Assembly: GCA_964414825.1 (NCBI GenBank)
Contig: CAYPZM010000004.1
Coordinates: 1 to 37,490 of the forward strand
DNA: 37,490 nucleotides
Direction of reading: 5' to 3'
Origin: an uncultured Cytophagia bacterium
GTDB taxonomy: Bacteria; Zhuqueibacterota; Zhuqueibacteria; Residuimicrobiales; Krinioviventaceae
In this document: one piece after another, positions 1-37,490 of the stretch
How the letters are laid out: each line of letters opens with the position of its first letter
How positions within the stretch are numbered: the first letter of the stretch is position 1
Translations under genes and position numbers: made by a program
Notes under the pieces: model-generated
Seen by the model: the letters and a program-made list of their open reading frames with translations, nothing else
Databases searched by the model: none
Told to the model about the DNA's origin: nothing

Positions 1-86
1 CTCTGGATTATGCTTCCGGCGTCTATTTCTATCGCCTGCAAACTACGGATCGCACAATTACCAAAAAGATGATGCTGCTCAAATAA
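1..86 (+). CDS. 3' end of a gene truncated by the window edge; T9SS-type C-terminal sorting domain tail
   Basis: Frame starting at nt 3 reads LDYASGVYFYRLQTTDRTITKKMMLLK, then TAA at 84-86. The tail pattern (SG.YFY.L.T....KKM.L.K) matches the C-termini of the 795..3311 and 3380..6343 proteins. A hairpin terminator follows at 154..184. Confidence 0.6.
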   Translation, partial: LDYASGVYFYRLQTTDRTITKKMMLLK

Positions 87-153
87 GGAAAAGCGTTTTG
101 TTTTTAGTACGATAAAGTTTTCTGCAAAAACCTACGCTTTGCCACAATGTATA

Positions 154-184
154 AACGGAGTATTCAAATGAATACTCCGTTTTT
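154..184 (+). terminator. Rho-independent terminator of the truncated upstream gene
   Basis: Perfect 12-bp stem AACGGAGTATTC (154-165) / GAATACTCCGTT (170-181) with 4-nt loop AAAT, running into a T tract (180-184). Confidence 0.75.
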
Positions 185-269
185 GTCATGCATATATCAT
201 AAACGCTCAAGAACACCGCAAAAACGCAGGCGAACAGCAATTCAAACAACACTACAATGGGAGCGCATC

Positions 270-494
270 TTGGAAGAATCCACAGAAATCTCATTTGTCA
301 TCACTAACAAGGGCAACGTTAAAATTGACATTTATGATCATTATGGACGCTGGGTCGAAACGCTTCTGAACAAAACGTTGAACCGAGGGCATCACAAACA
401 CACTTGGACACGGCCTCATCTAAGCTCCGGTGATTACACCGTACGCATCGAGACCCCGCAGTATACCGCCACTCGGAAAATGATCTTTCGTTAA
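270..494 (+). CDS. Orphan T9SS C-terminal-sorting-domain-only ORF (mini-gene or remnant of a decayed paralog)
   Basis: Part of track ORF 147..494. The last ~70 aa (EISFVITNKGNVKIDIYDHYGRWVETLLNKTLNRGHHKHTWTRPHLSSGDYTVRIETPQYTATRKMIFR) align with the sorting domains of the neighbouring proteins (TINFDLPSEQFVTLSIFDLRGRRVDVLLQE..AGHHSVTFDASQLASGIFFYKL). The ATG at 147 lies upstream of the 154..184 terminator. TTG 270, with GGGAG at 259-263 and a 6-nt spacer, is therefore the best supported start. There is no signal peptide and no cargo domain. Confidence 0.35.
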   Translation: MEESTEISFVITNKGNVKIDIYDHYGRWVETLLNKTLNRGHHKHTWTRPHLSSGDYTVRIETPQYTATRKMIFR

Positions 495-794
495 ACACAC
501 ATTTGTCCGAGCCGAGGTGTGCCAGTTTTCCTGTTACGTTCTCTTCAATCTTTTATCCCGTACAGGTACAAAAGTAGCCAAGCAATTGTGGTTTTAGCCC
601 CCAATTAGCACAAAAAAATCCGAAAAAATACCACAGCCGTAAACCGATTTTGCCCCCTGCTAACAAGACAACAAAAATTAACGGCCTGGACTCAAAATTT
701 ATATGGGTTGAAAACTTTACATACTCTTTATTTGGTTTTTATAAAAACTTTTCGTCTATTTAACAAACTGACACACAAACAAAAGGAATCTCAC

Positions 795-3311
795 ATGCGA
801 CGGTATCTCTTCTTCCTGCTGATCTGCGTGCCCGCTCTCAGCCTGACCTCCGACCTTCCGACGGAACTCGTATACATGTTTCCTGTTTCGGGATCCACTG
901 ATCATAATCCTCAGGTTACCCTCATTTTAAAAACCGAGCCCGAATCCGCGGATCGGTTAAGCCATGTGACCTTTGAGGTCAACGGCCAAAAAAGCGGTTT
1001 ACACAATGGCTCGGTACTCATCTCCAAAAACACTATTATTTTCAAGCCGACAATTCCATTTGCCCTCGGTGAAGGGGTTCATGTTAATGTTACCGGATTA
1101 TCAAAACCTTTAACATTTCACTTTTCCACAAGAGACCATATTGTGCCACATTCTTCTGTGGAACGGACAGCTTTTCCGGAGACCACGGCAAGCCAAACCG
1201 TTTCCTCCTCCAACAACGTGCGTTTGATTAATGGCGTTGCCGTGCCCAGCGATTTTCCCAACATCATCACAACCGTGCATGGCGAAACCGCACCGGGGCG
1301 CATCTTTTTTGCCCCTACCTTTTTTGATAGTGGCTCGCGCAGCAATTACGTGGTTATTTGCGAAAATGATGGCACGCCCTATTTTTATCGTAAATACGAA
1401 CGCTCCGGCCTCGGCAGTGCGGATTTTAAAGTGCAGGACAATGGTCTGCTCTCGCTTTACCGGTACATTCACGGTGAGCATGGCTTTCATATTGTAATGG
1501 ATGAGCATTTTGCAGAAGTGGATACGTTTCAGGCGGCGCACGGCTATCGAACCGATAATCACGAAATGCTGCTGCTGGATAATGGCCACGCGCTCCTCAT
1601 CGCCGAAGATGACCGGCGCATTGATATGAGCAAATTGGTCTCCGGCGGGAACACCAACGCAAATGTGGTTGGAAATCATATTCAAGAAGTGGATAGCGAG
1701 GGTAATGTGTTCTGGGAGTGGCGCTCCTGGGACCATTTGCATGTGTTGGATGTGGACAATATCAATTTAAAAGGCGGACACATCGATTATGTACACCTCA
1801 ATTCCATTGCCATCGATTACGATGGGCACTATGTGCTGTCGCTGCGCAACATGAGCGAGATGTGCAAAATTAATAGCCAAACCGGCGAATTTATCTGGCG
1901 ACTCGGCGGCGTGAACAATCAGTTCGACAGCGATGAGGAGCAGCTTTTGTCACATCAACATTGTGCCAAACCTGTGCCGGACCAGCCGGACTCCTATACC
2001 ATTTACGACAATGGCAACACGCGCAGCCCCAGCTTTACCCGAGCCGTGGAATACAAGCTGGATGTAAAAAACAAAACCGCCGAAAATGTCTGGCAATACC
2101 GGTATGACAAGGCCAATTTTCAAAGCATGATGGGCGGCGTGCAGCGGCTGCCGAACGGAAACACCTACATCGATTGGTCGGCCTGGCCGCCATTGCGCGG
2201 CTGCGAGGTGGACGCCGAGAACAACTTGGTGTTCGAGATTGAAGCCCAGGGCATTTCCAGCTATCGCTCGTATCGATTTAAGTGGGAAGGAGAGATGTTA
2301 AAGCCCTACCTTTTGGCCGAAAACACCTATGAAGGCGCGCGTCTCATTTTTAACAAATTTGGCGATACCGATGTGTTGCACTATATTGTTTATGGCGGCA
2401 CATCGCCCAACTCATTGGCACCCATGGATACGACTTCCAACACCTATGCTGAACTGACAAATTTGGAAAATGACACACGATATTATTTTAAAGTCTGTGC
2501 GGTGAATGGACAAGGCGAAAAAAGCGAGTTCTCGGATGAAGCGACCGTTTTTATCAAATATTCCGAGCCGGGCGAAAATTTGCTCGCTAACGGTGATTTT
2601 TCAGACGGGTCGAATAATTGGGACTTTGTATCACGCAACGGTGCACAATCCAACGGTATAGTCAAAGGTGGGATATTTTTTGTTGAAATCGAATCCGGGC
2701 GGGGTTCTGAAAGCATATATGACATTCAGGTGATCCAGGAGAGTTTTCCCATCATCAATGGCCGCACCTATGTGTTTGAATTTGAAGCATGGGCCGATGC
2801 CAACAAGGTGATCGAGCCGCGAATCGCTAAAAAGGATGGAGATTACGCGCTCTATTCCGGAACCACGGCCATGTCGATCAGTCGTCAACGCAAAACCTAT
2901 CGGTTTGAATTTGAGATGACACATCCATCCGATTATGAGGCGCGCGTGGTGTTCAACTGCGGCGGCTCGGACACGGATTGCTATTTTGACAATGTTTCGG
3001 TCAAAGAATTGCTGCCCAGCCATATCGAGACGGAACATTTGCAGCCAACCGAATTTGCTTTGGCGCAAAACTATCCAAATCCGTTCAACGCAACAACCAC
3101 CATAAACTTTGATTTGCCCTCCGAGCAATTTGTCACCTTGAGCATTTTTGACCTTCGCGGCCGCCGGGTCGACGTGCTTTTGCAAGAGACCAGGCAAGCT
3201 GGCCACCATTCCGTCACATTTGATGCCAGTCAACTCGCGAGCGGAATCTTTTTCTACAAGCTAAGAACGCACACCCAAACCCTGTTGAAAAAAATGATTT
3301 TAATCAAATAA
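795..3311 (+). CDS. Secreted multidomain ASST-family (arylsulfotransferase-like) beta-propeller protein: Ig-like N-domain, ASST propeller, FN3, CBM4_9-like module, T9SS sorting domain
   Basis: ATG 795 is preceded by AAGGAA (783-788). Signal peptide MRRYLFFLLICVPALSLTS. ASST-type motifs: DNHEMLLLDNGH, FWEWRSWDH, IDYVHLNSIAIDYDGHYVLSLRN, HQH..YTIYDNGN, RAVEYKLD..VWQY. FN3-like segment YYFKVCAVNGQGEKSEFS. CBM-like segment NLLANGDFSDGSNNW...CYFDNVSVKEL. C-terminal NYPNPFNATTTINFDL...GIFFYKL. The TTG at 708 given by the ORF track would add a non-signal leader. Confidence 0.85.
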   Translation: MRRYLFFLLICVPALSLTSDLPTELVYMFPVSGSTDHNPQVTLILKTEPESADRLSHVTFEVNGQKSGLHNGSVLISKNTIIFKPTIPFALGEGVHVNVTGLSKPLTFHFSTRDHIVPHSSVERTAFPETTASQTVSSSNNVRLINGVAVPSDFPNIITTVHGETAPGRIFFAPTFFDSGSRSNYVVICENDGTPYFYRKYERSGLGSADFKVQDNGLLSLYRYIHGEHGFHIVMDEHFAEVDTFQAAHGYRTDNHEMLLLDNGHALLIAEDDRRIDMSKLVSGGNTNANVVGNHIQEVDSEGNVFWEWRSWDHLHVLDVDNINLKGGHIDYVHLNSIAIDYDGHYVLSLRNMSEMCKINSQTGEFIWRLGGVNNQFDSDEEQLLSHQHCAKPVPDQPDSYTIYDNGNTRSPSFTRAVEYKLDVKNKTAENVWQYRYDKANFQSMMGGVQRLPNGNTYIDWSAWPPLRGCEVDAENNLVFEIEAQGISSYRSYRFKWEGEMLKPYLLAENTYEGARLIFNKFGDTDVLHYIVYGGTSPNSLAPMDTTSNTYAELTNLENDTRYYFKVCAVNGQGEKSEFSDEATVFIKYSEPGENLLANGDFSDGSNNWDFVSRNGAQSNGIVKGGIFFVEIESGRGSESIYDIQVIQESFPIINGRTYVFEFEAWADANKVIEPRIAKKDGDYALYSGTTAMSISRQRKTYRFEFEMTHPSDYEARVVFNCGGSDTDCYFDNVSVKELLPSHIETEHLQPTEFALAQNYPNPFNATTTINFDLPSEQFVTLSIFDLRGRRVDVLLQETRQAGHHSVTFDASQLASGIFFYKLRTHTQTLLKKMILIK

Positions 3312-3327
3312 AAGCTTATATTTATTC

Positions 3328-3359
3328 GTCGCACACTCAAGTGTGCGACATTTTATTTT
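3328..3359 (+). terminator. Rho-independent terminator after the first ASST-like gene
   Basis: Perfect 9-bp stem GTCGCACAC (3328-3336) / GTGTGCGAC (3341-3349), loop TCAA, tail ATTTTATTTT. Confidence 0.7.
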
Positions 3360-3379
3360 GACACGTTAAGGGATAGCGC

Positions 3380-6343
3380 ATGAAACCTTTGGTATTTTTG
3401 CTTTTGTTGACGTCTCAACTCGTCTCCGGCTATCATCCGGCAATCGATTACATTTTCCCACTGCCAGATAGTGAGCTCCTCACCCCAAAAACCACGATCA
3501 TTTTAAAACTTGGATCTGCTTATAACGACAAGGTGACCAATCTCAGTACGTTGATCCGAGTGAGCGGTGATGAGGGCAATGTAGAAGGTTCGGTATTTTG
3601 GGCAGCGGACGACCGCACTATCATATTCAAGCCGGCGCAGGATTTGAATGCCGACCAGTTTTATGATGTGAGGATTCAAACCAGCCAGGTTACAACTCGG
3701 GATTTTGCTTACACCTTTAAAACCGCTGCCCGAGGTGTCAATGATTTTGATGGCTTGCAAAAACACACAAATGCTTCTGATCGCAATACGAATGTGGGCA
3801 GCGTTCCGCCGGTTCGGCTCATCAATGGCGTGGCCGTTCCCAGTGATTTTCCAAATCTCCGAACGCAGCAATTTGGCGAAACCGCGCCGGGGAAAATCTT
3901 TTACGCTACCAACTATCCCCAGGAAGGCACGGGCAACTATCTCATTATTTGTGAAAACGACGGCACTCCCTATTTTTATCGCCGGTACGACGATGTGGTG
4001 CGCAGCGGCAACTTGACCGTCCACCCAACTGGCGATTTAACCGCGCACTTTTATTTCAAGTGGTTTTATGTGGTGTTGGATGAACATTTTGTCGAGGTCG
4101 ACACCATTCGCGTGGGCCATGGTTACGAAACGGATAACCATGAGCTGCAAATCCTGAAGAACGGCCACTCGTTGTTAATTGCGCGCGACCGAGCAAAGAT
4201 CGACATGAGTCGCATCGTCAGTGGCGGTCAGGGAGAAGCGACTGTCGAGGGTCACCACCTTCAAGAGCTGGATGCCGATCGTAATGTCATTTTCGAGTGG
4301 CGCAGTTGGGATCACTACTATATCCGCGATTCGTTCGTCAATTTAAAAGGCGGATTTATCGATTATGTGCACATGAATTCCATTGCCATCGATTATGACG
4401 GCCATTACGTCATCTCGGCGCGCGATTTGAACGAGATCACTAAAATCAATCGCACGACCGGAGAAATTATCTGGCGTTTGAATGGCAGAAACAACGAGTT
4501 TACATTCCTCAACGACCCGGATGAGTTTATTTATCAGCACGATTTTCGACCCTTGCCCGGCAAGCCAAACTATTACACGGTGTTTGATAATGGCCGCGGC
4601 CGCCATCCGCAGCATTCGCGCGCCGTTGAATACAAAATAGACCCTCAACAAAAAACTATAGAAAAGGTGTGGGAGTATCGGCATCAACCGGACTGGTATT
4701 CCTCATCCATGGGCAGCGCGCAACGGTTGCCCAATGGCAATACGCTCGTTGATTTTCCGGCTGGCGAGACGCGCGCTGTGGAAGTAAATCGCGCTGGAGA
4801 TGTGTTATTCGAGCTCATCAGTCAGGGGCATAGCAATTACCGCTGTCGGCGTTTTGAATGGTCCGGAAAAATGCAGCAGCCGTACCTCGTTACCGAGGAT
4901 TTGGGCACCACGGTGCGTCTCATTTTTAACAAGTTTGGCGATGCGGATGTCAAACAGTACAACATTTATTACGGCACGCGTCACAATCCCACACAACGGC
5001 TCGCAACCACATCACAAACCTATTACGATGCCACTCAGCTTGAGCCCAAAGTGTTGTATTATTTCCGCGTCACTGCTGTGGATGGGCAAAACAATGAAAG
5101 CGATTATTCCAATGAAGAGACCGGAACCATCCGCGTTCTGGCGCCGGGACAAAACGCGGTCAGAAACGGATCGTTTGACTCGGATGAGTTTTGGGATTTT
5201 CACACCACGAGTGGGCAGGCCGTCAGTCGCATTTCGGATGGACAGTATAAAATCATCGTCCATACCAACAGCGACATGGCGGAGGTGCGATTGACGCAAA
5301 GCGACATTATTGTGCTGCAAAATAAATCGTATGTATTTGAATTTGATGCTTATGCCAGCAGTCCGCGCGCCATTAATGCCAAAGTGGAATCTGCAACCTC
5401 GCCGCATATCAACTATGGCAAAATTGGCAATACCGCCATCACGACGCGGCTAAAACATTATCGTTTTCCATTCGAGATGCAGCACCCCACGGATACCGAG
5501 GCGCGGGTGATTTTTCATTGTGGCGGCGAACCGGGCGATATTTATATCGACAATGTCTCTCTCACCTATTCCGAGCCCGCCAGTGGCGACTCGGTGGTCA
5601 AAATCAACTTCCAGCCCCCGGATGTTGATGAACCATCCGATTATCTAGTCGATATCGGATTGGCATATGCAAACCGCGAAAGCGGATTGAACTATGGTTG
5701 GTTGGACGGCGATAACGACGAAACGCGTGTGCGAGAAGGGCAAAGCGATCTGCGCTACGCCACCTTGAACCACATGCAAAAAGATGACATTCCGCGCATT
5801 TGGGAACTAAAAGTGCCCAACGGAACCTATGAGGTATTTTTGGTGATGGGCGATGCCGGCTATACGGACCAGCTCAACTTTGTGCGGCTCGAAAATCTGG
5901 TGCTTTCTGATCCGGACGGCGAAGACTATTTTGACGAATATTCAGCATCGGTGCGTGTCGATGACGGCCGATTAACGATACAACCGACGTCTCAATCGAG
6001 CAACGCCAAGTTGTGTTTTATTGAAATCAGTGGATTAACGTTAAACGTCGAGCTTCCGGAATCAACAGAACAAATTCCGCAACATAGCGAGTTGTTTCCC
6101 AACTTTCCCAATCCCTTTAACAGCTCGACAACCATACGATTTGATTTGGCGCAGGAAGAATTTGTGAATCTGAGCGTATTCGACATTCGTGGCCGCCTTG
6201 TGACTACCCTGGTATCGCAAACAAAACGTTCCGGAAGGCATGCGATCTCTTTTGATGCATCGGATTTGGCCAGCGGCTTGTTTTTTTACAAACTGGAAAC
6301 CCCGTCCGTCTCTTTGGTGCAAAAAATGCTGGTGGTCAAATAG
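3380..6343 (+). CDS. Paralogous secreted ASST-family beta-propeller protein with an extra beta-sandwich (malectin/CBM-like) module before the T9SS sorting domain
   Basis: ATG 3380 with AAGGGA at 3368-3373. Signal peptide MKPLVFLLLLTSQLVSG. Collinear with the 795..3311 product: RLINGVAVPSDFPN, ICENDGTPYFYR, DNHELQILKNGH, FEWRSWDH, IDYVHMNSIAIDYDGHYVISARD, YQHDF..YTVFDNGRG, RAVEYKIDP..VWEY, an FN3 (YYFRVTAVDGQNNESDYS) and a CBM-like module (..IYIDNVSLTY). It adds ~150 aa (VVKINFQPPD...LCFIEISG), then NFPNPFNSSTTIRFDL...GLFFYKL. Confidence 0.85.
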   Translation: MKPLVFLLLLTSQLVSGYHPAIDYIFPLPDSELLTPKTTIILKLGSAYNDKVTNLSTLIRVSGDEGNVEGSVFWAADDRTIIFKPAQDLNADQFYDVRIQTSQVTTRDFAYTFKTAARGVNDFDGLQKHTNASDRNTNVGSVPPVRLINGVAVPSDFPNLRTQQFGETAPGKIFYATNYPQEGTGNYLIICENDGTPYFYRRYDDVVRSGNLTVHPTGDLTAHFYFKWFYVVLDEHFVEVDTIRVGHGYETDNHELQILKNGHSLLIARDRAKIDMSRIVSGGQGEATVEGHHLQELDADRNVIFEWRSWDHYYIRDSFVNLKGGFIDYVHMNSIAIDYDGHYVISARDLNEITKINRTTGEIIWRLNGRNNEFTFLNDPDEFIYQHDFRPLPGKPNYYTVFDNGRGRHPQHSRAVEYKIDPQQKTIEKVWEYRHQPDWYSSSMGSAQRLPNGNTLVDFPAGETRAVEVNRAGDVLFELISQGHSNYRCRRFEWSGKMQQPYLVTEDLGTTVRLIFNKFGDADVKQYNIYYGTRHNPTQRLATTSQTYYDATQLEPKVLYYFRVTAVDGQNNESDYSNEETGTIRVLAPGQNAVRNGSFDSDEFWDFHTTSGQAVSRISDGQYKIIVHTNSDMAEVRLTQSDIIVLQNKSYVFEFDAYASSPRAINAKVESATSPHINYGKIGNTAITTRLKHYRFPFEMQHPTDTEARVIFHCGGEPGDIYIDNVSLTYSEPASGDSVVKINFQPPDVDEPSDYLVDIGLAYANRESGLNYGWLDGDNDETRVREGQSDLRYATLNHMQKDDIPRIWELKVPNGTYEVFLVMGDAGYTDQLNFVRLENLVLSDPDGEDYFDEYSASVRVDDGRLTIQPTSQSSNAKLCFIEISGLTLNVELPESTEQIPQHSELFPNFPNPFNSSTTIRFDLAQEEFVNLSVFDIRGRLVTTLVSQTKRSGRHAISFDASDLASGLFFYKLETPSVSLVQKMLVVK

Positions 6344-6371
6344 GGCGATTGACCCGCTCCTGATTTTTTTT
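6334..6371 (+). terminator. Possible weak terminator overlapping the stop of the second ASST-like gene
   Basis: 6-bp stem GGTCAA (6334-6339) / TTGACC (6349-6354) with a 9-nt loop. A run of eight T at 6364-6371 follows, but it is separated from the stem by 9 nt, so this is non-canonical. Confidence 0.3.
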
Positions 6372-6745
6372 GTACACCTTGAGAGACCGTCGAAAAAGTC
6401 ATAGTAGTTCCTTAACCAGGGGTCACTTTAGAATATAGAAATTGCCTGAGTAGTCAGATAAATATAGATTTACAACCAATTCCTGCTGTCTGGCGTGACC
6501 CCACGCAGTCATTGGCGGCGGCATTAAACAACTTGGAAGGCAAGACAATAATGTCAATTTTGTGTTAAAATAGCTTTTTTTCAACCAATCTAAAAGATAA
6601 AATACCAGCAGTCACAAAAAGCGACTTTAACATTCCCTTCACATTGCCTTAATTTGCATAGTTGCTTAAACTTTACGATCTTGAGCAAATTTAGCATTTC
6701 TCCCCCCTTTACAATATCGAGACGTGCAAAACGCCCTCTGAATTG

Positions 6746-8269
6746 ATGCTGCGCTGGAGATACAAGGTGTATGATTTTGATGTTGCGGTAATAGGAAGCG
6801 GAGCCGGTGGCGGTACCATTGCTTACGCCCTGGCACAGTCCGGAAAAAGCGTGATTTTGCTTGAACGAGGTTCTCACCCCAAAGCCCCGGAGACGCGCGA
6901 TGAAATTCGCACCATGATCGACATGGAGTCGTATGACGATCGCTCGATCTCGTTTAAAAACAAACAGTACAGATTTTACAACGGTGCCGTTCCCGGCGGC
7001 AGTACAGCCCTGTACGGTGCCGCGCTGGTGCGGCCAGCTCGCGAAGATTTTACGCCGGGACGATTCTATGGCGACAACATACCACGAGCCATTTGGGACT
7101 GGCCCATTTCGTACGAGAATTTGGAACCGTTTTACGATCAGGCCGAAGCCTTGTACGGCGTATGTGGCGAAAATGGTCGACCTTTAAGAGCTGTCAGCAG
7201 GCCTCGTAATGGTTATGGCTATCCGGTGCCGCCTTTCAAGCCCATCAATTTAAAATTAGCGCAGAGCATTAGCCATTTTGGGTTTTCGCCATACCATTTG
7301 CCATTGGCCATCAATTTTGAGCAATGTTTGCACTGTCCAGATTGCCCCGGATTTTTATGTCCCAATTTTTCCCGCCTTTCTTCCTGGGATGTGTGTATTC
7401 AGCCGGCCCTCAAACGTTGTGGACTGGTATTCCGCACCAAAACCGATGTGGAAAAACTGCTGGTAAACCGCAAAGGAGATGTCCACGAGCTTGCATATAA
7501 AAATTGTCAGGATGATCAGCTAAAAACCATTTCCGCCAAAATTATTATTGTTGCGGCAGGCGCCATTGGCAGCGCTGTGGTGCTCTTGAAATCCAATTTA
7601 AAGTTTAATAATGAGCTATTGGGAAGAAATTACATGTTTCACGCCGGTGCGCTGGTGGGTGGATTGTTTCGACAGGACCTCGGTACGCGCAGCACTTTTG
7701 TGAAACAACTGGCATTCAGCGACCTTTATTTTGGCAGTGAAACATTTCCGCATAAAATGGGCTACGCACAAAGCGTTCCGACACTTGGCCCGTATACGTT
7801 TGCACGAAAGCTTGGGCTGCCCGTGTCCCCTAATTTCAGCAACATCTTTTTGCGGCGAATGTTGCTGTTTATGGGAACGGTCGAAGATCTGCCGCTTGTG
7901 AGCAATCGAATTGAATTGAACCAAAAGGGGGACATTCGGCTTTTGCATAAATTTCACAAATACGATTTGTATCGATCCAAATATTATTTGAAAATATTGA
8001 AAAAAATAATGCAGCGGGCAGGCGCAAAAGTGGTTGTGGGTGTAACGAGCGATAAAAACATCGGACACACAGCACATCAAGTTGGCACGGCAAGATTCGG
8101 CGACGATCCCGCAACCTCGGTTCTCGATCCGATGTGTCGGTTGCACAATTATCCCAATGTGTTTGTTGTGGATGGTAGTTTTATGCCAACGTCCTTGGGG
8201 GTAAGCCCGGCGCTGACGATTATGGCGAACGCCTTGCGAGTTGCGGACTTTATTAACAAGGAGTATTAA
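6746..8269 (+). CDS. GMC-family FAD-dependent oxidoreductase with an internal Cys-rich motif
   Basis: N-terminal Rossmann FAD motif YDFDVAVIGSGAGGGTIAYALA..ILLERG. C-terminal GMC signature HQVGTARFGDDPATSVLD...VVDGSFMPTSLGVSPALTIMANA. Start is uncertain: ATG 6746, TTG 6743, or GTG 6767, which has GGAGA at 6756-6760 and a 6-nt spacer. Confidence 0.85.
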   Translation: MLRWRYKVYDFDVAVIGSGAGGGTIAYALAQSGKSVILLERGSHPKAPETRDEIRTMIDMESYDDRSISFKNKQYRFYNGAVPGGSTALYGAALVRPAREDFTPGRFYGDNIPRAIWDWPISYENLEPFYDQAEALYGVCGENGRPLRAVSRPRNGYGYPVPPFKPINLKLAQSISHFGFSPYHLPLAINFEQCLHCPDCPGFLCPNFSRLSSWDVCIQPALKRCGLVFRTKTDVEKLLVNRKGDVHELAYKNCQDDQLKTISAKIIIVAAGAIGSAVVLLKSNLKFNNELLGRNYMFHAGALVGGLFRQDLGTRSTFVKQLAFSDLYFGSETFPHKMGYAQSVPTLGPYTFARKLGLPVSPNFSNIFLRRMLLFMGTVEDLPLVSNRIELNQKGDIRLLHKFHKYDLYRSKYYLKILKKIMQRAGAKVVVGVTSDKNIGHTAHQVGTARFGDDPATSVLDPMCRLHNYPNVFVVDGSFMPTSLGVSPALTIMANALRVADFINKEY

Positions 8270-8270
8270 C

Positions 8271-9056
8271 ATGAAAGTTGTGATTACCGGCATTAGCGGC
8301 ACGCTCGGCCAGGCACTCGGCAAAGAATACATTTCCCAAGGATGGCATGTGGTGGGTGTGTCGCGCAAGGCGAATCTGGAAGGAGATTTTTTTAGCGAGT
8401 TGATCACATCAAATCAGGATTCGATTGAGGATGCAAAAAGACTGTTGGCAACCGATCCGGACCTGCTTATTTTAAATGCCGGACAAATTGAAACAGACAT
8501 TGGCGAGTTCGGCGAGCCGCTGTCCCACATCGCAAAATCCATGAACACGGTAAATTATGAATGGCCGGCACTCGTGACGTTAGCCGCGGCGGAGCAACCG
8601 CGCAACAAACCTCTCGAAATCGTCGCGATAGGCTCCATTGCCGATGGCAGTCCCTCCTGTTTTGGGCCAGTGTATCACGCTGGAAAAATTGCATTGCATT
8701 ATTTTTGGACCGGGACCGGTCCGATCTTGTATCACAAAACCAACAAGATGGTACGTTTGCGTCTCTATCGGCCGGGGGCCATTAAAGGGCCACTGGCCTG
8801 GGCACCGGTAAACCGATTAAATGAAAAGGGATATCATGTTCGCGCCAAACGGGTGGATAACGCGCCACCGGCTGAGACAGTGGCGCGTCGTATGGTCAAT
8901 TGGATCAAATCCGGAAAACAATGGGTCGGCACCTATGATGAACCCATCAGCTTTCGTATGCTCAAATTTATGCACGCGCTGTCGCCCAACTTGTATTACA
9001 AGATCCAGTTGCTAGCCTGGCGCAAAGCCAGCAAGTTTGTACAAAATGGCAAATAA
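8271..9056 (+). CDS. Short-chain dehydrogenase/reductase (SDR) family oxidoreductase
   Basis: ATG 8271 with AAGGAG at 8258-8263, 1 nt after the GMC stop (TAA 8267-8269). Glycine motif VVITGISGTLG. Catalytic YxxxK present as YHAGK. The track ORF start at 8241 lies inside the GMC gene. Confidence 0.8.
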   Translation: MKVVITGISGTLGQALGKEYISQGWHVVGVSRKANLEGDFFSELITSNQDSIEDAKRLLATDPDLLILNAGQIETDIGEFGEPLSHIAKSMNTVNYEWPALVTLAAAEQPRNKPLEIVAIGSIADGSPSCFGPVYHAGKIALHYFWTGTGPILYHKTNKMVRLRLYRPGAIKGPLAWAPVNRLNEKGYHVRAKRVDNAPPAETVARRMVNWIKSGKQWVGTYDEPISFRMLKFMHALSPNLYYKIQLLAWRKASKFVQNGK

Positions 9057-9062
9057 ACGAGT

Positions 9063-9356
9063 TCACTCTGGCTTTTTGAATAAATCATCCAGCATTTTTT
9101 TTGCAGAATCGGAGCGACTCGTGCCCATGGCCTTGTTATCTTGCGCCGGCGTAAAATATTCACAGAAATTTGCCGTTGTCTTGTCATTGACGCGTTCGGC
9201 CTGGGGCTCGCGGCACTCTTTCCATGCCAGGGGATCGTAAAGCTGGCAGTTAAGGCAACAACGCAAATAGCTTTCACATTTAATACAGGTGTCCTGCCGA
9301 AAAATCTTTTTTCCCACTTCTATGGTAATCTCATCACCGCAATTGTGACAACGCAT
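9063..9356 (-). CDS. Cys-rich zinc-ribbon miniprotein of unknown function (97 aa)
   Basis: ATG at 9354-9356 with GGAGAAG upstream. Product MRCHNCGDE..CIKCESYLRCCLNCQLYDP..WKECREP..NFCEYF carries nine Cys, including CxxC pairs. The longer track ORF (to 9542) would read through the 9423..9457 terminator. Confidence 0.6.
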   Translation of the reverse strand: MRCHNCGDEITIEVGKKIFRQDTCIKCESYLRCCLNCQLYDPLAWKECREPQAERVNDKTTANFCEYFTPAQDNKAMGTSRSDSAKKMLDDLFKKPE

Positions 9357-9391
9357 GGTATCTTCTCCAGTGTTTTTATTTTTCCGTTCCC

Positions 9392-9420
9392 AAATTAAAA
9401 GGATAAACATGAAAACACAA
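9392..9420 (-). promoter_or_regulatory. Candidate sigma70-type promoter for the zinc-ribbon gene
   Basis: The minus strand reads TTGTGT, 17 nt, TAATTT, with the -10 element 36 nt upstream of the ATG and just downstream of the GNAT terminator. The promoter consensus of this organism is unknown. Confidence 0.3.
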
Positions 9421-9422
9421 GC

Positions 9423-9457
9423 AAAAAAAAAAGCCCGTTCCACTCGTGAAACGGGCT
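9423..9457 (-). terminator. Rho-independent terminator of the GNAT gene
   Basis: The minus strand reads AGCCCGTT..(loop)..AACGGGCT followed by about ten T (plus-strand A run 9423-9431), starting 21 nt after the GNAT stop codon (TGA 9478-9480). Confidence 0.8.
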
Positions 9458-9477
9458 CAATTAGGAGGTTAGCCATG

Positions 9478-10197
9478 TCAGTCATCGATGAATATCCCCA
9501 TGCGCAGGACGTCATGATACTGATTGTCAAAAAATACTTCATTGCGCAAAATGCCTTCTACCTGAAAGCCAAGTTCTTCGTTCAACTTGATGTTGCGGAT
9601 ATTTGTATTTAATGTACTCAGATAGATCTTTTTCAAACCCAAAGTTTGCACACCATATCGGATCCATAACTCCGACGCCTCTTTTGCATATCCCATTCGG
9701 CGTTTGGAGGGTTCGCCAATCATTTTGCGCATTTCGGCGCGGTGTTGTTGCGTATTGTGATCGCAAAAGGCAACCGCACCAATGGGTTCACCATCTTTGA
9801 GTGTAATGATGCCCAAAATGCAGCTTTTATCTTTGACAAAGTCCTCAATTTTTACCGGCTGGGCGGTCGTTCGCGACAGCAGAAACTGGCGGCCATCTTC
9901 ATCTTCCAACCATTTTTGCAGTAATTTTTTATCTTTGCCATTAAACGCACGAATATCGAGCCGTTCGCCTTGCAAAGGAAACTGTTGCAGATGCAGCTCC
10001 TGGCTAACGATAACGTCATCCACATGACGGCCATTGCTTTCCAGGGTTTTGCTATTTTTCATAGTCATATCGAGGAGGGCATTGACAAAACGCAGATAAT
10101 CGACTTTTTTAAAACCATAATCTACAGACTCTTTAAAAAAGCCACGGGTGATAGCCTCAAGACTCTGATCCGGAATGGTGGAATCGTTTAACCCCAT
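9478..10197 (-). CDS. GNAT-family N-acetyltransferase (RimJ/RimL-like) with a ~90-aa N-terminal extension
   Basis: C-terminal half GEPIGAVAFCDHNTQQHRAEMRKMIGEPSKRRMGYAKEASELWIRYGVQTLGLKKIYLSTLNTNIRNIKLNEELGFQVEGILRNE is a typical GNAT core. ATG 10197 has GAGGTG 6 nt upstream; the GTG at 10206 is the alternative. Confidence 0.8.
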   Translation of the reverse strand: MGLNDSTIPDQSLEAITRGFFKESVDYGFKKVDYLRFVNALLDMTMKNSKTLESNGRHVDDVIVSQELHLQQFPLQGERLDIRAFNGKDKKLLQKWLEDEDGRQFLLSRTTAQPVKIEDFVKDKSCILGIITLKDGEPIGAVAFCDHNTQQHRAEMRKMIGEPSKRRMGYAKEASELWIRYGVQTLGLKKIYLSTLNTNIRNIKLNEELGFQVEGILRNEVFFDNQYHDVLRMGIFIDD

Positions 10198-10317
10198 AAT
10201 AACCACCTCTTTGTTCTTGTTTGTTTTATCTATATACTGAAAAATCTATAAAGTGCAACACATTTTTGGTAGAGTTATTTCTTTAGAAACTAATATTTTG
10301 CACTTTTGCATTTCGAT

Positions 10318-13194
10318 CTACAGGACGGATATTTTCATTCCAGCCGCATCGACATCAAAATCAAAAAAGCGGGCGCGAGAGTTGGGAGAATCTTGTTCAA
10401 GAATGTTTCGGATGCGTTTCGCGGCAGTTTTGTCTTTGGGCACCATGAATAAAAATCCACCGCCACCGGCGCCCAATAATTTGGCGCCTAACAAATAGTC
10501 ATCAACACGCGATAAAATCGCTTCGATGTCATCGGTAGTCTGCCCTTGATCCAACCTCTTGTTCAACTGCCAGGCAGAACGAATGTTTTCGCCAAATGTT
10601 TCGATACGGCGGTGATCCAAATCGGTTTTCATTTCTTGCGCCAATGCAGCCAATTGTTGCAGCGTTTCCACGGCCTCGGCATCTCGTTTTAAATAACGTC
10701 CGACCACCTTGCGCAAGAGATTTTTTGCCATCCGGCGATAGCCGGTATAATATAATAAAAATTGTTCCGAGACATCACGTTGTGGCTGTTTTAAATGTGT
10801 CCACGCCAAAGTGGGGGTTTGATCGATTCCCGCCTTTGTGGTGATGAGCTTGACGCCTCCAGCCACGCCACCGATTTGGTCCTGCCATCCACCGCCCGTG
10901 GTCATCAATTGTTCGAGGTTGCTCGTGCGGGCATAGAGTTCATCGCGCGGCATATCGTGCCCCAGAATGCGCGCTAGAGTAGCAATGAGCCCGGCACCCA
11001 AAATGCTCGATGTCCCCAATCCCGAACCGGACGGCAGTGCACTAAATAACGTCAAATCGATCCCCCCTCCCAGGCGCTGCAAAAACTTTTTTAGGGTGCC
11101 GTCGGCTTCCAAGGGCACCAGGCCGGCCGCATATAACGCGGCTTTGGGAAGCGACAGCCAATCCGCCGGATTGGTAAAATTTCGCAATTCTTCGATGGAA
11201 GTAATTTCCACGCGTTGACCGAGGTCGATAGAGTTTATGCTAATCACAAAATCGGGCCTAATTTTCCCCACAACTTGAATGGGATATTGCCCATTTAGTG
11301 TGACCGAGGCGTTCAAAACGCAACCGCCGAGGTCGAGACAAATGGGCGGCGTATCGGTCCAACCGCCGGCAAAATCAAGGCGAGCGGGCAAGAGCGTCCA
11401 TACAACTTCATCCGAGCGGATGTGTAGCCGGTTGTCCTGGCGTTCCACCGAGTGCTGCAAGCCCAGATTTACGGCATTCCGAATTGACAAAAAGGCGCGT
11501 GTATAGAACGTTTCCGCGTTCGCTTCTTTTCCATCCGCTTTTGCCAGCTCTGCAAGCCACAGCTCCAACTTGGCGCGCTCTTTAAAATCGACGCGTTCTG
11601 TTTCAGCCAAAAGAGTTTGACGGATGGTTTCCACGTCCGCAGGAGTGCGAATGAGATCTTGCACATCGCGAAACGAAAACGAGTCCGATTTTATTTCTTG
11701 AGACAAATTATACAGCCGAAATTTCCGCAGCAAGTTCGCACGTTGCTGCAGCATACGATTTTGATCTGTATGCTGCAAGATATGTTGAATTGATTGGCGA
11801 TTTGCACGACGCCACAGCGCCAGGTCTCCCCTATGTTGCAAGCACAGCACGGCGTCGACAGCGTCTTGTGGCAATTCTGCGCAGGGGAAAAGCTGCGCTG
11901 TCCACAACTCTTGGATATCTTCTCTTGTCCACAACTCTTTGGACGTGATTCCAAGACTCTCAAAAACGTCGTACATGCGCGTGTTGAGAAAAAGCGGCTC
12001 ATAAGAGGCTTTAAAATGATCCAGAATGCCGTAAAGAATTGCGGCCCAGGTTCCGTCTTGTTGCGGTAGCAAAAGCAAACAGTTACCCTTTTTGAGAAAC
12101 AGAGGCCGAGTCAATTCTGTGAGCCCGGTTAGGAGATTATTTCCATCCAGCTTGAGATCCGCCGAAATCGAACAGCCTTCGATGAGTGACGGCGAGGTTG
12201 CGACAACCGAAACATTGTCGATCATGGAATTGAAAATCCAGGACGATTTCAATTCCGGAAAACGTTCGGCATTGGAGCGTACGCCATTTTGAAACCGATA
12301 TTGCACCGAAGCATGGGTGAGCGAATAGAAATGCCGCAAGAACTCGGCGCTGCGACCGACATGAAAAAAGCCGCAATAGGGCAAACAATTGGCGTACAAA
12401 TCAATGGCCTGCAAGAGACTGGCATCGGGGATATCCAATTTGCCGTGAACCGCGTGCACAAGTTCGTAATAGAGGTTGTAATTGAGCTCGCCCTTTTCAA
12501 ATGACCGCAACAATGTTTTGCACTGCAAAAACGCCTCGACCGCATCTGGAGCCAGATTGAGGATGCCGGTATCAATCCAAATGCGCTGCGAGTCGAGCGC
12601 CCCGGCCGACTCTAGTTCTTGCAGATTCGGCTTTTGCAACACATCACTCACAGGTTTTAAATGCTGTTCGCCATTCTCCACGACATACACGCCAAAATAT
12701 TGACCTTGTTGCGGGTCCTCCGGATAGGCCACGCCTGTAATCCCATGTGGCGAAAATTCAATAAAGCCGGGCTCAAAATTGAGCAGAACATCTCCGCTGG
12801 CAACAATAACTTGACCGGATTCAAGCGCGGGCAATTGCGCATAATTCTCCAGCATGAGGTCAAACAGGGTCAAATTTGCAGGAGTCGGTAGCGGCGCAAA
12901 CAACTTGCCGACCGCCGAGTAAGCCAGCAAACGGCGACTGTCACCGCCGCTGTGCAGCATCAACATACGCTTTTGAAGTAGCTCTGCGCCGTACTTTTGA
13001 TACAATATATGAAGCACATACAAGGTGCTACCTCCCGAACCAATGCGTTGCCCGCCGGGATCGGAGATGACCAGGAATTCCGTTTCGGGCAGCAGTCCGC
13101 GTTGGCGACGCCACTCTAGTTGCGTTTCATAACCTTTGGCTTGGTGTTCATTAGAAGCAGTTAAAATGCAAATATCAAAAGGTATATGGGGCAT
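10318..13194 (-). CDS. fkp: Bifunctional L-fucokinase / L-fucose-1-phosphate guanylyltransferase
   Basis: 958 aa. The N-terminal pyrophosphorylase part (ILTASNEHQAKGYETQL, GSGGSTLYVL, MLHSGGDSRRLLAYSAVGKLFAPLP) resembles Bacteroides Fkp and eukaryotic FPGT. The C-terminal part is a GHMP kinase (LPSGSGLGTSSILGAGLIATLA; LLGAGGGGFLFMV). Confidence 0.85.
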   Translation of the reverse strand: MPHIPFDICILTASNEHQAKGYETQLEWRRQRGLLPETEFLVISDPGGQRIGSGGSTLYVLHILYQKYGAELLQKRMLMLHSGGDSRRLLAYSAVGKLFAPLPTPANLTLFDLMLENYAQLPALESGQVIVASGDVLLNFEPGFIEFSPHGITGVAYPEDPQQGQYFGVYVVENGEQHLKPVSDVLQKPNLQELESAGALDSQRIWIDTGILNLAPDAVEAFLQCKTLLRSFEKGELNYNLYYELVHAVHGKLDIPDASLLQAIDLYANCLPYCGFFHVGRSAEFLRHFYSLTHASVQYRFQNGVRSNAERFPELKSSWIFNSMIDNVSVVATSPSLIEGCSISADLKLDGNNLLTGLTELTRPLFLKKGNCLLLLPQQDGTWAAILYGILDHFKASYEPLFLNTRMYDVFESLGITSKELWTREDIQELWTAQLFPCAELPQDAVDAVLCLQHRGDLALWRRANRQSIQHILQHTDQNRMLQQRANLLRKFRLYNLSQEIKSDSFSFRDVQDLIRTPADVETIRQTLLAETERVDFKERAKLELWLAELAKADGKEANAETFYTRAFLSIRNAVNLGLQHSVERQDNRLHIRSDEVVWTLLPARLDFAGGWTDTPPICLDLGGCVLNASVTLNGQYPIQVVGKIRPDFVISINSIDLGQRVEITSIEELRNFTNPADWLSLPKAALYAAGLVPLEADGTLKKFLQRLGGGIDLTLFSALPSGSGLGTSSILGAGLIATLARILGHDMPRDELYARTSNLEQLMTTGGGWQDQIGGVAGGVKLITTKAGIDQTPTLAWTHLKQPQRDVSEQFLLYYTGYRRMAKNLLRKVVGRYLKRDAEAVETLQQLAALAQEMKTDLDHRRIETFGENIRSAWQLNKRLDQGQTTDDIEAILSRVDDYLLGAKLLGAGGGGFLFMVPKDKTAAKRIRNILEQDSPNSRARFFDFDVDAAGMKISVL

Positions 13195-13301
13195 CGATAT
13201 CGTCCAGTTGTTTTAGAAACTAATTTTCGTTGCTGGTTTTAGCTGAGAAACACGATTTCATACGAGTTTAAAGTTACAATTTTATTTCATTCGTGTTTTT
13301 A

Positions 13302-14789
13302 TTATTTGATGGATGTCGTCCCCAAAAATTCGATCGACAACGACAGCAGCACATCCCAATAGGTATCATGAACATTGAGCTGATTTTCGACATGCTTGAC
13401 ATCCGAATAGGATACGCCAAAAGAGCCGTACAACCACCACAACGGCTGCCAGCGCGTCAAAAACCGGATGGTGTTTGAGGATTCAACAACACCAGTCGGG
13501 AACGACTCGGAATAGGTTTCTCCTGGCGGAATATCTCGCCACGGAGCGTCAAACGGATTGTGAACCCGGCCCTCGCCGCGGCGGCGTTTATCAAATTCAA
13601 GGCGACTGCGCCATTGCGGAACGGGGCGATATTCAAAGCCGGCAAGCCAGCGGTCAAAATCATTGCCCAGAAAATGGCCAATGGGATCATTGCGGTGCAG
13701 GTACTTTTCCCACGGTCCGCCTTGTCCGTTATACGTGCGATTGGTGACGCGGGTATATTCGGCAAAACAATCCAGTCCGGCAATGTTCAGCGGATCGGCC
13801 CAATTCACGCCCGCAAGCAGGCCATACTCGGCCGGTTCACCTTTATCGTCAATATTTTCATCTTCCAGTTGAATATCATCAATCAACACGCTGCCATACA
13901 CGGTGAGCAGCGGCAGCGGCATCCACATCACATCGGCGGCCGCCATAACATTGGCGATTTGCGGGCCGTTATGCTGCACTCCGGTGTAAAAAGTGACCGG
14001 ATTCAGCAATGCGAAATCGAGTCCAGCATCGGGTCCACCAAAAAGCGCGGTTTCGCTGATACCCAAACTTAAGTGCTTCAATGGGCGGAGTTCCAGTCGA
14101 TGGCCGCTCAGGTAACGGTTTTGAACGGAAGGTTGGTTTTTAACCTCATGCTCGGTTTTGTCCAGTGTTGCGGCAAAATAGGAAAATTTTATCCAGCGAT
14201 TTTGCCAGGCAAGATAAAGTTGATCCATAGGGCGACTGTTGGCGGAAATCATTAAAGACGCATCGCGGCCAGGCCCCCAGACCAGATAGTCGCGGCCGAA
14301 CTTTAGCTGGAAGGACTTGTAATCGATACCCAGATACGCCTGTTCCATGAATGCAGCAAAACCGCTTTGACGCTTGCCAATGTAGGTAGAGTCTTCATCC
14401 AGGCGATTATCAATATAAAATATAGTAAACAGATTAACATTTGGATGCAGTTTTCCGCCCACACTGGCACGCTGGATGGAGTGCAACCATGCTTTTTCTT
14501 GGGTTTGTTGAAGGGCATTATCAAGAATGGCCCATCCCAAAATCTGCTCGTGGGAATCGATAGAGGGAAGCTTTTGCAAAAGGTGTTGCGCCGGCCCGGA
14601 CGCCCAGGTGTTCAGCACTGTCTCTTGCAAAAGCTGTGCAGAATAGGGTCGTTCGAGCGGTGAAAACTGCCACAAAAGACCGCGGTAGTGGTAAAAACGA
14701 ATATCATCATCCAGCCAGTAATTAGGGCGAAGAGTTTGTGCGTTCAGAGAAATCGCGAGCAGTAAAAGAATAAAAAAGCGTTTTAGCAT
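13302..14789 (-). CDS. Outer-membrane beta-barrel protein, capsule-assembly Wzi family (tentative)
   Basis: Signal peptide MLKRFFILLLLAISLNAQT. ~495 aa, rich in aromatic/Gly beta-strand patterns. The segment FGRDYLVWGPGRDASLMISANSRPMDQLYLAW resembles the Wzi-family WGPG..SL.lS.N.RP motif. Last gene of the EPS operon, 2 nt after the priming transferase stop. Confidence 0.5.
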   Translation of the reverse strand: MLKRFFILLLLAISLNAQTLRPNYWLDDDIRFYHYRGLLWQFSPLERPYSAQLLQETVLNTWASGPAQHLLQKLPSIDSHEQILGWAILDNALQQTQEKAWLHSIQRASVGGKLHPNVNLFTIFYIDNRLDEDSTYIGKRQSGFAAFMEQAYLGIDYKSFQLKFGRDYLVWGPGRDASLMISANSRPMDQLYLAWQNRWIKFSYFAATLDKTEHEVKNQPSVQNRYLSGHRLELRPLKHLSLGISETALFGGPDAGLDFALLNPVTFYTGVQHNGPQIANVMAAADVMWMPLPLLTVYGSVLIDDIQLEDENIDDKGEPAEYGLLAGVNWADPLNIAGLDCFAEYTRVTNRTYNGQGGPWEKYLHRNDPIGHFLGNDFDRWLAGFEYRPVPQWRSRLEFDKRRRGEGRVHNPFDAPWRDIPPGETYSESFPTGVVESSNTIRFLTRWQPLWWLYGSFGVSYSDVKHVENQLNVHDTYWDVLLSLSIEFLGTTSIK

Positions 14790-14791
14790 AG

Positions 14792-16195
14792 TCAGTAGGC
14801 GTTTTTGTTCACCAATCCTTTTATGATGGTCATGACAATAATACGTAAATCAAACCAAAAAGACCAGTTTTCGATGTAATACAAATCAAATTTTACGCGT
14901 CGTTCTATGGACGTGTCGCCGCGCAATCCATTTACCTGGGCCCAGCCGGTGAGTCCGGTTTTGACTTGATGGCGAATCATATATTCCGGGATGTTTTCGC
15001 GAAATTTTCTGGCAAAATGAGGACGTTCGGGCCGCGGCCCTACAACGCTCATATCGCCGCGCAGCACATTCCAAAATTGCGGCAGCTCGTCAAGCGAGGT
15101 ACGGCGCAAAAAACGGCCCAGCGGAGTGACGCGATTGTCGTTTGCAATCGTCCAGAGCGTATCGCTTTCCTTGAGCTTGCCATTGCGCATGGTGCGAAAT
15201 TTGTAAATGCGAAACGGGCGTCCCTGCGTGCCCAACCGTTTTTGCACAAAAAACACTGGCCCTCGCGACGTGAGCTTTATCAAAATGGTTATCATTAAAA
15301 ACAACGGGCTGATAAACATCAGCACAATCACACTAAACACCATATCAAACGCGCGTTTTAGATAAACGTACTGCCAGGTATCCACGGGATTGGAGCGCAC
15401 GCCAATGAGCGGAATGCCGTTCAGGTTCAACACCTTGGCTTTTGGATGAATGAATTGAAACAAATCCGGGATAATGTTCACCTCAATGCCGGTATATTCG
15501 CACTCGCGCACCACATCGGCAATGTGTTTGGATTCGTTCATTCCCAAAGCCACAACCACACGATCGACGAGTTGGGTTTCCAAAACTTTGCGAATATCGC
15601 AAACTTTGCCCATCACGCGGTAGGGCAGCTCTTCGAGGGTTTCCACCGTATCGTCCAGAAAACCGAGCACGCGATACCCGGTTTCGCGATGCGTGGAAAT
15701 TTCATAAGCAAATCGACGTCCTGTGGCGCCGGCTCCGATGATCAGCAAGTTGCGTTTATTAAATCCTTGCGCCCGGGCATTGGACAAGATCAATCGAAAC
15801 GAATGGTGCCAAAATCCAAGCACAAAAAAAGCCAGCGGCGTAAAAATACCGAGCATGAGCCGCGAGACGTCGAACGATTTGAACAAAAATCCAACCGACG
15901 TATACAGGAAAAATGTCAATAACAGGGCCGTGCCAATAATCCGCCAGTCGGCCCATGGAATCTGGATGCGCTTGGATTTGTACAGCCCCAACAACTCCGC
16001 CAACACCATCCACAACAACAGCACCAGCAACAGATTGGGCGTATAACGCGATAATGACGGAATCGTCTCAACATCAGCAAAAGTTGGAAAAAACGTAAAA
16101 CGCACCTTGTAGGCGATTAAGAAACAGATCGTTACAAGAAGCACATCCAACAGGCGCCACAACACATTGAGAAAACTCGAACGTTCACGTAGCAT
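14792..16195 (-). CDS. Undecaprenyl-phosphate sugar phosphotransferase (EPS priming enzyme, WbaP/WcaJ type)
   Basis: N-terminal TM helices, a central Rossmann-like domain, and a C-terminal bacterial sugar transferase domain: [45 protein letters not shown]...[22 protein letters not shown]. Confidence 0.9.
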
Positions 16196-16206
16196 GCTGT
16201 GTCCCT

Positions 16207-17376
16207 TTAAAGAGAGGTGATTACGGCACGAAAGCGGTCTGCAATATGTGTGATGGGATAATTGGCCTCGGCGTAATGGCGCGCCTGTTGTCCCATGCGC
16301 ATACGCAGTTCCGGTTCTTGTTTGAGCTGCAATATTTTATGTGGAAGGGAAGTTTCTTCATCATTTGCTAACACCCAACCCGCGCCTATCTCTTCCGTTA
16401 ATGTAGCAGCATAATTAAATTTTGGCATCACCAACAACGATGGCCGCGCCGCGCAATAGGCAGACCACACTTTGGACGGCACACAAAATCGCCCTGCATT
16501 GGCGTGCAATAATGCAAGATGTACATCTCCGGTTGCTAAAATCTCGGGCAGGCGTTCGAAAGGTTGCAAAGGCAAAAGTAAAAGATTGTGCAGACCCAGT
16601 CGCGCTTTTTCCTGGCGCAGATGGGTCATGCCGACACCATCGGATATGACCAACAAGGTGATGTCCGTTTGATGTCGTAGATATTTAGCCGCATCGATCA
16701 CTATCTGCGGATTTTGTTTCATACCCAGCGTGCCGGAATAGAGGAGAACAAACTTGTCTTGCAAATCGTGTTGGCGACTAAATGTATTGTCCTTTGGCAA
16801 CACGGGCAGCGACTCGATGGGAGCCCAATTGCCGATCACATAAAAAGGACGCTCGATCTTCCATTCTTTCAACAGCTCTTGAAACTGCGGTGCAATACAA
16901 ATGATGGCATCGGACTCTGAAAGCAGGCGCCGCTCCAATCGGCGATAATGAAATCCTGCAACGCGGCCCAAAAGGCCCAGTTTCTCACTAAGAATGGTGT
17001 CCATGGCATCGCTCAGCACATCCTGCCACCAAAATACAAATCGAATACCGAGTGTACGGCAAGTTGCCAAAATTTGCCGTTGCGCTTCCAACGGCGTATT
17101 GGCGGACACCACGACATCCGGATGCAGCTCGCGCAATAGAGCGGCAACGCGCCGACCGTATTCGCGTTCCGCCCGCCAACGCTTGATAAAGTTAGCTTTG
17201 GCATTTGCCAGCTTTATATCCACAAAACAAACATTGCCGCCTTCTGAAAACGCACCTTGCGGACTGCCACTGGACGAGGAGTACACATGCGTCACGCGCT
17301 CGCCGCGGCGCAGCCATTCTCGACTCAGATCGATGGGAAAGGGGTAACCGCCATAGTCGTTGAGGAAGATGTGCAT
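16207..17376 (-). CDS. Glycosyltransferase family 4 (WcaI/WbuB-like)
   Basis: 389 aa. N-terminal MHIFLNDYGGYPF..L. C-terminal GT-B donor-binding region (FVLLYSGTLGMKQNP...ATGDVHLALL). Lies between the priming transferase and another GT4 with 3- and 11-nt gaps. Confidence 0.8.
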   Translation of the reverse strand: MHIFLNDYGGYPFPIDLSREWLRRGERVTHVYSSSSGSPQGAFSEGGNVCFVDIKLANAKANFIKRWRAEREYGRRVAALLRELHPDVVVSANTPLEAQRQILATCRTLGIRFVFWWQDVLSDAMDTILSEKLGLLGRVAGFHYRRLERRLLSESDAIICIAPQFQELLKEWKIERPFYVIGNWAPIESLPVLPKDNTFSRQHDLQDKFVLLYSGTLGMKQNPQIVIDAAKYLRHQTDITLLVISDGVGMTHLRQEKARLGLHNLLLLPLQPFERLPEILATGDVHLALLHANAGRFCVPSKVWSAYCAARPSLLVMPKFNYAATLTEEIGAGWVLANDEETSLPHKILQLKQEPELRMRMGQQARHYAEANYPITHIADRFRAVITSL

Positions 17377-17379
17377 ATT

Positions 17380-18564
17380 TTAATCGCTGTAAAAAGACCG
17401 GTAAAGATGTTGATAACGCTCCCCTAATAGATCGAGGTGATAGTTTTCCCGCATGTTGCGGTGCATCTCGTCACGATTCCACTTGTCAAGGAGGTTGTAA
17501 ATGTCTTGCATGAGCAGCTCAGGATGGTCAGAGTCGAATAGTTTGCCGAATTTTACATTTTCCCGAAAAACCGGGATATCACGGGCCAGTATCGGTACAC
17601 CGCAAGCTTGCGCTTCAATATTGGTTTTCCCAAAGGTTTCGGAACGAGAAAAATTTAAAAATAGATCAAAGGTATTAAACAAACGAGCCAATTGACGTGA
17701 ATTGGATACAAAAGAACTATAGGCGACAAATGAAAAGTGCCGCAGCCTCGTTCTCAAAGGTGTTGTCAATTCGCCCACAATCGTTATGGTAATTTGCCGT
17801 TGCTTTGTACGATCAAGATACTCGATCAAATTTAGTAATGTATCAAACCCCTTGTTAGTAAAATCGCTTTTTGCGACCACAAATCCAAGATTGATATTTT
17901 CGCTTCGATCTTTTTTAATAGGTCTGAAGGTATTGCAATCGATCCCTGGAGGTATAATATAAATTTCTTTGTCCTTTAAAAAGCTTTTTTTTAACTGATG
18001 GGCCATGAATTGGGAAAGCGCCACTACTTTGAGGTGGTTGAGCTCGGAAAAAGCATCTCGCTTTATCTCGAATAATTTGGAGGAACGATCCAAAAGCGTC
18101 GATGGATAGGTTTTTAAATTGGGACATGTTGCGCAATGCGACTGCCATTTTTCGCAATGCACGGGAATGCTGCAGCGACCGGTTATGGGCCAATAATCAT
18201 GTACCGTCAGGACAATTTGTTTGTCCGTTACGGATTCGAGCGATCGGATATCAAAGTAATAGCCCTGCAGATGGTGCAGGTGAAGAATATCAAATGATGG
18301 TGCAAGTTTATTAAATGTTCTAGTCCAGAACGGAGCGTAGATGCTATCAAAACCCAAAATTTTGGTTTTGAGCGCGTTAAAATAAATGGCAGCAGGCGGG
18401 AATTGGCTGTAAATTTGATTATTAACATTAATAAACTCTCGCGGGCACCACAAAAACGATTCGAATTCCTTCGTTTGATTTATGGCATTATGAATGGCGA
18501 GAACATGATTTCCCGTTCCGCCTTTGGTCAGGTTTGAAGTGATCCGTAGAACGCGTTTAGCCAT
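17380..18564 (-). CDS. Glycosyltransferase family 4
   Basis: MAKRVLRITSNLTKGGTGNHV is a typical GT4 N-terminus. C-terminal motif SRSETFGKTNIEAQACGVPILA (E..7..E region). ATG 18564 overlaps the GT9 stop as ATGGCTAA. The track start (GTG 18600) lies well inside the GT9 gene. Confidence 0.75.
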   Translation of the reverse strand: MAKRVLRITSNLTKGGTGNHVLAIHNAINQTKEFESFLWCPREFINVNNQIYSQFPPAAIYFNALKTKILGFDSIYAPFWTRTFNKLAPSFDILHLHHLQGYYFDIRSLESVTDKQIVLTVHDYWPITGRCSIPVHCEKWQSHCATCPNLKTYPSTLLDRSSKLFEIKRDAFSELNHLKVVALSQFMAHQLKKSFLKDKEIYIIPPGIDCNTFRPIKKDRSENINLGFVVAKSDFTNKGFDTLLNLIEYLDRTKQRQITITIVGELTTPLRTRLRHFSFVAYSSFVSNSRQLARLFNTFDLFLNFSRSETFGKTNIEAQACGVPILARDIPVFRENVKFGKLFDSDHPELLMQDIYNLLDKWNRDEMHRNMRENYHLDLLGERYQHLYRSFYSD

Positions 18565-19627
18565 AAGCCCGAATGCTATTGATGTGCTGTTGGACGGCAC
18601 GCAGAACCCGAGCCGTGCTAATTTTTTTTAAACAAGTGATATGCCAGCAGCTTGTTTGTTTGCATAATTCGCAGTCGACCGATTCTCGAAGAACGGTATG
18701 GCCTTCTCCGAACGGATACCACTTGCCCGGAATATCGCGTGCGGAAAATATCGCCACACAAGGCGTACCCACTGCGGCAGCGAGGTGCATAGTTCCAGTA
18801 TCGTTTCCCACATACAGATCACAGCGTCGCAGCAGCACGGCCGACTCGCGCACGCTTAATGCACCGGCGGCGTTCAAGCCTCTCCCCCATCGTTGTACAA
18901 GCGTGTTTCCGCATTCTGCATCTTCGTTGCCTCCCAGGATAATTGGGAAAATAGAATGTTCGTTCATCAGACGTTTGCCAACTTTATAAAATCGGCTCAA
19001 CGGCCACTGTTTGGACTGCATTTTTGAGCCGGGGCCAAAACCAATAATGAGAGTATCTTTAGGCAAGCCGCCAGCCTGACGCAGCCATTTTTTCACACGT
19101 GTTTGCTCTTGCTCTCCCAATTGCAAATCCATAGATGGATCTCGGGTGGAAATTCTATCCAGCTTGAGGCGATATAAGATAGCTTGATATTCTGGTGTAT
19201 CTTCGGAATGGCCGCTATTCACGCGCTCGAATCCATGAAATCCCCACGGATTTTTAATTCCTAAAAGTTTAAAGTAGATGTAATCTCTGCGAATCTGGAT
19301 TTCAGTACGATTGGACGGCACAAGATAAGCCACCGCATTAAAACGCTTCAGCATTAAAAATGGAAGCAGCAGGAGCATGGCACCAAAATGGACAATCTTG
19401 GGGCCTTGAGCGAGTTTGTAAAAAAAGAAACAGCGTGTGAAAAAATTTGTATTTTTAAATATTTCCGTAGAGGGAGTAAAGGATTGCCCGACAACTTTAT
19501 CACTTAACAAATAAAAAGAGGCTTGAGGAAACGCCTCGCGCAGCGCCCACAGTGACGGCACGACCATTAACGTATCGCCAATGTGACCGATGTGAAAGAT
19601 CAATATCCGTTTGGGGCGGTCGCTCAA
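18557..19627 (-). CDS. Glycosyltransferase family 9 (heptosyltransferase-like)
   Basis: RILIFHIGHIGDTLMVVPSLWALREAFPQASFYLLSD and CDLYVGNDTGTMHLAAAVGTPCVAIFS are classic GT9 motifs. The preferred start is TTG 19627, with AAGGAG 8 nt upstream and overlapping the sulfotransferase stop (TTGA). The track start TTG 19648 is the alternative. Confidence 0.8.
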   Translation of the reverse strand: MSDRPKRILIFHIGHIGDTLMVVPSLWALREAFPQASFYLLSDKVVGQSFTPSTEIFKNTNFFTRCFFFYKLAQGPKIVHFGAMLLLLPFLMLKRFNAVAYLVPSNRTEIQIRRDYIYFKLLGIKNPWGFHGFERVNSGHSEDTPEYQAILYRLKLDRISTRDPSMDLQLGEQEQTRVKKWLRQAGGLPKDTLIIGFGPGSKMQSKQWPLSRFYKVGKRLMNEHSIFPIILGGNEDAECGNTLVQRWGRGLNAAGALSVRESAVLLRRCDLYVGNDTGTMHLAAAVGTPCVAIFSARDIPGKWYPFGEGHTVLRESVDCELCKQTSCWHITCLKKISTARVLRAVQQHINSIRAYG

Positions 19628-20412
19628 TCTGCCAGCTCCTTGTGCCAACCTTCTTTCGCATAGCTCAATCGAACCAATGTCTCACCCGCGAGTTGATGAA
19701 AAAGCTCCGCACCCTCCCGGTCAAAATAGTTCTGCCAATCCCCAATGATGCCTTTGCGTTTGTTGGAAGTCACATCTTCTTTTCCTTTTTGCCGACGGGT
19801 TTGTTTTTCAAAGGAAAATTTTCTCACCGTATATTGCAGCAGCTCGTCATCAATAGGCTCGGAGGTTAATTTTTGGAGCAACGAGGTAAGGGCAGCCGCA
19901 GCATCTCGATTAAAATCTTCATAGCGAACGAGAATCACATTTTTGTTAAAGGCCCATTCATTTACATGATCTGGCCAATTCTGCCGACAACCTACAGGAT
20001 GTTTAAACCATTCAGCGAGAAATTCCGAAAAATTGGTTTTTGGATCATCCTTTGTTTTGAGCAAAGACGGGAACCGTTTTGCATAGTACGAGTCGGACGA
20101 AATACGTTTTAAAGCATAAAACATCATGGACACTGCGACATCGCGACCATCTCGAACGACGTAAATCGGTTTCGAATAGCGGCGATCAAATTTCCAGTGA
20201 TTGTGCAATATGCTTTGACAGGCAACGGGCAACAGGCTGTTTTTGGGAAAGGGGATTTGCAAATAATCAGACAAAACATGGGCGATCCAGGTGCCGCCGG
20301 AGCGCGGGTATTCGGTTACGTAATAAAAGGGAAACGTTTCGCCGTAGTGCAGCGCCAAAATGCGAGTGCCATGATTGGAGACACGTTTTAACTGCAACTG
20401 GAGTCTAGACAT
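19624..20412 (-). CDS. PAPS-dependent sulfotransferase (Sulfotransfer_1 type)
   Basis: All three canonical signatures are present: the 5'-phosphosulfate loop YPRSGGTW, the 3'-phosphate motif VVRDGRDVAVS, and the C-terminal RKGIIGDWQNYF. ATG 20412 overlaps the upstream stop as ATGTCTAG. Confidence 0.85.
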   Translation of the reverse strand: MSRLQLQLKRVSNHGTRILALHYGETFPFYYVTEYPRSGGTWIAHVLSDYLQIPFPKNSLLPVACQSILHNHWKFDRRYSKPIYVVRDGRDVAVSMMFYALKRISSDSYYAKRFPSLLKTKDDPKTNFSEFLAEWFKHPVGCRQNWPDHVNEWAFNKNVILVRYEDFNRDAAAALTSLLQKLTSEPIDDELLQYTVRKFSFEKQTRRQKGKEDVTSNKRKGIIGDWQNYFDREGAELFHQLAGETLVRLSYAKEGWHKELAD

Positions 20413-21913
20413 CGGTCACATATTTCTTTTTGAGCGCGCCATTAAACACTTTGAAGGATTGAATAAACAAGAGAAGCAAAATTACCAAAACCGGAAACTC
20501 GCGCAAAAGCCGATACACATATTGCGTATGCGTCCATTGTTGGATGTTTATGAGCAGCGGCACAAGAAAAAATATTGCATACACATTCTGGTAGAGATTC
20601 GAGCCGATTTTTTTCAATATTAAAAACAAAAGAATAAAAATATATAGCGGAATAAATAGCACGCCAATCCAGCCTAATCCGGCGTAGGCATGACCTAGTA
20701 GCGGCACGGTGGGAAAACCGATGACGCCATATCGCCGTAGCCCCAGCTCCCAGGTGATCTGATCGGCTTGCGAAATGGTGGACTTTTGCGGATAGAGAAT
20801 TCCGGGCAGTAATTTTTCATAACCATCCACTATTACGCTGGCGCCCAAGGTGTGTTGATCCTCGACACTATCGACAATCAAATCGGTGTGTTGTACTGTG
20901 GCAAAGCGATCAATAAAAAACAGGCTATTGCCAAAATAGGCGTATTCATAGCTGGTTCGCTGGGTGCTCAGCAATTTATTCAAATAATTTTCCAGTTGGG
21001 ACGGTTGAAGCACTTCGCGCCAGTTATCGCGCAAAAACTCGATTCGCTTATCAAAGCTCAAAAACCATAATTGCGTTCGAAAGGTGTGCACAATGGGGCC
21101 AAACACAAAAAAGGCAAACAACACAAACACGACAAAGGTAATAATTTGTGATTTGGTAAAATAGCGTCGAAAATAAAAAGAGGCCAAATAATAGCTGAGA
21201 AACGTGTACCCCAACTCCAGCTTGCGGCTCTCAACAATCCCAATGAGAATACCAACACCCAACAACACAATAATCCAAATATTGATGCTTTTTTTGCCTT
21301 TCGTAGAAAGGATTACGTGCGCCGTCGCTGCAATTATGGACATGTAAAAAATCGGCACCATCGACGCAAACCCACCAAAACTCACATCTTCGCTGTAGTA
21401 AATATCTCTTCGATTGATCAAAAACTTTTGGTTCAAAAGCCAGAAGAAGATTCCAAACACAAAGCAGATAATGGCCAGGTATTTCAAAAAGTCCAGGTTC
21501 TGAGTCGGCTTGAATAACGGTCTTCCAACAGGAGTCAATTTCACAATATACAACGCAAGCAGCAGCTCAATTGCGCCCAAAAGCACAATGATAAAACTTG
21601 TAGTCGGTTGAAACAAATTACTTTCAAGCGGCTGCAAAAGTGCTGTTTTTAAAACCATAGCAAACGTGACCGTATTAAAAACAAAAAAGAATCCCACAAT
21701 GCTCAGGCTATCACGATAGCCGCCATTGAGGAGCACAATCACACTTATGGTTACACTCAAGAGCGCGGTTAAAACAATAAACGGATTGGCGCCAAAGGCA
21801 AGCTGGATAAAAAAGATGCAAAACACCACCCCCATAAGCAGCAGCGTGTTTTTGCGATCCTGGCTTTGCAGTCGTTCGAGCGAATTCCATGCTTTTATAG
21901 TACGAGTTGTCAC
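20405..21913 (-). CDS. Polytopic membrane protein, probable Wzy-type EPS polymerase (O-antigen ligase-like)
   Basis: 502 aa with ~12 hydrophobic segments and one large hydrophilic loop (RIEFLRDNW...ITWELGLRRYG). AT-rich. Sits immediately after wzx. Assigned by position and topology only. GTG start at 21913. Confidence 0.55.
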   Translation of the reverse strand: MTTRTIKAWNSLERLQSQDRKNTLLLMGVVFCIFFIQLAFGANPFIVLTALLSVTISVIVLLNGGYRDSLSIVGFFFVFNTVTFAMVLKTALLQPLESNLFQPTTSFIIVLLGAIELLLALYIVKLTPVGRPLFKPTQNLDFLKYLAIICFVFGIFFWLLNQKFLINRRDIYYSEDVSFGGFASMVPIFYMSIIAATAHVILSTKGKKSINIWIIVLLGVGILIGIVESRKLELGYTFLSYYLASFYFRRYFTKSQIITFVVFVLFAFFVFGPIVHTFRTQLWFLSFDKRIEFLRDNWREVLQPSQLENYLNKLLSTQRTSYEYAYFGNSLFFIDRFATVQHTDLIVDSVEDQHTLGASVIVDGYEKLLPGILYPQKSTISQADQITWELGLRRYGVIGFPTVPLLGHAYAGLGWIGVLFIPLYIFILLFLILKKIGSNLYQNVYAIFFLVPLLINIQQWTHTQYVYRLLREFPVLVILLLLFIQSFKVFNGALKKKYVTDV

Positions 21914-21921
21914 AGTGTCGC

Positions 21922-23280
21922 CTATGGAGATTTACTTATAAGAGACGTTATAGACGGATTCAATTTTACAGTTTTCAAGTTAAGGACTAGCAAACAGATA
22001 TTCCAAAACACCATTGAGATGGTTGATGCCAGAGCCGCACCCATTGCGCCCCATTTGGGGATAAGCAAAAAGCTGCAAGCGATGGAGATAAGTACGGCTA
22101 TCGCCATTATTTTTGCAGTCAAATTTTGGTATCCGGTTAAATTGAGCAAATACGATGCCGGTCCCATCAGTGATTTTGTAGCATGACCCACAACAAGCAC
22201 GAGCAAAACCACGTATCCCGCAATAAATTCTTTTCCAAACAAACCAAGTATCCATTTGCCAAAAACGATAATTACTACAGAAGAAAACAGGGTAAATCCA
22301 AATAAAATCTTTGATGCAAATGTCAACAATGACTGCAGCTCTTGCCGTTTTCCGGAATAGTAAAACTCGCTAATCATGGGCGCCGCTATGGAATTGACCG
22401 CCAGCAAAATAAAGCCAATTAGAATGATAATTCTGGATGCCGCCGAAAAAATGGCTACGCTTTCAGCACTATCATAAAATCCTAAAATCACAATGGCGGA
22501 TTGGTTCAGAATAATATTCATACTGTTCATCAGCAACATGGGCCAGGAGATGCTTAGCCACGCTTTTTTTTCATAATCGGAAGGATATTTTTTTAGCGAA
22601 TTTGGTAATTTTTCCACCAACAGAAAAGTGCCCACAACAAATGAGATCACCACAGCAATGAGTTGAGCAATCCATGCGTCGCGAGCATCGAACGGCGCAA
22701 CATAGTTAAAAGAAAAATAAATGACCAGGATTAGAATCAAAGGCCGAATGATGCCTTCGGGCAATTCCGCTCTTACGACATGTTTCAAACCTCGTAAACA
22801 CGATTGTCGTATCGCAGTTAGCGAAAAAAACGGTAACACCAACAACATAATAAAAAATGGTTTTACGATTTCAGATGAAATGGATGATCGCAAGAGATAT
22901 AAAACAATAGCCGCAATCAGCGAGATAACAATTGAGGCCAACAAAACGGTAGAAAATGAAAAATTAATGATCCCGCGAAATTTGGACCATTCGGAATGGA
23001 CTTTATATTCCGGCACAAACCGGAGCAACGAGGTTTCGAAACCGAGCTTGGCAAAAATGGAGAGGATGGTCATCCAGCTCAAAGCATAGGCGTAAATGCC
23101 ATAGTCCTTCGGCCCCAGTTTGCGTGCCAGAACAACTTGAGCGAAAAACAGCAAAGCAAAGCCAACTCCTTTGATAACAAACGAACCCGTGGACGCTTTG
23201 AGAAAAAATCGAAGAGAGGAGTCGGGCAAGTGATGTGAAATGAAGCGTCGCCAGGAAAGCGCGGATTTTAACTTTATCAT
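21922..23280 (-). CDS. wzx: Wzx-type oligosaccharide flippase (MOP superfamily polysaccharide biosynthesis protein)
   Basis: 452 aa with 12-14 predicted TM helices. N-terminal region GSFVIKGVGFALLFFAQVVLARKLGPKDYGIYAYALSW is typical of the polysaccharide-biosynthesis (Wzx/RfbX) family. ATG 23280. Confidence 0.75.
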   Translation of the reverse strand: MIKLKSALSWRRFISHHLPDSSLRFFLKASTGSFVIKGVGFALLFFAQVVLARKLGPKDYGIYAYALSWMTILSIFAKLGFETSLLRFVPEYKVHSEWSKFRGIINFSFSTVLLASIVISLIAAIVLYLLRSSISSEIVKPFFIMLLVLPFFSLTAIRQSCLRGLKHVVRAELPEGIIRPLILILVIYFSFNYVAPFDARDAWIAQLIAVVISFVVGTFLLVEKLPNSLKKYPSDYEKKAWLSISWPMLLMNSMNIILNQSAIVILGFYDSAESVAIFSAASRIIILIGFILLAVNSIAAPMISEFYYSGKRQELQSLLTFASKILFGFTLFSSVVIIVFGKWILGLFGKEFIAGYVVLLVLVVGHATKSLMGPASYLLNLTGYQNLTAKIMAIAVLISIACSFLLIPKWGAMGAALASTISMVFWNICLLVLNLKTVKLNPSITSLISKSP

Positions 23281-23301
23281 TTTATCCCATCACCCAAACA
23301 C

Positions 23302-24717
23302 TTAACGCGGATACGCATCGTTTATGGGCGACTCGAGAATAGGCGCAATGAGAATATGCCAATTTTCTTCCACTTCGCCTTCTCGAACTTTTCTGTCATC
23401 TTTATTTTTGCGCGTCGCGTCGTACTCGGACAGTCCGCCCCAGTAATTATGGGTGGCGTCAATATCCAAATAATAAAACAAACTGCGCGAATAGGCATAC
23501 AGCGCAAACAAATCACCAGGTTGAGAAAAGTTGTTATAATTGATAATGGGCGTCGAGGCGTGATGCATTTCTACCAAATGTTGCGCGCAGTTTTCGACCG
23601 TATTTTTTGTTAAAGTATAAATTGCCTCGCGTTCAAACGTAAAATTGTAAACACCAATATCGCAGTTGGCAATATAATTGTACGTCACATCACCAACTCC
23701 GCCGTAAACAATGCTCATACCTTTGGCGCAATCATAAAAGCAGTTATCGGAAATAGTGACCTCGCAAGCATTATTGGTCACACCCACGGATTCATCATTA
23801 AATTGAAGATCATAAAATAAACTGTGATGAACCGTTCCCTCGGAAATACTTTCCACAGAAATTCCAAAGCGGCTTTTAAGAAAGTGACTGTTTGTAATTT
23901 CAAACTGACATTCCTGCGTTAAAAATATGCCAACCGAGCTGATGTTTTCAAACTGGCAGTGGCTCAAATTCAACGATGCACTTTTAACCGTAATGGCATC
24001 AGTCGCATTGTTAAACCTGACCCAACTGAGCACGCCGTTGCCATTCAGGTCTACCCCTAACCAGCTACGCAGCGATTCAACATCATTCACATCGTTTGAG
24101 GTAAAATAGATCATATCCCTTGAAGTTCCAAAGCAGTTTAATTGTCCCTCGCAGCGAATGCGTTGTTTTCCGGTAAATCGAATCGTAGCCCCTTTGTCAA
24201 TCAGCAATGTGCTTCCCTTGGGCACCGTCACATCGCCGGTAACGATAACATGTTGAAACGCCGGCCACTCTGTATAAATATCCAGCACACCAGCAACTCG
24301 AATTTCGGGAAATAGGGTGATGGAGGACAAATCCTGGGTGTCGGAGATATCATAAATAGTGCGCCAGCCATAACCGTTTTTTTCTACAACCACGTTGTAG
24401 TCGCCCTGCGGAATATCGACAAATTCATAATAGCCTTCCGCATCGGTTTTGGCGGTAAACGCGGGCTCGTGCAAGCGGTGGTCGAACAATGCGGACTGAG
24501 TCAGTTCAAATCCAACCGTGGGAAACTGTTGTTGCAAACGCTGCAAGGTCGTGTCAACGTCCACGGTGTGGTATAGCGAGACGGAAATATCAGAGCTCTC
24601 GGTGCCTCCCTGAATGTGGGCGCTCCCGGAAATCGTCATCGTTTGCGGTTGTGTGAGCTGACGTGTGCAGGAGAGCCACAGCAACATCAACAAAAGAAGA
24701 GCAAATTTTCTAAACAT
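23302..24717 (-). CDS. Secreted/lipoprotein with CarboxypepD_reg-like domain and right-handed parallel beta-helix repeats
   Basis: Signal peptide MFRKFALLLLMLLWLSC (Cys candidate lipidation site). DAEGYYEFVDIPQGDYNVVVEKNGYGW is a carboxypeptidase-regulatory-like fold. It is followed by repeated ~22-aa N/G/I-rich units (ITNSHFLKSRFGISV, VTISDNCFYDCAKGMSIV, YNYIANCDIGVYN), consistent with PbH1 repeats. AGGAGA lies 6 nt before ATG 24717. Confidence 0.7.
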   Translation of the reverse strand: MFRKFALLLLMLLWLSCTRQLTQPQTMTISGSAHIQGGTESSDISVSLYHTVDVDTTLQRLQQQFPTVGFELTQSALFDHRLHEPAFTAKTDAEGYYEFVDIPQGDYNVVVEKNGYGWRTIYDISDTQDLSSITLFPEIRVAGVLDIYTEWPAFQHVIVTGDVTVPKGSTLLIDKGATIRFTGKQRIRCEGQLNCFGTSRDMIYFTSNDVNDVESLRSWLGVDLNGNGVLSWVRFNNATDAITVKSASLNLSHCQFENISSVGIFLTQECQFEITNSHFLKSRFGISVESISEGTVHHSLFYDLQFNDESVGVTNNACEVTISDNCFYDCAKGMSIVYGGVGDVTYNYIANCDIGVYNFTFEREAIYTLTKNTVENCAQHLVEMHHASTPIINYNNFSQPGDLFALYAYSRSLFYYLDIDATHNYWGGLSEYDATRKNKDDRKVREGEVEENWHILIAPILESPINDAYPR

Positions 24718-24757
24718 GAAACGTCTCCTGAGAATTGCAAGGTGTCCTTGATCGGAC

Positions 24758-26533
24758 TTAGAAATAAAATAAATAAATCAAGGTGACGGACAAGGTGCCA
24801 ATAATAAGATTCATGGGAATGCCGATCTTTAAAAAGTCGGTGAATTTGTAACCTCCTGGGCCATAAACCATCAAATTCGTTTGGTATCCGATCGGCGTGG
24901 CAAAACTGGCGGACGCAGCAATGGCCAGAGCAATAAAAAAGGGCCGCGGATCCAGATCCGCCTGTTGAGTGATGGCGAGCGCCACAGGAAACACAAGCGC
25001 TGCTGCCGCGTTGTTGGTAATAATTTCAGTATAAATACTGGCAATGAGATAGGTACCGGCAAGCAGTCCGAGGGGACCAATGGTGCCCAGCAGCAAAATT
25101 AGCTTTTCCGCAAGAAAACCAGCCACGCCGGAATTGACCATGGCTTTGGAAATACCAAAAGCGGACGCGATTACCAAAAGTACGTTCCACTCGATACTTT
25201 TGCGCGCTTCTTCCGGCGAAATGCATTTACCCACCACCAACACAACGGACGCTAAACAGACCGCCACCAAAATGGGCAGCAGGCCGGTGGCCATTACCAA
25301 AATCATCGTCGACAACACTGCAAGCGAAAACCAGGAATACCATTGCGGTTTGGACGGGATGCCCGGAGTTTTGGTGACGAGATAAAAATCGCGAGAGTGA
25401 TACCATTTTTGCGTAAAATCGTGCTTGGCCAAAATGAGCAACGTATCGCCGCCGCGCAACACAATATCGCCGATTTTTTTTTGAATCCGTTCACCACTTC
25501 TGTGGATCGCCAGAATTACCGCATTATAACGCGTTCGAAACTGGCTGTTGCGCACATTGCGGCCAATGAGCGGCGAATTGGCGGAAATGACCACTTCAAA
25601 GGTGCCCATTTCATCCGAATTGTAGCTTTTCAAGTTGAATGAAGCATCTTTGATGATTGACAAGCCGTGTGTTTTCTGCAGCTCGATAATCGTATCGGGC
25701 AAGCCGGTAAAGAACAGGCGGTCGCCGAGCTGAATTCGTTCATTCGGGCCGACCGACACCATCAAATCCCTGTTGCGCTCTATTTGAAAAAGATACAATC
25801 CTTTCAAGTGCCGCAGTCCCGCTTCCTCAATCGTTTGACCGATGTGACGGTATTCGGGCTCGACTTTCATTTCCACGACAAATTCTCGAGTGTGCTCATC
25901 CAACTGAATGATGGGCGATTTACGATCGGGCAGCAACCGATGTCCAAATACAGCCACAAGAGTGATGCCGAAAATCGCAACGGGCACTCCCACTTTGGAG
26001 ATTTCGAAAAAAGAAAAGCCGGGCATACCGCTTTCGATCATGAGACCGTGCACCACCAAGGTCGTACTGGTGCCAATGAGCGTACAAATGCCGCCCAAAA
26101 TTGAAGCATAGGAGAGGGGAATCATAAATTTTGAAATCGAGTATTCATTTTTCCGCGTCCAGTTGCGGATAACCGGAATGAGCATGGCAACAATGGGGGT
26201 ATTGTTAAAAAATGCGGAAACCGCAGACACCGGAAACAGGAAGCGCAGCAATTTGGTTGATAGTCTGCCACCTTTGCTAAACAGGCGGTCGCCCACAGTG
26301 TTTAATACGCCGGTCTGCTGCAAAGCGGCGGCAACAATAAATAAAAACAGGACCGTAAGCATACCGTGGTTTGAAAATCCGGCAAATGCTTCTTCAACGG
26401 AAATGACGCCGCCAATGGTCAACAATATCAGTACCGAAAAGATGATGACGTCTGGCTCGAAAATTTCTCGTATTAAAAAAAACGTCATCAACAGAATAAG
26501 AACCGAGGTGTACAGAAACTCAAAGTCGATCAT
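24758..26533 (-). CDS. SLC13/DASS-type anion permease with two central TrkA-C (RCK_C) domains
   Basis: 591 aa. N- and C-terminal polytopic halves flank two RCK_C-like repeats (VEMKVEPEYRHIGQTIEEAGLR...GDRLFFTG and VVISANSPLIGRNVRNSQFRTRYNAVILAIHR..GDTLLILA). Confidence 0.85.
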   Translation of the reverse strand: MIDFEFLYTSVLILLMTFFLIREIFEPDVIIFSVLILLTIGGVISVEEAFAGFSNHGMLTVLFLFIVAAALQQTGVLNTVGDRLFSKGGRLSTKLLRFLFPVSAVSAFFNNTPIVAMLIPVIRNWTRKNEYSISKFMIPLSYASILGGICTLIGTSTTLVVHGLMIESGMPGFSFFEISKVGVPVAIFGITLVAVFGHRLLPDRKSPIIQLDEHTREFVVEMKVEPEYRHIGQTIEEAGLRHLKGLYLFQIERNRDLMVSVGPNERIQLGDRLFFTGLPDTIIELQKTHGLSIIKDASFNLKSYNSDEMGTFEVVISANSPLIGRNVRNSQFRTRYNAVILAIHRSGERIQKKIGDIVLRGGDTLLILAKHDFTQKWYHSRDFYLVTKTPGIPSKPQWYSWFSLAVLSTMILVMATGLLPILVAVCLASVVLVVGKCISPEEARKSIEWNVLLVIASAFGISKAMVNSGVAGFLAEKLILLLGTIGPLGLLAGTYLIASIYTEIITNNAAAALVFPVALAITQQADLDPRPFFIALAIAASASFATPIGYQTNLMVYGPGGYKFTDFLKIGIPMNLIIGTLSVTLIYLFYF

Positions 26534-26779
26534 TTGCGATTCCTATATAAATGCCAAAGGTGCTTGCGCTCGTAAAGTTCTGTCATCCTGGGCTTTCGCC
26601 CCGTCACTTACAGATAACTCCATCTGCACCACTGTTGGCCTTTGTAAAACGTGCCCTATTTCTTGCATATTGCGGAATTTGATTTCCCATACGCCAAAGG
26701 GGATCTGGAGGAAGTGTTTTTGACGGGGAATTCCCCCGTTTGTTAGAAAACATACCACAAACTCAAAGTTCAACGCGGT

Positions 26780-27286
26780 TCAAGCGATTTTTTCCAGCTT
26801 TACATTTTTGGCATTGAGCAGCACGGATTTACCAATCGATGAGATATGGATAACAAAATATCGTTCACCGCGTTCTTCCAATATCTGGCCTTCGTAATCC
26901 AATAAAAGGCCGCTGGAGATACGTACGTGATCGCCGGTCAGGAGTCCCGGCCGCACATCAAGCTCAAAATCGGTCGAAAGTAACATACGGATTCTTTCCA
27001 GCTCCGATTCCTGCACTGGCATGGGTTCATTGTTAAAACCAACAATTCGAACCACGCTGGGCACTTGGAGGACTTGAAAGCGATCGACATATTGAATTTC
27101 ACAAAAAATATAGCTGGGGAAAAGTGGAGCCTCTACCCAACGTTTGCGATCTTTCCACTGATTTAATGTTTTGCGCAATGGCAAATAGTGATGAATCCCG
27201 TAACCATCCAGATATGTTTTAACTTTTTTTTCATGCCGCGGTTTTGTAACAAAAGCATACCAACGTTTTTCGCGGTGAGAGATCAA
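26780..27286 (-). CDS. UpxY-like NusG-family transcription antiterminator (locus-specific NusG paralog)
   Basis: KRWYAFVTKPRHEKKVKTYL..HYLPL..LNQWKDRKRWVEAPLFPSYIFCEI is an NGN domain of the UpxY/RfaH type. KOW-like GDHVRISSGLLLDYEGQILE. TTG start at 27286 with GGAGGA 5 nt upstream. Not in a secE-nusG-rplK context. Confidence 0.75.
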   Translation of the reverse strand: MISHREKRWYAFVTKPRHEKKVKTYLDGYGIHHYLPLRKTLNQWKDRKRWVEAPLFPSYIFCEIQYVDRFQVLQVPSVVRIVGFNNEPMPVQESELERIRMLLSTDFELDVRPGLLTGDHVRISSGLLLDYEGQILEERGERYFVIHISSIGKSVLLNAKNVKLEKIA

Positions 27287-27415
27287 TACTTCCTCCTCAA
27301 TGTTGCTATTGGCTGTCGGTCAAACCCAAGAAATAGGAATATGTCAATACAAGCCAAAACGGTCAAGCTGACATGGTGCAAAATAACGTTCAACAGCAGA
27401 CAATCATCCGCTAAT

Positions 27416-29782
27416 TTATATTTTATCGCCCATACTTCGAGCTTTATTTTTCTTACGTTTACGATCACCATCGTCCGTGTAATAGTAATAATATTCATGG
27501 TGATAGTGCGCGCCATAAAAATTGGTCGAAGACACACCATTCAACAACAGACCAAGCAGAGGCGCTTCTACTCGCTTGAGCTGTTCGGCCGCCATAACAG
27601 CCGCACTGCGTTGCGTTTGAGCCGCGCGAACGACCAGAACGACGCCATCGACAAATCGCGCCAAGACCGATGGATCGGTCACGGCAATAACCGGCGGCGC
27701 ATCAATTAAAATGACTGAAAATTTTTCGCGAAGCTGATTCAATAACTCGCGCATACGTTCCGAGCCCAACAATTCCGCCGGATTTGGCGGATTGATTCCG
27801 CAGGTTAACAGATGCAAATTGGGGACTTGTTCAACGCGGGTAATAATCTCGGAGATATCTTTTTGGCCAACCAGCACATTGGTTAAGCCAGGCTGTTGGT
27901 CAACCTGAAATAGCTTGTCCAGCATGGGGCGCCGCAAATCCGCATCAATCAGCAGCGTGCTGGTACCCATTTGCGCAAAGGTAATAGCCAGATTAGCGAC
28001 CGAAGTGGACTTGCCTTCTCGCGGGCCGCTGCTGGTCATCAAAATGACGTGTTTTGGATTTTCCGGCGCCGTAAACAAGATATTTGTACGCAAGCTGCGA
28101 TAGGCTTCGGAAACCGGCGAGCGCGGTTTCAGGTGCGTTACCAGGCGTTCGTTAATGGCAAAGGCCTCGGGGTCCTGCATGCGAGCCAGCTTGCTCATGA
28201 TGCCGTTTTCGTGTTCAGGTTTGATATTGGGAATGGTGGCGATAAGCGTGGAACCGAGCGGCTCCAGGTCTTCCATGGTGCTAATGCTATCGTCCATATA
28301 ATCCATGGCAAAGGCAATGGCAACACCGAGCCCCAGACCCAATAATAGACCCAGAACCAGGTTTAATTTTTTCTTGGGCGCAATAGGTTCTTTGGGCGCT
28401 TTGGCCGCATCGATAATGCGCACATTGCCCAACTGACCCACTTCGGTAATACGAGATTCCTGGTATTTCTCCTGCAGCATGACGTACAGTTTTTCTGCTA
28501 CCTGCGACTGACGCGTTAATCGCGCTAATTGCAATTTTTTCGCTGGCAGCGTTTCCAGCTCGGCGTTATAATCTTGAACGATTCTGCCATAAATTTCAAC
28601 TTTGGGCTCTAGCGCCCGGATTTCCGTTTCAACTTCAATTTTGCTGCTGAACAACGAGCCGGAAATTTGCGCCGGATCGACAAATTGATTAGCGGCAATG
28701 GATTTCACATCTTCTTTAAACTGGTTTTTTAACGCATTAATTCGGCCTTGCAATGTTTCAATCTCTTTGCGCGTATAGCGCGTCTGCCCTTTTTGAATCG
28801 CTTCGGATTGATACATGGCCAGCCGCGCCTCTTGTTGGGCTATTTTTTTGGTAAACTCTTCCAGCGCTGTATTTTTAGAGATGGTTTCAATATCAAAATT
28901 TGCGTTTTGCGCGGCCAGTTCGGAATCGATGTATTCCAAACGCTGACGAGCGGCCTCCAAATCCGTGCGTGCGGCATTGTACAAGGTTTCAAACTCGGCA
29001 ATTTTGGAAACCAGCTCAGAGGTTTCCCGGTCCAAGGCCACAACATTTGCGGATTCCTGATACGCCTTGAGCTCCTCCTCCGAAGCTTTTAACTCGCGTT
29101 CGTATAATTCGGATTGTTCTTCCAAAAATTCTTTCAACTGGCGCACTTCGGCCTGGCTCTCTTCTTTATTGATATTTTCGTACACCTCGGCAATGGCATT
29201 GGCGACATAATAGGCTTCAAACGGATTGTTGGCTTTGAATTTTATTTCCATCATATCGGTATTGCGGATATGTCGCACGCTGGTGGCTTCCCGCAAATCC
29301 TTGACATTTTCATCAAAAACATCTTCTTCGGACCACTCTTCTTGGCCCCCAAACGCTACCAGTTTTGCCAGAGAAAAACCGTGCCTCACCGTATCAGCGC
29401 GTTCCAGGATTTCCAATCGATGCGCATAGGCCGATGTTTTGAGATTGCGAATGACACGTTCGGCCAGGGTTCGACTTTTAAGAATCTCCACCTGGTTGTT
29501 GATCATGGTTTCCTGCTGCATCATTGACGTAAAATCAAAAATTGATTGACTGACGCCATCCTGCCCTTCCAGCATCAAGCGCACACCCGCTTCGTAAACC
29601 GGCTCTTTGGTAAAGGTGAGGATCACGGCGCTAAAAAATACGACCACAAAAGTAACCAGAATAGCAAAGCGGCCTTTGTAAAACACGCGCATATAATCGC
29701 GCCAGGTCACGCGTCGTTCGGCCAACGACGAGCCGGTATATTGGCCATCTTCTTCGGAAGATTGTAATTTATAATCAGCCAT
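27416..29782 (-). CDS. wzc: Polysaccharide co-polymerase / BY-tyrosine autokinase (PCP-2a, Wzc/GumC-like)
   Basis: 788 aa. N-terminal Wzz-like domain with a TM helix (FAILVTFVVVFFSAVILTF), a long coiled-coil periplasmic region and a second TM helix. Cytoplasmic P-loop kinase (MTSSGPREGKSTSVANLA, LLIDADLRRP, VILIDAPP). C-terminal Tyr cluster YGAHYHHEYYYYYTDD. Confidence 0.9.
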   Translation of the reverse strand: MADYKLQSSEEDGQYTGSSLAERRVTWRDYMRVFYKGRFAILVTFVVVFFSAVILTFTKEPVYEAGVRLMLEGQDGVSQSIFDFTSMMQQETMINNQVEILKSRTLAERVIRNLKTSAYAHRLEILERADTVRHGFSLAKLVAFGGQEEWSEEDVFDENVKDLREATSVRHIRNTDMMEIKFKANNPFEAYYVANAIAEVYENINKEESQAEVRQLKEFLEEQSELYERELKASEEELKAYQESANVVALDRETSELVSKIAEFETLYNAARTDLEAARQRLEYIDSELAAQNANFDIETISKNTALEEFTKKIAQQEARLAMYQSEAIQKGQTRYTRKEIETLQGRINALKNQFKEDVKSIAANQFVDPAQISGSLFSSKIEVETEIRALEPKVEIYGRIVQDYNAELETLPAKKLQLARLTRQSQVAEKLYVMLQEKYQESRITEVGQLGNVRIIDAAKAPKEPIAPKKKLNLVLGLLLGLGLGVAIAFAMDYMDDSISTMEDLEPLGSTLIATIPNIKPEHENGIMSKLARMQDPEAFAINERLVTHLKPRSPVSEAYRSLRTNILFTAPENPKHVILMTSSGPREGKSTSVANLAITFAQMGTSTLLIDADLRRPMLDKLFQVDQQPGLTNVLVGQKDISEIITRVEQVPNLHLLTCGINPPNPAELLGSERMRELLNQLREKFSVILIDAPPVIAVTDPSVLARFVDGVVLVVRAAQTQRSAAVMAAEQLKRVEAPLLGLLLNGVSSTNFYGAHYHHEYYYYYTDDGDRKRKKNKARSMGDKI

Positions 29783-29819
29783 ACTTGTTCTTTCACTGCT
29801 CTTTTAGATAAAATGCCTA

Positions 29820-30320
29820 CTAATCACGCCGCGCATACCACTGCGCCAAATAGATTGCCTGCACAATCATGGCGATGCGAAATCCAAGCTCGAATATTTT
29901 GTTCACCAGGTGAAACGTGGTTCCGGAAACCACCACCGTATCTCCAGGCAGTAGCATGGGATTTTCTACAAGGTCGCCCGTGTCGACAAAATCTTTTACA
30001 TCCACATCAATAACCTGGCTGGTATCACCCTCGGCTTCAACACGCACGACTCGAATGCGTTTGATGCGCGCATCTTCGCGCGGGCCGCCGGCGTACGACA
30101 ACAGCGACACCAGGTCGGTTTCCAGCGGCACCATGTACTGTCCGGGAACGTTAACAAACCCCCAAACATTCACCGCCATTAGCACTTGATCTTGATTACC
30201 AAGGAAATATTGAGCGGCACGACCGGCATTGCCGGCGGAAGAAATGGCTTGTGCAAACGCTATTTGGTTAAACGCCCAAAAGATGCACACAATAAGAATA
30301 AATCTCGATGCCCGTTTCAT
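29820..30320 (-). CDS. Minimal outer-membrane polysaccharide export (OPX/Wza-like) protein: signal peptide, single SLBB domain, C-terminal hydrophobic helix
   Basis: Signal peptide MKRASRFILIVCIFWAFNQIAFAQA. SLBB-like VNVWGFVNVPGQYMVPLETDLVSLLSYAGGPRED...LLPGDTVVV. C-terminal IFELGFRIAMIVQAIYLAQWY. First gene of the EPS run, directly upstream of wzc. Confidence 0.65.
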   Translation of the reverse strand: MKRASRFILIVCIFWAFNQIAFAQAISSAGNAGRAAQYFLGNQDQVLMAVNVWGFVNVPGQYMVPLETDLVSLLSYAGGPREDARIKRIRVVRVEAEGDTSQVIDVDVKDFVDTGDLVENPMLLPGDTVVVSGTTFHLVNKIFELGFRIAMIVQAIYLAQWYARRD

Positions 30321-30393
30321 GAATAGGTCTTCCCCTATACTTTGCTAAAATCATTTATCTACAAGTATAGTATAAAAATGCGTATTCTGCAGA

Positions 30394-31038
30394 CTATCGC
30401 ATATCGATAACGTCGGCATCGGCAGGCACATCAAACTTGAAATCGCTGTTTGAAAGCGAAACCTCTGTATTGATATTATTAATCTCGAAAATGGTGGTAT
30501 TATCGTTTAAATCGACCTGTTCGATTTTGGTGATCAAATTGCTTTTTTCGCCGGTCCAAAGACGCAGACGATGTACAAAATGATCTCCGGTTTTGGAGGT
30601 GAGCAGCACCACAGTTTTATCATCAGTGCTGGCGGACTCATCAATTTGGGAATTGTATTCGCGGATATATTTATCCAAAAAATCTTTAATAAAGGGATTG
30701 TCGCTGGCCGCATTTTCAGCATAATCGACAATGACTTGATTGCTCTGCTTGTTCAGCGTCCACAAGGTTTTGCCATCCGTCACTATCACCTGTTCATCGG
30801 TTTCGATGCGAAACTTGTCGCCGCCCAGCGCACAAATTTTGCCGGAGATTTGTTGGGTTTCGCCAGTCATTTTCCAGTGAAATGTTTGCGTAAAATCCGC
30901 GCACACCTTTTCAAGCTTTTCGTAATTTTTTTGAACTTGATTAAGCAGCTTTTCCGAGCGCGCATCCGCCAAAACCAGGCTGGCGGCAAAAAGCAGCATC
31001 ACAACACCATATTTTATATAAAACATGCTTTTCCTCAT
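30394..31038 (-). CDS. lolA: Outer-membrane lipoprotein carrier protein LolA
   Basis: Signal peptide plus LolA-like pattern (LEKVCADFTQTFHWKMTGETQQISGKI...VTDGKTLW). Starts 2 nt after the ftsK stop, the conserved ftsK-lolA arrangement. Confidence 0.8.
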   Translation of the reverse strand: MRKSMFYIKYGVVMLLFAASLVLADARSEKLLNQVQKNYEKLEKVCADFTQTFHWKMTGETQQISGKICALGGDKFRIETDEQVIVTDGKTLWTLNKQSNQVIVDYAENAASDNPFIKDFLDKYIREYNSQIDESASTDDKTVVLLTSKTGDHFVHRLRLWTGEKSNLITKIEQVDLNDNTTIFEINNINTEVSLSNSDFKFDVPADADVIDMR

Positions 31039-31040
31039 AA

Positions 31041-33422
31041 TTAAAAATTTTCCTCGTCCTCTTCGTCAGCGTTGCCGAGGTTCATGCCTTCCAATTCGGC
31101 TGGCGAGACCAGTACGTCGCGGGCTTTGCTGCCTTCAAACGGACCGACTACGCCGGCATCCTCCAGTTGGTCGATGAGCCGAGCCGCGCGCGAGTATCCC
31201 ACTTTGAGTTTTCGCTGAATAATTGAAACCGATCCCTGGCCAGTCATGACTACTACTTTCATCGCTTCTTCAAACAAAGGATCCCGATCGCCGCCATCCA
31301 TAGAGTACCCATCCGCATCTTCATCTTCATCTTTGTAGGACGCCAATGGTCGTTTGGGGAATTCCGGTTGATGGCGCACATATTCGATAATCTGCTCAAT
31401 TTCTTCCAAGGAAATAAACGCGTTGTGCAAACGAACCGGCTCCGGACTGGCGGGCGGCATAAATAGCATGTCACCGCGCCCCAAAAGTTTTTCAGCTCCA
31501 TTCATATCGAGGATGGTGCGGGAATCGATTTTCGATGCCACTTGAAACGCAATTCGGGCCGGGAAGTTGGCTTTGATGACACCGGTAATCACATCCACCG
31601 ACGGGCGCTGGGTAGCGAGAATGAGATGAATCCCCACAGCACGCGACATTTGCGTGAGGCGGGCAATGGGCTCTTCCACATCGCGTGAGGCACCCGAGGT
31701 CATCATTAAATCCGCCAGCTCATCAACAACAATCACGAGATAATAGAGCGGTTGCGGATTGTCTTCTTGCGACGGCGAAAACATTCCTTCTTTAATACGA
31801 TGGTTGTACTCTTCAATATTTCGTACGCCAGCGGCGGCCAATAATGAATAACGGCGCTCCATCTCAAGCTCGACCGATTTTAGCACTTGAATGGCGCTTT
31901 TAGCATTGGTGGCGACTTTTTGCTTGCCGCCTTCCACATAATTTAAATGATGTTTGTACAATTTGGCGTAATTAGACAATTCGAGCCGCTTTGGATCGAT
32001 CATCACCAACTGCACTTCGGCAGGTGTGGCTTTGTAGATAAAGCTCATAATAATCGTATTCAAACACACGCTTTTACCAGAGCCTGTAGAGCCAGCCACC
32101 AGCAGATGCGGCATTTTTGCCAAATCCGCAAGGAAAGGTTTGCCGGCAATGGTTTTTCCAATAGCAAAGGTTAAAGGCGATTTAGATTCTTTAAACTCCG
32201 GTGTATCAATAATTTCTTGTAAATAAACCATTTCTGGCGCCGGATTGGGAATTTCGATACCGATTGTGGCTTTGCCCGGAATCGGCGCCACAATTCGAAT
32301 GCGTTTGGCGCGCATGGCCATGGCGAGATCGTCGGCAAGAGACATGACACGGGAAACGCGAATGCCAGGTGCCAATCCGAGCTCATACAACGTAATCACC
32401 GGACCGGGATGAATTTCCACCACATTGGCTTGAATGCCAAAATCCTCGAGTTTTTCTTCCAGCAACTGCGCATTAAGCCGGTAGGCTTCTTCGCTGATGC
32501 CTTCGGTTTGTAAAGGCGGAACCGCCAGCAAATCCAGCGGCGGCAGGTCGTAGGTTTTGATGTAGGTTGAAGACGAAACAAAATCGATTTGTTCCTCATC
32601 GGTTTCCGGATCAAGCAGATTAACTTGCTCGTCTTCGTCGGCCGAACTCGGAGTTATTGGCTGGCTGATGGTTGGAGGAACCGGGGATTCGCGCTGCGGC
32701 TCCGCGCGGTTGATCACAGCAGGCTCGCGCCGAAACGATTCTCGTTCGTTGACAATTTTGGGCTGCGGTTTAGGCTTGGCTTTGGAAAGAGTTGACCGCA
32801 CGGATCCGGTAAATTTGTAATACGACCGCACCAAAACGGATTCGATTTTTTGCAGCAATTCGGATAGACTGATGGTGGTGATCAGCAAAACCGTCAGCAA
32901 AATAATGCCGATTAGCAAAATGATAGCACCGTACTGGCCAAAAAAGAACATTAGCACTTTGGCGCCCACGCCGCCCATATAGCCGGAAAAGGTGAACGCT
33001 GGTGGTGGTCCATCCATGGCGGAAATCGAATCGTGCAGCGCAAAGGCTACGGAAATATAAAAGGCAAACAACAAGGTAAAGCCGGTCCATTTGGCCAATT
33101 GCTGCATATCTTTTTGCAGCAAACGGTTCCAACCCCACACAAAAATGAGAAAAGGTAAAACCAGAACGGGATAACCAATAGTCCAGCGAATAAGAAAATA
33201 CGAAATATAAACTCCAGCCCACCCCATGCCATTATTGATTTTATCGCCGGCTGCTATGGAATCGGGCGTTTCGGAAGGATTGTAGGAATAGAGGGCAATG
33301 AACACCAGGGCGCTGAACAAAATCAGCAGAATCCCCAAAATTTCCTGCTCTTTTTCGGGCGGAATTGTGGGACGTGGTGCTGGTTTTCGTTGTTGAGATT
33401 TTCGTGATTTACGTTTTGTCAT
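31041..33422 (-). CDS. ftsK: DNA translocase FtsK
   Basis: N-terminal TM helices, Pro/Gln-rich linker, motor domain with Walker A LVAGSTGSGKSVCLN, VVDELADLMM, ATQRPSVDVITG, and a C-terminal winged-helix gamma domain (SVSIIQRKLKVGYSRAARLIDQLE). Confidence 0.95.
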   Translation of the reverse strand: MTKRKSRKSQQRKPAPRPTIPPEKEQEILGILLILFSALVFIALYSYNPSETPDSIAAGDKINNGMGWAGVYISYFLIRWTIGYPVLVLPFLIFVWGWNRLLQKDMQQLAKWTGFTLLFAFYISVAFALHDSISAMDGPPPAFTFSGYMGGVGAKVLMFFFGQYGAIILLIGIILLTVLLITTISLSELLQKIESVLVRSYYKFTGSVRSTLSKAKPKPQPKIVNERESFRREPAVINRAEPQRESPVPPTISQPITPSSADEDEQVNLLDPETDEEQIDFVSSSTYIKTYDLPPLDLLAVPPLQTEGISEEAYRLNAQLLEEKLEDFGIQANVVEIHPGPVITLYELGLAPGIRVSRVMSLADDLAMAMRAKRIRIVAPIPGKATIGIEIPNPAPEMVYLQEIIDTPEFKESKSPLTFAIGKTIAGKPFLADLAKMPHLLVAGSTGSGKSVCLNTIIMSFIYKATPAEVQLVMIDPKRLELSNYAKLYKHHLNYVEGGKQKVATNAKSAIQVLKSVELEMERRYSLLAAAGVRNIEEYNHRIKEGMFSPSQEDNPQPLYYLVIVVDELADLMMTSGASRDVEEPIARLTQMSRAVGIHLILATQRPSVDVITGVIKANFPARIAFQVASKIDSRTILDMNGAEKLLGRGDMLFMPPASPEPVRLHNAFISLEEIEQIIEYVRHQPEFPKRPLASYKDEDEDADGYSMDGGDRDPLFEEAMKVVVMTGQGSVSIIQRKLKVGYSRAARLIDQLEDAGVVGPFEGSKARDVLVSPAELEGMNLGNADEEDEENF

Positions 33423-33424
33423 AA

Positions 33425-34156
33425 CTAAAGTGTTATTCGGCCTTGCCTGTAAATGGGTACGACCGGACAGGCATCCATTTGAGCGCAGACAGCCAAGTCG
33501 GAGCCGTAACCGATATTGCGTAAAAAATCGCCATGCGGACTGGATTGCAGTAAATCGAACACCCGGTTTTCAAACGTTCGTGCCAATTCGGCAATTTCTT
33601 GCGCTTTGGGTTCGAGCTGATACAAATCCGGAGCCGAGTCCAAAAGCGAATTGATCAGAAAACCTACGCACACCGAATCTTCGATGGAAAACTTGCCATA
33701 AATCCCGGCGGCTATGGCGGAGACATCCAATTCGCTCTCCAGAACATAAGTTGCGGCCGCGCTTTTATTTAAAAAGGACAACACCACAGCCTGTTCGGCA
33801 TTGGCGGCATGCACCAAAGCTTTTGTGCCATTGGTCGTGGTGGTGATTAAAACCTTGTCCAAAATCACATCTCGAAAATATTCTTGTGGCGAATTGCCAA
33901 AATGAAATCCCGGAACCGGTTTTCCCTCTCGTTCACCACCCAGCAAAAACGAATCGGGCATCAATTGCGCTGCCGTTTCACGCGCTTGTTCCACTGTTTT
34001 GACTGGGATGACTGCTTGGCATCCATTGTAAAGCGCGGTTGTAATAGTTGAGGTGGCGCGAAGCACATCCGCCACCACGGCAATGGTTCCTTTTACTTTA
34101 GAATCTTTTACTGCGTCCGCTGTTTCGAAATAGCGTATTCGTCGTTTCCTGCCCAA
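33425..34156 (-). CDS. comB: 2-phosphosulfolactate phosphatase (ComB) family protein
   Basis: VVADVLRATSTITTALYNGC..VIPV and LLGGEREGKPVPGFHFGNSPQEY are ComB-family motifs. The preferred start is TTG 34156, 1 nt after the gcvT stop with AAGGGA upstream. The ATG 34213 of the track ORF would overlap gcvT by 56 nt. Confidence 0.7.
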   Translation of the reverse strand: MGRKRRIRYFETADAVKDSKVKGTIAVVADVLRATSTITTALYNGCQAVIPVKTVEQARETAAQLMPDSFLLGGEREGKPVPGFHFGNSPQEYFRDVILDKVLITTTTNGTKALVHAANAEQAVVLSFLNKSAAATYVLESELDVSAIAAGIYGKFSIEDSVCVGFLINSLLDSAPDLYQLEPKAQEIAELARTFENRVFDLLQSSPHGDFLRNIGYGSDLAVCAQMDACPVVPIYRQGRITL

Positions 34157-34157
34157 G

Positions 34158-35240
34158 TTATCCCTTTTTGTAAAACGGCGGTTTGATAATGCGCGCCGGC
34201 ACCCGTTTGCCACGAATTTGGACTTTAATTTCCGTACCTATTTTGGCTGCTTCGCTGGCAACATAACCAAGTCCAATGCCTTTTTCCAACATGGGCGAGA
34301 CCGTGCCGCTTGTGACCGCGCCGATTTCCTCGCCATCTTTTAGCAGCGTGTAACCGTGCCGTGGAAAGCCTTGATCTTCCAACTCGAACGCGACCAGTTT
34401 GCGGGCAAGTCCCTTCTCTTTCGCTTCCAGAATGGCATCGCGACCAATGAATGTTGTATCCAGCTTGGTAATCCAGCCCAATCCTGCTTCCAGCGGATTG
34501 GTGGTTTCGTCGATATCATTGCCATATAGACAATATTTCATTTCCAGCCGAAGAGTATCTCGGGCGGCCAGGCCAATGGGTTCGATGTCAAATTCTTTGC
34601 CTGCGTCCAAAAGCGCCTTCCAAATTTGCTCGGAAAACTCTTTGGGGAAACAGAGCTCAAATCCGGGTTCGCCGGTATAGCCGGTGCGCGATACGGTCAT
34701 CTCCACCCCATCTACTTTGCCCTGTTCCATCCAATAAAATGAAATGTCAGCCAACGGCAAATCCGTTATTTTTTGCAGCGTTGCTTCGGCTTTGGGACCT
34801 TGCAAGGCAAGAAGGCTCAGCTCGTCACTTTTATCTTCAAGTTCAACGTTTGGAACCGCGTGTTGTTTTACCCACAACCAATCTTTTTCAATATTCGCTG
34901 CATTTACCACCATCATATAAGAATTTTCAAAACGGTACACGAGCAGATCATCGACAATCCCGCCATTTTCGTAACACATGGCAGAATACTGCACTTGATT
35001 CACGGCAAGTGAACTCACGTCGTTAATTGTTAGCCATTGCAGCAGTTCGAACGCCGCATCGCCTTTAAAAAAAAATTCCCCCATGTGCGACACGTCAAAG
35101 AGACCCACTGTGCTGCGTACGCGTCGATGCTCTTGTCTGATGCCCGCATATTGGATGGGCATGAGAAATCCGGCAAATTCTACCATTTTAGCTTGATGCT
35201 GCACATGAAGATCGTAGAACGCTGTTTTTTTGATGGCCAT
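34158..35240 (-). CDS. gcvT: Glycine cleavage system aminomethyltransferase T
   Basis: MAIKKTAFYDLHVQHQAKMVEFAGFLMPIQY..VGLFDVSHMGEF...SRTGYTGEPGFEL. ATG 35240 with GGGAG 6 nt upstream. Confidence 0.9.
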   Translation of the reverse strand: MAIKKTAFYDLHVQHQAKMVEFAGFLMPIQYAGIRQEHRRVRSTVGLFDVSHMGEFFFKGDAAFELLQWLTINDVSSLAVNQVQYSAMCYENGGIVDDLLVYRFENSYMMVVNAANIEKDWLWVKQHAVPNVELEDKSDELSLLALQGPKAEATLQKITDLPLADISFYWMEQGKVDGVEMTVSRTGYTGEPGFELCFPKEFSEQIWKALLDAGKEFDIEPIGLAARDTLRLEMKYCLYGNDIDETTNPLEAGLGWITKLDTTFIGRDAILEAKEKGLARKLVAFELEDQGFPRHGYTLLKDGEEIGAVTSGTVSPMLEKGIGLGYVASEAAKIGTEIKVQIRGKRVPARIIKPPFYKKG

Positions 35241-35285
35241 CAGCCGCTCCCTCGTGCTGTACATTTAATGAAAATTCGGATATCC

Positions 35286-35314
35286 AAAATAGTATATATT
35301 TACCATACAGTCAA
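35286..35314 (-). promoter_or_regulatory. Candidate sigma70-type promoter of gcvT
   Basis: The minus strand reads TTGACT (35314-35309), 17 nt, TATTTT (35291-35286), about 45 nt upstream of the gcvT ATG. Confidence 0.35.
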
Positions 35315-35330
35315 GGCCAAATTTGGCAGG

Positions 35331-35362
35331 ACAAAATGAGAGGACCGGCAAAAGATTGCCGG
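35331..35362 (-). terminator. Probable terminator of rseP
   Basis: On the minus strand, the rseP TAG is followed immediately by CCGGCAA-TCTT-TTGCCGG (7-bp stem, 35345-35362), then the U-rich but imperfect tail TCCTCTCATTTTGT. Confidence 0.4.
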
Positions 35363-36442
35363 CTATTTACCCAATTGCAAAAAGTCGTTTACAATGACAA
35401 ATACCATGAGCGCCAGAAGTAGCGCCATCCCGACTTGTTGAATGGCCATTTTGAATTTGTTGGACAAGGGCCTGCGAATGATGCCCTCGATGGTTAGTAG
35501 AACAAGGTGGCCACCGTCGAGCACGGGCACGGGGAACAGATTAATCAAGCCCAAATTGATGCTCAATAGCGCTGCAAATCCCAGCAGCGCCAGGAATCCG
35601 CCTTGGGCAACTTGTCCCGACATTTCAGCTATACGCAGCGGTCCAGCGAGCGCATCTTTGGCCGGAACCTGGCCGCTGATTAAAATACCAAACGATTTAA
35701 AAATGAGCAGCGTTTTATCCACGGTGTTCAAAGTGCCATAATAAATTCCCTTGAACAAGCCGACATTTTCCACTTGGGTGAGCGGACCAATGCCGATCAG
35801 TCCAATTTCATTTATGGGATCGAGCTGTGGCGTAACTGCGGCGGAAAATTCTTCGCCATTACGTACCCATGAGATTTGTAGTTCTTCTTCCGGCGAGTTG
35901 TGTACGATGGTCAATAAATCATTCCACTTTTCAATGGACTGGCCATTGATCGACGTAATACGGTCGCCTTCTTGCAAACCAATTTCTGAGGCTGGAGCAC
36001 CTTGAAACACATCGCCGACCACGGGCTGCATCGGTTCTACTGGTCGCTCAATTCCAGTGGACATGAATATCGCCGAATAAATAAAAACCGCCAAAAGAAT
36101 ATTGAACAGCGGGCCTGCAAAAATCACCAGAAATCGCGCCCAAATTGGTTTGGACATGAACTCGTAGGGTTCGCCCTTTACCGAACCGGCGTCCATACTT
36201 TCGTCAATCATTCCGGACATTTTTACATAGCCACCAAGCGGTACCGCGGAAATGCAGTAATCCGTATCGCCCACTTTTTTGCCAAACAGGCGCGGCGGGA
36301 AACCGAGCGAAAAACGCTCCACGCGGATACCCACCAGTTTGGCCAGCAGAAAATGCCCCAATTCGTGAACAAATATCAACAAACCAATAGTAAAGATGAA
36401 CGGGATACCATAATTAATAACGATATTTAAAATATTTTGCAT
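35363..36442 (-). CDS. rseP: RIP site-2 zinc metalloprotease RseP (M50 family, PDZ-containing)
   Basis: FVHELGHFLLAK (HExxH), a central PDZ region (GLQEGDRITSINGQ), and NLFPVPVLDGGH. Start is ambiguous among ATG 36442 (GGGA 6 nt upstream, preferred), ATG 36448 and TTG 36454. Confidence 0.9.
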   Translation of the reverse strand: MQNILNIVINYGIPFIFTIGLLIFVHELGHFLLAKLVGIRVERFSLGFPPRLFGKKVGDTDYCISAVPLGGYVKMSGMIDESMDAGSVKGEPYEFMSKPIWARFLVIFAGPLFNILLAVFIYSAIFMSTGIERPVEPMQPVVGDVFQGAPASEIGLQEGDRITSINGQSIEKWNDLLTIVHNSPEEELQISWVRNGEEFSAAVTPQLDPINEIGLIGIGPLTQVENVGLFKGIYYGTLNTVDKTLLIFKSFGILISGQVPAKDALAGPLRIAEMSGQVAQGGFLALLGFAALLSINLGLINLFPVPVLDGGHLVLLTIEGIIRRPLSNKFKMAIQQVGMALLLALMVFVIVNDFLQLGK

Positions 36443-36495
36443 AATCATTCCCAAGTCTGTAGTTTTTTATGAGACGCTTAACTAAACGAAAAGAT

Positions 36496-37490
36496 TCATT
36501 TAAAAATTCCTGTGGCCAAATTCCGCGCGAATTCCCGGGCCCATTTGTCAGCGCTTAACAGAATTGGCACGGAGACCTCTTTGGCATAGTCGTGTTCGGA
36601 CACCGCCTTTTTTATAATCTCCGGAATGGCCAAAAACGGAATCTGCTGATTCAGAAACAGCGACACGGCCACTTCGTTTGCGGCATTCAACACTGCAGGT
36701 GCCGTGCCGCCCCGGCGTAGCGCCTCGTACGCCAAAGTGAGGCATTGGAATTTGTTGAAATCAGGAACATCAAAAGCTAAAGATTTCAACGTTGAAAAAT
36801 CGAGCCGCGGAAAATCCGAGGCGCACCGTTCCGGATAGGTCATGGCCAACTGAATCGGCACTTTCATATCCGGCACCCCGAGCTGCGCTTTGATCGAGCC
36901 GTCGCGAAATGTCACCATAGAATGGATGATGGATTGCGGATGAATGACGACGCGAATCTTTTCCGCGGCCACACCAAACAGCCAGTGCGCTTCAATGACC
37001 TCCAGACCTTTGTTCATCATGGTGGCCGAATCGATGGTAATTTTTGACCCCATGCTCCAATTCGGGTGCTTTAAAGCATCTTGAACGGTGACAGTCTTTA
37101 ATTGTTCCTTGGGCAGATTCCGAAACGGTCCGCCAGAGGCGGTTAATAAAATTTCTTCAATTGCGCAGTAATCTTCACCCATTAAACTTTGGAAAATGGC
37201 GCTGTGCTCGCTGTCGATGGGCAAAAGCTGCACGCCCTGTTGTTTTACCCGCTCCATGACGATTTGGCCGCCTATAACCAAAGTTTCTTTATTGGCCAAA
37301 GCGATATCTTTACCGCGATTTATCGCTTCCAGCGTCGGTAAAAATCCGGCAGCACCTACGACGGCATTGATCAGCAATTCAAAGTCAGCGGCGTCAACCA
37401 ATTCAATCAGGGCATTTTTACCCGTGAAAAGCGAGATATCGCGGCTAGCAAAAAAGTCTAGGTCCGATTTCTCACATTCTGTTCCGGTAA
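36496..37490 (-). CDS. dxr: 1-deoxy-D-xylulose 5-phosphate reductoisomerase (5' end beyond window)
   Basis: VVGAAGFLPTLEAI..GKDIALANKETLV, PIDSEHSAIFQ, LTASGGPFR, HPNWSMGSKITIDSATMMNKGLEVIEAHWLF. The frame stays open from 37401 to the window edge (..TGKNALIELVDAADF..), so the track start at 37401 is internal. Confidence 0.9.
   Translation of the reverse strand, partial: TGTECEKSDLDFFASRDISLFTGKNALIELVDAADFELLINAVVGAAGFLPTLEAINRGKDIALANKETLVIGGQIVMERVKQQGVQLLPIDSEHSAIFQSLMGEDYCAIEEILLTASGGPFRNLPKEQLKTVTVQDALKHPNWSMGSKITIDSATMMNKGLEVIEAHWLFGVAAEKIRVVIHPQSIIHSMVTFRDGSIKAQLGVPDMKVPIQLAMTYPERCASDFPRLDFSTLKSLAFDVPDFNKFQCLTLAYEALRRGGTAPAVLNAANEVAVSLFLNQQIPFLAIPEIIKKAVSEHDYAKEVSVPILLSADKWAREFARNLATGIFK

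Follow-up and report, generated by a model that had tools for sequence, protein, structure and literature searches.

Two tandem genes in the 37,490-nucleotide stretch of DNA analysed here (the window), referred to as A and B, encode proteins whose architecture defines a large, uncharacterised branch of the aryl-sulfate sulfotransferases (ASSTs), nearest to the Cpz4/LipB type. Our tentatively preferred reading, which we rate a little short of an even chance, is that both proteins would act as extracellular, glycan-tethered sulfuryl transferases fed by an exported donor derived from PAPS. To our knowledge, polysaccharide sulfation always depends on PAPS and takes place within a cell compartment, and we know of no organism in which PAPS-independent sulfation of polysaccharides in the extracellular matrix has been described.

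Both ORFs are intact, lie next to each other on the + strand (Table 1) and are collinear end to end in pairwise alignment, with 42% identity across 759 aa, rising to 53% in the C-terminal 93 aa, from which they can be considered tandem paralogs. The original prediction of two adjacent paralogs of 839 and 987 aa stands for the pair and for the length of B, but A comes to 838 aa from its ATG. The ATG at 795 was preferred as the start of A over an upstream TTG at 708 because ortholog alignments begin at residue 1-5 of A counted from that ATG. The greater length of B is due to an extra domain of ~150 aa (aa 739-886), located between the CBM4 and the tail and without counterpart in A. A search of RNA sequencing runs for this sequence revealed none containing it.

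Table 1. Position in the window of genes A and B, their domains and putative active-site codons, and associated features.
Feature	Position	Strand	Residues, scores and remarks
ORF A	795..3311	+	838 aa from ATG; signal peptide, Ig-like, ASST propeller, FN3, CBM4, T9SS C-terminal domain
A, N-terminal Ig-like beta-sandwich	858..1142	+	aa ~22-116; boundaries carried over from B (pairwise alignment and AF2 model of B)
A, ASST-type six-bladed propeller	1206..2303	+	aa ~138-503; PF05935 105.7 bits, PF14269 70.9 bits
A, His256 codon (DNHE)	1560..1562	+	counterpart of E. coli ASST His252
A, His334 codon (DYVHLNS)	1794..1796	+	counterpart of E. coli ASST His356
A, Arg351 codon	1845..1847	+	counterpart of E. 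coli ASST Arg374
A, His389 codon (SHQHC)	1959..1961	+	candidate sulfuryl-accepting histidine; E. coli ASST His436
A, FN3	2304..2564	+	aa ~504-590; PF00041 26.0 bits
A, CBM4	2571..3011	+	aa ~593-739; PF02018 36.2 bits; profile matches 1gui, 3p6b, 3k4z
A, T9SS type A sorting domain	3048..3308	+	aa ~752-838; PF18962 47.9 bits, TIGR04183 44.1 bits
Terminator-like hairpin	3328..3349	+	just after A; 9 pairs, 6 G-C, plus T-run; consensus match only
ORF B	3380..6343	+	987 aa; architecture of A plus second CBM-like module
B, Ig-like domain	3437..3733	+	aa 20-118; Big_5 21.6 bits, below cut-off 23.6; AF2 pLDDT above 90
B, ASST-type propeller	3800..4879	+	aa 141-500; PF05935 91.6 bits, PF14269 88.8 bits; Foldseek 9kf6, 3elq
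B, His254 codon	4139..4141	+	counterpart of E. coli ASST His252
B, His331 codon	4370..4372	+	counterpart of E. coli ASST His356
B, Arg348 codon	4421..4423	+	counterpart of E. coli ASST Arg374
B, His387 codon (IYQHD)	4538..4540	+	candidate sulfuryl-accepting histidine; E. coli ASST His436
B, FN3	4880..5140	+	aa 501-587; fn3 26.5 bits; AF2 model
B, CBM4	5147..5572	+	aa 590-731; PF02018 46.4 bits; 1gui E 1.8e-14 (profile); Foldseek 1gui TM 0.75, rmsd 3.4 A
B, second CBM-like jelly-roll	5594..6037	+	aa 739-886; malectin/CBM6/CBM35-like; AF2 pLDDT 90.5 and Foldseek
B, T9SS type A sorting domain	6077..6340	+	aa 900-987; PF18962 42.3 bits, TIGR04183 36.2 bits
Weak terminator-like hairpin	6343..6359	+	after B; consensus match only
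PAPS-dependent polysaccharide sulfotransferase of the EPS locus	19624-20412		PF00685/PF03567 type

The order signal peptide, Ig-like domain, ASST propeller, FN3, CBM4 and Por-type sorting tail, first proposed from motifs, was borne out by Pfam and TIGRFAM scores and by the A-B alignment: PF05935, PF14269, PF02018, PF00041 and TIGR04183 were all above cut-off in A and B. The motifs on which the proposal was based (DNHE, EWRSWDH, IDYVHxNSIAIDYDGHYV, QH, DNG, RAVEYK) are all found in the proteins. Fold and residues place A and B, by all indications, in the ASST superfamily (PF05935/PF14269; EC 2.8.2.22-type), in agreement with the family assignment made originally, the gathering cut-offs of the two models being 24.2 and 27 bits, respectively. 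No PAPS-binding domain of the Sulfotransfer_1/2/3 type was present in either protein in a Pfam scan. A and B are much nearer to Cpz4 than to E. coli ASST: Cpz4 (9kf4/9kf6) is the closest solved structure (profile E 1e-52 to 1e-56; Foldseek with B, E 1.4e-28, TM 0.71), whereas the match to E. coli ASST (3elq) is weaker (profile E 1e-8 to 1e-14; Foldseek E 6e-16). The 9kf4 entry was taken as Cpz4 from its PDB title and its homologs, and it shares 82% sequence identity with the aryl sulfotransferase of Streptomyces sp. SANK 60405; a literature search gave no paper citing 9KF4.

With respect to the active site, His252, His356 and Arg374 of E. coli ASST align with H254, H331 and R348 of B in HMMER, and His436 can be matched at the sequence level with H387 of B through a common QH dipeptide (Q435-H436), which is offset by one residue in that alignment. 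The ADLH, DYVHINS, SGR and WQHD motifs of Cpz4 align exactly with the active-site motifs of B. Conservation was evaluated in 48 relatives (29 in one set and 19 in another, B of the window being counted in both) and, in B numbering, H254 and H387 were found in 48/48, R348 in 47/48 and H331 in 46/48, at overall identities of 40-60%; N333, D403, G405 and R414 are also invariant, and N404 and E417 are each altered in one sequence. The propeller scores against the ASST models and keeps the histidine originally singled out as the candidate catalytic residue in HQHCAK and YQHDF, i.e. H389 of A and H387 of B.

Both proteins have N-terminal signal peptides, as judged by inspection of MRRYLFFLLICVPALSL and MKPLVFLLLLTSQLVSG, and these, along with the C-terminal sorting domains, give the layout of T9SS type A cargo; the tails had been recognised as Por-type from the start, and PF18962 and TIGR04183 (cut-off 23 bits for the latter) confirm it in A and B. 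Components of the T9SS machinery were not found within the window; PorV adjoins orthologous or paralogous arrays at four loci (L003, L044, L073 and L083). The N-terminal Ig-like domain of B is predicted with confidence as a beta-sandwich in the AF2 model, with a disordered linker (aa 119-140) after it. The jelly-roll described as CBM_4_9-like turned out to be a true CBM4 relative, according to PF02018 (cut-off 25.9 bits) and to sequence and structural matches with 1gui (Table 1). The second jelly-roll of B had been overlooked in that description. Sequence searches of Pfam, NCBIfam and PDB with aa 739-886 gave zero matches, and it was through structure prediction and Foldseek that this region could be recognised as a predicted CBM-type jelly-roll, with hits to YxiM (2o14, 6.8e-7), B. 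uniformis GUS-2 (7e-6), a porphyran CBM (8xmz, 3e-4) and malectin (9ikp, 6.7e-4). CBM-like modules on T9SS cargo could also simply anchor an enzyme to the matrix of the cell that makes it, with small phenols as substrate.

The same architecture is found in a family of ~1,460 clusters at 50% identity; some MAGs labelled KSB1 carry over 10 copies each, and MAGs labelled Ignavibacteria also have members. Fusion of the propeller to CBM modules persists in over 1,000 homologs from several phyla, some of which, from MAGs labelled Planctomycetes, have no T9SS tail. These genes are currently named only "aryl-sulfate sulfotransferase" or "hypothetical" in databases, and a literature search gave no paper connecting ASST with T9SS or with KSB1.

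Gene neighbourhoods of relatives provide the context for a function. Orthologs of A are only 3 among 5.8 billion proteins, and all three are directly downstream of genes for ATP sulfurylase, APS kinase and a GT1_3 glycosyltransferase, and beside TPR, DUF1302 and MMPL genes (an MMPL/DUF1302 exporter), with a LolA-like gene in one of the three loci; these loci are perhaps not independent, since one ancestral arrangement may be common to them. In four paralogous arrays, from four MAGs, ASST-like genes enclose two others, for a FabH-like KAS III and for a PAPS sulfotransferase anchored in the membrane (Sulfotransfer_3, PRSGTT loop, TM anchor), at intergenic distances of about 4-150 nt. A Pfam census of the 135 ORFs flanking 72 family loci showed other T9SS cargo, KAS III, PAPS sulfotransferase and GT1_3 as recurrent neighbours, the last three being the sole recurrent enzymes. 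These operons of relatives with sulfate-activating genes suggest an undescribed extracellular glycan sulfation. Around 90% of family loci are devoid of any sulfation neighbours. In the window, the region upstream of A contains the tail of another T9SS cargo gene and an orphan tail remnant, with no ATP sulfurylase-APS kinase-glycosyltransferase set and no PAPS sulfotransferase or ketosynthase relay genes beside A and B; the contig ends 0.8 kb upstream, and exact-match and protein-guided scans of metagenome contigs gave no matches that would extend it.

Other candidate partners were discarded. The sulfated-EPS locus of the window is not a conserved partner, as only its GT9 gene clusters with related loci, in 1/83, and its adjacency to A and B offers weak, window-specific support. 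The GMC oxidoreductase and SDR genes 3' of B recur in no related locus and come after the terminator-like hairpin that follows B.

The census also showed no recurrent GH, PL, sulfatase or SusC/D among the flanking ORFs, which led us to discard a degradative, PUL-like role as the leading idea. It likewise bears on the possibility that the propeller has lost, or never had, sulfotransfer, and serves as a binding or adhesin scaffold or catalyses another reaction, such as hydrolysis or lyase-type sulfate removal during sulfated-glycan degradation. More than 10 copies per genome, a CBM and a T9SS tail are typical traits of degradative exoenzymes and would fit this explanation, to which we nonetheless give very little credence, given the strict conservation of the ASST catalytic residues among divergent relatives and the composition of the neighbourhoods. 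In addition, transfer of sulfate from a sugar sulfate to a phenol is thermodynamically uphill.

In our preferred reading, glycan-tethered sulfuryl transfer, A and B would be exported by means of their signal peptides and directed by the sorting domain to the type IX secretion system, reaching the cell surface or the medium. There the ASST ping-pong mechanism is the most likely mode of action of the propeller: His387 in B or His389 in A would accept sulfuryl from a small activated ester (an aryl or enol sulfate) and hand it on to a hydroxyl group. Since the CBM4 and, in B, the malectin/CBM6-like module would hold the enzyme on a glycan, a carbohydrate polymer is the most likely acceptor, either the EPS of the cell itself or an environmental polysaccharide; this choice of acceptor relies on the two CBM modules and on the context. 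PAPS is unavailable outside the cell, and the donor is probably a carrier that is sulfated intracellularly at the expense of PAPS before its export, a route modelled on the caprazamycin relay formed by the Cpz6 ketosynthase, the Cpz8 PAPS sulfotransferase and the Cpz4 ASST. As summarised in PMC4257720, which cites Tang 2013 for it, Cpz8 forms a pyrone sulfate from PAPS and Cpz4 then carries out the transfer. The complete version of this scheme for the FCB group, in which the membrane sulfotransferase draws on PAPS from ATP sulfurylase and APS kinase to charge a ketosynthase-derived carrier, which is exported via MMPL/DUF1302/LolA-like proteins so that T9SS-displayed, CBM-tethered ASST arrays, A and B included, sulfate polysaccharides, seems to us rather unlikely in all its parts. 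An aryl or enol sulfate as the ketosynthase product is speculative, because the enzyme of the island looks like an ordinary FabH: its NCBIfam score for FabH is 243 bits (cut-off 249) and those for DarB/StlD are only 31-46 bits, a grouping that led us to reject a DarB/pyrone synthase or a type III PKS.

The same set of genes could be read in terms of a cell-envelope lipid or glycolipid as acceptor or donor. The FabH-like KS, the TM-anchored PAPS sulfotransferase, the glycosyltransferase and the MMPL/RND transporter with DUF1302 and LolA-like/DUF1329 genes would then produce a sulfated (glyco)lipid and move it out of the cell, along the lines of the mycobacterial sulfolipid-1 locus, and the surface ASST-like enzymes would remodel its sulfation; for DUF1302/DUF1329/BNR/RND sets, a role in exporting some component of the cell envelope has been proposed (bioRxiv 10.1101/2020.07.04.188060). 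We consider this improbable, as a CBM4 of the soluble-glycan type would be unexpected for a lipid substrate and the window contains none of the island genes. Besides, alkyl and sugar sulfates have a low group-transfer potential and are poor sulfuryl donors in ASST chemistry.

A and B could also be secreted ASSTs that shuttle sulfate between aryl sulfates and phenols dissolved in mat or sediment, with a role in detoxification, signalling or organic-matter processing, their CBMs only tethering them to matrix or detrital particles. The presence of this sequence in microbial mat and sediment metagenomes, the conserved catalytic residues and the lack of a sulfation or glycan partner in the majority of family loci are in line with it, and all biochemically characterised ASSTs accept phenols, even Cpz4, which can pass sulfate from pNPS or MUS to phenol (PMC13426309). 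It leaves unexplained, however, the constant presence of one or two fused CBM-type modules in the family and the operon-like PAPS sulfotransferase, ketosynthase and PAPS-synthesis genes beside orthologs and paralogs, and the nearest characterised relative favours a sugar hydroxyl. On balance we regard it as unlikely, although deserving of some weight.

If glycan-tethered transfer is correct, a secreted ASST with an exported donor would constitute a new route to sulfated matrices, and sulfated polysaccharides have a role in how mats and sediments cycle carbon and sulfur. A further gain would be PAPS-free biocatalysts with built-in glycan targeting, which are now being sought by engineering the D. 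hafniense ASST (PMC13426309). Given the size of the family and its expansion within single KSB1-labelled MAGs, one characterised member would annotate thousands of genes.

Among known systems, the closest are Cpz4 and LipB, from caprazamycin and A-90289 biosynthesis in Streptomyces, which add sulfate to the sugar part of liponucleoside antibiotics; sugars also serve, weakly, as acceptors for D. hafniense ASSTs (PMC11576661, PMC13426309). Carbohydrate hydroxyls are therefore already described as ASST acceptors, and sugar-directed chemistry is known for small molecules, so that periplasmic shuttling between phenols, as originally assumed, is not the sole type of activity in characterised ASSTs; the element as yet undescribed is a secreted ASST tethered to polysaccharide. 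Cpz4 shares with A and B the propeller and an FN3-like C-terminal unit, alignable to its C-terminus, and the motifs DxH, DYVHxNS, SxR and QHD; the PAPS-dependent relay that supplies Cpz4 with sulfate has a parallel in the PAPS sulfotransferase and ketosynthase within the paralogous arrays. The differences are also clear: identity is only ~28%, Cpz4 and LipB are proteins of ~470-510 aa encoded in antibiotic gene clusters, with a small liponucleoside substrate and none of the Ig, CBM and T9SS domains of A and B, and the ketosynthase near the paralogs is FabH-like, unlike a type III PKS, the relay genes being missing from the window.

E. coli CFT073 AssT (3elq) is the founding PAPS-independent aryl sulfotransferase, alongside which the gut and Desulfitobacterium ASSTs are grouped. 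It belongs to the same superfamily (PF05935 above cut-off), has an N-terminal beta-sandwich followed by a six-bladed propeller, is exported from the cytoplasm, and its His252, His356, Arg374 and His436 have counterparts in A and B. It is, however, much more distant than Cpz4, alignable only around three motif blocks, and is a periplasmic, dimeric, phenol-acting enzyme that lacks FN3, CBM and sorting tail. PAPS-dependent polysaccharide sulfotransferases (PF00685/PF03567 type) would lead to the same proposed end result, sulfate esters on glycans, with an unrelated fold and mechanism, requiring PAPS in the cytoplasm or Golgi, whereas A and B would be secreted and lack a PAPS-binding domain. Finally, the CBM4 modules of A and B are homologous to the jelly-rolls of glucanases and xylanases, such as T. 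maritima Lam16A CBM4-2 (1gui), the CBM4 of C. thermocellum CbhA/CelK and R. marinus Xyn10A CBM4-2, but are attached to an ASST-family protein instead of a glycoside hydrolase.

The tandem ORFs A and B are intact, and their coordinates are collected in the table below together with those of the surrounding features. They are collinear paralogs, with 42% identity over 759 aa in pairwise alignment and 53% in the last 93 aa. Matches above the Pfam gathering score were obtained in both for the arylsulfotransferase (ASST) propeller (PF05935, 105.7 bits in A and 91.6 in B; PF14269, 70.9 and 88.8 bits), fn3, CBM_4_9 and Por_Secre_tail, and NCBIfam TIGR04183 identified the tail of each as type A of the type IX secretion system (T9SS). 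An AlphaFold2 model of B, computed with 29 homologs as input, was all-beta, with a mean pLDDT of 85.8. The ORFs, both sets of profile matches and the model confirm the original prediction of a tandem propeller/FN3/CBM/T9SS-tail pair, the sole addition being an extra domain in B, which accounts for the difference in size between the two proteins.

Features of the window and domains of B (domain limits from the AlphaFold2 model)
Feature	Position	Strand	Remarks
T9SS cargo gene, 3' end	1-83	+	last ~27 codons, ending …GVYFYRLQTTDRTITKKMMLLK and stop; cut by contig start
115-aa ORF	147-494	+	mostly orphan Por sorting tail (C-terminal ~65 aa)
A	795-3311	+	838 aa
B	3380-6343	+	987 aa
B, Ig-like domain	aa 20-118		
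B, disordered linker	aa 119-140		
B, propeller	aa 141-500		
B, FN3	aa 501-587		
B, CBM	aa 590-731		
B, extra beta-sandwich	aa 739-886		
B, sorting domain	aa 900-987		
GMC-family FAD oxidoreductase and overlapping SDR	6743-9056	+	508 and 271 aa; directly downstream of B
Wzx/Wzy-type EPS locus	~9478-30320	-	~20 kb, beyond the oxidoreductase and SDR
EPS locus: fucokinase/GDP-fucose pyrophosphorylase (FKP)	10318-13194	-	bifunctional
EPS locus: PAPS-type sulfotransferase	19624-20412	-	Sulfotransfer_1
EPS locus: 502-aa protein	20405-21913	-	Pfam-less, possibly Wzy
EPS locus: DASS/CitMHS anion transporter	24758-26533	-	two TrkA_C domains; possibly sulfate uptake
ComB-type 2-phosphosulfolactate phosphatase	33425-34213	-	PF04029, 219 bits; between FtsK and glycine-cleavage T protein

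By every sequence-level criterion A and B belong to the PAPS-independent ASST superfamily, where they are placed on the side of Cpz4 and LipB and not on that of E. coli AssT. The profile of the family (ASST-like proteins sharing this propeller-CBM architecture) matched Cpz4, the Streptomyces caprazamycin sulfotransferase whose structure and reaction intermediate are deposited, according to their titles, as PDB 9kf4/9kf6, with E values of 1e-52 to 1e-56, and E. coli AssT (3elq) at only 1e-8 to 1e-14. In Foldseek comparisons the model of B gave E 1.4e-28 and a TM score of 0.71 on the target with Cpz4, and E 6e-16 with AssT. Streptomyces sp. SANK 60405 has an aryl sulfotransferase that shares 82% identity with the 9kf4 sequence and 28% with B. 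Profile alignment placed AssT His252, His356 and Arg374 at H254, H331 and R348 of B (H256, H334 and R351 of A), and the sulfuryl-accepting His436 (dipeptide Q435-H436) opposite the invariant QH of the family (H387 in B, H389 in A), with a one-residue HMMER offset in an ungapped stretch; the Cpz4 motifs ADLH, DYVHINS, SGR and WQHD aligned exactly with their family counterparts. Conservation was tallied in one alignment of 29 sequences and another of 19, both including B. In B numbering, H254 and H387 are kept in all 48 sequences, R348 in 47 and H331 in 46; N333, D403, G405 and R414 are invariant, and N404 and E417 each have a single exception. With overall identity at 40-60%, conservation this strict speaks for an ASST-type active site in working order, and it is very unlikely that the chemistry of the propeller has been lost or changed.

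The CBM shared by A and B is a true CBM4 relative: profile searches matched CBM4-2 of Thermotoga maritima Lam16A (1gui, E 1.8e-14), as well as Clostridium thermocellum CBM4s and CBM4-2 of Rhodothermus marinus Xyn10A, and Foldseek superposed it on 1gui with TM 0.75 and an rmsd of 3.4 Å. The extra domain of B had no match in Pfam or in PDB sequence searches; it was modelled as a confident jelly-roll (pLDDT 90.5) whose best structural matches in Foldseek are carbohydrate-binding or CBM-like modules, among them the YxiM N-domain (6.8e-7), Bacteroides uniformis beta-glucuronidase-2 (7e-6, covering ~165 of its ~830 residues), CBM6 and CBM35 modules, a porphyran-binding CBM (3e-4) and human malectin (6.7e-4). 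B, as modelled, therefore has two modules of glycan-binding type. A 2026 review of the field covers only phenol- and small-molecule-directed ASST enzymes, and still gives E. coli AssT as the sole one with a resolved crystal structure. A secreted ASST directed at phenols and simply anchored by its CBMs seems to us a rather unlikely account of A and B. In some family members a concanavalin-like DUF1349 module (PF07081) replaces the malectin/CBM6-like module of B, which suggests module swapping at this position, and some carry two ASST propellers per polypeptide. Members with one or other of these unusual architectures are P0241 (1453 aa), P0246 (1564 aa) and P0341 (1308 aa) and, as a second set, P0020, P0029, P0033, P0049 and P0052.

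The combination of ASST and CBM_4_9, with or without a Por tail, was found in more than 1,000 proteins. With the propeller as query, exhaustive HMMER scanning gave 1,463 clusters at 50% identity (E<=1e-30), and relatives are encoded on 353 stretches from GTDB species representatives, mostly MAGs labelled candidate division KSB1, Ignavibacteria/Melioribacteraceae, Calditrichia, Latescibacterota and Bacteroidales, with more than 10 family loci within single MAGs. Members from Planctomycetes-labelled MAGs retain the Ig-propeller-FN3-CBM arrangement and lack the T9SS tail, so that the propeller-CBM fusion is the stable unit. Three loci from MAGs labelled Pirellulales or Sedimentisphaerales (L012, L013, L082) encode such tail-less homologs of 741-753 aa; going by the MAG labels, the absence of the tail is consistent with phyla devoid of T9SS. 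Database names for the family are "aryl-sulfate sulfotransferase", "carbohydrate binding domain-containing protein" and "hypothetical protein". The window sequence itself was found in microbial mat and sediment metagenomes.

Upstream of A, the 115-aa ORF probably represents what is left of a decayed cargo gene, and the tandem array may continue upstream of the window. A hairpin-plus-T-run motif lies 3' of A and a weaker one 3' of B. Besides the genes listed in the table, the EPS locus encodes GNAT, Wzi, an initiating transferase (Bac_transf), two GT4 and one GT9 glycosyltransferases, Wzx, a beta-helix protein and NusG/UpxY-like, Wzc-like and Wza-like SLBB proteins; GC content drops to 0.41 at 20-24 kb of the window. 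This gene content, encoded within a few kilobases of the tandem pair, predicts that the organism makes a sulfated, fucose-containing EPS. Neither the EPS locus nor the GMC oxidoreductase and SDR recurred beside family genes in 83 related loci, and the EPS adjacency is therefore given little weight. The ComB-type phosphatase gene adds a further organosulfur-related function to the window; nothing evident ties it to A or B.

Clustering of 959 ORFs from these 83 loci and the window revealed no universal partner gene. Family genes are usually in tandem (142 copies across 84 sources), and their 135 immediate neighbours include 14 Por tails, four KAS III, four PAPS-type sulfotransferases and three GT1_3 genes, with no recurrent GH, PL, sulfatase or SusC/D. 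Only three orthologs of A above 55% identity were found among 5.8 billion proteins. All three, which may not be independent (L003, L008, L025), have genes for ATP sulfurylase, APS kinase, GT1_3 and TPR, DUF1302 and MMPL proteins directly upstream, joined in L025 only by a LolA-like/DUF1329 gene. The B ortholog comes next in L003 and L008, the L025 contig ends within the next ASST-like gene, and PorV follows the array in L003. In four loci from four MAGs (L022, L024, L030, L071) a FabH-like KAS III and a Sulfotransfer_3 protein, the latter with a transmembrane helix at its N-terminus and a PAPS loop reading PRSGTT, are encoded between ASST-like genes, spaced by some 4-150 nt, with a single overlap of ORF calls; the TPR-DUF1302-MMPL block follows the array in L022 and L024.

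These elements make up a recurrent 'sulfation island' around ASST-like arrays (L003 1-22970, L008, L025, L022, L024, L030, L071 and L077) in which the glycosyltransferase is of the MJ1255/VC2487 family, and LolA-like/DUF1329 genes occur at some loci; further parts are a SurA-like protein of 506 aa and one of ~1,180 aa whose C-terminus is PorZ-like. In L030 there is also a YCF48-like BNR protein bearing a Por tail. Export of a cell-envelope component has been suggested as the role of the DUF1302/DUF1329/BNR/RND gene set (bioRxiv 10.1101/2020.07.04.188060). The island ketosynthase looks more like FabH than like a pyrone or phenol synthase. That the substrate is a lipid or glycolipid is improbable in our view. 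Relay-type genes are absent from the window and from about 90% of family loci. Our preferred reading, held tentatively and at a little below an even chance, is that A and B would be extracellular, glycan-tethered sulfuryl transferases using an exported, PAPS-derived sulfate donor. A further reading, PAPS-independent sulfation of polysaccharide outside the cell via an exported carrier, we regard as rather unlikely.

In the literature searched, no ASST was found linked with T9SS, CBMs or KSB1. The claim that ASSTs have no known carbohydrate acceptors was too strong, since small-molecule sugars are known acceptors; a sugar moiety is the sulfation target of both Cpz4 and LipB (PMC11576661, PMC13426309). 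A and B fall outside the PAPS-dependent polysaccharide sulfotransferases, though their task may be similar. Their closest characterised enzyme is Cpz4, which, according to PMC4257720 (citing Tang et al. 2013), acts in a relay: triketide pyrones produced by a ketosynthase are sulfated by the PAPS-dependent Cpz8, and Cpz4 then transfers the pyrone sulfate onto the antibiotic. The islands around orthologs and paralogs of A and B hold analogous components, namely genes for making PAPS, a PAPS-dependent sulfotransferase, a ketosynthase and ASST-type transferases, together with an exporter and a secretion system.

Follow-up and report, generated by a model that had tools for sequence, protein, structure and literature searches.

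The locus described here is best explained as a whole, and with good probability, as a gene cluster for a sulfated capsular or extracellular polysaccharide (EPS) of an uncultured KSB1-like bacterium from the FCB group. A sulfated sugar polymer is very likely in view of the built-in sulfotransferase and the probable sulfate importer. The capsule/EPS cluster lies at positions 13302–30320 on the minus strand (as do all features named below) of the window, i.e., the whole 37,490-nt stretch of DNA that was analyzed, and occupies a fixed chromosomal site after lolA. It includes 13 tightly packed ORFs of the Wzx/Wzy type, all of which were recovered with the same boundaries as in the original prediction. 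The previously quoted junctions match the minus-strand sequence exactly (ATGTCTAG at 20405–20412, TTGA at 19624–19627, and ATGGCTAA at 18557–18564), and the two spacers measure 129 nt (27287–27415) and 246 nt (26534–26779); the remaining intergenic gaps in the run range between −44 and +40 nt. Pfam and NCBIfam searches agree with the earlier domain calls (Wzi-like, priming transferase, glycosyltransferase (GT), sulfotransferase, Wzx, and Wzc), and three genes that had been left unnamed encode an UpxY antiterminator (26780–27286), an SLC13 permease (24758–26533), and a β-helix lipoprotein (23302–24717). The set of Wzx/Wzy modules had been called complete, which holds by family assignment for all modules except the Wzy candidate, which has no sequence or structure match, and the OPX protein, which has 166 aa and matches SLBB only.

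The cluster was also described as a single 13-gene operon. This has to be revised, since the spacer between the UpxY and permease genes contains a conserved leader element and a region resembling a promoter, and fkp, a GNAT gene, and a terminator lie beyond position 13302. The cluster is probably transcribed as more than one transcript, and the transcription unit probably extends through two further genes. The first encodes the bifunctional fucokinase/GDP-fucose pyrophosphorylase Fkp (10318–13194), identified by Pfam matches and by NF009948 (609.7 bits, under the 721-bit cut-off); fkp follows the Wzi gene also in two related loci (L003 and L089). The second encodes a GNAT acetyltransferase (9478–10206) and is syntenic with fkp. 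An intrinsic-terminator-like hairpin at 9431–9458 (a 12-bp stem followed by T8), the strongest terminator-like site within 9000–28900, probably ends the unit.

Synteny extends over the entire locus in five related metagenomic lineages (L001/L002, a KSB1 MAG; L003/L004; L088; L089; and L090). In the closest relative, L090, the same flanking genes are 74–89% identical and the center is replaced by a cassette with two other sulfotransferases, which have intact PAPS motifs and are located between GT genes. The center of the locus (the β-helix protein, Wzx, Wzy, the sulfotransferase, and some of the GTs) is a swappable, serotype-like cassette, and both of the variants seen retain sulfation. The β-helix lipoprotein (lipobox LSC, Beta_helix/NosD domains) is found in all syntenic loci at 31–42% identity and thus varies with the cassette; it is probably a polymer-specific enzyme of the periplasm (glycanase, lyase, or epimerase).

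Three proteins would export or anchor the polymer. The Wzc-type polysaccharide co-polymerase/BY tyrosine autokinase (27416–29782; Wzz, GNVR, and AAA_31 domains) exceeds the TIGR01007 tyrosine autokinase cut-off (189 vs. 108 bits) and ends in a YYYYY tail. The unusually short OPX protein (29820–30320) combines a signal peptide with a single SLBB domain and a hydrophobic/amphipathic C-terminal helix of ~30 aa; only SLBB_2/SLBB, and no Poly_export, was matched in Pfam, whereas NCBIfam gave weak EpsY and pepcterm_export matches. Its length of 166 aa is shared with L001, L089, and L090 (88% identity to the L090 copy). The Wzi-family outer-membrane β-barrel (13302–14789; signal peptide, Caps_assemb_Wzi 110.9 bits), which matches positions 67–382 only of that profile, is either a capsule anchor or a porin partner of the short OPX; its homologs were reported adjoining short OPX genes (PMC9603273). 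The arrangement resembles the Myxococcus EpsY/EpsX and WzaX/WzpX systems, in which OPX proteins of <200 aa lacking a recognizable outer-membrane-spanning Wza_C and an 18-strand-type outer-membrane barrel are encoded in one locus as a composite translocon (PMC9601211; PMC9603273). In contrast to these systems, no Poly_export domain is detectable in the OPX of the window, whose C-terminus is a hydrophobic helix, and the barrel belongs to the Wzi family and is not AlgE/PgaA-like.

It is a serious possibility, though somewhat short of even, that the sulfated glycan is not free EPS but is anchored to the cell as a capsule, an O-antigen-like structure, or a glycoprotein glycan. UpxY-controlled loci of Bacteroides are capsules, and the exchange of serotype-like cassettes is reminiscent of surface antigens. 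Further, the Wzi-family protein of E. coli group 1 systems is a capsule-anchoring lectin (PMC9601211). On the other side, neither a WaaL ligase nor an oligosaccharyltransferase is encoded in the window, and Wzc together with OPX defines high-molecular-weight export; capsule and released EPS, however, are not separable by sequence.

The predicted sulfated polymer calls for sulfate and PAPS. Neither sat/cysDN nor cysC was found within the 37.5-kb window, and, as had been noted, searches there for motifs of PAPS-synthesis genes and for a Wzb-type phosphatase gave no hits; PAPS would be synthesized by enzymes encoded outside the window, and sat has been reported for nearly all KSB1 clades (PMC9012183). 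Sulfate would be brought in by the SLC13/DASS permease (24758–26533), which has two TrkA_C domains, carries the Na+/sulfate symporter signature ASASFATPIGYQTNLMV, and is a probable sulfate importer feeding PAPS synthesis. A full-length homolog with 42% identity in a Gemmatimonadota genome (L072) is encoded within a sulfotransferase/Wzx/Wzy locus directly after the PAPS synthase gene (order: CysQ-like, Sat+APS kinase, SLC13, sulfotransferase, Wzx, Wzy_C, sulfotransferase, GT4). The combination of SLC13 with two TrkA-C domains is the architecture of algal SAC1/SLT sulfate transporters/sensors (PMC8780407). The permease gene is also kept in the conserved flank (89% identity to the L090 copy) of a locus whose variable center always has sulfotransferases.

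Nevertheless, the permease might carry a di/tricarboxylate or another anion, e.g., for a non-carbohydrate substituent, with sulfate entering via other transporters, which we consider possible but rather doubtful. The best Pfam match of the permease is CitMHS (242 bits vs. 37 bits for Na_sulph_symp), its score against the TIGR00785 DASS family is 108.7 bits, under the 198.6-bit cut-off, and the DASS signature is common to carboxylate carriers too. Homologs at 65–68% identity (L091 and L092) sit in unrelated contexts, and the JGI name for the family is di/tricarboxylate transporter, so that sulfate is to be regarded as a putative substrate; one of these homologs (L091), though, has genes for an Rrf2 regulator and SufE/cysteine desulfurase in its neighborhood.

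The central enzyme of the cassette is a cytoplasmic PAPS-type sulfotransferase (19624–20412; PF00685), which scores 66.4 bits against Sulfotransfer_1 with a 22-bit cut-off and has neither a transmembrane segment nor a signal peptide in its sequence. The three PAPS-binding motifs described before (PRSGGTW, VRDGRDVAVS, and RKGIIGDWQNYF) were all found, with little or no variation in their key residues across 40 homologs; the invariant residues are S38, W42, H72, R87–D91, S95, R219, and G224. R87 and S95 align with the 3′-phosphate-binding residues of mouse estrogen sulfotransferase, with which the stretch RKGIIGDW is identical. The AF2 model (pLDDT 95.7) has the SULT fold and matches cytosolic SULTs best, and a dN/dS of 0.11 in comparison with L088 indicates purifying selection. 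The start codon of the gene overlaps the Wzy-candidate gene by 8 nt and its stop codon overlaps the GT9 gene, which suggests translational coupling, and the gene holds the same place in the five related loci. Polysaccharide markers occur within 10 kb of relatives of the sulfotransferase in 65 of 80 genome loci from many phyla, including Wzx (55 loci) and GT4 (58 loci); Wzx directly adjoins the relative in 14 loci and shares its strand in 46 of 55. PAPS genes are located within 10 kb in approximately 10 loci, some of the relatives being beside cysDNC or sat, and the order in the cultured Winogradskyella aurantia (L054) is CysQ-like, CysC, CysD, CysN, Wzx, sulfotransferase, two GT4, Wzy_C.

We therefore retain the original proposal that the Wzx/Wzy repeat unit would be sulfated by this enzyme before flipping, a proposal strengthened by synteny and backed by the link of the clade to Wzx/GT loci and PAPS genes and by the in-locus SLC13 permease. 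One sulfate ester would be placed on the lipid-linked unit at the cytoplasmic face, since PAPS exists only in that compartment. That the enzyme acts instead on a glycolipid, another lipid, a small metabolite, or a nucleotide sugar, being merely co-regulated with the export of an unsulfated polymer, is unlikely. Among solved structures, small-molecule SULTs come closest (TM ~0.6), so the fold is uninformative on a carbohydrate acceptor, and together with the glycopeptide sulfotransferases Teg12/14 and StaL they make up the best structural and sequence matches. Stf0 and NodH, which sulfate glycolipids, are among the known bacterial PF00685/PF13469 enzymes (PMC11625862), and one homolog (L007) is found outside any obvious polysaccharide export locus. 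The gene overlaps, the constant place of the gene, the Wzx/GT context of its relatives, and the sulfotransferases between GT genes in the alternative L090 cassette all argue against such an acceptor.

Assembly of the repeat unit would start with glucose-1-phosphate transferred to undecaprenyl phosphate by a WcaJ-type priming glucose phosphotransferase (14792–16195; Bac_transf 249 bits, CoA_binding_3), which passes the WcaJ equivalog TIGR03023 (505 bits vs. a 411-bit cut-off). Three GTs would extend the primer to approximately a tetrasaccharide, possibly with fucose supplied via Fkp: a WcaI-like GT4 in the conserved right flank (16207–17376; 74% identity to the L090 copy; 127 bits against the NF007640 WcaI family, under the 276-bit cut-off), a second GT4 (17380–18600) with WcaC as its best, weak, named match, and a GT9-family enzyme (18557–19648; Glyco_transf_9 76.9 bits) that scores far under the heptosyltransferase equivalog cut-offs. 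In colanic acid synthesis, WcaI acts as the first fucosyltransferase. The sulfated unit would be flipped by Wzx (21922–23280; Polysacc_synt 73.4 bits, ~12 hydrophobic segments) and polymerized by a family-less membrane protein of 502 aa (20405–21913), a Wzy candidate from position and topology alone, with at least 10 transmembrane segments, TM8 and TM9 being separated by a loop of ~140 aa. It has no Pfam match even at E ≤ 10, and its AF2 model (pLDDT 92.8) has no PDB neighbor; among 80 homologs, four weakly match O-ag_pol_Wzy and one matches Wzy_C.

The product had been predicted to be fucoidan-like, which this gene content does not support: the single sulfotransferase, the WcaJ-type primer, two GT4s, and the GT9 indicate a heteropolysaccharide with a repeat of approximately four sugars, and point to a polymer containing some fucose at most, whose logic resembles colanic acid and not a fucan. 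A fucose-rich, heavily sulfated polymer is very improbable, even though Fkp is encoded immediately downstream, the GT4 adjoining the primer is WcaI-like, and M. loti KpsS sulfates fucosyl residues (PMC11625862), given only one sulfotransferase for a repeat of about four sugars, a glucose-1-phosphate primer, the lack of a detected dedicated fucosyltransferase family, with the WcaI score far under its cut-off, and Wzx/Wzy chemistry, which yields heteropolymers and not a sulfated fucan backbone.

The rarity of sulfated EPS pathways in bacteria was overstated in the original prediction, as synechan (xss), Vibrio sp. KMM 8419, and Cobetia have been published and relatives of the sulfotransferase occur in many phyla; sulfotransferase-bearing Wzx/Wzy clusters are already known from these systems, and the present locus adds another. 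The xss cluster on plasmid pSYSM of Synechocystis sp. PCC 6803, with two sulfotransferases, is genetically validated, and its sulfated product was confirmed both chemically and genetically (PMC8205485). Like the locus in the window, it is Wzx/Wzy-dependent, and its sulfotransferase genes are interspersed with GT genes. It likewise encodes a flippase, a Wzy that falls in no known family, and a PCP bearing a kinase-like domain. However, no similarity of the window sulfotransferase to XssA was detected and that to XssE is limited to motifs (pairwise E 0.006), the two Wzy candidates are unrelated, and xss, from another phylum, is regulated by XssQ/R/S and not UpxY, lacks a permease, and relies on an OPX gene located elsewhere. 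The polysaccharide loci of Vibrio sp. KMM 8419 and Cobetia marina KMM 1449 likewise combine sulfotransferases with sulfate activation, and such co-located PAPS and sulfotransferase genes were called a hallmark of sulfated polysaccharide synthesis (PMC11641403; PMC11766843). The Vibrio capsule, though, uses the ABC-transporter (Kps) route with cysNDC in the cluster, whereas the window has Wzx/Wzy, no PAPS genes, and a putative sulfate importer.

Colanic acid (wca, Enterobacteriaceae) shares the WcaJ-type glucose-1-phosphate primer followed by a WcaI-like GT4, GDP-fucose supply, Wzx/Wzy/Wzc/OPX, and control by a NusG paralog. It differs in being unsulfated, in de novo GDP-fucose synthesis via gmd/fcl as opposed to Fkp salvage, and in having a full-length Wza and a Wzb phosphatase; of the window's matches to colanic acid families, that to WcaJ alone exceeds the curated cut-off. 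In Bacteroides, fucose salvaged by Fkp feeds surface glycans, and UpxY governs a long capsule operon. The locus in the window resembles these loci and likewise encodes an UpxY-family NusG-paralog antiterminator (26780–27286; Pfam NusG), above the NCBIfam cut-off (NF033644, 123.8 vs. 100 bits). The Bacteroides UpxY/UpxZ loci begin with the UpxY gene, whereas in the window it follows the OPX and Wzc genes and no UpxZ was seen, and the host is KSB1-like and not Bacteroides.

Polysaccharide operons of E. coli are under RfaH/ops control. A candidate ops-like recruitment site for the antiterminator is the conserved leader element TCTGTAAGTGACGGGGCG (26597–26614), 64 nt upstream of the permease start codon, through which UpxY would probably drive read-through of the long biosynthetic transcript as far as the terminator that follows the GNAT gene. 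The element occurs once in the window, with 0.01 copies expected, and is identical in L001–L004, L089, and L090 inside otherwise diverged spacers; neither a covarying RNA structure nor an Rfam match was found for it. The same element was observed in 105 metagenome stretches, mostly adjoining NusG-paralog and Wzc genes.

The 13 minus-strand genes of the polysaccharide locus run unbroken from 30320 to 13302, exactly as the original prediction had described. The overlaps quoted for them, ATGTCTAG (20405-20412), TTGA (19624-19627), and ATGGCTAA (18557-18564), proved exact as well; the two spacers measure 129 and 246 nt, and the remaining junctions vary between -44 and +40 nt. Domain searches confirmed most of the earlier gene labels and added names for three of the 13 genes: a UpxY-family antiterminator (26780-27286), an SLC13/DASS permease with two TrkA_C domains (24758-26533), and a beta-helix lipoprotein (23302-24717). 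The functional unit probably extends from 30320 to about 9431, since fkp (10318-13194) and the GNAT gene (9478-10206) are syntenic in relatives, and the terminator-like site lying directly past the latter (9458-9431) is the strongest in the region. This terminator was the sole standout in a scan for sigma-70 promoters and terminators, in which the counts otherwise equaled the shuffled expectation. A 159-aa ORF on the minus strand (9063-9542) is without a family match and is probably not a real gene, because it overlaps the terminator hairpin (9431-9458). A search of the whole window against Rfam gave zero matches at the gathering score.

The central gene of the locus (19624-20412) encodes a sulfotransferase of 262 aa that belongs to the Pfam family PF00685, Sulfotransfer_1 (66.4 bits against a cut-off of 22 bits, E 3.4e-18) and carries all three of the PAPS motifs previously reported, PRSGGTW, VRDGRDVAVS, and RKGIIGDWQNYF. 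The motif set was scored as the 5'-phosphosulfate-binding loop, the 3'-phosphate-binding R...S, the C-terminal RKGxxGDW, and the catalytic His. Across 40 aligned homologues there is little or no variation at S38, W42, H72, R87-D91, S95, R219, and G224; these conserved positions are the PAPS-binding residues of animal SULTs, together with a histidine at the expected catalytic position, and mouse estrogen sulfotransferase has the identical C-terminal motif. An AlphaFold model built from the same 40 homologues (pLDDT 95.7) resembles cytosolic SULTs and the glycopeptide sulfotransferases Teg12/14, with a Foldseek probability of 1.0 to SULT1E1, SULT2A1, and Teg12 at a TM of about 0.6. The model confirms the predicted SULT alpha/beta fold, which is silent as to the acceptor. 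The enzyme has no signal peptide or membrane segment and would therefore act in the cytoplasm. The dN/dS relative to its closest relative is 0.11, similar to that of the neighboring genes. PAPS-dependent transfer of sulfate to a carbohydrate acceptor is predicted for this enzyme.

The genes that would build and flip the sulfated repeat unit were only partly secured by profiles. The original prediction held that every module of a Wzx/Wzy pathway is present; this stood for the primer, Wzx, and Wzc, whereas the family memberships of the Wzy and OPX proteins were not established by profile. The primer (14792-16195) passes the WcaJ equivalog TIGR03023 (505 bits, cut-off 411 bits) and, as a WcaJ-type enzyme, is expected to transfer glucose-1-phosphate. 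The glycosyltransferases besides the primer were resolved by domain searches into two GT4 enzymes and one GT9 (18557-19648). The conserved GT4 adjoining the primer (16207-17376) is most like the WcaI family, at a score under the family cut-off, and the other GT4 (17380-18600) is weakly WcaC-like. The flippase (21922-23280) is a Wzx of the MOP superfamily (Polysacc_synt, 73.4 bits against 28.2 bits), and Wzc (27416-29782) is a PCP-2a/BY-kinase with Wzz, GNVR, and TIGR01007 tyrosine autokinase domains and a YYYYY tail. The gene in the Wzy position (20405-21913, minus strand) encodes a 502-aa protein with at least 10 hydrophobic segments and a loop of approximately 140 residues, from a family of 384 representative sequences without a Pfam model. 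Pfam searches with five orthologues gave no match at E<=10, and 5 of 80 remote homologues weakly match O-ag_pol_Wzy or Wzy_C. Its AlphaFold model is confident (pLDDT 92.8), and neither profile sequence searches nor Foldseek found anything for it in the PDB (best Foldseek E 0.34); comparison with the synechan Wzy XssF likewise revealed no similarity. A Wzy would agree with its position, its topology, and its divergence between cassettes, and we treat the protein as a candidate polymerase.

The OPX protein (29820-30320, minus strand) consists of 166 aa, which comprise a signal peptide, a single SLBB domain, and a helix at the C-terminus. Domain searches give SLBB only, with the Poly_export (PES) domain undetected; a PES-like stretch, YFLGNQDQVLMAVNVWG, was recognized by eye only. 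Composite translocons are defined here by an OPX protein shorter than 200 aa without an outer membrane (OM)-spanning domain and a co-encoded OM barrel of 16-18 strands, and a Wzi-family barrel (13302-14789) is encoded in the same locus. The pair recalls, by analogy, the short-OPX/beta-barrel translocons of Myxococcus, for which Wzi-barrel homologues have been noted beside short OPX genes (PMC9601211, PMC9603273). The length of the OPX protein is kept in relatives. Its end is a hydrophobic/amphipathic helix of approximately 30 residues, FHLVNKIFELGFRIAMIVQAIYLAQWYARRD, for which a membrane anchor and a Wza-like pore helix are candidate roles. PDB sequence searches with the beta-helix and Wzi-like proteins yielded nothing useful.

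As the original prediction had noted, PAPS-synthesis genes are absent from the window, where scanning for motifs of APS kinase, Sat, CysD, and CysN gave no match. The sat gene has been reported in nearly all KSB1 clades (PMC9012183). A possible link to sulfur supply within the locus is offered by the permease, which combines an SLC13 core with two TrkA-C domains and matches Na_sulph_symp at 37.4 bits (cut-off 27 bits). It contains ASASFATPIGYQTNLMV, an exact match to the Na+/sulfate-symporter signature of PS01271 type, and shares 42% identity along its entire length with a permease that comes after a PAPS synthase (Sat/APS kinase) in L072, a locus from a Gemmatimonadota MAG. The same architecture is known from the algal SAC1/SLT sulfate transporters and sensors, for which bacterial homologues have been noted (PMC8780407). 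Transport of di- or tricarboxylates is the competing assignment, and one source labels members of the family accordingly. The DASS model TIGR00785 was not reached by the permease (108.7 bits against a cut-off of 198.6 bits), and the family is very large, with members 65-68% identical to it found in unrelated neighborhoods (L091 and L092). Weighing these sequence data, we consider sulfate import the likelier role, with a fair margin of doubt.

The sulfotransferase has few close homologues, all of them from metagenomes. The contigs that carry them (L001/L002 from a KSB1 MAG, L003/L004, L088, and L089) repeat the locus gene for gene: OPX (166 aa), Wzc, UpxY, SLC13 permease, beta-helix protein, Wzx, a membrane protein of 500 aa, and the sulfotransferase are followed by GT9, two GT4s, primer, and Wzi, and then by Fkp and GNAT where the contig goes on. 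In L089, Wzc (492-2904) was called as fragments of 429, 213, and 163 aa and Wzx (7051-8503) as 222 and 270 aa, for which frameshifts, errors of assembly, and locus decay are possible causes. The best named matches of the window's GcvT come from KSB1 (68-69%) and Calditrichota (64-67%), and together with those of the permease they place the window, on sequence similarity, in an uncultured KSB1-like bacterium of the FCB group. Its relatives include the KSB1 MAG bearing RLD14008.1.

The closest relative, L090 (ENA ERZ10759774 NODE_911), has the same chromosomal neighborhood as the window, RseP-GcvT-ComB-FtsK-LolA, and the two loci share their flanks: OPX, Wzc, UpxY, and the permease are 85-89% identical, and the WcaI-like GT4 and the primer are 74-88% identical. 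The center has been swapped, with a beta-helix protein only 42% and a Wzx only 31% identical, a different set of glycosyltransferases, and a family-less membrane protein of its own with 9 or more TM segments. This cassette (11863-21002) also encodes one GT2 and two sulfotransferases of 284 and 282 aa; both differ from the sulfotransferase of the window, and PAPS motifs are present. With the same flanks around a replaced center, the locus behaves like a serotype-variable capsule locus. Sulfation is predicted to be kept, along with the permease, across both cassette variants observed.

The UpxY protein passes the cut-off of NCBIfam NF033644 (123.8 bits against 100 bits), and the 246-nt spacer separates its gene from that of the permease. 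The spacer is poorly conserved in relatives except for an identical 18-mer, TCTGTAAGTGACGGGGCG (26597-26614, minus strand). When JGI metagenome contigs were scanned, exact copies of the 18-mer turned up in 105 stretches, with an extended consensus of roughly 24 nt, TCTGTAAGTGACGGGGCG[AG]AGCTGT. The downstream ORF is NusG/UpxY-like in 32 of the 59 loci with a callable downstream ORF, and the upstream ORF is Wzc-like in 26 of 54; other genes downstream of it are also polysaccharide-related. In these metagenome loci (L095-L174) the usual place of the element is just 5' of a NusG/UpxY-like gene and 3' of a Wzc-like gene. The most economical reading of this distribution is a candidate ops-like recruitment site for a NusG paralogue, and the element partly resembles GGCGGTAGCGTG, the ops element of E. 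coli. A structured RNA was considered and set aside in favor of a sequence element, as the structure that RNAalifold predicted from 33 sequences was a 6-bp hairpin without covariation; at permissive E-values, neither the window's copy of the element nor those of 12 metagenome loci matched Rfam. As an ops-like site, the element would recruit UpxY, and antitermination would then control both the putative sulfate permease and the biosynthetic genes.

Beyond the close relatives, at least 437 relatives of the sulfotransferase were detected when each GTDB species was scanned by a single genome. The best 80 were examined by searching 10 kb on either side, using iterated profiles derived from the proteins of the window. 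The window's own lineage is absent among the matches listed. The best 80 come from Planctomycetota (mostly Phycisphaerae), Myxococcota, Acidobacteriota, Bacteroidota, Cyanobacteriota, Desulfobacterota, Gemmatimonadota, Actinomycetota, and Proteobacteria. Polysaccharide markers occur in 65 of these 80 loci, including GT4 in 58 and Wzx in 55; for comparison, we estimate from typical gene counts, rather than by computation, that Wzx would be found in a few percent of random 20-kb stretches. Wzx directly adjoins the sulfotransferase relative in 14 loci and lies on the same strand in 46 of the 55. PAPS-synthesis motifs are located within 10 kb of the relative in about ten loci, two of which were checked with Pfam. 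The Gemmatimonadota locus L072 encodes, in one direction, CysQ-like protein, Sat+APS kinase, SLC13 permease, Sulfotransfer_3, Wzx, Wzy_C, the sulfotransferase homologue, GT4, and WecG, and the locus of the cultured flavobacterium Winogradskyella aurantia WNB302 (L054) encodes CysQ-like protein, CysC, CysD, CysN, Wzx, the homologue, two GT4s, and Wzy_C. The sole plasmid matches (~26% identity) were in Sinorhizobium meliloti pSymB (L094, CP073680.1, 778788-795501), where a second sulfotransferase, an OPX-family export protein, a PIG-L deacetylase, and a GT4 mark another polysaccharide locus carrying sulfotransferases.

Among validated systems, the closest is synechan (xss) of Synechocystis, where a Wzx/Wzy cluster carries two sulfotransferases and the sulfated product was chemically confirmed (PMC8205485). 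Synechan synthesis has been rebuilt in Synechococcus (PMC13125312). The window locus is predicted to function alike without belonging to that system: for its sulfotransferase, BLASTP shows no relation to XssA (E 1.8) and a marginal one to XssE (E 0.006, motif region only), and the Wzy candidates of the two systems are unrelated. A tblastn search against plasmids with the window's sulfotransferase did not recover pSYSM. Sulfated capsule clusters with sulfotransferases and cysNDC have been described in Vibrio and Cobetia (PMC11641403), and a 2024 review lists six bacterial genera with sulfated polysaccharides and mentions a fucose-sulfating KpsS in Mesorhizobium (PMC11625862). The concept of a sulfotransferase-bearing polysaccharide cluster is thus already established, and the window adds a sound sequence-based prediction from an uncultured phylum; a literature search joining KSB1 with sulfotransferase found no paper. 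Extra features of the window locus are its in-locus permease, the cassette exchange, and the leader element.

With regard to the product, the fucoidan-like polymer first proposed, taken as a fucose backbone bearing several sulfates per repeat, does not agree with the gene content. The locus has a single sulfotransferase, a Glc-1-P primer, and two GT4 enzymes and one GT9, none of which was assigned above cut-off to a fucosyltransferase family in the domain searches. Given the WcaJ-type primer, the WcaI-like and WcaC-like GT4s, and Fkp nearby, a reasonable guess is a fucose-containing heteropolysaccharide with a repeat of about four sugars and one sulfate.

Sulfated polysaccharides are valued biomaterials and, to our knowledge, were long held to be almost absent from bacteria other than cyanobacteria. 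If the prediction is true, the capacity for sulfated polymers reaches an uncultured KSB1 lineage, and the uncharacterized sulfotransferase clade, located in polysaccharide loci across phyla, points to a much wider bacterial source of such polymers in sediments and soils. This would bear on the cycling of carbon and sulfur and on how the many sulfatase-rich degraders evolved. Cultured carriers of the clade came to light as well, among them W. aurantia WNB302, Winogradskyella sp. 3972H.M.0a.05, Desulfonema magnum 4be13, and Nocardioides jejuensis, and the survey yields candidate carbohydrate sulfotransferases for engineering. Tentatively, and as less likely than not, we propose a joint reading in which a single site with conserved flanks for export, regulation, and sulfate import would accommodate exchangeable sulfotransferase cassettes and so give rise to sulfo-serotypes, gated by UpxY at an undescribed ops-like element that marks polysaccharide operons with NusG paralogues in many bacteria of soils and sediments. 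If so, cassettes bringing their own sulfotransferase(s) would lead to surface polymers that differ in sulfation pattern.

Several other genes of the window deserve mention. Two tandem genes on the plus strand (708-3311 and 3380-6343) encode paralogous secreted proteins, each with a beta-propeller of the arylsulfotransferase (ASST, PAPS-independent) type, fn3, a carbohydrate-binding module of the CBM4_9 family, and a T9SS C-terminal sorting domain. The first matches the PDB entry 9kf4, "Sulfotransferase" (E 7e-30), for which a literature search found no paper. These proteins were considered as partners in sulfation of the polymer and set aside, as no synteny supports this. A gene of the ComB (2-phosphosulfolactate phosphatase) family, located between gcvT and ftsK (33425-34213, minus strand) and conserved in L090, is sulfur-related but belongs to a housekeeping block, with no evident tie to the locus. 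Finally, slightly overlapping genes of a GMC-family FAD oxidoreductase and a short-chain dehydrogenase (6743-9056, plus strand) converge on the end of the polysaccharide unit.
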